The position numbers were made by a program, and so were the translations under genes. Positions 1-32,000 of a stretch of 32,000 nt of DNA are shown here, one piece after another (within the stretch, counting starts at the first letter, position 1; each line of letters opens with the position of its first letter). The stretch is from Planctopirus limnophila DSM 3776 (GTDB taxonomy: Bacteria; Planctomycetota; Planctomycetia; Planctomycetales; Planctomycetaceae), in NCBI RefSeq assembly GCF_000092105.1, contig NC_014148.1:4560001-4592000 (forward strand). Direction: 5' to 3'. The notes under the pieces are model-generated. The model ran no database searches, was not told the origin of the DNA, and saw only the letters and a list, made by a program, of their open reading frames with translations.

Positions 1-228
1 TCCCGGCTTTGCCAGATTCGCAGAGAATCGTCATAATTTGCCAGACAGTCTGCCTGTTCCTCACTGTGCGGACTGGGGCCTCTCCGTTACGATCAAGAAG
101 ATTACAAACCAGATCACATCAGTCATTCGATATGGGCGGCGATCCCTTCTTCGTTCTAAGGGGATCACTGCTGGAAGTTTGTGGCCGGTTGGCATGGCCT
201 GTCACAACGACTCGGGAGTACGACACAC

Positions 229-2982
<2,754 letters not shown>

Positions 2983-3066
2983 ACTCTCCGCCTGATCAAC
3001 GGTCTTTTGTAACGTAAACTCGAATAGCTTTTTTCCTGACTATTGCGCGAAAGCGGGTTCTCTTCC

Positions 3067-4344
3067 ATGAGTGTTGAATTCAAGCTGCCTCAGTTGGCGG
3101 AAGGTATCGACAGTGCAGATATCGCACAGATCCTGGTCTCGGCTGGCGACACGATCGAAGCCGGCAAGATCGTCATGGAACTGGAGACCGATAAGGCTGT
3201 CATGGAGCTGGCTTGCCCCCATGCGGGCAAGATCGGCAAGATCCACGTCAAACCTGGCGAAACGATCAAAACCGGTCAGTTACTTCTGAGCATCGAAGCC
3301 TCCGGAGCCAGTAACGGAACATCGGCCAAGCCCGCTTCCCCAGCCGCCTCTTCCAGTGCTCCAGCAGCACCGGCGAAGGCCACTCCTGCTGCACCGGTTA
3401 AAGCCGCACCAGCCCCTGCTGCCGTGGCTGCACCGACTCGATCAACTGTCGAGATTCCCATTGCTGCCGGCCCGGCCACTCGCCGCCTGGCTCGTGAACT
3501 GGGCATGCAGCTCGAACGTCTGCGTGGCACTGGCCCCGGTGGTCGTATCACTCAGGAAGATGTGGCTCGCGCCTACGCTGCCCAGCAAGGTGGCGGCGGT
3601 GGTGGTGTCGTCGCTCCGCCTCTCCCCGATTTTTCTCAGTATGGCCCGATCACTGCCCAGGCTCTCACCAAGCTGCAGAAGACCAGTGCCAACAACCTCT
3701 CGGCAGCGTGGCAACTCATTCCGCATGTGACTCAGCACGATCTCGCTGACATCACCGAGACTGAATCGGCCCGCAAGCGATTCCAGGAAGCAGTGGCTAA
3801 AGGTGGCCCCAAAGTCACTATGACAGCAGTCGCCATGAAGGCCGCCGTCGCTGCTCTCAAGGCCTTCCCGAACTTCAATTCGAGCATCGATATGTCTCGT
3901 GGCGAAGTGATCCTCAAGAGCTATTACAACATCGGTATTGCTGTCGATACCCCCAATGGCCTCGTCGTGCCGGTGGTTCGCGATGTCGATAAGAAGTCGA
4001 TTCTGCAACTGGCGACCGAGCTGACCGAAATCGCCGAGAAGGCCCGCAATCGCAAGCTCGAAATCAAGGATATGCAGGGCGGTACTTTTACTATCACTAA
4101 CCTGGGTGGCATTGGCGGAACGGCCTTCACACCGATTGTGAACTACCCCGAAGTGGCCATTCTCGGCATGTCACGCAGCTTCCATCAGTTGCAACTGGTC
4201 GATGGGCAGGTCAAAGAACGCTTGATGCTGCCACTCTCGCTCTCCTACGATCACCGCGTGGTCAACGGGGCTGATGCGGCCCGCTTTGTCGTGAAACTGA
4301 CCAGCCTCCTCAGCGATGCCTTCAAACTACTGGTCGAGTGCTAA
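3067..4344 (+). CDS. aceF: Dihydrolipoamide acetyltransferase (pyruvate dehydrogenase E2)
   Basis: N-terminal lipoyl domain with the lipoyl-lysine motif MELETDKAVMEL. An Ala/Pro-rich linker leads to the E3-binding domain ATRRLARELGMQLERLRGTGPGGRITQEDV, then a Gly-run hinge. The catalytic core carries SLSYDHRVVNGADAARF. I chose the ATG at 3067 (MSVEFKLPQL); the ORF track opens at 3043. Confidence 0.92.
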   Translation: MSVEFKLPQLAEGIDSADIAQILVSAGDTIEAGKIVMELETDKAVMELACPHAGKIGKIHVKPGETIKTGQLLLSIEASGASNGTSAKPASPAASSSAPAAPAKATPAAPVKAAPAPAAVAAPTRSTVEIPIAAGPATRRLARELGMQLERLRGTGPGGRITQEDVARAYAAQQGGGGGGVVAPPLPDFSQYGPITAQALTKLQKTSANNLSAAWQLIPHVTQHDLADITETESARKRFQEAVAKGGPKVTMTAVAMKAAVAALKAFPNFNSSIDMSRGEVILKSYYNIGIAVDTPNGLVVPVVRDVDKKSILQLATELTEIAEKARNRKLEIKDMQGGTFTITNLGGIGGTAFTPIVNYPEVAILGMSRSFHQLQLVDGQVKERLMLPLSLSYDHRVVNGADAARFVVKLTSLLSDAFKLLVEC

Positions 4345-4383
4345 TCCACTCGATTGGTTCCCCTTTATACCGACGATTCTGCA

Positions 4384-4417
4384 GCAGGCGAGGCTAAACC
4401 CCTCGCCTGCTTTCTTT
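4384..4417 (+). terminator. Rho-independent terminator candidate downstream of aceF
   Basis: The 10-bp GC-rich stem gcaggcgagg (4384-4393) pairs with cctcgcctgc (4401-4410) around a 7-nt loop. The T-rich run tttcttt follows at 4411-4417, 40 nt after the aceF stop. Confidence 0.7.
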
Positions 4418-4483
4418 AGAACTTTCTGCACGCGATCTCCGGGATTCGGGAACTGAATAGCGATTCAAGTGTGATGCCTATCT

Positions 4484-4540
4484 CCTCTGAAACCCTCACC
4501 CGCGTCTGCGTGGGAGAGGCCAGGGTGAAGGTCTTTTCCC
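4484..4540. repeat. Module D repeat copy (variant) with inverted arms
   Basis: The sequence ctctgaaaccctcacccgcgtctgcgtgggagaggccagggtgaaggtcttttccc matches the copies at 26911-26978, 27860-27925 and 31087-31140. These share the core ctggaaccctcgccc...gggagagggcagggtgagggtctt. Confidence 0.75.
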
Positions 4541-4576
4541 TGTTTCTGCTACTCAACAGAACTTTGTCTCTGAATT

Positions 4577-4650
4577 CCCTTCGCGCCTTCGCGAGAGACC
4601 TCCAAACAAAAGATATCCTCGCGCGAAGCCGCGAAGTTCTCCAAGAAATC
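4577..4650. repeat. Module C hairpin repeat (cttcgcg-type arms)
   Basis: The left arm cccttcgcgccttcgcgagag and right arm ctcgcgcgaagccgcgaagttctccaagaaatc are mutually complementary. Near-identical right arms occur at 23019-23057, 26866-26904 and 27776-27816. Confidence 0.75.
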
Positions 4651-4843
4651 CCCGACAGACTTCTTCCAGTCACCTCCACTTCGTACCGTGCGTGCGGCCT
4701 GTCTTCAGTGAATACCGAGCAAGGCTGCCTTTAAAAACTCTTCCAAGCGCCACGGATTTCTGGAGAGTGTATACTCTTGGCAACACGCCTCTCCCTTTGA
4801 CAGTCAATTACCCGTCAATCCAGAAGTGAGGAAGGTCAGCCGG

Positions 4844-5722
4844 ATGGAACTTCACCAGTTGCGGTACTTTCTCAAGGCGGCTGAACTCAAAAGCTTTACA
4901 CTGGCTGCCGCTGAATGTTTCATTTCTCAGCCATCACTCAGCCAGCAGATCATTAAGCTCGAACAGGAACTGGGGCAGCCACTCTTCGAGCGTTCGGGGC
5001 GTGGTGTTGAACTCACCGAATCCGGAAAGCTGCTGCAAAGCCGGGCCGGGCAGATTGTTTCGCTCGTCGATCAGGCTCGGCGGGAGATCACCGATGATGG
5101 CGAGACAGGCCAGCTCACCATCGGCGCAATCCCCACCATTGCGCCTTATCTGTTGCCACAGATTGTCAGCCGGTTTCGTGAGGTGGTGCCAAGGGTGACC
5201 CTCAAGATCCATGAAGATGTCACCGAGCAATGCCTCAAAAAGGTTCAGGCGGGTGAATGGGATCTGGCAATTGCGGCTCTCCCGGTACGGATTGAGCATC
5301 TGGAAGTTGAGCCGTTATTTGATGAAGAGCTATGGCTGGCGGTCCCTCCGGGGCATCGATTATCACACTTGACAGAAGTTCCTGTTGAAGAGATTGACCG
5401 CGAGACATTACTGCTGTTAGGTGAAGCTCATTGCCTGACGGAGCACGTCGCGCAGTATTGCCGCCGGAAAGACATGGCACCTCTGGAAACAGGCCGCCTG
5501 GCGCAACTGACGACGATTATGGAGCTTGTCAGCCGGGGGCAGGGTGTGAGTTTTATTCCGAACATGTGCAAGGCGTTCGATCGTGAAGGCCGCTGTGCCT
5601 ATCGCCCACTTCAGGGAGACCGCCCGCAACGCACCATTGCCCTCGTCTGGAACAGCTACCGCTTCCAGACGCTACTATTAAAACGTGCTCTCGATGTGAT
5701 TCGCAGGGAGTTGCTGAAGTAA
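4844..5722 (+). CDS. oxyR: LysR-family transcriptional regulator, OxyR-like peroxide sensor
   Basis: N-terminal LysR helix-turn-helix: MELHQLRYFLKAAELKSFTLAAAECFISQPSLSQQIIKLEQELG. The segment GEAHCLTEHVAQYC has two Cys residues spaced exactly as the E. coli OxyR redox pair (HCLRDQAMGFC, C199/C208). I chose the ATG at 4844; the ORF track opens at an upstream GTG at 4826. Confidence 0.72.
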   Translation: MELHQLRYFLKAAELKSFTLAAAECFISQPSLSQQIIKLEQELGQPLFERSGRGVELTESGKLLQSRAGQIVSLVDQARREITDDGETGQLTIGAIPTIAPYLLPQIVSRFREVVPRVTLKIHEDVTEQCLKKVQAGEWDLAIAALPVRIEHLEVEPLFDEELWLAVPPGHRLSHLTEVPVEEIDRETLLLLGEAHCLTEHVAQYCRRKDMAPLETGRLAQLTTIMELVSRGQGVSFIPNMCKAFDREGRCAYRPLQGDRPQRTIALVWNSYRFQTLLLKRALDVIRRELLK

Positions 5723-5778
5723 TCACAACCTGCGATGAAAACGCCTCCAGGTTGGCTATACAAATTGATTTCGTAAAT

Positions 5779-6222
5779 CTAGCCGGGGATATCTGGTTCG
5801 ACGAGGCGGGCGAGTTGGAGCAGCGATTCCTGCCAGCCCAGATAGCACTTTTCGGCTGGGATCAGATCCGGGATCCCAGCCTGCACGATCTGCAATTCTG
5901 TGCCCACACTGACTTTTGTGAACGTCACCGTCACCTGCATCTCACCGGCCAGATTCGGATCATCGAAGCGGTCTATGTGTTGCAAGCGTTCACCAGGGAC
6001 AAGTTCTGTAAACTTGACCGTGAAAAAGTGTGTGTGGCCGGTGGCGAAGTGTGTGAATGACATGCGATAGCCACCTCCGACACGAACATCCATTTCATGC
6101 ACTTTGGCAGTGAATCCAAATGGTGGCAGCCATTTCGACAGGCCATCAGCGTCGATGAAAGCCTTGTAAACCCGCTCTGGATCGGCTCGCAGGACACGAT
6201 GCAGGCGGACGGTGTTGGGCAT
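5779..6222 (-). CDS. SRPBCC-superfamily protein (Aha1/AHSA1-like domain)
   Basis: 147-aa ORF with the pattern typical of the bacterial Aha1-like SRPBCC family: VYKAFIDADGLSKWLPP, GGGYRMSF, VTVTF, GWQESLLQLARLVE. Confidence 0.75.
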   Translation of the reverse strand: MPNTVRLHRVLRADPERVYKAFIDADGLSKWLPPFGFTAKVHEMDVRVGGGYRMSFTHFATGHTHFFTVKFTELVPGERLQHIDRFDDPNLAGEMQVTVTFTKVSVGTELQIVQAGIPDLIPAEKCYLGWQESLLQLARLVEPDIPG

Positions 6223-6332
6223 GATCAGATCCTCTCGATCAAAAGTTCACCCTGGGGCTGACTGAACGATACAAATTGCTCCAAGGATTTCACGATCTGT
6301 TTTCAAGACTGTCCACTTTTTAAGGTCGATGA

Positions 6333-7442
6333 CTACTTCTGCTCTTTCAGCAGCTTGACCATCGCTTCGCCCATCGCCAGTCCGACGTTCATATAAGTTT
6401 TGGCGTTGTTGCCGTAGTGGGCATTCGAGCTGCTTCCCATGCTCAAGGGGTGCGTATAAACCGTGGCGACCGTCCCTTGAAGTTCCGGGTGTTTCTGCGG
6501 GTCGCTGATGGCCAGCTTGGCTTCCAGCAGATATTTTTCATTTCCCGTGGGATTGTCACGATCGGTCTGGCCCAAGGTGGCACAAACAAACTTCGCCTGA
6601 GGTGCGTTAAACTCTTTGCGAAGTGTGGCGATCAGGTTGACCAGGTTCTGTTCATAGCGGCTGGCATGGCCGGCGTTGTACCGGTCTTTATCACCTTGCC
6701 ACCAGAAGAAGCCCGCGATCTCATACTCGTTCGCCCCGGGATAATACTTTCCCAGATCATTAAGAACTTCTTTAGCGCGAGCAATATCGCCATCGAGTTG
6801 CAGGCCTGCCTTCCAGTTAATGGCCTTGGGCTCGGTCCCTTTTTCCCAGCGATCGGGGCTTTGACCATAACCTGCGTAGATGTAGGTCTTGCCATCTTTC
6901 GGATCAACAAATTCATAAGAACTTGAACCCGGAGGCAATAGATCCCAACCGAGGCTTCGATTGCCAATGGCACTCTTCAAGAGCAGCACAGGTTCATCGA
7001 GAGCATTCCCCAACTGATGCCCGATCCCCTGCTCGACACCGATTTTGTTGCCGACGGTCAGCCACGCATTGATGCGAAACTGCGTTTTGCCAGGCCCGCC
7101 ACTCCCCATCACCGCGACATTCCGCACATCGGCGTGGGTGTTCCATTTCCCCGCATCGTCGATGAGAAAGGGGTAAAGCCCTTCCTGTTTGACAGCGTGC
7201 TCAAGTGTTCCATCGGTATCACCTGCGACCTTCCCCATTTCGAGCATGTTCGACTGACCCATGAGAATGAAGACCTTCACGGGCTTAGTCATCTCGGCGG
7301 GTCGAGGGTCGGGATCCGGCAGCAGATCGTTCACTCCTTTGGCACGCTTTGCCGTTTCCTGGGAGTACGCCGTCATGGAATGACTGATCAAGAGCAAGAT
7401 GGTGAATAACAAGGCAGGTCTGGCGAATCGATGGCCCATCAT
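6333..7442 (-). CDS. Secreted carbohydrate esterase, sialate O-acetylesterase-like (DUF303/CE6-type)
   Basis: Signal-peptide-like N-terminus MMGHRFARPALLFTILLLISHSMTAYSQE. The motif VKVFILMGQSNMLEMG is the GQSNM signature of DUF303 sialate O-acetylesterase-like SGNH esterases. I chose the start at the MM pair (7442); the ORF track extends to 7514. Confidence 0.7.
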   Translation of the reverse strand: MMGHRFARPALLFTILLLISHSMTAYSQETAKRAKGVNDLLPDPDPRPAEMTKPVKVFILMGQSNMLEMGKVAGDTDGTLEHAVKQEGLYPFLIDDAGKWNTHADVRNVAVMGSGGPGKTQFRINAWLTVGNKIGVEQGIGHQLGNALDEPVLLLKSAIGNRSLGWDLLPPGSSSYEFVDPKDGKTYIYAGYGQSPDRWEKGTEPKAINWKAGLQLDGDIARAKEVLNDLGKYYPGANEYEIAGFFWWQGDKDRYNAGHASRYEQNLVNLIATLRKEFNAPQAKFVCATLGQTDRDNPTGNEKYLLEAKLAISDPQKHPELQGTVATVYTHPLSMGSSSNAHYGNNAKTYMNVGLAMGEAMVKLLKEQK

Positions 7443-7853
7443 CAGAAGTCTCTCGCTGAGGTTTTTGACGTGAATTTCAACTGTCATCAGAAAGTCAGCG
7501 GAGTCCAGAAGCAAGAGGGGAATCCCTCGCTTTTACAAATCGTCCATGGCGGATGCAGACAACATGATGGATGTGCCCCGACGGTTCGAGAAATCGCTTG
7601 GAGCAGCGTTTTTGCTCGAGGACGCGACCTCGGGAAAACTTATGAGCAAGTCACTCGTGCTTTGGAAAAATGAGACTACGAACAACCTCTGGCTGACATC
7701 TGACATGGATTCTTCAGGATCGTTTATAATCGTGACATCGAAATGCTACGACACCTCAAGAGGTTGTTTTGTATGGATTCAGGATGAGTCTTTCATCGGG
7801 AAAGCTCCTACGGATTCCAATAATCAACTGCAATCCCTAGTATGAAGTGTATA

Positions 7854-7929
7854 GGGTTGAGCGTATACGCGAACCCCCCAGATCGTGCCGTGAATTGCTG
7901 GGCGTTCGAAGACTCAACCCCAGCCACCC
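7854..7929. repeat. Truncated copy of the module A hairpin element
   Basis: gggttgagcgtatacgcgaaccccccag ... ctgggcgttcgaagactcaaccccagccaccc. The arms are complementary and match the 84-bp element at 19151-19234. The left arm lacks the outer gggtggct. Confidence 0.7.
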
Positions 7930-8006
7930 GACCAAAGACTTAACCCTTGCCACCCGGTCGTCAATCGTTAGTACTCCACCGGGTATCAGCCAACTGAAAG
8001 TTCCTC

Positions 8007-8420
8007 ATGAGAATCACCGTGGCCACAACCATTGCTGCCCCCATGGATGCGGTCTGGAAAGCCTACAGTAATCCGGACGATATCGTGCAGTGGAATGCCG
8101 CCTCGGAGGACTGGCATACGACGAAATCGACTGTCGATTTTCGTCCCGGCGGAAAGTTTTCCTCGCGGATGGAGGCCAAAGACGGAAGCTTCGGCTTTGA
8201 TTTTGAGGGGACCTACACCACGATCATCACCAACGAGCGCATCGAATATGCCTTTGGTGATCGGCAAGCTGTGGTCGAATTCCAGGAAGTCCCCGCAGGC
8301 GTGCAGGTCCAGGTCTCCTTTGATAGCGAAGAGACTCACAGTATTGAACAGCAGCGAGATGGCTGGCAGGCGATCTTGAATCGCTTTAAGTTTCATGTCG
8401 AGAATCATGGCGCTAGCTGA
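8007..8420 (+). CDS. SRPBCC-superfamily protein (Aha1-like), second paralog-like copy in the window
   Basis: 137-aa ORF MRITVATTIAAPMDAVWKAYSNPDDIVQWNAASEDWH...GWQAILNRFKFHVE. It has the same fold signature as 5779-6222. Confidence 0.75.
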   Translation: MRITVATTIAAPMDAVWKAYSNPDDIVQWNAASEDWHTTKSTVDFRPGGKFSSRMEAKDGSFGFDFEGTYTTIITNERIEYAFGDRQAVVEFQEVPAGVQVQVSFDSEETHSIEQQRDGWQAILNRFKFHVENHGAS

Positions 8421-8503
8421 TTTGTTCTGTATCAGTAGAAGATGGTGCAATCCGTAGGAACTGCTTGCACCCTACATGACTTGCAGACTGCAAGACTGAT
8501 CAT

Positions 8504-11122
8504 TTAATCAATCGCCTCGCCCACCCATTGCTGGAATGTTTTCGCGAGTTCATCCAGGGCGTTTTCACTGGCGAGAGGAATGCGTAATTGCCAGCGGCCC
8601 TGGGGATCGCGTTCCAGATAATGCTTCAACCGGTCGCGAATGGCGTGCACCTGGGCTGATGTTGCCTGATCAACGAGCATTCCCGCAGAGGGAAACGTTG
8701 GCTGTCGTTCACCGGTCGTCGCGGGATCAGGCTCCAGAAGGCCTTGCAATTCAGCCCTCAAACTGTCGCTGCCACTGGTCAGCCAGACCTCCTTGATCTC
8801 GGCACCTTCATCAAGCACAGCACGAGCGAGTTGTTCTTTCCCTTCCAGTGTCTTGAGCAGCCGCTCTTCAAACGTCTCTTCCGTCACGAGCACATAGACC
8901 TGAACCGGTTTTTCCTGTCCCATGCGATGCGCCCGCGCGATGCGCTGCTCCAGAATTGCCGGGTTCCAGGGGAGATCGACATTGATCACAATGCTGGCGG
9001 CCTGCAGATTGAGACCCGTCGCAGCCGCATTGCTGGCCAGCAGCACGCGGGTTCCGGGATCGTCCTCAAACTGCGAGACAGATGCTGCCCGTTCACGCTG
9101 CGAGACCTGTCCATCGATCCTGACATACGGCAGATTGCGGCTGTCGAGTAATGGTTCAATGAGATCGAGCATGCGTGTCCATTCGGAAAAGACAATCGCT
9201 TTCTCAAAGTGCCCTTCAAACATCTCATCGAACATCTCGCTCAGTCGGTCAAGTTTCGATGATTCTCCCACGATTTGATCATCGACGAGTTCCGGGCTGT
9301 TCGCCGCCAGTCGGCAATACAACAGCTCTTTCCGTAAGAGCATCAGGTCAAGTTCATGGAGGTGCGGCTTGCGGGCAATTCTCGAAACCTGGGCAAAATG
9401 CCGGGCATGCACCTGCCTTTGAGCCGATGTCGGGGCGATCAGCACCTGATGCACAGTACAGGGAGGCAACTGCTGTTGAACCTGAGATCTTGTTCTACGC
9501 AGAAAGACCGGTGCCAGCCTCTCGCGCAGTTCGTCAAGATTGCGATAGCCGACAAATCGCCCCTTCTGATCGATCATGCGGTGCCTGGGGAAAAATCGAA
9601 AGGCGGGTGAGAGTCGGCGATCATCAATGAACTGCATGATCGAATAGAGGTCGTCGAGTTTGTTCTCCAGCGGTGTTCCCGTCAGTACGAAGGCAAAGCG
9701 AGATCGCAAACTTTTGATGGCCTGGGCAGTGCGGGTTTCCCAATTACGAATGCGCTGTCCTTCATCGAGAATCACGACATCCCAGCGTTTGGCAGCAATG
9801 CTGACATGATCTTTCAGCACCTGCTCGTAATTGCAGATCGTGAACGGAGCTGCCCCATATTGCTCGTGGCGGGTTTCTATCGAGCCACCCACCAGTTGCA
9901 CGGAATGCGTGGTGAACTTCAAAATTTCATTTCGCCACTGCGATTTGACAGAAGCCGGGCAAACGACGAGCACCTTCGAGATATCGAGTTCTCGAAAGAG
10001 AATCTCGATTGCCGCCAGTGCCTGAATGGTTTTCCCCAGCCCCATTTCGTCGGCGAGGATGGCGCGGCCTGCACAGGCGAGAAACGCGGCCCCTTCCAAC
10101 TGATATCCCAGTAAAGGTGTGGTGAGTAATTCCGTCCGCCAGGGGTGATTTTCCGCGTCATGACCTAGCGATTCCGTCATCGCTTTCATCCGGCGGCGAT
10201 CAAACTCCTGCTGCAGAAATTCTTCGGCATCCGGGTAAATCACCACGGGCACCTGAGCCATGCGAACCTTCGCGAGAGTATGCACCAGATGGCTCAAATC
10301 GGTCACCGCACGATCACGGTACAACTCCAGTAACGGGGCAATCTCGACTGGTAAGTTTTCAGGGATCAGCAAGCGAACTTCGACCAGCTCGCCATACGTC
10401 AAATGGACAGCAATCTCTTCCGGAACAAACTTCTTCGACCGGGCTTCGGCTGAGTAAGTTCGCTTCACATGTTCCTGGACTCGAAGCAGATGCTTACACA
10501 GGCCTAACGTATTGGCGCGAAAGTCGGGGCAACTGCAATACGATTCTCCCGGTTCCATCCCGCGAAGGGCGACACGATAGCTCCGCCCGCTTTTGCGGCT
10601 GGTCACCAGATAATCACTCCAGACAACATCCGGGGCGAGGGGGCGAATCTCCATCGATTCCAGTCGGGCGCGCTCACGACGATCCGAAATCGCCTGATTC
10701 TGCAACTCTTCGGGACTTGGTTCCGGTGCCAGTTGCAGCAACGCTTCTTCAGTCGGGGGCATGAGCCCCAGTTCGACTTTGTAAGCGAGAAGGTAGTGCA
10801 GGGCTAATGCCTGATGGGTACAACCATCGCTGCACGCTGTGCAGGAAAGTGCCAGGCCAGAAGGTTGTCTGCGATCAGGCCGGACAGCCACGACCACCTT
10901 GCGGCGGGAAGCTTTGCCATCATTTTTTCGTTGAGGAATCATCACGCGGAACAAACCATCCGCGAGATAAGCCTGCTCACCGTCGAAAGGTTCTGTTTCA
11001 ACCTCCTTCAGCAGGGCATCGCCTTGAGGGCCCAGCATCTGCCGGGCCTCTTCCAGAGTCAGACTGGCCAGCCTGTGGATAAATTCCGGATTCGTTTCTG
11101 CCAGTCGTTGACCGCGCGTCAT
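8504..11122 (-). CDS. SNF2-family helicase with SWIM zinc finger
   Basis: SWIM motif CSCPDFRANTLGLCKHLLRV. SNF2 motifs I LADEMGLGKTIQ, II VILDEGQRIRN and III LTGTPLENKL. Helicase-C motifs GLNLQAASIVINVDLPWNPAILEQRIARAHRMGQ. Confidence 0.9.
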   Translation of the reverse strand: MTRGQRLAETNPEFIHRLASLTLEEARQMLGPQGDALLKEVETEPFDGEQAYLADGLFRVMIPQRKNDGKASRRKVVVAVRPDRRQPSGLALSCTACSDGCTHQALALHYLLAYKVELGLMPPTEEALLQLAPEPSPEELQNQAISDRRERARLESMEIRPLAPDVVWSDYLVTSRKSGRSYRVALRGMEPGESYCSCPDFRANTLGLCKHLLRVQEHVKRTYSAEARSKKFVPEEIAVHLTYGELVEVRLLIPENLPVEIAPLLELYRDRAVTDLSHLVHTLAKVRMAQVPVVIYPDAEEFLQQEFDRRRMKAMTESLGHDAENHPWRTELLTTPLLGYQLEGAAFLACAGRAILADEMGLGKTIQALAAIEILFRELDISKVLVVCPASVKSQWRNEILKFTTHSVQLVGGSIETRHEQYGAAPFTICNYEQVLKDHVSIAAKRWDVVILDEGQRIRNWETRTAQAIKSLRSRFAFVLTGTPLENKLDDLYSIMQFIDDRRLSPAFRFFPRHRMIDQKGRFVGYRNLDELRERLAPVFLRRTRSQVQQQLPPCTVHQVLIAPTSAQRQVHARHFAQVSRIARKPHLHELDLMLLRKELLYCRLAANSPELVDDQIVGESSKLDRLSEMFDEMFEGHFEKAIVFSEWTRMLDLIEPLLDSRNLPYVRIDGQVSQRERAASVSQFEDDPGTRVLLASNAAATGLNLQAASIVINVDLPWNPAILEQRIARAHRMGQEKPVQVYVLVTEETFEERLLKTLEGKEQLARAVLDEGAEIKEVWLTSGSDSLRAELQGLLEPDPATTGERQPTFPSAGMLVDQATSAQVHAIRDRLKHYLERDPQGRWQLRIPLASENALDELAKTFQQWVGEAID

Positions 11123-11480
11123 GACTTATTCCCTGCCTGATCCCACTCGTGTCCGCCCTGTCCGAATCAGAGTCTCCATCCTGAGCGGCTCCACTTCCTG
11201 CGTTTGCGCCTTCGTTCGACAGCTTATGCGATCTGCACCAATTTCGCAGTGGCCAACGATTTGGCGGATCGTGACGTATCTACCTGTTGAGCACGAAGGA
11301 TCGATTGATCGGAGGGTGTTGTCATTCAGCAACATCCCGTTCCTGAAAAACAACATCAGACATTTTCGCAGATTTCCAGCACGCGGCAATTCCAGTGCTA
11401 AAGTTAAACGTTGCCGCTCGATTCGACGTGAAATCGCAGCTTGTGATGTGTCGGCCCAACGTTTGCTGTCAGGAATAACC

Positions 11481-11951
11481 ATGATTGCTCGCTCGAACGA
11501 TCGTTTACACAAGGCGATAAACGTGACGGAAGACGCCACCATGAAGGTTGAGCGATTCTTTAAGCGGATGCGAATTGAACCGCATGCCGGGCATACCTTA
11601 TTGCACATCGGCGATATGGAAATCTGGGACGGTGCCGATCTGGCTCTCTTGCGCGAAGGCCTCACTCAGATTATTGAACGCGACCGCGATCGCGATATTG
11701 CTGTGGATATGACTTTTGTGAAGTACATTCCCAGCGGCTTTTTTGGCATGCTTTTCGACTGGTTCGAAAAACGCAAAGTGCAGTTCTATCTGCTCAATCC
11801 TCAGCCGAATGTGCAGAGCATGCTCTGGTTCCGGCAGTTTTTTGAACCATGTGCGGCTGGCTTGTGGCGGCTCGAACCCAAAGGTCTCCGCACGCTCCCG
11901 GTGATGGACGACGCCGAAATCTCGCTCAGTACACTGGAAGCTATGGGCTAA
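11481..11951 (+). CDS. Hypothetical protein with STAS-like (anti-sigma antagonist-like) layout
   Basis: The C-terminal 136 aa (MKVERFF...LHIGDMEIWDGADLALLREGL...IAVDMTFVKYIPSGFFGMLFDWFEKRKVQFYLLNPQPNVQSML) follow the STAS pattern. The start is ambiguous between 11481 and 11541. The ORF track start at 11121 overlaps the SNF2 gene start and looks non-coding. Confidence 0.45.
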   Translation: MIARSNDRLHKAINVTEDATMKVERFFKRMRIEPHAGHTLLHIGDMEIWDGADLALLREGLTQIIERDRDRDIAVDMTFVKYIPSGFFGMLFDWFEKRKVQFYLLNPQPNVQSMLWFRQFFEPCAAGLWRLEPKGLRTLPVMDDAEISLSTLEAMG

Positions 11952-12163
11952 TCGGATTCTCAGTCGCACACGCGGAAATCTTAGTGTTTCCACGACCGAC
12001 GTTGACTTTTCCGCACATGTCGGAAAAACCTGATCTTGCAGCTTTGGGGCATTCTCTGCTACAGCGAAGTACTTTCAGGCAAGAATGGCCTGAGTAATGG
12101 CAATTCGCCCCGTCTTGGCTATGAATTTTCTATCCGATCCGACTCAGCCGTCAAGGATGACCT

Positions 12164-13012
12164 GTGTCAAACTCCACCACGACCATTGTCATCCCCTGCT
12201 TCAATGAAGCGGTGCGACTGAAGCCTCTGGCATTTCTCCAGTTCATTCGCAAATCGACGGATGTTCACCTGCTTATGGTGAACGACGGCAGTTCGGATGC
12301 AACCATTACGCTGCTGGAAGATATGGCTTCGGCGTCGAATGGCCGCATTTCGGTGCTCGATCTCCCTCAGAATCGAGGGAAAGCCGAAGCTGTCCGGCAA
12401 GGTGTGCTCGCCGCCTGTCGAACATCGGTCGATTTCGTCGGTTACTGGGATGCCGATCTGGCGACGCCACTGGGAGCGATTCCCAGCTTTATCGATGTCC
12501 TCCACCGGCTTCCTCAGATTGAGCTCGTTATTGGAACCCGTCTCAAACTCCAGGGGCGGAACATTGATCGCAACCGCCAGCGTCGTGTTCTCGGCAGGCT
12601 GTTCAGCACAGTCGCATCACAGGTGCTGGGAGTCGCACTTCGAGATACCCAGTGTGGTGCCAAACTCTTTAGAGTGACACCGGAAATGCAGATGGCGTTT
12701 AGCCGACCGTTTCTTTCCCGCTGGATTTTCGATGTGGAAGTGATTTCGAGGCTGATTGATCTGAAGCCGCAAAGCCAGCAGGGACTTTACGAATTCCCAC
12801 TGGATTCGTGGCAGGAAGTAGCGGGATCGAAACTGAAACCCAGTGACTTTCTCAAAGCGATTGGCGAACTGGCGCGGATCTATCTGTCGCGAGGCAGTTT
12901 TACTCCCGCACCCGAATTTGTGATTGAGAAGGAATCGGGAACATCGCCAGTTACTTTTGAACTTCCACCGGCTGCAGAAGTTTCTGCAAACCCCGAGCGA
13001 AGGGCCGCCTAG
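12164..13012 (+). CDS. GT2 glycosyltransferase, polyprenol-phosphate sugar synthase-like
   Basis: Motifs TIVIPCFNE, MVNDGSSDAT, NRGKAEAVRQG and the DxD-like WDADLATP. GTG start. Its stop codon TAG directly abuts the ATG of the next gene (gcctagatg). Confidence 0.82.
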   Translation: MSNSTTTIVIPCFNEAVRLKPLAFLQFIRKSTDVHLLMVNDGSSDATITLLEDMASASNGRISVLDLPQNRGKAEAVRQGVLAACRTSVDFVGYWDADLATPLGAIPSFIDVLHRLPQIELVIGTRLKLQGRNIDRNRQRRVLGRLFSTVASQVLGVALRDTQCGAKLFRVTPEMQMAFSRPFLSRWIFDVEVISRLIDLKPQSQQGLYEFPLDSWQEVAGSKLKPSDFLKAIGELARIYLSRGSFTPAPEFVIEKESGTSPVTFELPPAAEVSANPERRAA

Positions 13013-14845
13013 ATGTTCGAGGGGAAATACTCCCGTATTCTCCTTGCCTTTTTGCTGGGGCATCTCGTTGTCTGGACTGCCATTCCCGCGATGATCCAGC
13101 CCAATCTGCCTCTTGACTGCATCGAAATGGCCATCTGGGGGCATGAATGGCAACTGGGCTATTACAAGCATCCGCCTCTGCCAGCCTGGATCGCCAAGGC
13201 CTTCTCTTCTCTGAGCGATAACAGCGAATGGCCGATTTACCTGGCCTCTCAAATCTGTACTGTTATCACGATGTGGTGTGTCTGGTGCGTGGCTCGAGTC
13301 ATTACCCCCCGGTCCATTGCAGCACTGGCGGTGGTTTCGCTGGAACTGTCTTACTACTTCACACTCACCACGCCTGAATTCAATAACAATATTGTCTCCC
13401 GCTGCTGCTGGGCGATCACTATCAGCAGTTTGTTTTTTGGAGTTCTCAGGCAACAACCCAGATACTGGATGCTCGCAGGGCTGGGCCTGGGTTTAGGCAT
13501 GCTCAGCAAGTACGACACCGCACTTCTGGCAATGGCCATCCTTGGATTTGCCCTGTTCACCCATAAAGGGCGATCGTGCTGGCGAACATCCGGCCCTTGG
13601 CTGTTGCTCGCGATCTCTCTGGTTGTCTTTCTGCCGCATCTCATCTGGGTGGCAGCCAACGATTTCCCCACGTTTCGTTACTTCCTCGCGCGATCAGGAG
13701 GGAGCAAAAACTGGTTTGATCATCTCGAACATCCGTCCAAGTTCTTCATCGCCCAACTTCTGGCGATTGGCCCGTCGATTGCCTCCTGCTGGTGGTGGAC
13801 TCGTCGGCACAATCAGCTCTCGGCTGTCACTCTGGCCACTTCCAACATCGATCCCGATCCCCAGGATCCCACTGGCAGCCATGAGCTCTGGATTCGACAA
13901 TACCTGCTGCTCGTCACGCTTGTTCCCTGCGGATTCGTCCTGCTGCTGTCGTTTGTCACGGGTGCCAAAATTCTCACCATGTGGGGAGCACCCATGTGGA
14001 CGTTCGCACCTTTGACATTCCTGGTCGTGACCAGAGCCCATCACCTTTCCTGGAAAGAACAGCAGCTCTGGCCTTCGTTTACCGTGGTGAGTCTGATCTT
14101 TGTGGCCATCTTTACCACCTCGCGGATGGCTTCTCCTTATGTCCTTGGTAAAGGCTCCCGCGTCAATTTTCCCGGCGAACAACTCGCTCAGGAAATTGAT
14201 CGCATCTGGGCACGCAATCACACAGGTTCACCGCCGATCATTGCCGGCCCCTGGTGGACGGCAGGGAATGTGGCCTTTTATTTACCAGGTCAATCGCGCG
14301 TGTATGTCGATCTTGATCCTGAAAAGAGCCTCTGGCTCAACGACGAAGCCTTTTTATCTGCGGGCGGGATGATTGTCTGGGAAGCAGGCGAGGATGCCGA
14401 TGATTTTGCAACGCAAATTAAGGCGCGCTTTCCCAACGCACAATTTGAGCCCTCGGTGATTGTGAACTGGAGTTCCAGTTCCGCCATTGAACCTCTTCAG
14501 TTTCATATCGCGATGCTGGAAAGTCAGCCGGCAGAACTCCCGCTGTCGGATGCGTTTTCCAGAGCCTTTCAAGGGACGCTTGATACTTTTGAGATACAAC
14601 ATCCCGACCCTGATCTAACCCCAGCCTCCTTTGCCATTCAACAGGCAACGCCCACGTCAGATCTCAACAGGCCACGGCTCCTCGCCATCGATGCCTTACC
14701 TGATCAGACAGCGTCTGAAGAAAACTGGCTGCGGAATGTGCAGTTACTTTTTGATCAACCAGTTCCCACAGATTTTTCTGTACCACCGTCTCTGGAAGCA
14801 CCATTGCGACAAGCCAGTCATCTGGTACCGGAAACACCTCGTTAG
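13013..14845 (+). CDS. GT39/GT83-type (ArnT/PMT-like) integral membrane glycosyltransferase
   Basis: Multi-pass hydrophobic N-terminal roughly 400 aa with a family-typical opening (IPAMIQPNLPLDCIEMAIWGHEWQLGYYKHPPLPAWI). A soluble C-terminal domain follows. Pairing with an upstream GT2 resembles the ArnC/ArnT arrangement. Confidence 0.75.
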   Translation: MFEGKYSRILLAFLLGHLVVWTAIPAMIQPNLPLDCIEMAIWGHEWQLGYYKHPPLPAWIAKAFSSLSDNSEWPIYLASQICTVITMWCVWCVARVITPRSIAALAVVSLELSYYFTLTTPEFNNNIVSRCCWAITISSLFFGVLRQQPRYWMLAGLGLGLGMLSKYDTALLAMAILGFALFTHKGRSCWRTSGPWLLLAISLVVFLPHLIWVAANDFPTFRYFLARSGGSKNWFDHLEHPSKFFIAQLLAIGPSIASCWWWTRRHNQLSAVTLATSNIDPDPQDPTGSHELWIRQYLLLVTLVPCGFVLLLSFVTGAKILTMWGAPMWTFAPLTFLVVTRAHHLSWKEQQLWPSFTVVSLIFVAIFTTSRMASPYVLGKGSRVNFPGEQLAQEIDRIWARNHTGSPPIIAGPWWTAGNVAFYLPGQSRVYVDLDPEKSLWLNDEAFLSAGGMIVWEAGEDADDFATQIKARFPNAQFEPSVIVNWSSSSAIEPLQFHIAMLESQPAELPLSDAFSRAFQGTLDTFEIQHPDPDLTPASFAIQQATPTSDLNRPRLLAIDALPDQTASEENWLRNVQLLFDQPVPTDFSVPPSLEAPLRQASHLVPETPR

Positions 14846-15121
14846 CTCACCGAACTCCCATCGCTGACATCATTTCCACTGTCTTCATTTGTTTTGACAA
14901 AGCCATGCACCAGCCTCGCGAAAGATCCAGCTTTCAGTTGTCAAAAGTGGGGTTGGCCGGTTTTGAAGTGCGCTGCTAAACTCACCGTTCTCTAGGGAGG
15001 CGCCAGTTTCTGGTTCCTTTCTGGAGAATCAAATTCACCACAGACTGTCGGGCCGCAGGCAGTAGATTTCCGAATGGATTCGGTCAATTTCCTGCCTGGC
15101 TACGGAAGGATCCGCGCTCCG

Positions 15122-16105
15122 ATGAATGCGCCAAAAAAATCGTCAGCCAAGTTCCTTGGTCTGGCACTCGCCGCCGTTTTACCAGGCATGATGCACCTTT
15201 CCGGCAGCGGAATTCGGGAGGCCACCGCACAGGTGCCCCCAACCCCTGCTGGTGAAGTTCGCCTGCAAAGACCTGCTCCCAATCCTATGGTGGTCGAAGA
15301 ATTGCCAGCCGACCTGCTGAAGATCATGCAGGACTGGGAATACAACTCGGCCCGAATTCAAACACTCACGGGTAAGCACAGCCGGATTGTTTACAACGTT
15401 GTCTTTGAAACCGAACGTCGCTCGACAGGCCAGTTCTTCTACGAACAGCCCGATCAGGGCCGTATCGACATGAAAGGTGTTGAGCCCACACGTGATGCGG
15501 TCTCACGCCGCGTCGGCGCTTCGGGTAAGCCTTTTCGCATCGAAGCTGACAAGCAGGAACGCTGGATCTGCACCGGCCAGGAAGTTCTGCAGATCAACGA
15601 CACGGAAAAAACCTACGAAATCTACCCTTTGCCACCCAATATGCAGGGTCAGAACATCATCAACGGGCCTTTGCCTTTTCTGTTTGGTATGAAGGTCGAT
15701 GAAGCTCGCCGCAGGTTTTCGCTGACCTTACTCGCTGCCAATGACAAACTGGCCAAGATTGAAGTCATTCCTCGCTTGCAGATGGATGCCAATAACTACA
15801 AACGGGCCGAGATCATGCTCGATCTCAAGTCGTTCCTGCCCAGTGCTGTCAAGCTGATCGATCCAGCCGGTACGCTCGAAACGGTCTACGTTTTCAGCGA
15901 TCTCCAGCCCAACCAGGCGGGCATTCGAGCCGCCATGGCCAATCTGTGGGGACGCGATCCGTTTAAGCCGGCTTTGAATGGCTACAAGATGGTTCAAGTG
16001 GCTCCCAAGGTTGATGCCGAGCTTGTCCCGGCAGGTAATCAGCAGCCCGCCCCTTCAGGCAATGCTCCCCGTCAAAGCAGCAACATGGCCCCTCCACGCA
16101 ACTAG
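15122..16105 (+). CDS. Secreted hypothetical protein, possible LolA-like fold
   Basis: Signal-peptide-like MNAPKKSSAKFLGLALAAVLPGMMHLSG. The beta-rich central part (GQFFYEQPDQGRIDMKG...) recalls LolA-like domains. The C-terminus is low complexity. The function call is weak. An alternative start lies at 15074. Confidence 0.55.
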   Translation: MNAPKKSSAKFLGLALAAVLPGMMHLSGSGIREATAQVPPTPAGEVRLQRPAPNPMVVEELPADLLKIMQDWEYNSARIQTLTGKHSRIVYNVVFETERRSTGQFFYEQPDQGRIDMKGVEPTRDAVSRRVGASGKPFRIEADKQERWICTGQEVLQINDTEKTYEIYPLPPNMQGQNIINGPLPFLFGMKVDEARRRFSLTLLAANDKLAKIEVIPRLQMDANNYKRAEIMLDLKSFLPSAVKLIDPAGTLETVYVFSDLQPNQAGIRAAMANLWGRDPFKPALNGYKMVQVAPKVDAELVPAGNQQPAPSGNAPRQSSNMAPPRN

Positions 16106-16167
16106 CCAGGCTTTTGCTGGAGCGCTGATTGTTTGGCAGTGGCAAAAGGTCAAGAGTATCCCGTCGA

Positions 16168-16329
16168 CGGGTGGCAGGGGTCGGATGTCTTCATCCGCCC
16201 CCTGGTCAATCCGGGTCACCAGCAGAATTGCATCTGAAAAGATGCTTCATGACGGTTGAGAAAGTTTGCCAGGGACGATCAGAGTCCAATGACCTGGGGG
16301 CAAACGAGGACGTTTGACCCCAGCCACCC
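16168..16329. repeat. Module B element copy 1: MITE-like, ~162 bp, ~34-bp imperfect terminal inverted repeats
   Basis: Left end gggtggcaggggtcggatgtcttcatccgcccc. Right end gggggcaaacgaggacgtttgaccccagccaccc, whose reverse complement is gggtggctggggtcaaacgtcctcgtttgccccc. Essentially identical to copy 2, differing by one C in a C-run. Confidence 0.85.
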
Positions 16330-16407
16330 ATCCCGCGATGAAGCCGGTTGTGGATGGCACGTCCAATACGTGTGGACTCGCCCTCATCCCAGCCTTCACA
16401 TGTCGAA

Positions 16408-16568
16408 GGGTGGCAGGGGTCGGATGTCTTCATCCGCCCCCTGGTCAATCCGGGTCACCAGCAGAATTGCATCTGAAAAGATGCTTCATGACGGTTGAGA
16501 AAGTTTGCCAGGGACGATCAGAGTCCAATGACCTGGGGGCAAACGAGGACGTTTGACCCCAGCCACCC
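16408..16568. repeat. Module B element copy 2 (direct repeat of 16168-16329)
   Basis: A 161-bp copy in the same orientation, separated from copy 1 by a 78-bp unique spacer. The two copies explain the duplicated peptide strings in ORFs 15978..16259, 16256..16498 and 16314..16556. Confidence 0.85.
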
Positions 16569-16606
16569 GACGCTTGTGAATCGGGTGAGTGGAGTGAGTG
16601 GCTGAT

Positions 16607-17473
16607 TTAGAAGCCGCCCTTTTTGGTCAGTTCCTGGAATCGCTTGAGCAGGTCGTTAGTGACGGGGCCGGGTTTACCAGTGCCGATCGGGCGACCATCG
16701 AGGCTCACCACAGCCACCACTTCGGCCGCTGTCCCTGTGAGGAAGCATTCGTCAGCCACGTAGAGATCGTGCCGGGTGAGTGGTTCTTCCTTAACAGGAT
16801 AGCCCGCTTCGCGAGCCAGGCGCATCACGGCATTGCGGGTAATCCCTTCGAGAATGCCTGCATCCTTGGGAGGAGTCAGCAGGACTCCCTTCTTGATGAT
16901 GAAGATGTTATCGCCCGTGCATTCGGCGACCTCGCCTTTATGGTTGAGCATCAGCGCTTCGACCATGCCGGCATCTGTCCCTTCAATACGGGCCATGATG
17001 TTGTTGAGATAATTGAGTGATTTGATCCGCGGGCTGAGAGCACCGGGATGATTACGAATGGTGCTGGCGGTCACCAGCTTCATGCCATTCGTGTAGGTCT
17101 CGGGAGGGTACATCGTGATCGTATCGGCAATGATGATCACCTGCGGATTCGACGTCTTGCGAATATCGAGGCCCAGGCTCCCTGCACCACGGGTGACGAC
17201 CAGACGAATGTAGCCATCCGAAAGGTTGTTGGCGGCGACAGTCTCTTCGACCGCCTTCTTCAAGGCAGCCGCTTCCATGGGGATGACGAGACGAATGGCG
17301 CGAGCACTTTCGTAGAGGCGTTCGATGTGTTCGTCGTGCAGGAAGACTTTGCCGCCGTAAACCCGAATCCCCTCGAAGACGCCGTCGCCATAGAGCAAAC
17401 CGTGATCGAAGACACTGACTTTGGCATCGGCCTCGTCAACCAGGCGATCCGAAAGGAAGATTTTCAAAGGCAT
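16607..17473 (-). CDS. ilvE: Branched-chain amino acid aminotransferase (class IV PLP enzyme)
   Basis: MPLKIFLSDRLVDEADAKVSVFDHGLLYGDGVFEGIRVY, RLVVTRGAGSLGLD, the PLP-lysine context IKSLNYLNNIMARIE, and GILEGITR. I chose the ATG at 17473; the ORF track opens at a TTG at 17482. Confidence 0.9.
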   Translation of the reverse strand: MPLKIFLSDRLVDEADAKVSVFDHGLLYGDGVFEGIRVYGGKVFLHDEHIERLYESARAIRLVIPMEAAALKKAVEETVAANNLSDGYIRLVVTRGAGSLGLDIRKTSNPQVIIIADTITMYPPETYTNGMKLVTASTIRNHPGALSPRIKSLNYLNNIMARIEGTDAGMVEALMLNHKGEVAECTGDNIFIIKKGVLLTPPKDAGILEGITRNAVMRLAREAGYPVKEEPLTRHDLYVADECFLTGTAAEVVAVVSLDGRPIGTGKPGPVTNDLLKRFQELTKKGGF

Positions 17474-17752
17474 GACGAACAATCCTGGGGGCAGTCGGGA
17501 TGGTGAACTTGTCCTCTTGTTGTATCCGCAATAACGCTGGAGGGAAACTCCGGCGGATAGTCATACGTGATGAAATCCTCTTCAAAAAGTTTCCCGGACA
17601 GCTTTTCGCCACTGACAGATGCAGCTCTCGAAAGGTTCGCCCGATCACTCAAGGGAATCGCCAGAAAGGAGACATTGCCGCCAGATTTTGCGCAACAACC
17701 GCTGATAGGGTGAGAGGCCCGTTCACTCACACTTCTAACGGCGGAAAGCTCC

Positions 17753-19114
17753 ATGCTCACATTTCTGGCAGATACCCTGGCTCGCTGGCAGACACAGGCC
17801 CGTTACCGGCGCCGTGTGAGTGAACAGCTGCTTCAACTGGTCGAGCGAAAAACCTCGCTGAAAGACGACGATGTGGCTGGATGGCAGCAGATCTCGGGCT
17901 CCACACCGCAGAGTTCGCTTCCCGTCGGGAGTGCAAGTGCCTGGCGGGCCTCCCGCAAGCTGCATCTGCGCGATCAAGCCCGGCAACTGGTGACGGAAAA
18001 TCCCCATGCTCGCAACCTGCTGAGGCTCATGGAGATTTATGTGGTGGGTGCCGGTCTTGAACTCACTTTTCAGGCGCATCGTCCGGAAGATCAGGAACTT
18101 GCTAATCAAGCCACCCGGCTGTGGAAGGAGTTTCTCAGTCGGAACTCCCGCCACTTCTCGCCGCGCGAATATGCCCGCCGAGCCTGGCGTGATGGTGAAG
18201 TCTTCCTGCGACTTTTCCCCATGCCCGATGGTTCACTCGAAGTTCGATTTATCGACCCCGAAGCGATCGCTCCTTTGCCTCATGCTCCGGAAGACGAAGG
18301 GATTGTGACTTTACCTGGCGATGTCGAATCGGTGGTGGCCTATCATCATGTTGATCCACTCACGGGCCAGTGGCAAGGTGACCTTCCTGCGGAAGAAGTG
18401 ATTCACACGCGAATGGGCATCGATTCCAACGAACGGCGCGGCATCAGTCTCTTCGCTCCTATCATCGATTCACTGTCCCGATTTGATCACTGGCTGGAGA
18501 CCGAACTGACAGCCCGCAAGCTGCAGGCTTCGCTGGTCTTATGGCGTAAGATTCAGGGTTCACCGGCCCAGCTCTCTCAAATGGCTGAGAGTGGCCATAC
18601 TCCCCGCGAACGTTATCTGCCGGGAAGTATCCTGACGACATCCCATACCACCGATCTGCAGTTCCTTTCGCCCAATACAAACTTTGGTGATGCCGTCCCG
18701 CTGGGTCGATTGCTGCTGCTTTGTGTGGCGGCTGGTGCAGGTCTGCCGGAGTTCATGCTTTCGAGCGACGCCTCGAATGCCTCGTACTCGTCGACGATGG
18801 TGGCGGAAGGCCCGGCCGTCAAGCTCTTTGAGAGTGAGCAGCAGTTCTTTGCCCGTGAGTTCGAGCAGTTGAGCAGGGCCGTGTTACGAGCCGCTGCAAT
18901 CACACGCGGCTGGCCTGAAGATCTGCTCGATCGAATTGTGCCTCACTGGTCATTTCCACAGCTCGTCAATCGAGATCGTCCCCGCGAACGGCTGGCTGAT
19001 GTGCAACTGGTTGAGCAAGGGATTCTCAGCCGGGCTGAAGTCGCCCGCCGCGATCACGCCGACCCACAGACCATGCGGCGTGAACTCAATGAAGAAGCCG
19101 CACCAGTTGCATGA
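17753..19114 (+). CDS. Phage portal protein (lambda-like portal family pattern)
   Basis: 453 aa. The segment RDQARQLVTENPHARNLLRLMEIYVVGAGLELTFQ...ANQATRLWKEFL matches the conserved N-terminal pattern of lambda-type portals (R..aR.L..NnP.a......VvG.G, then W.e). It is the first gene of a head-tail array. Confidence 0.75.
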   Translation: MLTFLADTLARWQTQARYRRRVSEQLLQLVERKTSLKDDDVAGWQQISGSTPQSSLPVGSASAWRASRKLHLRDQARQLVTENPHARNLLRLMEIYVVGAGLELTFQAHRPEDQELANQATRLWKEFLSRNSRHFSPREYARRAWRDGEVFLRLFPMPDGSLEVRFIDPEAIAPLPHAPEDEGIVTLPGDVESVVAYHHVDPLTGQWQGDLPAEEVIHTRMGIDSNERRGISLFAPIIDSLSRFDHWLETELTARKLQASLVLWRKIQGSPAQLSQMAESGHTPRERYLPGSILTTSHTTDLQFLSPNTNFGDAVPLGRLLLLCVAAGAGLPEFMLSSDASNASYSSTMVAEGPAVKLFESEQQFFAREFEQLSRAVLRAAAITRGWPEDLLDRIVPHWSFPQLVNRDRPRERLADVQLVEQGILSRAEVARRDHADPQTMRRELNEEAAPVA

Positions 19115-19150
19115 TACCCATTGCAGTATTCAACTGCGTTCATTGGTATG

Positions 19151-19234
19151 GGGTGGCTGGGGTTGAGCGTCTTCGCGAACCCCCAGTTCATGCCGAAAAT
19201 CGCTGGGGGTTCGAAGACTCAACCCCAGCCACCC
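19151..19234. repeat. Module A element: 84-bp near-perfect hairpin 37 nt after the portal stop
   Basis: The arm gggtggctggggttgagcgtcttcgcgaaccccca pairs with tgggggttcgaagactcaaccccagccaccc. The arms differ only by two cg dinucleotide bulges. The outer gggtggctgggg is shared with module B termini. Confidence 0.85.
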
Positions 19235-19300
19235 ACCGCGTAGTTGTTTATTGACATCCGTATGATCCGTCTCCTGATGCCCGCCAGACGAGCTGGAAAC

Positions 19301-19382
19301 TCTCCCACTCCCCTTCTTTTCCTTTCCTCCTTCTTTCCCTTCTCCCCTTCTCTCCTTTTCACCTTCCACCACCTCACTTCCT
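19301..19382 (+). other. Polypyrimidine (C/T) tract upstream of the protease-scaffold gene
   Basis: tctcccactccccttcttttcctttcctccttctttcccttctccccttctctccttttcaccttccaccacctcacttcctg. It is almost purine-free on the gene strand and ends 15 nt before the ATG at 19398. Confidence 0.85.
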
Positions 19383-19397
19383 GTCAAAAGTCTCCAC

Positions 19398-20303
19398 ATG
19401 CCCACACCACTTGTTGAACATCTGCACGACTGGCATTCGGCCAGCCTCCGTGTCGATCGCGATGCCCGCATGGTTTATGACGTCGCTTTGACGGCCGCTG
19501 AATCGGCCAATGGCTATCGCTATCTCCCCGAAGCTCTGGAAAGTGCAGTCCCGCTCTACGAGCGAAAGCCTGTCTTTCTTGATCATGCTCCCGCCGCCCA
19601 TCGTCCCCGCGATCGCAGTATGCGCGATCTGGTGGGAACCATTCGTGCGGCACGCTACGTCGAAGGCCGCATTCGCGGCGACATTGAAGTGGTCGATACC
19701 GAAGCAGGCCGCATTTTTTTAGGACTCGTGGAAACTCAAAGCCCGGCCCTGGGGATGAGCCATGTCGTGCTTGCCCAGCAGGATCCGGCTGCCAAAACCA
19801 TTACAGCGATTGTCGATGTCATCAGTGTCGATGCTGTCGCTTTTCCCGCCACAGCCGCCACCTTTGCCGAGCAATCGGAAAGTGCGATTCCGCCTGAATC
19901 AACCACTTCCAGCGCCACATGTCACGCAAACCCGTCTTGTGCGAATTCGTGTGCCGCCTGCCAGCCGCAAATCAGTGAACTGACGCAATTGCAGCACGAG
20001 AATGCCGAGTTGCGACAGCAGATCCAGGGACTGCAGGAATCGCAACGCGACCTGCTGCAAACTCAACAAGTCCAGACGCTGCTCGAAGCGGCCCAACTGC
20101 CACCCGACCTGCTCACTCCCGAGTTCCGCCAACTGCTGGAGAAAACACCTCTGGGCCTAAGGCCCGCTCTCATCCAGGAACGCATCACTCTCGCCCGACA
20201 ATGGAGACCCACCCCGCACAGCCTTTCACGAACCTCTCACAGCTCTGCCAACCCGACGGACGCCTCGATTATCGAAACCATCCGCAAACGCTTCTCCCGC
20301 TAG
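19398..20303 (+). CDS. Putative prohead protease fused to a coiled-coil scaffold domain
   Basis: It sits between portal and capsid. The N-terminal roughly 150 aa fit an HK97-protease-like layout (KPVFLDHA...VGTI...GRIRGDIEVVDTEAGRIFLGLVETQSPALGMSHVV). The C-terminal heptad-like region ISELTQLQHENAELRQQIQGLQESQRDLLQTQQVQTLLEAAQ is typical of scaffolds. The call rests on pattern only. Confidence 0.5.
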   Translation: MPTPLVEHLHDWHSASLRVDRDARMVYDVALTAAESANGYRYLPEALESAVPLYERKPVFLDHAPAAHRPRDRSMRDLVGTIRAARYVEGRIRGDIEVVDTEAGRIFLGLVETQSPALGMSHVVLAQQDPAAKTITAIVDVISVDAVAFPATAATFAEQSESAIPPESTTSSATCHANPSCANSCAACQPQISELTQLQHENAELRQQIQGLQESQRDLLQTQQVQTLLEAAQLPPDLLTPEFRQLLEKTPLGLRPALIQERITLARQWRPTPHSLSRTSHSSANPTDASIIETIRKRFSR

Positions 20304-20364
20304 TCACGCCCTCTCAGTCAATGCTCATCTCCTGATTCCTTTCTCTCACTCTTGAAGGCTTCTC

Positions 20365-20862
20365 ATGCTTCCAGCACTTCGTTTCCGTTCTGGTCAGGTT
20401 CAGCTCCAGCGCTGGCCCGTTGCCAGTGAAACTGTCATCGAGCCAGGCGATCTCGTCTATTTCGATGGCACCTCGATCAAGCCCGCTTCGTCATTCCCCT
20501 GGACAACCAATCTCGTCACCACTCAGACAAACTTTGCCGCTGCCTTCGTGGGTGTGGCTCATCAGGCTTCGGCAGCGGGGCAAAATGCTCCCGTCTCAGT
20601 CGATATCAGCCCGCTCGCCACTTACGAATATGCGGTCTCATCCGGCAACTACACCGTGGGCCAGACGATCGCAGTTCATGGGGCTCCCAGTGCCTTGTCG
20701 AAGCAGCAGTTAGCCCCTTCTGTCAGTACGGCTGCCATGGCCCGGGCGGCTGAATCGGTGAGCAGCGCGACGACACTGCGTGTCAATTTTGCCAGTGCGT
20801 ACAGCGTCGCCAGCAGCAACATTCACGCTCAGCTCGGTCCAATTCCTGCATCCGAAGCGTAA
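20365..20862 (+). CDS. Putative head decoration / capsid cement protein (DUF2190-like pattern)
   Basis: 165 aa, immediately upstream of the capsid gene. The pattern GDLVYFDG...AAFVGVAHQASAAGQNAPVSVDISPLATYEYAV recalls DUF2190-type decoration proteins. The call rests on position and pattern only. Confidence 0.4.
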   Translation: MLPALRFRSGQVQLQRWPVASETVIEPGDLVYFDGTSIKPASSFPWTTNLVTTQTNFAAAFVGVAHQASAAGQNAPVSVDISPLATYEYAVSSGNYTVGQTIAVHGAPSALSKQQLAPSVSTAAMARAAESVSSATTLRVNFASAYSVASSNIHAQLGPIPASEA

Positions 20863-20957
20863 ACCACTCTCGCAGTTGCCTCTCATCCACCTGATTCATC
20901 CCTCTGGCTTCTCCCCTTTTCACCTTCCCCTCTTTTCGCCTACCAAGAACCCCACAC
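20863..20957 (+). other. Spacer S2 with polypyrimidine tract upstream of the capsid gene
   Basis: Bases 20881-20945 read tctcatccacctgattcatccctctggcttctccccttttcaccttcccctcttttcgcctacc, which is strongly C/T-rich on the gene strand. Confidence 0.7.
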
Positions 20958-22151
20958 ATGCCACACCTGCAACCACTCATCGCTTCACTGGGCCCCGAAG
21001 GCTTCTATCACAAGGTCTGCACGCTGCTCAATGAGAAGCAGCTCTCTGTCGATGACTTCAGTTATTACGAACTTGCCGAGGCCTGTGGTGTCCTCCCGGA
21101 GCTGCGCTCGACGCGACCACTCGCTACCGATCTACCCATTCCTGCACTCTTGCGAGAATCCAACCCGGGCGTGAACTCGTCGCTCTTTCAAGTCGTTACG
21201 GCCGAACTCATTGGCCGCAAAGTTCTCGAAGGCTACGAAGATGATTCCGGTTTCATTGGCGATCGTCTTGTCACGGTTCTTCCCAGCCGGGGAAGATCGC
21301 AGAAGCTCGCGGGCTTTCGCGCCTTGAGCGGCCCGACGGAAGTCTCGGAAGGTCATCCCTATGAAGAATCGACCTTCAGTGAAAAATTCATCACGACCGA
21401 AGAAGCCAAGCGCGGCCGCATTCTTTCGATCAATGAAGAGCTGATTGCTTTTGACCAGACGGGCGAAATCAACCGCCGGGCACTGGCCCTGGGCTTCTAT
21501 CTGCGTCAGGAGCGAGAGCGGACGATTGTGCGGGCAGTGACCGATGCCGACGCGGGCCAGCAGCGATTTGTCTATCGACCTTCGGGGCAGGGCCAGGTGC
21601 TCTACAAGGCTGATGGTTCGCATCAGAACGTCATCGGGCCAGACAACATCACCTCGATCGACTTTGCCGAAAGTCTCCCGCTCACCAACTGGGACGACAT
21701 CGACAAAGTGCTCAATTACCGCGCGACACAGATCAAAGACGATCGCATCGATGGTGCTCCGCGACCCATTCTCGTTCCTGCCCGGCAGATACTTGTCCCC
21801 GAAAAACTACGCGGCACCGCGCGCAGCCTCGTGCATGCCAGCGAGATCATCGTCACCACCGAAGACCGCGAAACCCGCCTCGCCAACCCTATTCGCGATC
21901 AGTTCGAAGTCCTCTCGTCCCCGTTCATTGATGAGCAGGGAGGCAGTGCCCTCTCTGCGTGGTATCTGGGCGATTTCAAGCGCCAGTTCGTCTGGACAGA
22001 AATCTGGCCCGTGCAAACCTTCCTCCAGCGGGAAACGAGCGAAGGGGCTTTCGATCGCGATGTCGTCCTGCGGGTGAAAGCCCGTTACTTCGGCGGAGTT
22101 TCAGCCGTCGATACCGTCTTTGTCACCAAGGTCGATGGCAGCGAAGAATAA
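20958..22151 (+). CDS. Putative major capsid protein
   Basis: 397 aa, in the canonical position after portal, protease-scaffold and decoration genes. It is the largest head gene after the portal. The central block SEGHPYEESTFSEKFITTEEAKRGRILSINEELIAFDQTGE resembles capsid-family blocks. No search was run. Confidence 0.55.
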   Translation: MPHLQPLIASLGPEGFYHKVCTLLNEKQLSVDDFSYYELAEACGVLPELRSTRPLATDLPIPALLRESNPGVNSSLFQVVTAELIGRKVLEGYEDDSGFIGDRLVTVLPSRGRSQKLAGFRALSGPTEVSEGHPYEESTFSEKFITTEEAKRGRILSINEELIAFDQTGEINRRALALGFYLRQERERTIVRAVTDADAGQQRFVYRPSGQGQVLYKADGSHQNVIGPDNITSIDFAESLPLTNWDDIDKVLNYRATQIKDDRIDGAPRPILVPARQILVPEKLRGTARSLVHASEIIVTTEDRETRLANPIRDQFEVLSSPFIDEQGGSALSAWYLGDFKRQFVWTEIWPVQTFLQRETSEGAFDRDVVLRVKARYFGGVSAVDTVFVTKVDGSEE

Positions 22152-22219
22152 TCGTTCACTGAACCTTTCAATCCCTCTGTTGTAGACTCTTCAACCATCC
22201 TCGTGCAGGTTTCTGGGCC

Positions 22220-22720
22220 ATGCCGTTCTGCCTTCCTCGACCCCACAGTGATCCCGTCCTACTCGATCTGAGGCCCTTGCCACTCGGCTTCCAGCAATTG
22301 CTCAAGCGGCATGGCATCATCGCCCCGACTCCACCGATGCGTCTGGCTCGCGACAGTCATGGCAAACCGGTCAAAGATGCCCAGGGTCAGCCCGTCCGCC
22401 TGATCGATGAAACCAACGACACCTATCAGAATGAGTGTGAACTCTATCACCAGCGAATCGCAGTCCTGGCGGTCGCTTTTGCCTTAAGGCACGACCCCAC
22501 ATCACCTCTAGCAGGTTGCTGGCCAGTGCTGCAGCAACCGCCCGTCGGAGAATGGACGGCCTGGGCGGATCAACTCTTCGAGACGCTGGTCTCTGCTGGT
22601 TGGCTGGCGGGCGATCTCCTGGCGTCCTGCACAGAGATCACACGTCTGAGCAATCTGATCAGCGATCGACTGGTGGCAGCTCAAGCCTCTTTCTCGGACA
22701 GTGGGAGTTCGACCGGCTGA
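22220..22720 (+). CDS. Hypothetical phage-module protein; may continue to 22875 in the -1 frame
   Basis: 166-aa ORF with coding-like composition. The downstream 51 codons (22721-22875) read well in another frame but have no ATG, GTG or TTG start (see findings). Confidence 0.6.
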   Translation: MPFCLPRPHSDPVLLDLRPLPLGFQQLLKRHGIIAPTPPMRLARDSHGKPVKDAQGQPVRLIDETNDTYQNECELYHQRIAVLAVAFALRHDPTSPLAGCWPVLQQPPVGEWTAWADQLFETLVSAGWLAGDLLASCTEITRLSNLISDRLVAAQASFSDSGSSTG

Positions 22721-22875
22721 ACCCTGCATCGACCACCCGCTCGATCAACTACTACATCCTCCGCTGTTGTGAACGACTCCATCTTGTAGAAGCCAGCTTC
22801 TACGAACTGAGTTTCGAAGAACAAATCCGCCTCCTCGGCTACGAACTCCTCCGCCAGGCCGAAGATGCAATTTAA

Positions 22876-23358
22876 GAATCAACATCCCCCTTCTCCCGTA
22901 GGGTGCCATGCCGCGTCAGCGAAATGCACCAACTCTTCCCCATTTTTCCTTCTGTCCTACCCGCCTTTCCCCCTTCGCAGCCTTCGCGTCTTCGCGCGAG
23001 CTCTCCGAATTTCAAACTCATCCTCACGCGAAGCCGCGAAGTTCTCCAAGAAGATCTGCATGATTCACCACTTCCGCAAATCTCCCGATCTCTAATTCAT
23101 CCGGGTGGCAGGGGTCGGATGTCTTTATCCGCCCCCATTGTCAAAAGCGTTCACCAGCACAAATGCATCGGCAACCTTCCTCACAACTCCCCAGCCACGC
23201 TTCTTAATCACCACGCTCACCTCGAACTTCTTCCCTTCCCCCCCTTTCTGCCATCCCTTTTTTCCTTCTTCCCTTCTTCCCTTCTTCCCTTCTTCCCTTC
23301 TCCCACTTCGCATCTTCGCGCGAAACCATCCATCCCATCACCTTCCCATGGCCTCAGC
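22876..23358. repeat. Spacer S3, a composite of repeat modules
   Basis: Contents in order: module E (22896-22930, ccgtagggtgccatgccgcgtcagcgaaatgcacc), a C/T tract, the module C hairpin (22971-23057), a partial module B element (23103-23198), a C/T tract with an octamer microsatellite, and the palindrome ttcgcgcgaa (23315-23324). Confidence 0.85.
23264..23303 (+). repeat. Octamer microsatellite (ccttcttc) x4 plus one imperfect unit
   Basis: Direct count gives ccttcttc at 23264, 23272, 23280 and 23288, then ccttctcc at 23296. Confidence 0.9.
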
Positions 23359-23631
23359 ATGACCGATCTCCCCGATCTCTCACAAACCACAGGCGAGCCA
23401 CTCACCGAGTCCCAAATCTGCGGCATCCTCGCCCAGATCGATCTCGATATCCTCAATCTCCTCCGTGATGGAAAACTCGCCGCTCTCAAATACTCAGCCC
23501 CAGGAGCCGGCCCGCAGACCGATCGTGCCGCCAACCTTCAGGCTCTCCTCAATGCCCGCGAAAGCTATCAGAAACTCCTCCACAGTCTGCCGCTCTGGCA
23601 AACCTCCGCCGCCGATCTCAGCCACACCTGA
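23359..23631 (+). CDS. Small hypothetical head/neck-associated protein (90 aa)
   Basis: MTDLPDLSQTTGEPLTESQICGILAQIDLDILNLLRDGKLAALKYSAPGAGPQTDRAANLQALLNARESYQKLL. Its size and helical pattern loosely resemble gpW-type head-completion proteins. The upstream 152 codons of ORF 22903..23631 are repeat-derived and were rejected. Confidence 0.5.
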   Translation: MTDLPDLSQTTGEPLTESQICGILAQIDLDILNLLRDGKLAALKYSAPGAGPQTDRAANLQALLNARESYQKLLHSLPLWQTSAADLSHT

Positions 23632-23675
23632 ACGCCAACTCCCCGGCACATCCCTTCTTTTCAGGATCTCACTTC

Positions 23676-23921
23676 ATGCCACCCCCACCGGCTCACGAAC
23701 GACTCGATCGCCTGCTCGACACCTTGCAGTCATTGGCCATTCAGCTCGAACAGCTCAGGGTCTCACTCGAAGTGCTGGTCGAGCTTTCCAAAGACCACGA
23801 AACACGCCTGCGCCTCGTAGAAACTCATCAGCACAGGCTGACACCACTCGTGGGTGGCCTCGTCTTTCTGATCACTTCCATGGCGACTGTCGCCATCACG
23901 CAGTGGTTCACCCGCATCTGA
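23676..23921 (+). CDS. Small coiled-coil protein with a C-terminal transmembrane helix (XhlA-like architecture)
   Basis: The N-terminal heptad region is RLDRLLDTLQSLAIQLEQLRVSLEVLVELSKDHETRLRLVE. The hydrophobic helix is LTPLVGGLVFLITSMATVAITQWF. Confidence 0.55.
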   Translation: MPPPPAHERLDRLLDTLQSLAIQLEQLRVSLEVLVELSKDHETRLRLVETHQHRLTPLVGGLVFLITSMATVAITQWFTRI

Positions 23922-23954
23922 GCATTCTTCGACGCTTTCGATTCAAAGGTCATC

Positions 23955-24347
23955 ATGCCCGCACTTGCCTTCACAGATCTGGTGTCCGCCGATCTGCTCC
24001 TCATGTTTCACGACTGGGGCCAACCCGCCCAATTGCTGGCTGTGCTCGAAACGTCGCCTCACGAGCCACCCAGCCGCACCTGGCTGACGACGAACGACGC
24101 GCCACTCATTGTCCTGCCCGATCACACACTGGCCAATCAGCCCGCGTCCTCTCCTCAAGGCACATTATCAGCAGTCACGCCAGAAACCCGCTTCTTCGTC
24201 CGAGCCAGCACATGGCCTGTCCTGCCCACCGGCGCACTGCTGGAATTATCGACTCCCCATGGAAGCTGGGCCGTCACCCAGATCCATCCACTCCCGGATT
24301 CCGAACTCCTGGTGATTTCAGCCCGTGATCTGGCCCCTGCCGATTGA
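23955..24347 (+). CDS. Putative head-tail adaptor / head-closure protein
   Basis: 130 aa, immediately upstream of the HK97 gp10-like gene. The C-terminal pattern TRFFVRASTWPVLPTGALLELSTPHGSWAVTQIHPL fits head-tail joining proteins. The call rests on position and pattern only. Confidence 0.4.
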   Translation: MPALAFTDLVSADLLLMFHDWGQPAQLLAVLETSPHEPPSRTWLTTNDAPLIVLPDHTLANQPASSPQGTLSAVTPETRFFVRASTWPVLPTGALLELSTPHGSWAVTQIHPLPDSELLVISARDLAPAD

Positions 24348-24388
24348 AGATCTCTTCTCTCTCTTTTCCCCATCGATCTCATCCAACC

Positions 24389-24778
24389 ATGAACCAACCC
24401 CTGGCACTCCGTATTGTGCTCCAACCTCCACCCGCTCCGGGAATCTTTCCCGACTTTCAGCGCGATCAGCTCACTCCTTTCCGCCAGCGACTCGTTCGTC
24501 AGACAGCCAGAAAACTGCTGCAGCGCATTGCCCAGTTGACTCCTGTCGATACAGGCCGGGCTCAATCGAGCTGGCTGCTCGCTGCCCAACAACTCCAGCC
24601 CGAAACAGCCGCCAATACCGCAACTCCCGATCTGCAGATCACGGAAGGAAAAATTGGTTCGCTTTCCATCATCACCATTGTCAATCAGGTGCCCTACATG
24701 CCCTTTCTCGAATTGGGAACCAGCCAGATGTCTCCCTTCGCCATGATCCGGCGGGCACTACTCGAACAGATCCGCTGA
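24389..24778 (+). CDS. HK97 gp10-family neck/tail-completion protein
   Basis: The signature LTPVDTGRAQSSW (PVDTGxLRxS-type motif of the HK97 gp10 family) is followed by VPYMPFLELGTS. I chose the ATG at 24389; the ORF track opens at 24344, overlapping the previous gene. Confidence 0.65.
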   Translation: MNQPLALRIVLQPPPAPGIFPDFQRDQLTPFRQRLVRQTARKLLQRIAQLTPVDTGRAQSSWLLAAQQLQPETAANTATPDLQITEGKIGSLSIITIVNQVPYMPFLELGTSQMSPFAMIRRALLEQIR

Positions 24779-24804
24779 TCTTTTACTGGAGGCGAACTCC
24801 CCTC

Positions 24805-25257
24805 ATGCCCTCACCTGCCCAACTCCAGCACAGTCTCATCGACTATTGGCAATCGGTCTGCCCGGATGAACTCCCCACGCTTTGGCCAGGCCGCAAAGCC
24901 GATCCTCAATCGTGGCAGCAATGGTGCGAACTCCGCGTCGATAGCTGGACACAGCCCATCCAGAGGCTCGGTCGCTCTCACATCGCCTGCGTCATCACTC
25001 TCCGGCTCTTTGTCAGGCAGATCGCCTCTTCCCCGGAGGCAACTCTCCCTTCTCTGCACAGCCGACTGGAACAACTTCAGACAGTCGTCACTCAGGCCTG
25101 GCACGAACAGACGATTCCCATCGTGGATGATCTTCCTGAGAATTCCGCCAGCATCATCGGCTATCTGCGCGTGGCCGACCTCACGTCTCGATCGATCGAA
25201 ACATCATCTCCCACACTCCTGGGGCGCGAGTTCCTCATCACGGCCCGCACCTCCTGA
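24805..25257 (+). CDS. Putative tail terminator / tail-completion protein
   Basis: 150 aa, between the gp10-like gene and the tube gene. It is the coding-like C-terminal half of ORF 24325..25257; the N-terminal 160 codons overlap the two preceding genes in another frame. Confidence 0.45.
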   Translation: MPSPAQLQHSLIDYWQSVCPDELPTLWPGRKADPQSWQQWCELRVDSWTQPIQRLGRSHIACVITLRLFVRQIASSPEATLPSLHSRLEQLQTVVTQAWHEQTIPIVDDLPENSASIIGYLRVADLTSRSIETSSPTLLGREFLITARTS

Positions 25258-25331
25258 AGTCGACGTCCTGAGGATCGTTCGCGATCCTCGTCAATTCCCA
25301 CCCCCAATATCTCTTCCTATTGAGGCACTCT

Positions 25332-25850
25332 ATGCCCACCTCGGCTCTCGTTCGAAATCTTCGCGATGGGGAACTTCTCATTCGCGATGGCACGACTCCC
25401 ACACCCAAATCGCTCATTGTCCTGCTCGATGAAGGGGATCTTTCCTGGACAGAACGCTCACGCACCATCGAGATCAAAGATCGTGGCTCAATTGCACAAG
25501 GCCATCTCCGCAAAGGGGACGACGAATCGGTCTCGCTCTCGTTTACTGCCAAGTGGACACAGCTGCTCAGTCAATCGATTGAACCAACCGATCCCCTGGC
25601 ACTCTACGAGTTCCTCACCTTTCAGCCACCAGCCAACATCACCAGCACGTCACCCGCCGGCCAGCAACAGACACTCGAACTCGTCTTCACCATTCACGAT
25701 CCCGCGGGCGGCTCCAGCGAAGTCGTCACGTTTCTGAATGTCTATCGCGAAACTCTCACACTCTCCGAAGGGGCTGAAGCCAACACCATCGCCTTCGCCG
25801 GCCGCGCCTTCCAGACAGCACCACAAATCACCCGCTCCACCCCGGAATGA
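25332..25850 (+). CDS. Putative major tail (tube) protein
   Basis: 172 aa, the last gene before the tape measure. It is beta-rich with DGTTPTPKSLIVLLDEGDLSWTERSRTIEIKDRGSIAQGHLRKGDDESVSLSF, a pattern common in siphovirus tube proteins. Confidence 0.5.
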   Translation: MPTSALVRNLRDGELLIRDGTTPTPKSLIVLLDEGDLSWTERSRTIEIKDRGSIAQGHLRKGDDESVSLSFTAKWTQLLSQSIEPTDPLALYEFLTFQPPANITSTSPAGQQQTLELVFTIHDPAGGSSEVVTFLNVYRETLTLSEGAEANTIAFAGRAFQTAPQITRSTPE

Positions 25851-26041
25851 ACACTTCGTTTTCCTCTTCCCGTAGGGCGCCATGCAGCGCCAGCGAAATG
25901 CACCAACACTTCCCCCTTTTTCCTTCCCGCCTTCCTGCCTTCCCGCCCTCTTCCCTTCACTCCCTTCGCAGTCTTCGCGCGAAGCAATCCCCACTCCCAA
26001 CTATCCACCAACAACCCACAACTCCCTCATCGAGTCACCCC
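25851..26041. repeat. Spacer S4, a composite of repeat modules
   Basis: Contents in order: module E (25869-25904), a C/T tract (25909-25968), the 12-bp palindrome cttcgcgcgaag (25973-25984), and module F (atccccactcccaactatccaccaacaacccacaactccc, about 25987-26030). Module F recurs at about 28050-28092. Confidence 0.85.
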
Positions 26042-26773
26042 ATGTACTCCGAATCCTTAACCCTCCGCATTCTCGCCGATAGCTCCGAGCTGGAATCGCG
26101 GCTGGGTGATCTCGGGCGGCAACTCAGCTCTTTGCAATCCTCGACAGATCGGCTCTCTTCATCTGCTTCCCGCCTAACTGGCGCGTTTCAAATGACCAGT
26201 GCCATGAACTCTGTCGAACGTCTCAGCCGGAGCCTGCAAGCCCTCCAGCGCCAGGTTCAGCAGATCTCAGGCACACCCCTCAACCTCAATGTCAGCCCGG
26301 CTCTGGCGGCCATTGCTTCCGTCAGCCGAGCACTCAGTCAACTGGCCCGACAAGTCTCGACATTCCCTTCGATGACTGGCTCAGGTTATCTCCCCCTGGG
26401 CACAGGTTCTTTCCTGCCGACTGGCACCGGTTCCTCGTATGGTGGTGGCTCGACGACGAACACACGCCGCTTTGCCACGGGTGGCCTCGTCACGGGCCCA
26501 CCCGGCATCGACCGCATCCCGGCTCTCCTCACGGCTGGTGAATACGTCCTGAGTTCCGAAGTCGTGCAGCGACTCGGGCTCGGAAATCTGTCTCAACTTT
26601 CAGCCGCTGCTTCCGGCTCTTCAAGAGCCATCGCTCCACCAGCCACCGTGCAGAATTCCCATCATCAATCGATTGGCGAACTGCACGTTCACATGGCACA
26701 GACCCTGGATCTCGCATCGTTCACCGAGAATCTGGCCGCCGATGCCCAAAGACTCCGCCATCGCCGCGGCTAA
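26042..26773 (+). CDS. Short tail tape measure protein
   Basis: 243 aa. The N-terminal part is helical and low in complexity (LESRLGDLGRQLSSLQSSTDRLSSSASRL...LQALQRQVQQI). The C-terminal block RRFATGGLVTGPPGIDRIPALLTAGEYVLSSEVV matches the conserved tape-measure C-terminal motif type (G..G.D.vPa.l..GE.V). It directly follows the tube gene. Confidence 0.65.
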   Translation: MYSESLTLRILADSSELESRLGDLGRQLSSLQSSTDRLSSSASRLTGAFQMTSAMNSVERLSRSLQALQRQVQQISGTPLNLNVSPALAAIASVSRALSQLARQVSTFPSMTGSGYLPLGTGSFLPTGTGSSYGGGSTTNTRRFATGGLVTGPPGIDRIPALLTAGEYVLSSEVVQRLGLGNLSQLSAAASGSSRAIAPPATVQNSHHQSIGELHVHMAQTLDLASFTENLAADAQRLRHRRG

Positions 26774-27316
26774 GATCCTTTTCCCATTTCTACCTGTCGC
26801 CAAATTTTGCCTCTTGATTCCCTTCGCAGCCTTCGCGTCTTCGCGCGAAACGATCGAACGAAAACTCATCCTCACGCGAAGCCGCGAAGTTCTCCAAGAA
26901 GATCAGTATGAGTGTCTCATGTCCCATCTGGAACCCTCGCCCACGTCCTCGTGGGAGAGGGCAGGGTGAGGGTCTTTTCACTCTCTTATTGTGTTGTGTG
27001 CCATGCTTGCAGCTCTGGGCAAGCATGTCTTCGCGCCGGGTGGCAGGGGTCGGATGTCTTCATCCGCCCCCTGGTCCTTCGATTTCACCAGCACGAATGC
27101 ATTCAGTACGTTCCTCACTACTCACACCAAAAGACCTGGGGGCAAACGAAGACGTTTGACCCCAGCCACGCTTCTTAATCCCCACTTTCACCACCGACTC
27201 TGTCCCTTTCTTCCTTCCTGCTTTCCCGCCTTCTGCCCTTCCTGCCTCTGCGGCTTCGCGAGAGACCTCTGAATTCATCTCTTCTCTTCCCCCCATCCTC
27301 ATCGGCTCACGACATC
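26774..27316. repeat. Spacer S5, a composite of repeat modules
   Basis: Contents in order: the module C hairpin (26819-26904, including the palindrome ttcgcgcgaa at 26840-26849), module D (26911-26978), a module B element with both termini (27038-27169), C/T tracts (27181-27250 and 27277-27300), and a half C arm cggcttcgcgagagacc. Confidence 0.85.
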
Positions 27317-27757
27317 ATGCCCCTCCAATTCCACCCGGCGATCGCCCGATCGACCGCCTGGTTCTCGCTCCCGCGGCCCATCGTTTCTCTTCGTGTGCAG
27401 GACGTTTGGGATTCCGAGCGATTCAAGTCTCCACTGATTGATGGCCAGCGCACGGTCGGTCATTCGCAAGGTGGCTCGACGATTGTCATTCAAGGACAGG
27501 TCGCTGCCCAGGCGGGCGAAGTTCGCTTCACGGAAGCCGAGATGCTGGCCACACTGCTTTCTTTGCGTGAGGCCCTGCATGTGGGCGAGTCACAGCCCAA
27601 GTTCGACTTTGTGCTCTTTTTCGATCCCGTCACCCACGAGCGGCAATACTTCCAGGAGTGCTCGACGACCCGTTTGGAATGGGATCTCTCCGAAGCCAGC
27701 CTCTACACCTATTCCCTCACGATCCAGGCCGACGATCCCCAGATTCACACTGCCTGA
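27317..27757 (+). CDS. Putative distal tail protein (Dit-like)
   Basis: 146 aa, the first gene after the tape measure. It contains SPLIDGQRTVGHSQGGSTIVIQGQV. The call rests mainly on position. Confidence 0.4.
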   Translation: MPLQFHPAIARSTAWFSLPRPIVSLRVQDVWDSERFKSPLIDGQRTVGHSQGGSTIVIQGQVAAQAGEVRFTEAEMLATLLSLREALHVGESQPKFDFVLFFDPVTHERQYFQECSTTRLEWDLSEASLYTYSLTIQADDPQIHTA

Positions 27758-28106
27758 GAAACCTCTGCACGAAAAATCATCCTCACGCGAAGCCGCAAAG
27801 TTCTCCAAAAAGATCAGCCGACTCTTCTGTAGGGCATGCTCCCGCATGCCACAGAATTCGTGTCTCATGTCCCCCTCTGGAACCCTCGCCCGGTCTGCCG
27901 GGAGAGGGCAGGGTGAGGGTCTTTTCCCCATTTCTTAAACGTCTTGATCTAACGCGCTATGCAGAGCCAGTAACCTGCACCAACCTTCAAACTTCAAACA
28001 TCAAACATCAAACTTCCCCCTTCTTCCCTTCGCTGCCTTCGCGCGAAACCATCCACTCCCAACCCTCCACCAACAACCCACAACTCCCCCAACCCCGGCT
28101 CACTTC
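27758..28106. repeat. Spacer S6, a composite of repeat modules
   Basis: Contents in order: the module C right arm (27776-27816), an E-like hairpin ggcatgc/gcatgcc (about 27832-27849), module D (27860-27925), a heptamer repeat wtcaaac x4 (27986-28013), a C/T tract, the palindrome ttcgcgcgaa (28038-28047), and module F (about 28050-28092). Confidence 0.85.
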
Positions 28107-29918
28107 ATGCGCAACATCTTTCTCCATGCCGGCAGCCCCTCAGCAGCACCTCTCCTCATCGACCATCGCCTCGTCTCTGGCTGCTGGTTCGAATGGCTTC
28201 GGCAAGGGGGCTGCGGCCCAGGCGAACTCGAATGCAATCTCCCGCTCGACAGCCCACTCTTCGCACCTGGCGATTTCGTCTCGATCGAAGATCATCTCGG
28301 CACCCGCTGGTACCTCGGACGCATTGAAGAACATCTCACCCGCTGGCCCAACCGCGCCATTATTCGCCTGGAAGGCCTCGCAGTTGAACTGGGCGAAGTC
28401 TTCCCCGGTGGCTTCGCGAACAACGAAAGCGATGCTCCTGATCCCTATCGACTGGGCCTCACCGAAGGTGGATTCTCCTTCGATCCCGATTACGGCAACG
28501 AATCCTTCGCCTTCGCCTCACGGCCCGAAGACGTCGTCCGCAAACTGCTCGAACTCGAAGAGATTGCCAGCACCCAGATCGCTTTCCCGTCCGAAGAAAT
28601 CACCAACACCACTACTCCCGTCCCTTTGGAAAGCTTCAAGTTCCATGGGGAAGAATCGCTCCGTTCGATTTTCAAAGATCTCGCTCTGAGGGCTGGCAAT
28701 GCTCCCTGGGGTGTCGATGAAATGGGCCGCTTCTTTTTCCGTGCCGGGCAGGAATTCGCGACACAGACCATTCCTCGAACTTCGATCATCCAGCTTGAAC
28801 ACTCCCGCAGTCTCGATCAGATCTTCAATCGCGTCCTGCTGACCGGGGCCTACCTTTATCTTCCCAATGGCCAGCCTTATCGCTGGCGCGGCAACTATAC
28901 AGAACCCACCAGCCGGGCTTTGTATGGCGAACGCCGCATTCGCTTGTGGGTGCCCTGGATTCGTACGGCTCAGGATGCCCGTGGCTTCCTCAAGGAATTC
29001 TTTTCGCAATATGCCTTTCCCACAGGCCGCCTGCAGGTGGAGTCGGTCGCTTCGACCCAATGGTTGCCCCCCTGGAAAACGCGCTATCAGATGGAAGGCT
29101 TTTCGGGATCCACCGGAGCCACCTGGCAGGCCGACAAGCTCCGCATCGAGTTCAATGAAACACCCGTCTACAGGCTCGAACTCGGGCCCGTTAATCCGCG
29201 AACTCTCTGGCCAGAACCCGATCACGATGAACGCTGGCCCCTCGCACCCACCAGCGAACTCCCCTCTGGCTTTGGTGGCGAAGACATCCCCCTCCCCTGG
29301 CCTCCCGGCGGCGGTGGTGGTGGCGGCGGTTCTTCCTCCAGCAACGATTCTCTCACCTCCGACGAACTCTCCTCCTCGCTCGAGCTCTCTTCGAGTGAGG
29401 CCTCATCCACTCTCGACAGTTCCTCGGATTCCAGTTCGTGGCTCACCAGCGATTCAACTGGCGATTTAACCTTCACCAGCAGCGATGCCAGTCACTCCTC
29501 ATCGGCCACATCCAGCAGCACAGAAAACTCCTCCAGCTGGCACTCCTCTTCGCTCTGGTCTTCTTCTGAGTCTCTCGAAAATTCATCATCGAACAGCGAT
29601 TCGCTCTCCAGCGATCCCCTTTCAAGTCAATCCTCCAACCAAGAAACCACCTCCAGCGAAGAAACACCCTCTAGCACAGAATCAGCAGCCACCCCCACAT
29701 CATTCGCACTTCCGACGGACGAACCAACCTCCACCCTCTCACCTCCCACCGATTCACCCACATCCTTCGAACCCCCTCACTCATTCGATTCGACAGAGAC
29801 CGCTCCCCTCACGATCAGCAGTGAAGAGTCCGAATCTCCCTTCACTGAATCCTCCGCATCCACCGCCAGCGAATCGTTAGAACCCCCCGCGAGCGCTCCT
29901 TCTGAAGATCTCCCTTAA
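28107..29918 (+). CDS. Putative tail hub/fibre protein with a C-terminal acidic Ser/Thr-rich low-complexity tail
   Basis: 603 aa. The N-terminal roughly 390 aa is globular-looking and sits in the position of a tail hub/Tal protein. A GGGGGGG hinge follows, then about 200 aa dominated by S, T, E, D and P (SSSSNDSLTSDELSSSLELSSSEASSTLDSSSDSSSW...). Confidence 0.55.
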   Translation: MRNIFLHAGSPSAAPLLIDHRLVSGCWFEWLRQGGCGPGELECNLPLDSPLFAPGDFVSIEDHLGTRWYLGRIEEHLTRWPNRAIIRLEGLAVELGEVFPGGFANNESDAPDPYRLGLTEGGFSFDPDYGNESFAFASRPEDVVRKLLELEEIASTQIAFPSEEITNTTTPVPLESFKFHGEESLRSIFKDLALRAGNAPWGVDEMGRFFFRAGQEFATQTIPRTSIIQLEHSRSLDQIFNRVLLTGAYLYLPNGQPYRWRGNYTEPTSRALYGERRIRLWVPWIRTAQDARGFLKEFFSQYAFPTGRLQVESVASTQWLPPWKTRYQMEGFSGSTGATWQADKLRIEFNETPVYRLELGPVNPRTLWPEPDHDERWPLAPTSELPSGFGGEDIPLPWPPGGGGGGGGSSSSNDSLTSDELSSSLELSSSEASSTLDSSSDSSSWLTSDSTGDLTFTSSDASHSSSATSSSTENSSSWHSSSLWSSSESLENSSSNSDSLSSDPLSSQSSNQETTSSEETPSSTESAATPTSFALPTDEPTSTLSPPTDSPTSFEPPHSFDSTETAPLTISSEESESPFTESSASTASESLEPPASAPSEDLP

Positions 29919-29974
29919 GCCAATCAGCAACCTCTCTCGGAATCTTCTTTTCCCACCTCGAAAGCGCCACGGAC

Positions 29975-30925
29975 ATGTTCTATCGTTCGACCACCGATCA
30001 GCAATGGTCGCCGCTCGATCTCGAAAACCTCTACGCCGGACCGCAAGGTTCCGCCTGCTGGCTCTTAGGTGGCGGCCCTTCACTCACCACTCTTCCACTC
30101 GAAAAAATTCGCTCGTCGCTCGCTCCTATCATGGCCATCAACCTCGCAGGTCATGGCCACATCATCCCCGACTTCTGGACAGCCTACGACCCCACCACAC
30201 GCTTCCTCCCGGCCAACTATCGCACTCCCCGCACTCTCAAATTCATTCACAAAAGACGGGCCATGGATCTCCTTCCCGGCGACACCTTCAAACTCTGCGA
30301 ATGCCCAGGTGTGGTCTTCTTCGAACACGAAAAACGCAACCACTCCCGCTCCTTCTCGTCAGCCGCCACACGCATTCTCGACTGGAATGATTCCTTCATT
30401 CAGGCCCTCGATCTGCTCCTGCATCTCGGCTTTCGCACCATCTACCTCGCAGGCTGCGAACTCTACATCGCTCCCTCGACGGAACTCCAGCAACAGGCTC
30501 AGCAACACGGCCTCATTTATCAGCCCGGCCAATCGCTAAGGCTCTTTCTCGAAGCCTGCCGCAGCCAGGACATCGCCCCGGAACTCACGGAAACCGCCAT
30601 CACCGGCCCTCAATATCACTTTGATGAAGCCAAGCCCCTGGCAGCGACCCTTCGTACCGACGACCACTACCTGCGCACCGTTCAACTCCTCAGACTCTCA
30701 CGCCAGGCACTGACCCAAACGGGCCTGAAGCTCATCTCCGTCACACCTCACAGTCGCCTCAACGATTTCTTCCCCTATCAGACCATCGCACACGCCCTCG
30801 AAGATCTCGCCCACATCCAAGGCCCACCCGCACATCAGCAAACCCGCGGCCTCTACACCGGCCAACCCATCCTGGCCCCACAACTCACCTGCCCCATGCG
30901 CGACCTCAAAGCCCCCATCGCGTAA
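29975..30925 (+). CDS. DUF115 / MptE-like (Maf-type) putative glycosyltransferase
   Basis: CWLLGGGPSLTTL...APIMAINLAGHGHIIPDFWTAYDP and FIQALDLLLHLGFRTIYLAGCEL match the GxGPSL ... PD..v..D ... G.D layout. That layout is shared by DUF115 motility-accessory-factor and sialyltransferase-like enzymes. Confidence 0.55.
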   Translation: MFYRSTTDQQWSPLDLENLYAGPQGSACWLLGGGPSLTTLPLEKIRSSLAPIMAINLAGHGHIIPDFWTAYDPTTRFLPANYRTPRTLKFIHKRRAMDLLPGDTFKLCECPGVVFFEHEKRNHSRSFSSAATRILDWNDSFIQALDLLLHLGFRTIYLAGCELYIAPSTELQQQAQQHGLIYQPGQSLRLFLEACRSQDIAPELTETAITGPQYHFDEAKPLAATLRTDDHYLRTVQLLRLSRQALTQTGLKLISVTPHSRLNDFFPYQTIAHALEDLAHIQGPPAHQQTRGLYTGQPILAPQLTCPMRDLKAPIA

Positions 30926-31267
30926 GGAGTCACCAGCATGCGTTTCACCTTCTGACGCGTGACGAGACATGGGGTATTCGGTATTTGGAATTTGGGTGGC
31001 ACGTCCCTGAAGGCTTTGCGAAAGGGCGTGGTCTTTAGGTTTTTCTACATCAACTCTGATGTCCAGCCGCTTGGCCCGTCCAACTGCCCCTCTGGAACCC
31101 TCGCCCGGTCTTCCGGGAGAGGGCAGGGTGAGGGTCTTCTGCCTTTGTTGTAGGGTGCCATGCAGCACCAGCGGAATGCACCACCTTCCTGCCTTCCCAC
31201 CTCATTCCCTTCTTGCCTTTCCGACCTTCCTCTCTTCCAACCTTCTTCCCTTCTCCGGCCCCCGTTC
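30926..31267. repeat. Spacer S7, a composite of repeat modules
   Basis: Contents in order: module D (31087-31140), module E (31149-31182, tgtagggtgccatgcagcaccagcggaatgcacc), and a C/T tract (31183-31260) ending 8 nt before the ATG at 31268. Confidence 0.85.
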
Positions 31268-31975
31268 ATGCACAACCCCCTCGCCCGCCAGGTGACAGTC
31301 GTCATCCCGGTCTATGGCAGCCTCGATCATCTCCAGAAATGCCTCACTTCACTCCTCGCCTGGCATCATGTTCCCATCGTCGTCATCGATGACGGAAACC
31401 CACCCGGCACACTCCAGCACTTCGCCTCAATGCCCGGCTTGAAAATCATCCGGCAACCCCATTGCGGCGTCACCCAGGCCTGGAACAACGGCATCGCCGT
31501 CGTCCGCACACCCCTCGTCATCCTGCTCAACAGCGATGTCATCACCAGCGGCCCCTGGATCGACCAGATCCTCGCACCACTGCAGAAGTCAGAATCACCA
31601 CACTTTGTGCCCGCTCAACTCACTGGTGCTGCCTGGCAATCGCCCACTGCCTCAGCCAGTGTCGGCATGCCGGCCCAAAGCCTGCTCGCCGGCTGGTGCC
31701 TCGCCTTCCGCAAGTCACTCTGGCACTACTTAAGACACTTCGACGAACGCTTCCGTCACTGGTATTCCGATACCGATTTCCAAAAGCGTCTGCTGGCCAG
31801 CTCCTCCGCAGATCACACTTCCACAAGTCCTATCCGCTGCATCGACACACTCCCATTGAGTCACGCACTCCACGCCTCGACCCGACATCTCCCCGCTCGC
31901 TCACAACTCTACGCTCTCGATCGAACCGCTTACTTCCAGAAGTGGCAGCCTGAAGGCCATCGACCATGCACCTGA
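31268..31975 (+). CDS. GT2-family glycosyltransferase
   Basis: VTVVIPVYGSLDHLQKCLTSL, VVIDDGNP, GVTQAWNNG and ILLNSDV (DxD-like) give a GT-A fold signature. I chose the ATG at 31268; the 36 codons upstream in ORF 31160..31975 are repeat-derived. Confidence 0.7.
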   Translation: MHNPLARQVTVVIPVYGSLDHLQKCLTSLLAWHHVPIVVIDDGNPPGTLQHFASMPGLKIIRQPHCGVTQAWNNGIAVVRTPLVILLNSDVITSGPWIDQILAPLQKSESPHFVPAQLTGAAWQSPTASASVGMPAQSLLAGWCLAFRKSLWHYLRHFDERFRHWYSDTDFQKRLLASSSADHTSTSPIRCIDTLPLSHALHASTRHLPARSQLYALDRTAYFQKWQPEGHRPCT

Positions 31976-32000
31976 TTCAAGTCATCAACGTCGGCCAGAT
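31966..32000 (+). CDS. Start of a further ORF, truncated by the window end
   Basis: atgcacctga overlaps the GT2 stop codon and reads MHLIQVINVGQ. Only 11 codons are visible, so no function can be assigned. Confidence 0.3.
   Translation, partial: MHLIQVINVGQ

What the first reader, a model, noticed from the sequence alone, without database searches (positions are those of the whole stretch)
17753..32000. Intact head-tail gene array with no terminase, starting next to ilvE and invaded by host-type repeats: candidate domesticated (GTA-like) particle locus
The sequence shows about 16 same-strand ORFs in canonical order: portal, protease-scaffold, decoration, capsid, joining proteins, tube, tape measure, Dit-like, hub/fibre. 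The portal gene begins only 270 bp from the start of divergently transcribed ilvE.

No ORF in the window resembles a large terminase, although terminase almost always sits just before the portal gene. Nor does any ORF resemble an integrase, repressor, replication protein or endolysin.

Seven spacers in the array carry repeat modules. Modules A to D also occur in host intergenic DNA at 4484-4650, 7854-7929 and 16168-16568. This argues for long residence in this genome. Even so, every structural ORF remains open, with one possible frameshift.

My inference is a structural module kept under selection (a GTA-like or otherwise domesticated particle) rather than a recently integrated prophage.
Basis: partly seen in the sequence, partly recalled or inferred. 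Interest (0 to 1): 0.8.

Follow-up and report, generated by a model that had tools for sequence, protein, structure and literature searches.

The report
Domesticated phage particle genes in Planctomycetaceae
This stretch of the Planctopirus limnophila chromosome encodes the head and tail of an ancient virus that the whole bacterial family Planctomycetaceae has kept under selection, with its DNA-packaging genes at other chromosomal sites, so it looks like a previously undescribed gene-transfer-agent-like particle rather than a prophage.

Summary
Window 17753-31975 carries 16 same-strand ORFs in lambda-like head-tail order, 270 bp from a divergent ilvE-like gene. There is no terminase, integrase, lysis or replication gene. 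Planctopirus-specific repeats fill six spacers.

The source is Planctopirus limnophila DSM 3776.
- Homologues of the portal, tube and terminase (TerL) (50-70% identity) occur throughout the Planctomycetaceae, and the capsid protein in every array examined.
- The gene set is split differently in different genomes. In Caulifigura the portal sits alone, about 120 kb from the head-tail array. In most genera a six-gene packaging module (HTH-like, ParB_N, ATPase, GNAT-like, TerS-like, TerL) lies apart from the portal.
- In a Planctopirus-lineage assembly an intact ATPase-GNAT-TerS-TerL locus lies on a separate contig that carries Planctopirus repeats.
- Array genes show dN/dS of 0.007-0.31 with the same dS as host neighbours.
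- Element GC tracks host GC (r=0.97).
- TerL divergence tracks a flanking host gene (r=0.95).
- The capsid protein matches none of 50,697 phage records.

It is therefore a vertically inherited, domesticated particle system that cannot transmit itself. DNA packaging and transfer (GTA function) is the likeliest role but is untested. I found no publication describing it.

The parts
16607..17482 (-). ilvE-like class IV aminotransferase. This host gene forms the left boundary of the array.
   Evidence: PF01063, 1.6e-61. dN/dS against L060 is 0.007. The ilvE|portal junction is conserved in P. ephydatiae (L061), in L060 and in Logan contigs L062/L063.
17483..17752 (.). 270-bp divergent intergenic region upstream of the portal gene; presumed promoter region.
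   Evidence: Read directly from the sequence. The spacer is 247-267 bp in the relatives. No sigma-70 consensus was found here.
17753..19114 (+). g01, portal protein (lambda family), 453 aa (ADG69358 / WP_013111789).
   Evidence: PF05136, 1e-30; phrog_21, 3e-37. 678 homologues, 52-57% identical over the full length in many Planctomycetaceae genera. dN/dS 0.073.
19398..20303 (+). g02, putative prohead protease (conserved N-terminal ~165 aa) fused to a coiled-coil, scaffold-like C-terminus.
   Evidence: Position after the portal. Invariant motifs NGY.Y, LYE.K.V..DH and GMSHV across 6 orthologues; the C-terminal half is variable and helical. Only a weak hit to phrog_29592 (unknown function, 5.8e-7). 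No PDB or Pfam hit. dN/dS 0.092.
20365..20862 (+). g03, 165 aa, in the position of lambda gpD (decoration or accessory head protein).
   Evidence: Position only. Conserved at 36-54% in L053, L054, L057, L065, L089 and L090. dN/dS 0.077.
20958..22151 (+). g04, major capsid protein, 397 aa (Plim_3549).
   Evidence: PF25209 Phage_capsid_4, 2e-16. 68-73% identical in other genera. dN/dS 0.007. No tblastn match in 50,697 phage records.
22220..22720 (+). g05, 166 aa, head-completion or connector candidate.
   Evidence: Conserved at 37-47% in other genera. dN/dS 0.18. No family hit.
23359..23631 (+). g06, 90 aa, connector candidate.
   Evidence: Conserved at 49-66% in other genera. Called as a 90-aa gene in L060 and L061. 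dN/dS 0.21.
23676..23921 (+). g07, 81 aa.
   Evidence: Conserved in Planctopirus relatives and in Caulifigura (43%). dN/dS 0.056.
23955..24347 (+). g08, 130 aa.
   Evidence: Conserved in Planctopirus relatives. dN/dS 0.285. Positional equivalents exist in other genera.
24344..24778 (+). g09, neck (Ne1) / tail-completion protein.
   Evidence: phrog_169, 2.3e-13; also phrog_17193 and phrog_5. dN/dS 0.17.
24805..25257 (+). g10, 150 aa, in the tail-terminator position.
   Evidence: Position only. 23-26% identical in other genera. dN/dS 0.20.
25320..25850 (+). g11, putative tail tube protein, 176 aa.
   Evidence: Lies immediately upstream of the TMP-like gene. 290 homologues, 62-71% identical across the family. 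UniRef names the Caulifigura orthologue 'Phage major tail protein 2'. dN/dS 0.017. The AF2 model is mostly beta strand but has low confidence, and Foldseek found nothing significant.
26042..26773 (+). g12, short tape-measure-like protein, 243 aa. The ORF extension 25847-26041 is repeat DNA.
   Evidence: The C-terminal motif matches several PHROG TMP families at 5e-5 to 4e-3. The N-terminus looks coiled-coil by eye. Relatives-252 aa. dN/dS 0.13.
27317..27757 (+). g13, 146 aa, in the distal-tail (Dit) position.
   Evidence: Position only. 37-46% identical in other genera. dN/dS 0.09.
28107..29918 (+). g14, 603-aa hub/fibre candidate (Plim_3561) with a ~200-aa Ser/Thr-rich acidic C-terminal tail.
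   Evidence: The N-terminal ~400 aa is 39-44% identical in other genera. The tail is 40-60% S+T, and this composition is conserved in L053, L054 and L065. dN/dS 0.10-0.31.
29975..30925 (+). g15, 316 aa, conserved member of the array; weakly MptE/Maf (DUF115)-like.
   Evidence: 44-48% identical in L053, L054, L065, L089 and L090. PF01973 matches 4 of 5 orthologues at 0.002-0.007, below the Pfam cut-off. dN/dS 0.19.
31268..31975 (+). g16, family-2 glycosyltransferase; the last conserved gene of the array. The start is uncertain because 31160-31267 is repeat DNA.
   Evidence: PF00535, 9e-15. 30-31% identical orthologues sit in the same position in L054, L065 and L090. dN/dS 0.6 against L059.
19180..19234 (.). 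Repeat module in the portal-g02 spacer; a copy of host 7875-7929.
   Evidence: Family D11, 89% identity. This spacer is 283 nt here but 129-143 nt in relatives.
22889..23330 (.). Composite repeat block in the g05-g06 spacer.
   Evidence: Families D3, D4, D6, D7, D9 and D12. The spacer is 638 nt here but 305-321 nt in relatives. It contains a 19-nt inverted repeat.
25863..26029 (.). Repeat block in the tube-TMP spacer.
   Evidence: Families D4 and D13. The spacer is 191 nt here but 469 and 168 nt in relatives.
26818..27319 (.). Composite repeat block in the TMP-g13 spacer.
   Evidence: Families D2, D3, D5, D6, D7, D8, D9 and D12. The spacer is 543 nt here but 337, 100 and 250 nt in relatives.
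27758..28091 (.). Repeat block in the g13-g14 spacer.
   Evidence: Families D3, D5, D6 and D13.
31087..31228 (.). Repeat block in the g15-g16 spacer.
   Evidence: Families D4 and D5.
16148..16571 (.). Host-side copies of the same repeat modules, present as a tandem pair with a 239-nt period.
   Evidence: Families D1, D2, D7 and D8. Further host copies lie at 4484-4653 and 7875-7929.

Best explanation
Window 17753-31975 is the structural half (portal, head, neck, tail, plus two putative glycosylation genes) of a phage-derived particle system. The system is fixed in the chromosome of Planctopirus limnophila and inherited vertically across the family Planctomycetaceae.

Shown:
- The genes are intact, syntenic within the genus, and under purifying selection.
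- Homologues exist family-wide.
- The gene set is dispersed over two to three or more chromosomal loci, in arrangements that differ between genera.
- The set lacks integrase, lysis and replication genes at the loci inspected.
- The terminase belongs to a separate conserved module (HTH-like, ParB_N, ABC-like ATPase, GNAT-like, TerS-like, TerL). This module is intact at another locus in a Planctopirus-lineage assembly.

Inferred:
- On some signal the cell co-expresses the loci and assembles a lambda-like head and a short non-contractile tail. The tape measure is about 243 aa, which by the usual ~0.15 nm per residue would give roughly 35 nm.
- TerS/TerL then fill the heads with DNA. Because the encoding genes lie up to more than 100 kb apart, no headful can carry the whole system. 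The particles therefore cannot propagate themselves and would carry host DNA, as a gene transfer agent does.
- The Ser/Thr-rich tail of the hub/fibre protein is probably glycosylated by the co-conserved g15, GT2 and GT1 genes, and probably mediates adsorption.

My confidence that the system is domesticated is about 0.9. My confidence that its role is GTA-like DNA transfer is about 0.55-0.6.
For: Source genome: P. limnophila DSM 3776.

Gene identities:
- Portal, capsid, neck and tape-measure HMM hits.
- No packaging genes in the window.

Family-wide conservation:
- 678 portal homologues at 52-57% identity.
- 451 TerL homologues.
- 290 tube homologues at 62-71% identity.
- The hits include named genera Polystyrenella, Calycomorphotria, Caulifigura, Symmachiella, Thalassoglobus, Planctomicrobium, Maioricimonas and Lacunimicrobium, all in Planctomycetaceae.

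Split architectures:
- Caulifigura has the portal alone at 58 kb (L004). Its head-tail array, without a portal, lies at 180-191 kb next to divergent ParB and HTH-like genes (L065).
- Polystyrenella and Symmachiella have the packaging module plus portal, followed by host genes.
- In the TerL loci with enough downstream sequence, the portal follows TerL in only 5 of the TerL loci examined (45 from the genome scan plus L003 and L005).
- Maioricimonas has a portal-led array without TerL (L089).
- Lacunimicrobium has an array without a portal (L090).
- L054 carries a contiguous version.

Planctopirus lineage:
- The ilvE|portal junction is conserved.
- Host genes lie to the right of the GT gene in L059.
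- dN/dS is 0.007-0.31 for 15 of the 16 array genes (g16 GT2 is 0.6). dS is 0.13-0.30, against 0.11-0.27 for host neighbours.
- L067, from the same WGS assembly as L060, has GC 0.563 and a Planctopirus-specific repeat. It carries intact ATPase-GNAT-TerS-TerL genes, and its TerL keeps 75 of 75 invariant columns.

Long residence:
- Packaging-module GC tracks flank GC with r=0.965 over 26 loci, across a range of 0.50-0.68.
- TerL pairwise identity tracks that of the adjacent ThiF gene with r=0.95, Mantel p~2e-4.
- Genus-specific repeats sit only in spacers, and spacer lengths vary between strains.

Distance from phages:
- The capsid protein has no match in 50,697 phage records, and the portal reaches only 24-26% identity.
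Against: - No particle, expression, packaging or transfer data exist.
- TerL could not be shown in DSM 3776 itself. Its chromosome was not retrievable with these tools, so the evidence comes from a 92-94% identical lineage.
- The link between L067 and Planctopirus rests on a shared WGS prefix, GC content and one 164-nt repeat module.
- The tube, Dit, hub, protease and decoration assignments are positional only.
- No lysis genes or regulator have been identified.
- No tail-assembly chaperone genes lie between the tube and tape-measure genes.
- The only contiguous version (L054) has a portal with an internal deletion and frameshift.
- The hub in MAG L060 aligns as two segments, which may be a frameshift or an assembly error.
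- Repeat insertions in the spacers might interrupt operon transcription.
- g16 has a relaxed dN/dS of 0.6.
Confidence: 0.6

Rival explanations
1. The system is domesticated but is not a gene transfer agent. The family keeps the particle for another purpose, for example killing or competing with relatives (a headed bacteriocin-like particle), superinfection exclusion or a decoy against related phages, DNA release for the biofilm matrix, or delivery of a protein cargo.
For: All the domestication evidence fits this reading equally well. The packaging module carries unusual extra genes (ParB_N, ABC-like ATPase, GNAT-like) that are not part of known GTAs. Glycosyltransferases and a Ser/Thr-rich fibre tail are conserved. 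Free phages related to the element exist (L055-L058), so exclusion of those phages is conceivable.
Against: Portal, TerS-like and TerL genes are conserved with all catalytic columns intact. This indicates that DNA packaging into heads is under selection, and a killing particle or a decoy does not need that. Known tailocins have lost their head genes.
Confidence: 0.3
2. The array is a decaying cryptic prophage remnant. It is the left-over structural half of a phage whose terminase, integrase and lysis genes were deleted, and it persists by chance.
For: The window has no terminase, integrase, lysis or replication gene. Host repeats have invaded the spacers. L054 has a damaged portal.
Against: All 16 ORFs are open. 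dN/dS is 0.007 (capsid), 0.017 (tube) and 0.07 (portal), similar to housekeeping neighbours. The same genes are retained across at least 10 genera at 50-70% identity. Repeats are found only between genes, never inside them. Remnants decay within a species, not over family-level time.
Confidence: 0.05
3. The array belongs to an ordinary functional prophage whose remaining modules (terminase, integrase, lysis, replication, att sites) lie just outside the window.
For: The window ends at 32000, inside or just after the last array gene, so the right flank of DSM 3776 itself was not seen.
Against: In L059 (90-93% nucleotide identity, collinear from 26318 to 32000) the 7.7 kb after the GT gene encodes Pyr_redox, PQQ-repeat and ribosomal S1 proteins and no phage function. 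The left flank is ilvE and other host genes, conserved in three lineages. In complete genomes of other genera the components lie up to 120 kb apart. The lineage's TerL is on a different contig with host-like flanks.
Confidence: 0.02

Closest known systems
RcGTA-type gene transfer agents of Alphaproteobacteria (Rhodobacter capsulatus GTA)
   Same: Both are chromosomal, vertically inherited head-tail gene sets of siphovirus type under purifying selection. Both lack integrase and replication genes, have a short tape measure, and have genes distributed over more than one locus. Neither is likely to carry its own full gene set in one particle. (The RcGTA properties are from my own knowledge and from reviews PMC11841831 and PMC10883770, of which only the abstracts in the search listing were read.)
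   Different: The two are not homologous at family level. The portal here is lambda-family PF05136 and the capsid is PF25209, not the HK97-type portal and capsid of RcGTA. In RcGTA, TerS, TerL and portal stay together in the ~15-kb cluster. Here TerL and portal are separated in most genera, and the portal can stand alone. This system has extra conserved genes (ParB_N, ABC-like ATPase, GNAT-like, g15, GT2, GT1). Its host phylum is Planctomycetota. No functional data exist.
Other independently domesticated GTAs (BaGTA of Bartonella, VSH-1 of Brachyspira, Dd1 of Desulfovibrio, VTA of Methanococcus)
   Same: The evolutionary route is the same: a tailed phage captured by a host lineage and kept as a particle-producing gene set (own knowledge; PMC9953437 on viriforms, abstract only).
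   Different: There is no sequence relationship to any of these, although this was not tested gene by gene. The gene content and host clade differ. None of them is reported with a solitary portal gene or with conserved glycosyltransferases.
Phage lambda head module (B portal, C/Nu3 protease-scaffold, D decoration, E capsid)
   Same: The portal is lambda-family (PF05136). The gene order is the same: portal, protease/scaffold-like gene, small protein, capsid.
   Different: Only the portal family is shown. The capsid falls in PF25209, and g02 and g03 have no detectable similarity to lambda proteins. The nearest phage portals are only 24-26% identical. No terminase lies upstream.
Defective prophage-like particles such as PBSX of Bacillus subtilis
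   Same: Both are host-encoded tailed particles that package host DNA and cannot propagate (own knowledge).
   Different: PBSX is a contiguous prophage-like region with its own terminase, lysis and regulatory genes, and it is restricted to close relatives. The present system is family-wide and dispersed.
Virion glycosylation systems of mycobacteriophages; Maf (DUF115) flagellin glycosyltransferases
   Same: Glycosyltransferase genes are co-located with structural genes, and a Ser/Thr-rich extension on a structural protein could be their substrate (analogy from my own knowledge).
   Different: The similarity of g15 to PF01973 is below the Pfam threshold. No evidence of glycosylation exists here.

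Membership tests
Gene transfer agent (functional definition) | Phage-like structural genes in the host chromosome without a lysogeny, replication or self-propagation module | tested here: met
   HMM scans of the window ORFs. The flanks in L059, L060 and L061 are host genes. No integrase lies within 10 kb of the arrays in L064, L065, L089 or L090.
Gene transfer agent (functional definition) | Vertical inheritance and purifying selection across a host clade | tested here: met
   dN/dS is 0.007-0.31 and dS equals that of host neighbours. The genes are conserved family-wide. GC tracks host GC with r=0.965. TerL and ThiF co-diverge with r=0.95. A full species-tree reconciliation was not done.
Gene transfer agent (functional definition) | The encoding genes cannot be packaged as one unit | tested here: met
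   In Caulifigura the portal is at 58 kb and the head-tail array at 180-191 kb. TerL is separated from the portal in most loci. In the Planctopirus lineage TerL is on a different contig. Capsid capacity itself was not measured.
Gene transfer agent (functional definition) | Particles are produced and contain random host DNA | not testable with these tools
   This needs EM and sequencing of DNase-protected DNA.
Gene transfer agent (functional definition) | Particles transfer DNA to recipient cells | not testable with these tools
   This needs marker-transfer assays.
RcGTA-like elements | Homology to the RcGTA head-tail genes (HK97-type portal and capsid) and a contiguous TerS-TerL-portal cluster | tested here: not met
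   The portal is PF05136 (lambda family) and the capsid is PF25209. There is no TerL in the window. RcGTA sequences were not compared directly.
Intact temperate prophage | A contiguous genome with integrase, repressor, replication, lysis and terminase genes and att repeats | tested here: not met
   None of these genes is in the window. The flanks in relatives are host genes. The components are dispersed in complete genomes. The right flank of DSM 3776 itself was not seen.
Tailocin (R/F-type bacteriocin) | Tail genes only; head, portal and terminase genes lost | tested here: not met
   Portal and capsid genes are present and strongly constrained. TerL is conserved in the lineage.
Phage satellite (PICI / cf-PICI) | A small integrative element with integrase and replication genes that relies on a helper phage for tails | tested here: not met
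   There is no integrase or replication gene. The array carries its own tail module (neck, tape measure and conserved tube, hub and Dit candidates).
Lambda-like head module | Lambda-family portal followed by protease/scaffold, decoration and capsid genes | tested here: inconclusive
   The portal family is met (PF05136, 1e-30). The order and sizes are compatible. g02 and g03 have no detectable homology to any family, and the capsid belongs to PF25209.

The most novel reading that the evidence does not exclude
The locus is part of a functional, family-wide gene transfer agent of the Planctomycetaceae. It would be an independent domestication, unrelated to the known GTA lineages, that predates the divergence of the family's genera. 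Its genes have been scattered around the chromosome, even leaving a solitary portal gene. Its terminase works with a conserved ParB/ATPase/GNAT set, and its tail fibre is glycosylated by dedicated transferases. It would then be a major, so far unnoticed route of gene exchange in a phylum where none of this kind has been described, to my knowledge.
Probability: 0.4. Interest if true: 0.85.

Novelty: new variant of a known kind. Interest (0 to 1): 0.75.

Why it matters
Only a handful of independent phage domestications into gene transfer agents are known. Each has changed how horizontal gene transfer in its host clade is understood.

This case would add a new, non-homologous lineage in the Planctomycetota, conserved across at least ten genera. 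It comes with an unusually clear genomic signature of domestication: the same gene set split into one, two, three or more loci in different genera.

P. limnophila is a cultivable model planctomycete for which genetic tools have been published (PMC11958385, seen as title and abstract only). Particle production, DNA content and transfer can therefore be tested directly.

The conserved accessory genes offer new handles on how a domesticated terminase is controlled and how such particles recognise cells. These are the ParB_N, ABC-like ATPase and GNAT-like genes next to TerS/TerL, and the glycosyltransferases next to a Ser/Thr-rich fibre.

The case also warns that provirus predictors (IMG/VR entries L053 and L054) label these chromosomal loci as viruses.

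Tried and rejected
**Fetching the DSM 3776 chromosome beyond the window**
- The look-up of encoding contigs with g15 and g14 returned only short Logan contigs.
- The single genome-contig scan used narrow peptide patterns. It did not return Planctopirus, nor even the genomes the patterns came from.

**Finding a Planctopirus TerL by protein search**
- The search returned 451 hits but lists only 120, and none was from Planctopirus.
- Two cluster look-ups of 20 candidate clusters were also negative.
- The likely reason emerged later: the Planctopirus-clade TerL is a long branch, 52-56% identical to other genera.

**Assigning functions to the unannotated ORFs**
- A pooled PHROG scan of 41 orthologues gave 4 weak hits.
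- Pfam on 30 tube orthologues gave nothing significant.
- NCBIfam gave nothing.
- PDB profile searches for protease, tube and g15 gave nothing.
- The AF2 model of the tube, built with a 30-sequence alignment, had pLDDT 48, and Foldseek gave no hit at E<=0.001. Tail tube proteins of T5, HFTV1 and an eCIS appear only at TM~0.37.
- The single-sequence AF2 model of g15 had pLDDT 36.

**Other negative results**
- Rfam found no family in the window.
- Promoter and terminator consensus scans were not above shuffled expectation.
- Eight of the ten allowed full-text searches, seven of them topical, found no description of a planctomycete GTA-like element. The only planctomycete mention in the GTA terminase paper concerns an unrelated Zavarzinella prophage.

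**Readings rejected**
- The frameshift is rejected, because relatives call the same separate genes.
- The long ORFs 22903-23631, 25847-26041 and 31160-31267 are not coding. They run through repeat DNA that is absent from relatives.

Full report
**1. What is in the window**

The window comes from Planctopirus limnophila DSM 3776. Exact look-ups identify the portal as ADG69358/WP_013111789, the capsid as Plim_3549 and the 603-aa protein as Plim_3561.

Positions 181-17482 hold ordinary host genes:
- aceE- and aceF-like genes
- a LysR regulator
- an SNF2 helicase
- a GT2 and a PMT_2-family glycosyltransferase
- a LolA-like protein
- a class IV aminotransferase (ilvE-like), on the minus strand at 16607-17482

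Sixteen ORFs follow on the plus strand from 17753. Gene calls in close relatives give the same gene lengths.

HMMs confirm these assignments:
- a lambda-family portal (PF05136, 1e-30; phrog_21, 3e-37)
- a major capsid protein (PF25209, 2e-16)
- a Neck1/tail-completion protein (phrog_169, 2e-13)
- a tape-measure-like C-terminus in a 243-aa protein
- a GT2 glycosyltransferase

The remaining labels rest on position, size and conservation only. These are protease-scaffold, decoration, tube, Dit and hub. PHROGs, Pfam, NCBIfam and PDB searches, and two AlphaFold runs, gave nothing usable.

g02 does have a conserved ~165-aa N-terminal domain with invariant His- and Ser-containing motifs, followed by a variable helical tail. 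That fits a protease-scaffold fusion but does not prove one.

**2. The missing genes and the repeats**

No ORF or DNA stretch in the window resembles the terminase or the other packaging proteins that accompany this portal in related genomes. The best tblastn E-value is 0.19. No integrase, lysis or replication family was found.

Direct-repeat families of 25-167 nt are shared between host intergenic DNA and six array spacers.
- Host copies: 4484-4653, 7875-7929, 16148-16571.
- Array spacer copies: 19180-19234, 22889-23330, 25863-26029, 26818-27319, 27758-28091, 31087-31228.

These repeats occur only in Planctopirus-lineage sequences among about 90 loci examined. The lengths of exactly these spacers differ between P. 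limnophila, P. ephydatiae and two MAGs, while the ORFs stay untouched. The repeats therefore behave as small mobile, MITE-like elements that are tolerated only between genes.

They also create spurious ORF extensions (22903-23358, 25847-26041, 31160-31267). No frameshift is needed to explain the gene layout.

**3. Close relatives: synteny, flanks and selection**

- L060 (MAG GCA_006365015.1) is collinear from the SNF2 gene to the hub gene at 92-94% nucleotide identity.
- P. ephydatiae keeps the ilvE|portal junction, although the genes beyond ilvE differ.
- L059 (MAG GCA_027483405.1) is collinear with window 26318-32000. It continues for 7.7 kb with Pyr_redox, PQQ-repeat and ribosomal S1 genes and no terminase, integrase or lysis gene.

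Nei-Gojobori dN/dS values:

| Gene | dN/dS |
|---|---|
| capsid | 0.007 |
| tube | 0.017 |
| portal | 0.073 |
| 12 other array genes | 0.06-0.31 |
| g16 (GT2) | 0.6 |
| host neighbours | 0.007-0.24 |

The dS values are also alike, at 0.13-0.30 for the array against 0.11-0.27 for host neighbours. So the array has the same age as its surroundings within the genus and is under purifying selection.

**4. The wider picture**

The portal has 678 homologues. The best 120 are 52-57% identical over the full length and come from many Planctomycetaceae. The putative tube protein has 290 homologues at 62-71% identity, and the family's TerL has 451. Named genera are Polystyrenella, Calycomorphotria, Caulifigura, Symmachiella, Thalassoglobus, Planctomicrobium, Maioricimonas and Lacunimicrobium, all in the family Planctomycetaceae.

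The genomic contexts differ:
- **Caulifigura coniformis.** The portal stands alone among host genes at 58 kb. The protease-to-glycosyltransferase array lies at 180-191 kb without a portal, next to divergently oriented ParB_N and HTH-like genes.
- **Polystyrenella and Symmachiella.** A six-gene packaging module and the portal are followed directly by host genes. The module consists of an HTH-like protein, ParB_N, an ABC-like ATPase, a GNAT-like protein, a TerS-like protein and TerL (PF03354).
- **TerL loci from other species.** A scan of one genome per species returned 45 TerL loci. The six-gene module is conserved in most of them, yet the portal follows TerL in only five of the loci examined (these 45 plus L003 and L005). 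Flanking genes are otherwise unrelated, apart from a ThiF gene in 11 loci.
- **Maioricimonas.** It has a portal-led array without TerL, as in Planctopirus.
- **Lacunimicrobium.** It has an array without a portal.
- **IMG/VR entry L054.** This one entry has everything contiguous, from the GNAT-like gene and TerS/TerL through to g15, GT2 and GT1. That order probably reflects the ancestral arrangement, although its portal carries an internal deletion and frameshift.

A gene set that is conserved yet broken into one to three or more loci at different places in different genera cannot be a mobile prophage.

**5. The terminase in the Planctopirus lineage**

The DSM 3776 chromosome could not be fetched beyond the window. 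Protein searches did not list a Planctopirus TerL.

A metagenome scan with a 36-sequence TerL alignment returned L067 (VFQR01003575.1, 8.6 kb). It belongs to the same WGS assembly as L060.
- Its GC content is 0.563.
- It carries a 164-nt Planctopirus-specific repeat module.
- It encodes open ATPase, GNAT-like, TerS-like and TerL genes.
- Its flanks look like host DNA, with no portal downstream.
- Its TerL keeps all 75 columns that are invariant in the family.
- That TerL is 52-56% identical to other genera and 78% identical to a 'Planctomyces sp.' MAG (L046). This long branch explains the earlier misses.

I therefore consider it very likely, but not shown, that DSM 3776 encodes the packaging module elsewhere.

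**6. Signs of long residence**

- The GC content of the packaging module follows that of its flanks across 26 loci (r=0.965, range 0.50-0.68).
- Pairwise TerL identity follows that of the adjacent ThiF gene (r=0.95, Mantel p about 2e-4, 11 loci).
- No GenBank phage among 50,697 records has a detectable capsid homologue. The closest phage portals are 24-26% identical.
- The capsid family is nevertheless broad in metagenomes, with 848 50%-identity clusters at E<=1e-3.
- Four IMG/VR contigs (L055-L058) have a capsid at 45%, a tube at 39% and a TerL at 36% identity. They also carry a dNMP kinase and a 1022-aa tape measure, and they look like free phages related to the ancestor.
- In the domesticated version the tape measure is only 223-252 aa in six genomes; L053's ORF of 358 aa has an uncertain start.

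**7. How it most likely works**

Shown: the system is a selectively maintained, vertically inherited, dispersed set of head, tail and packaging genes. It cannot be packaged as a unit and lacks the modules of a self-propagating phage.

Inferred: the loci are co-expressed, and lambda-like heads with short non-contractile tails are assembled. TerS/TerL fill the heads with DNA, which would be host DNA, so the particle behaves as a GTA-like agent.

The hub/fibre candidate g14 has a ~200-aa tail that is 40-60% Ser+Thr. This composition, though not the sequence, is conserved in four genera. It is always followed by g15, GT2 and often GT1. g15 is weakly similar to PF01973 (MptE/Maf) in 4 of 5 orthologues. 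I suggest, as a lead only, that the fibre tail is glycosylated.

The roles of the ParB_N, ATPase and GNAT-like proteins next to the terminase are unknown. The main rival reading keeps the domestication but assigns another role, such as killing, exclusion or DNA release. The conserved packaging enzymes argue against that, but only experiments can decide.

**8. Comparison with known systems and novelty**

Functionally the closest systems are the gene transfer agents, above all RcGTA. This system shares their evolutionary signature, but its portal and capsid belong to different families. The host phylum differs, the genes are more dispersed, and extra genes are conserved.

It fails the membership tests for an intact prophage, an RcGTA-like cluster, a tailocin and a phage satellite. 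It meets the genomic criteria of a GTA but not yet the functional ones.

Seven topical full-text searches found no description of such an element in planctomycetes, and an eighth, on newly reported GTAs in general, found none either. I rate it a new variant of a known kind, with interest 0.75.

Noticed in passing
window 17753-31975; L061, L053, L054, L065: The coding-strand GC skew of the array is strongly negative in Planctopirus (g06-g16: -0.12 to -0.38; third codon positions down to -0.63). Host genes in the same window are near zero. The homologous arrays in L053 and L054 are strongly positive (+0.33), and Caulifigura is at +0.09. This is a lineage-specific strand asymmetry confined to the element, and it is unexplained.
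   Followed up: partly
window 16163-16568: Two 167-nt copies of the Planctopirus repeat module, 99% identical, form a tandem pair with a 239-nt period. They lie between the LolA-like gene and the 3' end of ilvE.
   Followed up: no
window 11121-11951: This 276-aa ORF between the SNF2 helicase and the GT2 gene has no Pfam or PHROG hit. The orthologous DNA of L060 has two in-frame stops, so it is probably not a gene, or it is a pseudogene in the relative.
   Followed up: partly
L055-L058 (IMG/VR contigs), e.g. L057 1-21002: These look like free phages related to the element's ancestor. The capsid is 45% identical, the tube 39%, the protease 30% and TerL 36% (TerL on the opposite strand). They carry a dNMP kinase (PF21448) and a 1022-aa tape measure, against 223-252 aa in the chromosomal versions of six genomes.
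   Followed up: partly
L054 2694-3819: The only fully contiguous version of the element has a portal that lacks about residues 325-416 and continues in another frame. It may be a pseudogene or a sequencing error. IMG/VR lists this 56-kb stretch as a provirus.
   Followed up: partly
L003 5774-9915 and 45 further loci (L006-L050): TerS/TerL are accompanied almost everywhere by four further conserved genes: an HTH-like 118-aa protein, ParB_N, an ABC-like ATPase of about 240 aa and a GNAT-like protein of about 120-160 aa. Their role in packaging is unknown, and they are not part of known GTA clusters.
   Followed up: partly
protein cluster of P0169: A planctomycete-type TerL cluster contains proteins from the dinoflagellate Durusdinium trenchii assembly (CAK9016155, CAK9100488, CAK9015442). 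These are annotated 'Quinone oxidoreductase' or 'Phage Terminase'. Bacterial contamination or chimeric gene models in a eukaryote assembly are the likely explanation.
   Followed up: no
L007 4996-13027: In MAG ABC1.68 an ilvE homologue (71% identical) lies 1.4 kb upstream of the packaging module plus portal, on the same strand. In Planctopirus, ilvE abuts the portal directly and divergently. This could be a trace of the rearrangement that removed the packaging module, or it could be coincidence.
   Followed up: no
window 25850-26042 and orthologous spacers (L061, L065, L089, L090): No tail-assembly chaperone genes (the usual G/GT pair) lie between the putative tube gene and the tape-measure gene in any genus examined. 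The spacer is 45-469 nt.
   Followed up: no

Follow-up and report, generated by a model that had tools for sequence, protein, structure and literature searches.

How are genes expressed when a purine-free repeat lies where a normal ribosome-binding site would be expected? Eight genes in the Planctopirus window (the whole 32,000-nt stretch that we analysed) are preceded in this way, which points to them as candidates for an unusual route of expression. They belong to a phage-like, terminase-less cluster encoding portal, capsid, neck, tail and glycosyltransferase proteins that is conserved across the Planctomycetaceae and may be an undescribed planctomycete GTA-like element. Literature searches on polypyrimidine tracts, transcription start sites and GTAs in Planctomycetes and Planctopirus found nothing relevant. 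The portal gene and the genes that follow it are laid out as below.

17753-19114, + strand: portal gene (PF05136), with the SD-like motif GGAAAG and normal composition; upstream edge of the anomalous domain
19398-31975, + strand: co-directional cluster genes downstream of the portal gene; sense strand far richer in C than in G (C3 0.43, G3 0.21)

Gene skews after the portal gene range from -0.07 to -0.38, compared with -0.14 to +0.19 for the host (p=2e-9), and the tracts sit within a domain of sense-strand C>G skew that has the size of a transcription unit. In L136, the skew stops at the last glycosyltransferase gene; relatives have no such skew. The genes preceded by tracts are under purifying selection: the capsid gene has 45 synonymous versus 1 non-synonymous codon differences, and no gene is frame-disrupted. 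Therefore, these genes need a working initiation signal. Scanning for sigma-70 promoters and intrinsic terminators gave counts not above those of shuffled sequence, with no promoter-like site in the spacers, which fits read-through transcription without proving it.

A maximal-segment scan of the window (pyrimidine +1, purine -3; score of at least 20) identified nine C/T tracts, all on the + strand between 19300 and 31256, 89-100% pyrimidine and about 20-83 nt each; it found none on the - strand and none at positions 1-19299. When the region's own C-rich composition is modelled as a first-order Markov chain, the mean expectation is 1.3 tracts, with a maximum of 5 and a best score of 36; the best observed score is 71. 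All nine are intergenic, the spacers making up 20% of the cluster, and most adjoin a start codon: six of the seven long spacers have the tract as their last or penultimate module, with its end 11-74 nt from the ATG. A sequence-only reading of this DNA had described C/T runs upstream of the structural genes and in their orientation. The runs are real, and the positions given for them are correct to about 20 nt; two further tracts (22933-22976 and 24351-24371) had gone unlisted, and the 8-nt period of the tracts and the C>G domain around them had gone unnoticed. Its remark that the host repeats at 4.4-4.65 kb and 16.1-16.6 kb lack such tracts is likewise borne out by the scan. The nine tracts are as follows.

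19300-19382, + strand: tract 1, 83 nt, 94% pyrimidine; ends 15 nt before ATG 19398 (301-aa head protein)
20899-20937, + strand: tract 2, 39 nt; ends 20 nt before ATG 20958 (major capsid protein, PF25209)
22933-22976, + strand: tract 3, linking repeat module A to module B; the next start is 382 nt downstream
23227-23309, + strand: tract 4, 83 nt, 96% pyrimidine, containing (TCCCTTCT)x6 at 23254-23301; ends 49 nt before ATG 23359
24351-24371, + strand: tract 5, 21 nt of pure pyrimidine, 17 nt before ATG 24389 (neck / tail-completion protein, phrog_169)
25909-25967, + strand: tract 6, an A-CT-B linker with (CCTTCCCG)x3, followed by module F; 74 nt before ATG 26042 (short tape-measure-like protein)
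27198-27249, + strand: tract 7, (CCTTCCTG)x5, with a second short run at 27277-27300; before ATG 27317
28013-28040, + strand: tract 8, 28 nt, continuing into module B, with module F next; before ATG 28107 (603-aa protein)
31184-31256, + strand: tract 9, 73 nt, directly after module A; ends 11 nt before ATG 31268 (family-2 glycosyltransferase)

Overall, the tracts consist of C 0.51, T 0.41, G 0.04 and A 0.04, and they lie between genes whose starts have orthologue support. Open reading frames cross some of them (22903-23631 and 25847-26773); neither is conserved, and spacer indels between strains break the frame, which argues against the tracts as coding sequence.

The tracts are degenerate tandem octamer arrays with the consensus CTTCYYCC. 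The 8-nt period is strong: neighbouring CTTC motifs are 8 nt apart in 54 of 142 pairs, compared with 2.2 in shuffled sequence, and the autocorrelation peaks at lags 8, 16 and 24. TRF reports head-to-tail periods of 8 (or 16, 17, 24) in tracts 1, 2, 4, 6, 7 and 9, with 8/17 for tract 1. The tracts have both the head-to-tail units and the length polymorphism between strains that mark slippage-prone tandem repeats. By inspection, tract 1 contains a pure-pyrimidine run of 53 nt and tract 4 one of 50 nt (at least 40 nt confirmed for both), and the six units at 23254-23301 form a perfect mirror repeat, while mirror symmetry is imperfect in the other tracts. Heptamer arrays (CAAACTT, TTCCAAC) are also present in the window and its relatives.

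This regularity could reflect a specific partner, either a regulator that binds RNA or DNA at CUUC/GAAG every 8 nt or a purine-rich sRNA; alternatively, H-DNA formed at mirror repeats could modulate transcription. The CTTC spacing does resemble an array of protein-binding sites, the (TCCCTTCT)x6 block is mirror-symmetric, and confinement to one cluster suggests a dedicated regulator. Nevertheless, we consider this explanation improbable. An 8-bp period does not fit the DNA helical repeat, neither unit sequence nor copy number is conserved between strains, and the tracts have no Rfam match; at E<=1, a search of 16-32 kb returned only chance miRNA-like matches on a MITE hairpin. The sampled DNA yielded no candidate regulator or complementary purine-rich RNA, purine-rich arrays being present only as inverted partners at one other Planctopirus locus, L145.

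The tracts are embedded in a mosaic of other repeats, of which the following lie in or beside the tract-bearing spacers.

19140-19240, + strand: MITE-like perfect hairpin between the portal stop and tract 1; second copy at 7809-7929
22969-23045, + strand: module B (CCTTCGCG octamers), which with module C forms a 17-18 bp hairpin; further B/C copies at 26818-26893 and 4578-4640
25991-26029, + strand: module F, a G-free, C/A-rich leader segment; second copy at 28053-28091

The B-C hairpin has a predicted fold of -26 kcal/mol (z = -4.0). The MITE-like hairpin, predicted at -65 kcal/mol (z = -9), is found in this strain only, being absent in L004, L005 and L006. Modules A-E recur at other sites, and module D is also found across planctomycete metagenomes; C/T arrays were found only in the cluster and, within about 140 kb of other Planctopirus DNA, at L145, and the array itself does not behave as a dispersed REP/MITE-like module. 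The linker from A to B ranges in length between 9 nt (L004 14605, L006 6181) and 59 nt (25909 in the window). That tracts 3 and 6 form variable linkers within an A-CT-B element favours an origin in repeat dynamics.

Comparison between strains and genera shows what is stable and what is not. Although third positions diverge by about 15%, five Planctopirus assemblies keep tracts in the same spacers. Tract 1 is at the same position in four other assemblies, its flanks conserved and its interior diverged; tract 2 is near-identical in sequence in L001-L006; tract 5 is conserved in L004 and L005; and tract 9 has orthologues in L004, L005 and L136. Length and sequence otherwise vary widely, with indels of about 25-70 nt in tracts 1, 4, 6, 7 and 8 among the window, L004 and L005. 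In the latter two, tract 7 differs in length, tract 8 is about 30 nt longer, and tract 4 is missing, with a (TTCCAAC)n heptamer array in its place. Ts/Tv within the tracts is 1.4-1.8, compared with 1.38 at third codon positions, in alignments that are ridden with indels. Logan assembly contig ends coincide with repeats and were set aside as a source of transcript evidence.

Beyond the cluster, about 140 kb of other Planctopirus DNA (the sampled DNA representing about 3% of the genome) contains arrays at a single locus, L145, where they form an inverted pair 200-370 nt from genes that have SDs. The orthologous clusters of four other genera (L007, L008, L149 and L151) have short spacers and no tracts, and a further 663 kb of planctomycete contigs bearing module D contains no arrays, apart from those in a Planctopirus MAG's own cluster. 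The tracts are therefore not a general planctomycete feature; in the DNA sampled they are confined to a single lineage and, nearly without exception, to this cluster. A scan of IMG/VR with CCTTCYYBCCTTCYYBCCTTC returned at least 119 loci; the matches listed are mostly (CCTT)n microsatellites, some are (CTTCTCCC)n arrays that lie in phage contigs of high GC and keep no consistent orientation to genes, and the scan as a whole is uninformative for the Planctopirus cluster.

These observations bear on a second explanation, that the tracts are non-adaptive simple-sequence arrays. The octamer would have been seeded by the CCTTCGCG units of module B and would expand and contract by slippage in repeat-colonised spacers, and the pyrimidine-on-sense orientation would stem from whatever strand-asymmetric pressure skews the transcription unit as a whole, perhaps the cheapness of U and C in a burst-expressed transcript or the avoidance of purine-rich non-template strands. 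We regard this as somewhat unlikely, although much is consistent with it: the octamer periodicity, the large indels and unit turnover between strains, the 9 to 59 nt span of the A-CT-B linker, a Ts/Tv that is not clearly elevated, confinement to one genus, and the L145 arrays, an inverted pair distant from start codons. The remaining mosaic modules of the cluster, too, all point the same way as the genes. Sense-strand selection for U and C, stronger with higher expression, is documented (PMC4844684), as is GTA-specific compositional selection (PMC7360931). However, neutral growth leaves unexplained the start-proximal placement in long spacers, the exclusion of SD-like motifs and the retention of arrays in the same spacers of five assemblies, and host spacers carry the same mosaic modules without arrays. 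Nor can economy account for the tracts: the added RNA is itself costly, and thus cheap nucleotides cannot explain why the tracts exist.

Scoring GGAG, GAGG, AGGA, AAGG or GGGA at -18 to -5 as SD-like, a set chosen independently of the organism's own 16S anti-SD, we found such a motif in none of the eight tract-bearing genes and in five of their seven tract-less cluster neighbours (Fisher p=0.007), where the tetramers are weak (AAGG, AGGA, GAGG, GGAG). The earlier statement that the tract genes lack a recognisable SD is thus upheld for all eight. The same mutual exclusion of tract and SD is seen again in L005 and L004. In the four other genera, where there are no tracts, nearly every gene of the cluster has GGAG, AGGA or AAGG at -7 to -14, which fits a role of the tracts as SD-independent leaders. 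The start regions of the tract genes are also predicted to be poorly structured: mean MFE over -60 to +30 is -9.6 kcal/mol, whereas 60 host genes average -20.0 (p=6e-7) and the orthologues in relatives lie near -20, and tract 1 together with its start region has a predicted fold of only -1 kcal/mol over 125 nt. Two features expected of a standby leader are present, namely a predicted unstructured segment 5' of the initiation region and served genes without an SD-like motif.

SDs are sparse in Planctomycetes, a phylum for which initiation on leaderless mRNAs or with the help of S1 has been suggested (PMC5397173). In a host sample of 86 genes, about 59% have no SD-like motif and none has a leader of more than 70% pyrimidine, which rules out the tracts as a general Planctopirus leader type. 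SD-less host genes without pyrimidine leaders also indicate that the tracts are not this organism's general SD-free mechanism.

The explanation that we favour, tentatively and at somewhat less than even chances, sees in the tracts transcribed, unstructured leaders on which ribosomes would load without an SD, and derives them from repeat slippage. Slippage would have extended CTTCYYCC octamer arrays between the genes of a GTA-like cluster, conserved and domesticated, in Planctopirus, where the sense strand downstream of the portal gene became depleted of G in codons and spacers alike, and SD motifs still kept in other genera would have been lost from the eight genes. As transcribed 5' leaders or intercistronic segments that lack both purines and structure, the arrays may offer the 30S subunit a single-stranded landing (standby) platform, probably via ribosomal protein S1, and initiation at these genes would no longer be SD-dependent. 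S1 prefers pyrimidine- and U-rich single strands; a length of 60-90 nt is more than a standby site requires. Transcription of the tracts, their binding by S1 or the 30S subunit, and raised translation are the inferred part of this reading. A role as SD-independent leaders had been among those suggested from the letters, beside sRNA targets and triplex DNA, and it survives in part; Rho loading and non-adaptive slippage arrays had not been raised there. The SD exclusion, the relatives' SDs without tracts, the low predicted structure and the start-proximal position argue for it; the SD-less host genes without such leaders, the hypervariability between strains and the L145 arrays, which lie far from genes that bear SDs, argue against it, and Ts/Tv shows no clear selection against purines.

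The same composition suggests a further alternative, in which the tracts are Rho utilisation (rut) sites: Rho would load ahead of the SD-less genes and terminate transcription, and a potentially lethal cluster would be kept off except where a processive antiterminator, or tight coupling of transcription to translation, was active. Mapped Rut sites are U- and YC-rich, G-poor, richer in C than in G, and poorly structured (PMC9499579), features that the C-rich, G-poor tracts share in a predicted unstructured form. The tracts match the description of rut sites as about 60-80 nt of C-rich, G-poor, YC-rich RNA predicted to be unstructured, with about five of the nine in the range of rut-like length (59-83 nt), tract 7 reaching 103 nt if its second run is included, and the short ones measuring 21-44 nt. 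Moreover, the C>G domain takes in the cluster as a whole, the PVC group possesses Rho (PMC11347177), and the absence of downstream SDs would strengthen polarity. GTA clusters are controlled by internal terminators and antitermination, with CcGTA of Caulobacter as precedent: there, transcription terminates at repeats that follow the first gene, and GafZ bypasses these (PMC11150451). A preprint on BaGTA is also listed. The anomaly described here likewise begins just after the first gene, the portal gene. Even so, we consider rut function distinctly unlikely. The model does not require a position close to the start codon, eight terminators would be costly in a cluster under strong purifying selection unless regulated, and no antiterminator candidate was identified.

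Combining the leader reading with these elements, one may conceive of the cluster as recoded as a unit in one genus, with G purged after the portal gene and CU octamer arrays replacing SDs. Its dedicated expression would then combine S1/standby initiation with Rho-sensitive, antiterminator-dependent transcription, or else depend on a factor that binds CUUC repeats, in what would be a previously undescribed way to insulate and gate a lethal gene set. This broader scheme is speculative and, in our judgement, rather unlikely.

Translation start in SD-poor phyla such as the Planctomycetes is poorly understood, and the locus provides a natural contrast between conserved genes with SD-like motifs in four other genera and purine-free octamer leaders in Planctopirus, amid transcription-unit-wide depletion of G. 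If the tracts are loading platforms for ribosomes or Rho, SD-independent initiation becomes directly testable in a genetically tractable planctomycete, as does the conditional silencing of phage-derived particles. If they are neutral slippage arrays, the locus still shows one operon under strand-specific compositional pressure of unusual strength.

Among known systems, the cyanobacterial STRR heptamers and the CTCTT repeats of Neisseria opa genes are likewise short-unit, strand-asymmetric tandem arrays whose copy number varies between strains. The opa pyrimidine repeats are coding, phase-variable and able to form H-DNA; unlike the tracts, neither they nor the STRR heptamers go together with SD loss or with skew across a transcription unit. 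As in REP, BIME or MITE-like mosaics, the tracts are embedded among dispersed hairpin-forming modules (A, B-C, D and E) that also occur in host spacers, but the C/T array, unlike those elements, is not dispersed and forms no hairpin. Known standby sites are short, unique sequences, whereas the tracts are strain-variable octamer arrays of 40-83 nt, rich in C and U and confined to one cluster. What the tracts share with standby and S1-dependent leaders, such as the tisB standby site and unstructured 5' tails, is a purine-poor single strand, here predicted, upstream of an SD-less start. As RNA, they would share with rut sites a probably untranslated stretch of about 60-80 nt that is richer in C than in G, G-poor, YC-rich and predicted to be unstructured (PMC9499579); natural rut sites, unlike the tracts, have no octamer period and are not near-pure polypyrimidine repeats. 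The repeats of CcGTA, GC-rich units of 150 bp that form hairpins, have been shown to terminate transcription (PMC11150451), while the Planctopirus cluster, a putative GTA-like element, has purine-free arrays and separate hairpin modules. Nevertheless, as in GafYZ control of CcGTA (PMC11150451), a phage-like structural cluster carries spacer repeats that start after its first gene, and a lethal product would demand tight control.

We identified nine C/T tracts in the window with a maximal-segment scan (pyrimidine +1, purine -3), which called none in the first 19.3 kb or anywhere on the - strand. Their C/T content is 89-100%, and two of them link members of a set of dispersed spacer repeats (modules A-F):

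Tract 1: 19300-19382, + strand
Tract 2: 20899-20937, + strand
Tract 3: 22933-22976, + strand, linker between modules A and B
Tract 4: 23227-23309, + strand
Tract 5: 24351-24371, + strand, a short run
Tract 6: 25909-25967, + strand, linker between modules A and B
Tract 7: 27198-27249, + strand
Tract 8: 28013-28040, + strand
Tract 9: 31184-31256, + strand

These positions essentially agree with those of the sequence-only reading, as does the common orientation with the genes, all of which in the cluster lie on the + strand; its list recovered the other tracts and lacked 22933-22976 and the short run. The cluster region is C-rich (58% pyrimidine), and a first-order Markov model of it yields a mean of 1.3 segments (maximum 5) against the nine observed; the best score is 36 in the model and 71 in the region itself. 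All nine tracts are intergenic, in spacers that make up 20% of the cluster. Seven spacers exceed 190 nt; in six of these, no more than one module separates the tract from the start codon, and the tract ends 11-74 nt from the ATG. A 308-aa ORF begins at an ATGA stop/start overlap (25847-25850) and passes through tract 6 into the tape-measure-like gene; this extension is unconserved in other strains and probably spurious.

Tandem Repeats Finder reports a period of 8 in the tracts, with units TCCCTTCT (x6), CCTTCCCG (x3), CCTTCCTG (x5), and CTCCCCTT (x7). Among 32 tracts pooled from the window and related loci, 54 of 142 neighbouring CTTC pairs are spaced by exactly 8 nt (shuffles: mean 2.2, maximum 8), and base identity is autocorrelated at lags 8, 16, and 24; the pooled composition is C 0.51, T 0.41, A 0.04, and G 0.04. 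The tracts are octamer-structured, not random C/T. We consider it improbable that a specific protein, sRNA, or H-DNA partner acts on them.

The cluster (window 17753-32000) encodes a lambda-type portal (PF05136), a major capsid protein (PF25209), a neck / tail-completion protein (phrog_169), a short tape-measure-like protein, a family-2 glycosyltransferase, and unknowns. Loci from six assemblies share the portal-to-glycosyltransferase cluster in differing chromosomal neighbourhoods, with no terminase within 10 kb at any of them. A single residue separates the capsid from its Planctopirus hydrillae JC280 counterpart, and it has hundreds of same-length homologues in the Planctomycetaceae (68-76% identity). 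Between Planctopirus strains, capsid codons differ by 45 synonymous versus 1 non-synonymous changes and no cluster gene has a frame-disrupting gap; on such comparisons, the cluster genes are under strong purifying selection. In the 603-aa protein, the C-terminal third (29270-29918) is Ser/Thr/Pro/Glu-rich low complexity following a Gly run, and includes an 18-nt tandem repeat (29632-29681). Conserved across the Planctomycetaceae, as in L004, L005, L007, L008, L149, and L151, this terminase-less cluster looks like a domesticated GTA-like element; we found no description of a planctomycete one in the searchable literature. In GTA clusters, expression is known to be controlled by terminators within the cluster together with antitermination (PMC11150451), Rho is present in PVC bacteria (PMC11347177), and the composition and length of the tracts are textbook-like for Rho loading (PMC9499579). 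The tracts could be candidate rut sites, a role we regard as unlikely.

The spacers that carry tracts match across five Planctopirus assemblies (the window, L004, L005, L006, and L136), and the tracts are on the gene strand in every case. Comparison of orthologous spacers, proposed in the sequence-only reading, gave a contrast: the clusters of four other planctomycete genera (L007, L008, L149, and L151) have no tract on either strand, their spacers are mostly <115 nt, and nearly every gene has GGAG, AGGA, or AAGG between -14 and -7. The tract pattern is real and lineage-specific. The earlier claim that tract genes lack a Shine-Dalgarno (SD) sequence also held, with SD-like tetramers at 0/8 tract-bearing versus 5/7 tract-less cluster genes (Fisher p=0.007) and the same exclusion in L005 and L004. 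Leaders of post-portal Planctopirus genes are G-poor (3-23% of the last 60 nt), and predicted folding energy from -60 to +30 averages -9.6 kcal/mol in the cluster versus -20.0 for 60 host genes (p=6e-7) and about -20 kcal/mol for the relatives' orthologues. Several findings favour a standby-leader reading: the tracts lie near starts, they and SD-like motifs are mutually exclusive, the relatives differ, predicted structure is low, the genes are constrained, and Planctomycetes make little use of SDs (PMC5397173). In this reading cluster genes would have lost their SDs during a G purge, and the arrays would be transcribed as purine-free, structure-free leaders offering a 30S/S1 standby platform at SD-less genes. 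We put this putative function forward tentatively, as a serious candidate short of probable.

The long cluster spacers are built as mosaics from dispersed repeats, all co-directional with the genes:

Module A: GTAGGGTGCCATGC...GCACCAAC
Module B: CCTTCGCG octamers, predicted hairpin with module C (-26 kcal/mol)
Module D: another hairpin, GGGAGAGGGCAGGGTGAGGGTCTT
Module E: a further dispersed repeat
Module F: 25991-26029 and 28053-28091, G-free and C/A-rich, CCACTCCCAAC...CCACCAACAACCCACAACTCCC, directly 5' of two cluster genes
Mosaic repeat sites in the window: 4484-4653, 16148-16571, 22889-23237, 26818-27208, 27758-27928, and 31087-31183
MITE-like element (~140 nt): 19115-19250 (hairpin 19140-19240), second copy 7809-7929, predicted near-perfect hairpin (-65 kcal/mol)

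Module A, the B-C hairpin, the D hairpin, and E are common to host and cluster spacers, and D occurs at >=120 loci in soil, rhizosphere, and marine metagenome contigs. L004, L005, and L006 lack the MITE-like copy that follows the portal gene, and this strain specificity implies recent mobility. A G-poor, CA-rich leader similar to module F precedes flgI (flagellar P-ring) elsewhere in P. hydrillae (L139, ~3253-3312). The A-to-B linker measures 44-59 nt in the window but 9 nt in L004 and L006, which suggests that the octamer arrays arose by expansion of a B-type octamer whose Gs were lost. G-free heptamers also occur: (CAAACTT)x5 beside an octamer tract (window 27981-28016), and (TTCCAAC)n replacing or adjoining octamer tracts in L004 (~12030-12075) and L005 (~12220-12270).

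A three-strain alignment gave divergences of 15% at third codon positions, 21-24% in spacers, and 22-24% in tracts, with large indels in tracts 1, 4, 6, 7, and 8, and (TTCCAAC)n in place of tract 4 in L004 and L005. Tract Ts/Tv (1.4-1.8) is not clearly higher than that of third positions (1.38). The flanks of tract 1 are conserved and its interior is turned over yet still pyrimidine.

Every post-portal gene (window 19398-31975) has C>>G on its sense strand, with C3 0.43 and G3 0.21 versus 0.325 and 0.29 in the window's host genes; both are about 0.33 in the relatives' clusters. Gene skew is -0.07 to -0.38 in the cluster versus -0.14 to +0.19 in the host (p=2e-9). The domain begins at the first tract and, in L136 (1684-6782), extends as far as the last glycosyltransferase gene; the gene that follows lies on the opposite strand and is normal. 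Because the skew affects every post-portal gene and is bounded by the cluster, the tracts are the non-coding extreme of a transcription-unit-sized G depletion. Its cause might be selection for low-cost U/C in transcripts expressed at high levels (PMC4844684), and compositional selection has a precedent in GTAs (PMC7360931). Such a pressure could set the strand polarity of what would otherwise be non-adaptive slippage arrays, an explanation that accounts for tract variability and the A-CT-B linker but not for start-proximity or SD-like exclusion, and that we hold to be possible, if rather doubtful.

A scan with module E retrieved 20 loci in P. hydrillae and a Planctopirus MAG. Of the proposed genome-wide search for C/T runs, about 140 kb of non-cluster Planctopirus DNA was covered (~3% of the genome, chosen by repeat presence), and there octamer arrays are rare, occurring at one locus only. 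This locus (L145 3961-4473, P. hydrillae LYDR01000001) has three arrays, one - and two +, in the 1.07 kb that separate two divergent genes. One of these genes encodes a BON-domain protein; the other, whose sense strand is C-skewed too, encodes an unknown 196-aa product. The arrays form an inverted pair, each aimed at the gene on its own side at a distance of 200-370 nt from its start, and SD-like motifs are present at both genes. Among 86 sampled host genes, none has a leader >70% pyrimidine and only 41% have an SD-like motif. Long arrays are absent from 663 kb of module-D planctomycete metagenome contigs except in the Planctopirus MAG's own cluster. In high-GC viral contigs from IMG/VR (L028, L029, L070, L093, and L053), (CTTCTCCC)n or (CTCCCTTC)n octamer arrays 30-67 nt long lie close to gene boundaries; some would read GGAG-rich on the adjacent gene's sense strand, and those of L053 are arranged as an inverted pair.

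The standby-leader reading is weakened by the host genes that lack such leaders, the hypervariability of the tracts, and the misfit of L145. The readings are compatible with one another, and arrays that arose by slippage and were then used as leaders would be the most economical combination. The pattern is experimentally tractable. In the searchable literature we found no account of octamer CU arrays standing in for SDs throughout a cluster; the closest known kinds are S1/standby leaders, rut sites, short tandem intergenic repeats (STRR, opa CTCTT), and terminator-gated GTA clusters.

Follow-up and report, generated by a model that had tools for sequence, protein, structure and literature searches.

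Some phages are known to glycosylate their own particles: the mycobacteriophages Che8, Corndog and Myrna modify capsid and tail-tube proteins via their own transferases (Freeman et al. 2023 in PMC12363180). The locus analysed here, a window of 32,000 nucleotides of Planctopirus chromosome, likewise combines phage-type structural genes with dedicated cytoplasmic glycosyltransferases, which are proposed to modify structural proteins and thereby coat the particle with glycans. In the mycobacteriophages it is capsid and tail-tube subunits that are modified, as seen by mass spectrometry, whereas here the tail hub is the inferred candidate. Furthermore, the lead enzyme here is DUF115/sialyltransferase-like, and the carrier is a chromosomal cluster found family-wide in the Planctomycetaceae rather than an infectious actinophage. 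A second precedent is provided by Maf enzymes, which transfer CMP-activated nonulosonic acids or Kdo to Ser/Thr residues (PMC11339370). Their central domain, classified as PF01973, shares with the enzyme encoded here a DUF115/MptE-like Rossmann-type domain with a sialyltransferase-like fold, and cytoplasmic O-glycosylation at Ser/Thr of an extracellular-filament protein is known for Maf and proposed here.

Gene transfer agents (GTAs), such as the RcGTA type of Alphaproteobacteria, BaGTA, VSH-1 and Dd1, provide a possible model for the particle itself. The cluster resembles them in being a head-tail gene set of ~15 kb that has no modules for replication, integration or lysis, in being inherited vertically throughout a bacterial family, where purifying selection acts on it and some genes are dispersed, and in its short tape measure. 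However, it apparently originated independently, its portal being of the lambda family (PF05136) and its capsid of the Phage_capsid_4 type. We know of no GTA cluster with a built-in glycosyltransferase module, and no report of a GTA in Planctomycetota was found in the literature searched. Finally, the serine-rich repeat adhesins of Gram-positive bacteria (GspB, Fap1 and SraP) have dedicated GtfA/B transferases, use accessory Sec export, are anchored to the cell wall and contain true dipeptide repeats. They are alike in placing a long Ser-rich acceptor region beside cytoplasmic glycosyltransferase genes, and in forming a mucin-like adhesive fibre, but have no known homology to the proteins described here, for which the context is a virion.

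A phage-derived cluster resident in planctomycete chromosomes

The cluster, encoded on the plus strand from a portal gene to a GT1-type glycosyltransferase gene, comprises phage-derived structural genes that reside in the chromosome and have been kept by selection across the Planctomycetaceae. It begins with the portal protein (17753-19114; Pfam Phage_portal_2, E 1e-30), which is preceded by an ilvE-like host gene of opposite, minus-strand orientation (16607-17482). The head module continues with a conserved 301-aa protein (19398-20303), which had no match in the Pfam search but has orthologues at the same position in 38 loci and, from that position, may be a protease or scaffold; a conserved 165-aa possible decoration protein (20365-20862; orthologues in 28 loci); the major capsid protein (20958-22151; Pfam Phage_capsid_4, E 2e-16; PHROG 133, E 1e-10); a conserved 166-aa head-tail joining candidate (22220-22720; orthologues in 45 loci); and a tail completion or neck protein (24344-24778; PHROG 169, E 2e-13, with a weak HK97-gp10-like match). 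The L005 orthologue of the 165-aa protein has a faint match to Phage_cement_2. The tail genes comprise a conserved 176-aa putative tail tube protein (25320-25850; orthologues in 58 loci), assigned only by its position before the tape measure; a short tape measure protein (26042-26773), whose C-terminal part resembles tape-measure PHROGs (E 5e-5 to 4e-3); and a conserved 146-aa protein (27317-27757), putatively the distal tail protein by position, which has orthologues in 78 loci and always lies directly upstream of the hub gene. The open reading frame of the tape measure starts at 25847, although its initial 65 codons are read-through of a repeat element, with repeat family D3 occupying 25863-25950.

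The preliminary description had read these genes as those of a phage, but they form neither a free phage nor a typical prophage: the cluster is chromosomal and conserved throughout a family. A related reading takes it for an ordinary prophage, possibly a defective one, from a temperate phage family of wide distribution, in which the glycosyltransferases would be morons or would change the host surface by lysogenic conversion. This would account for the full phage-type head and tail gene order, for the occurrence of the cluster on three IMG/VR contigs, and for the GT2 matches to PHROGs of the 'moron / host takeover' category. Nevertheless, five observations make it improbable. Firstly, host genes flank the cluster at both ends, and genes for an integrase, a repressor, replication or lysis are missing. 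Secondly, the cluster is present in one copy per genome in at least 78 Planctomycetaceae species, as judged from species-representative genomes, and its divergence across them is taxonomically coherent. Thirdly, dN/dS is about 0.1, corresponding to strong purifying selection. Fourthly, the modules lie at separate chromosomal sites in some genomes: in Planctomicrobium SH664 the terminase is about 230 kb away from the hub, and the cluster is likewise split between loci in Symmachiella. Fifthly, only 3 of 2.9 million viral contigs in IMG/VR carry the cluster, against 78 species-representative loci, and all three match the same 15-kb cluster rather than larger phage genomes. The terminase is 55-65% identical between genera; none was found within the 32,000-nt window, nor was a terminase remnant present upstream of the portal. 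The overall pattern resembles that of a gene transfer agent.

The tail-tip hub and its variable C-terminal module

The open reading frame at 28107-29918 encodes 603 aa, of which residues 1-400 (28107-29306) form a predicted baseplate hub domain with the N-terminal fold of gp27, Mu gp44 and Tal. Its AlphaFold model (pLDDT 88.7) had 63 Foldseek matches in the PDB at E<=1e-3, the best being 7aef_q (5.9e-16) and Mu gp44 (1wru; 1.3e-15), with the matches spanning Mu gp44, T4 gp27, VgrG, contractile-injection-system and siphophage Tal hubs (E 6e-16 to 1e-9). Together with the order of tape measure, 146-aa protein and hub, these modelled fold matches show the protein to be the predicted central baseplate hub at a siphovirus-type tail tip, as the preliminary description had proposed. 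The N-terminal 400 aa share the multi-domain hub fold of T4 gp27, Mu gp44, siphophage Tal and VgrG of the T6SS, and here too the variable distal function is carried by a C-terminal extension. In known hub and Tal proteins this extension is folded, as beta-helical spikes, fibres or lysin domains, whereas here the protein ends in a low-complexity, acidic Ser/Thr tail free of Lys and Arg.

The two regions are separated by a glycine hinge. This had been described as Gly7 at about 29295-29330; the hinge itself stands, but it is Gly8 and extends over 29307-29330 (residues 401-408), the earlier range having included the preceding PLPWPP. The tail, a candidate O-glycan acceptor, follows at 29331-29918 (195 aa plus the stop), and its reported domination by S, T, D, E and P is confirmed, as these make up 76% of the 195 residues (38.5% S, 12.3% T, 10.3% E, 6.7% D and 8.2% P; 51% Ser+Thr and 17% Asp+Glu). 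There is no K or R across the 195 residues, for which we calculate a chance of ~3.5e-9 given the K+R frequency of 9.5% in the N-terminal domain. With a pI of 4.05, a net charge of -33 and a position on the disordered side of the charge-hydropathy boundary, used as a proxy, the tail is probably disordered, as had been suggested. Its S+T density, 0.59 per 100 aa, is far above that of any other open reading frame of the window; the runner-up, at 0.42, is a spurious overlapping one. The tail is compositionally low in complexity rather than a tandem array, TRF giving only a weak 18-nt match of 2.4-2.8 copies at 29632-29681.

The tail's reading frame is genuine, being continuous with the hub domain and differing between Planctopirus orthologues by in-frame indels only. 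The tail evolves fast (dN/dS 0.19-0.50, against 0.08-0.09 for the hub domain), yet its composition is maintained despite sequence drift, in-frame indels and repeat expansion. The same tail type occurs in 82 of 118 homologues and 51 of 68 loci, such that about 70% of hubs or species have Ser/Thr tails. In the remaining hubs a Ser-rich linker leads to a small folded domain, which for one of them is a ConA-like lectin. Such folded alternatives, which include Laminin_G_3, suggest a receptor-contact module at this position. The region after the hub domain is shown to be the variable, outward-facing module of the hub family.

A DUF115/MptE-like putative glycosyltransferase and two further transferases

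The gene at 29975-30925 encodes a 316-aa putative glycosyltransferase, and is the core last gene of the module. It had been assigned to the DUF115/MptE-like family, and the Pfam profile (PF01973) alone leaves this sub-threshold (E 0.0067; 16.7 bits, under the cut-off of 34.6), although the alignment spans profile positions 25-166 of 171 and 18 of the 40 members of the protein's family match PF01973. A family profile search reached 1097 representatives; 32 of 48 remote relatives were PF01973-positive, and hhalign aligned the family to its relatives with a probability of 100% (E 9e-53). The structural model (pLDDT 89) matched viral MptE-like proteins in BFVD (E 1.6e-8 to 1e-6), and its top PDB match was ST6GALNAC2 with CMP (probability 0.95), although the PDB fold matches are weak (TM 0.35, none at E<=1e-3). 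GGGPS, YHF and SRLN are invariant in the family alignment. By these profile and model comparisons, the protein is a true but divergent member of the DUF115/MptE-like, sialyltransferase-fold group. It had also been called Maf-like, but it is not a Maf proper: Maf proteins comprise three domains over about 600 aa, with flagellin- or chaperone-like ends, whereas this protein lacks those N- and C-terminal domains and is a single domain with a helical cap, a family-specific insertion of about 45 residues and a sub-threshold Pfam score, and neither flagellar genes nor a nonulosonic-acid pathway lies nearby.

PF01973 is named after an archaeal pterin diphosphokinase, and as a pterin pyrophosphokinase belongs to the superfamily, the fold alone is no proof of transferase activity. 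The protein could thus be a different kind of nucleotide-binding enzyme, such as an MptE-type pyrophosphokinase, or else a structural or receptor-binding tail component, given that its gene occupies the usual position of a siphophage receptor-binding protein, and the low Pfam score and weak PDB matches would suit either. We nevertheless consider this very unlikely: the remote relatives are frequently fused to GT2, GT29, CST-I, TcdA/B-type and Gly_transf_sug or DXD glycosyltransferase domains, in structure it comes closest to sialyltransferases and to viral MptE-like/DUF115 proteins, and two further transferases follow in two thirds of loci.

The first of these is a GT2-family glycosyltransferase (31268-31975; PF00535, E 9e-15), confirming an earlier call. 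Its open reading frame (31160-31975) opens inside a repeat element, but as the 36 upstream codons run through this intergenic repeat, the start is likely at 31268 (MHNPLARQ), as first given. In 46 loci an orthologue lies after the DUF115-like gene. The second, previously noted only as an open reading frame at the window edge, is real and starts at 31966, overlapping the GT2 stop. The 11 codons within the window (31966-32000) encode MHLIQVINVGQ, identical to the start of the P. hydrillae orthologue (L008:14068-15093), a GT1-type protein of 341 aa that scores 26.4 bits against PF00534, exactly at the cut-off. The orthologue of R. italica has PF00534 and PF13692, identifying a further glycosyltransferase of GT1/GT4 type. 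Both genes overlap or abut their upstream neighbour and share the peculiar strand composition of the cluster; the GC-skew domain of the structural genes runs through GT1 and ends there. Downstream of GT1 in P. hydrillae are an unknown 197-aa open reading frame, an FHA protein and pseudopilins, and the sugar-nucleotide or nonulosonic-acid synthesis genes that might have been expected to the right are absent within 9 kb.

Candidate substrates of the glycosyltransferases

The linkage of hub and enzymes is retained in orthologous clusters, in that all 68 of 68 loci have the DUF115-like gene directly after that of the hub, with GT2 and GT1 next in about two thirds; the pairwise identities of hub and DUF115-like proteins co-vary (Pearson 0.83, Spearman 0.68). 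However, co-occurrence gives no support to the proposed pairing of acceptor and enzymes. Among 43 loci with Ser/Thr tails, 26 have GT2 and GT1, 5 have GT1 only and 12 have neither nearby, while among 9 hubs with a folded C-terminal domain 7 have both and 2 have none (Fisher p = 1). As the DUF115-like gene is universal whatever the tail type, its presence indicates no specific connection with long tails. Hence tail glycosylation is a best guess.

It is also possible, though somewhat less likely, that the tail is an unglycosylated, disordered polyanionic spacer or bristle, with the transferases modifying other virion proteins or a cell-surface glycan, which could for example be the particle's receptor or protect the producer cell. 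Besides the missing association with tail type, all three enzymes persist in L041, L048 and L071, where the hub has a linker of only about 20 residues, and in several species the Ser-rich stretch clearly serves as a linker to a terminal folded domain. Conversely, the transferases look soluble, and their genes close the structural operon on its 3' side, overlap one another and share its composition, consistent with action on particle proteins at the time of assembly. Furthermore, the Ser/Thr patch of the hub is unmatched in the cluster (a maximum of 0.67 S+T per 30 aa, against 0.43 in any other protein), and some Ser-containing acidic linker is retained in nearly all hubs.

Glycosylation of the tail by the neighbouring transferases is plausible, and the whole explanation, that of a phage-derived hub with an O-glycosylated Ser/Thr tail in a domesticated GTA-like cluster, is the one we favour, with slightly less than even confidence. 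The three cytoplasmic transferases would act during particle assembly to O-glycosylate a virion protein, and the DUF115-type enzyme would draw on an acidic sugar activated with CMP (a nonulosonic acid or Kdo). The hub tails would be the most obvious acceptor, being three stretches of about 195 residues, one per subunit of a presumed trimer. The particle itself would more likely be a domesticated device akin to a gene transfer agent than an infectious phage, bearing at its tail tip a mucin-like, negatively charged glycan brush that may make the first contact with the surface of the recipient, or shield the tip.

The hub protein and its Ser/Thr-rich tail

The 603-aa protein encoded on the forward strand at 28107-29918 is almost certainly a baseplate hub. 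The AlphaFold model of residues 1-400, built from an alignment of 40 homologues (pLDDT 88.7), has the four-subdomain fold of such proteins, with 63 PDB matches at E<=1e-3 and TM scores of 0.5-0.66 in a Foldseek search. The best of these was the hub of the Algoriphagus contractile injection system (7aef_q, E 5.9e-16), followed by gp44 of phage Mu (1wru, E 1.3e-15), with further matches to diffocin, the T6SS protein VgrG, T4 gp27 and the Tal proteins of siphophages. The placement of the gene is also that of a hub: in an order common to the loci examined, the tape measure gene (26042-26773) is followed by that of a 146-aa protein, and then by the hub gene. The genes 5' of the hub encode, in turn, a lambda-family portal (17753..19114), a capsid protein (Phage_capsid_4; 20958..22151), a tail-completion protein, a putative 176-aa tube protein, the short tape measure and the 146-aa protein; a sheath-sized gene is absent from this series. 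With ~243 aa in the tape measure and 1.5 Å per residue, the predicted particle would be small-headed, with a tail some 35-45 nm long. Therefore, from the hub-fold matches, the upstream gene order and the lack of a sheath-sized gene, the hub belongs to a siphovirus-type tail, and in such hubs the C-terminus is the site of distal, host-facing extension. Neither the hub, the 146-aa protein nor the DUF115-like protein of the following gene (29975-30925) has any PHROGs or NCBIfam match, and the last also has no match among PDB sequences. The hubs of Planctopirus hydrillae and P. ephydatiae are 94-95% identical to that of the window.

The hub domain is divided from the tail by a run of glycines at residues 401-408 (29307-29330). 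The preliminary description had reported a Gly7 hinge, at which composition switches to an acidic, Ser/Thr-rich tail containing short SSSxxS repeats. The switch and the character of the tail both hold; the hinge comprises eight glycines rather than seven, and a tandem-repeat search ruled out a tandem array, leaving the SSSxxS units as Ser-rich, compositional low complexity. The first 400 residues are of ordinary composition (S+T 12%, K+R 9.5%), and the last 195 contain Ser at 38.5%, Thr at 12.3%, Asp+Glu at 17% and Pro at 8%, and lack Lys and Arg altogether. By our own arithmetic, a stretch of 195 residues free of K and R has a probability of ~3.5e-9 at the K+R frequency of the N-terminal domain. 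The tail has a pI of 4.05 and a net charge of -33, and a charge-hydropathy comparison, in answer to the disorder prediction proposed at the outset, groups it with disordered sequences. Its Ser/Thr density is not approached by any other ORF of the window.

Tails of this class, rich in Ser/Thr and poor in K/R, are found in 82 of 118 hub homologues and at 51 of 68 loci, with a median length of 204 aa (range 41-330). The remaining hubs instead carry a Ser-rich linker and a small folded domain, which is a ConA-like lectin (Laminin_G_3) in one case and Cys-rich in others. Within Planctopirus, tail identity is 67-91%, whereas that of the hub domain is 94-98%; the changes comprise in-frame indels and the expansion of SSLW/SSLM repeats, with both ends of the tail conserved. 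Hence, from the prevalence of the tail class, its divergence within Planctopirus, the in-frame nature of the changes and the conserved ends, the tail is a distal module that evolves fast under selection. Two individual hubs are also of note. That of P. ephydatiae (P0123) has a species-specific expansion of SSLW/SSLM units (SSLWSSSLWSSSLISSSLMSSSLMSSSLM...), showing that tail length shifts by repeat slippage, with frame and composition kept. At another locus (L012 12103-15460), ~3.3 kb separate the hub gene from the DUF115-like gene, and in place of a simple Ser/Thr tail the hub has a repeated 'LQSGQFTSTIKTSQ' domain at its end.

A structural gene cluster set among host genes

The preliminary description treated these genes as those of a phage, a reading that has to be replaced: the window is bacterial chromosome, and its contents are better read as encoding a conserved, probably domesticated particle of the Planctomycetaceae. 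Host genes extend up to the portal on the left, encoding pyruvate dehydrogenase E1 and E2, a LysR protein, a SASA esterase, an SNF2 helicase, a GT2/PMT_2 pair, a LolA-like protein and an ilvE-like protein. The cluster, which runs from the portal to the GT1 gene begun at the edge of the window, is composed of structural genes without integration, replication or lysis modules, as in gene transfer agents (GTAs). There is no terminase or terminase remnant next to the portal in the window (16100-17760 examined), where the ilvE-like host gene is found instead, and the window as a whole contains no terminase gene.

The distribution of the cluster is family-wide. The hub and the DUF115-like protein each have >120 homologues, all in Planctomycetaceae, some of them encoded on complete chromosomes (Rubinisphaera, Thalassoroseus, Symmachiella, Planctomicrobium and Lacunimicrobium). 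When each species was represented by a single genome, the scan identified 78 loci in 78 species representatives, again all Planctomycetaceae, and the head and tail genes recur 5' of the hub in other loci in unchanged order. Only 3 of the 2.9 million contigs of IMG/VR carry the cluster, each as the same ~15 kb from terminase to GT1 gene. Comparison of Planctopirus species gives dN/dS values of 0.08-0.09 in the hub domain and 0.11 in the DUF115-like gene. The terminase is conserved elsewhere in the family, being 55-65% identical across genera; it lies directly 5' of the portal in Thalassoroseus and Symmachiella, and in a module ~230 kb from the hub locus in Planctomicrobium SH664. In Symmachiella the capsid and tail genes are not beside the portal; in S. 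dynata, the early head genes are the last of the cluster before it is interrupted. The dN/dS ratios, terminase conservation and module dispersal point, at the level of sequence, to selection and vertical inheritance.

A prophage would account for the phage-type genes, but fits poorly with a cluster that is limited to structural genes, present in one copy per genome, under purifying selection and dispersed in modules. This is a GTA-like pattern rather than that of a prophage, and the cluster is more probably than otherwise a domesticated element. It resembles a GTA in module content, host-gene setting and clade-wide purifying selection, as far as genes alone can tell. In the literature searched, there was no report of a GTA or phage-like particle in Planctomycetaceae.

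The terminase has recurrent neighbours: in all three genera examined, an ABC/AAA-type ATPase-like gene lies 5' of it, along with one or two small genes (L084 7602-9939; L085 8326-10092; L005 1-1324), which encode proteins of 199 and 141 aa, 188 and 149 aa, and 128 aa respectively, and a ParB_N protein is also found near the terminase of SH664. These preceding genes may be the small terminase and regulators of the same system.

The cluster is also distinguished by its base composition. GC skew in the window stays near 0 up to about 19 kb and thereafter (19000-32000) lies between -0.15 and -0.38; at third codon positions, the genes for the hub, the DUF115-like protein and the GT2 reach -0.45 to -0.62. 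Comparable regions were noted at L004 1-12900, L008 1000-16000 and L018 1-15000. In P. hydrillae (L008), the skew domain stops ~1 kb past the GT1 gene; in the R. italica cluster the sign is opposite, at +0.24 to +0.40, falling to 0 right after GT1; and the clusters of Rubinisphaera and Lacunimicrobium are positively skewed, up to +0.5. Across 37 loci, the median absolute skew is 0.097 for the cluster as against 0.035 for its flank (Wilcoxon p 2.6e-5); cluster and flank tend to agree in sign (Spearman 0.59), with the skew of the cluster several-fold stronger. This extreme skew, confined to the cluster and differing in sign between genera, may hint at a special replication or transcription regime. 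A promoter scan found 0 promoter-like sites, and terminator-like sites at the level expected by chance.

Short repeats of 45-170 nt, from at least seven families, fill the intergenic gaps of the cluster and of the region to its left (16148-16571, 22889-23240, 25863-25950, 26847-27210, 27758-27928 and 31087-31228). They artificially lengthen the 5' ends of ORFs, namely the tape measure, the GT2 gene and the ORF at 22903-23631. Contigs matching the window's own proteins are only 2.6-3.9 kb long and broken at repeats, which probably caused the breaks in public assemblies here.

Three transferase-type genes beside the hub

The 316-aa protein encoded at 29975-30925 very probably belongs to the DUF115 superfamily. 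Its PF01973 score of 16.7 bits (E 0.0067) lies below the gathering cut-off of 34.6, and so the profile search proposed in the preliminary description fell short when confined to this one protein. Wider comparisons resolve the assignment: of 40 family members, 18 match PF01973 with E<=0.1 (best 5.5e-6), and a search of 1.84 billion representatives with the family profile recovered 1097 proteins at E<=1e-3, of which 76 reach E<=1e-30. Among 48 remote relatives (about 1e-22 to 1e-32), 32 match PF01973 (best 2e-13), and others are fused to GT2, Gly_transf_sug, TcdA/TcdB, GT29, GT9 or CST-I glycosyltransferase domains. The alignments of the Planctomycetaceae family and of the remote relatives were matched by hhalign with a probability of 100% (E 9e-53 over 251 columns), which also revealed an insertion of ~45 residues (166-210) throughout the Planctomycetaceae family, relative to other DUF115 proteins. 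The sole match of the family profile in PDB sequences, to a TPR protein, was attributed to chance (E 0.8).

Structural comparison agrees. The AlphaFold model (pLDDT 89.1) consists of one alpha/beta domain and a short helical region, and has 16 BFVD matches at E<=1e-3; viral proteins annotated as MptE-like/DUF115 score E 1.6e-8 to 1e-6, and a sialyltransferase from a herpesvirus scores 1.4e-3. Foldseek gave no match in the PDB at E<=1e-3; the top hit was human ST6GALNAC2 with CMP (6apl, probability 0.95), at a TM score of only 0.35, and this sialyltransferase lead stands because the BFVD and profile evidence back it. The protein has the Rossmann-type fold of GT42/GT29 sialyltransferases with an N-terminal G-x-G-P-S loop, as in DUF115/MptE-like enzymes: within the family's GGGPS loop, G32, G34 and P35 do not vary and at least 90% of sequences keep G33 and S36; YHF and SRL(N) motifs are conserved as well. 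Most homologues end in a C-terminal extension of 40-80 residues (alignment columns 345-445), a variable linker leading to a conserved '...I/V-x-E-x-G' motif, that the Planctopirus proteins lack. The superfamily assignment can be regarded as settled, because the family's PF01973 matches, the profile search and hhalign, and the model matches concur, and a transferase function is likely.

The preliminary description went further, in allying the protein with Maf enzymes. Its DUF115/MptE-like call stands, but Maf proper is ruled out: Maf proteins have three domains (N-terminal Rossmann-like, central Maf_flag10 and a C-terminal helical bundle) and accept CMP-nonulosonic acids and CMP-Kdo (PMC11339370), whereas the 316-aa protein has one domain, and its gene neighbours phage-type structural genes, GT2 and GT1 rather than flagellar genes. 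In the literature searched, nothing relevant was found on DUF115 in phages.

The GT2 glycosyltransferase that had been recognised after the DUF115-like gene was borne out: the product of 31268-31975 matches PF00535 (residues 46-145; E 9e-15, 55.4 bits against a cut-off of 23.3), with a GT-A N-terminal domain. NCBIfam GT2 models match it at E 5e-13 to 1e-7, with scores far below their equivalog cut-offs, and hence no specific function can be assigned. Its stop codon is overlapped by an ORF starting at 31966, with only 11 codons inside the window, which appears from its orthologues to be the start of a GT1/GT4-type enzyme: that of P. hydrillae has an identical N-terminus and scores 26.4 bits, exactly at the PF00534 cut-off, and that of R. 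italica has PF00534 and PF13692 on record.

The linkage between tail protein and transferases that the preliminary description required of orthologous clusters is present. The DUF115-like gene lies 3' of the hub gene in all 68 loci with enough flank (3.4 kb away in one), and is directly followed by GT2 and GT1 in about two thirds of loci; in those without GT2 and GT1, the cluster ends at the DUF115-like gene, with unrelated or convergent host genes beyond. Divergence of the hub and of the DUF115-like protein co-varies (Pearson 0.83, Spearman 0.68), grouping by genus. The skew domain extends through GT1, and the three transferase genes hence share the compositional history of the structural genes. 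That they are chance neighbours of the hub can therefore be rejected, given the 68/68 adjacency, the overlapping stop and start codons and the common skew domain.

Linkage to the cluster does not extend to association with the tail. Hubs with a Ser/Thr-rich tail were accompanied by GT2 and GT1 at 26 loci, by GT1 only at 5 and by neither at 12; those with a folded C-terminal domain, at 7, 0 and 2 loci respectively. Hence there was no association between tail type and the presence of GT2/GT1 at the locus (Fisher p = 1); since cluster modules can be dispersed, a gene missing at the locus may still be present in the genome. All three enzymes are also kept at 3 loci whose hub has only a ~20-residue linker. 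Co-occurrence thus lends no positive support to the tail as acceptor, and is neutral to negative.

With P. hydrillae (L008) as proxy for the right flank of the window, the genes beyond GT1 are a 197-aa ORF of unknown function and those for an FHA protein and pseudopilins. The sugar-nucleotide genes that it had been suggested might lie to the right did not materialise, with no such genes, including those of neuB/pse/leg type, in the window or in the 9 kb rightward of the cluster in P. hydrillae. Kdo is available to Gram-negative cells without a dedicated pathway.

Other carbohydrate-related genes were seen nearby or in related loci. In a species without GT2/GT1 at the locus, a protein with SIS and two CBS domains (L070 8487-9524) is encoded directly 3' of the DUF115-like gene; this domain combination is that of the Kdo-synthesis enzyme arabinose-5-phosphate isomerase (KdsD/KpsF), which may be coincidence. 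At 12164-14845, 3 kb to the left of the cluster, there is another pair of glycosylation genes, in which a GT2 gene (PF00535, E 2e-15) is directly followed by one for a PMT_2/ArnT-like membrane glycosyltransferase (PF13231, E 8e-46); such pairs are typical where polyprenyl-phosphate sugars serve as donors in the periplasm. A SASA-family carbohydrate esterase, of sialate O-acetylesterase type, is encoded on the reverse strand at 6333-7514 (PF03629, E 2e-15), and could be relevant should sialic-acid-like sugars be the substrates of the DUF115-like enzyme, the family being a broad one.

A candidate glycosylated tail tip

These genes suggest a scheme in which the transferases would act in the cytoplasm on a virion protein during assembly. 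The hub tails would be the best candidate acceptor, because no other protein of the cluster has a comparable Ser/Thr patch. The donor sugars might be CMP-activated, as nonulosonic acids or Kdo, and the tip of the tail would end up carrying a mucin-like, acidic brush. A glycosylated appendage is plausible by analogy with mycobacteriophages, for which glycosylation of capsid and tail tube is described (PMC12363180). Both systems have transferase genes linked to structural genes and a Ser/Thr-rich terminal candidate acceptor; the attached glycan is part of the mycobacteriophage system, whereas the system here is known from its coding sequences. That the tail is glycosylated by these enzymes is a candidate reading to which we give somewhat less than even chances. 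More speculative still, and on balance unlikely in its entirety, is a family-wide domesticated GTA-like particle of Planctomycetaceae with a core glycosylation module (the DUF115 enzyme always, usually with GT2 and GT4-type enzymes), which would turn the Ser/Thr-rich tails of the hub into a mucin-like acidic tail-tip brush for attachment to the unusual cell surface of planctomycetes.

Were the tail glycosylated, virion glycosylation would be extended from mycobacteriophage capsids and tubes to the receptor-contact organ at the tail tip, and would reach a new bacterial phylum; it would be joined by a sialyltransferase-like enzyme class otherwise known for flagellin, and studies of bacterial mucin-type O-glycosylation would gain a compact system of three enzymes and one acceptor. 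The reading as a domesticated particle raises, rather than lowers, the interest of the observation, as the analysis points, independently of glycosylation, to an undescribed, conserved, phage-derived particle in Planctomycetaceae, a family about whose phages, cell-surface biology and means of horizontal gene transfer little is known. Planctopirus limnophila can be manipulated genetically, making the idea directly testable, and, if true, this would be the first gene-transfer-agent-like system in Planctomycetota.
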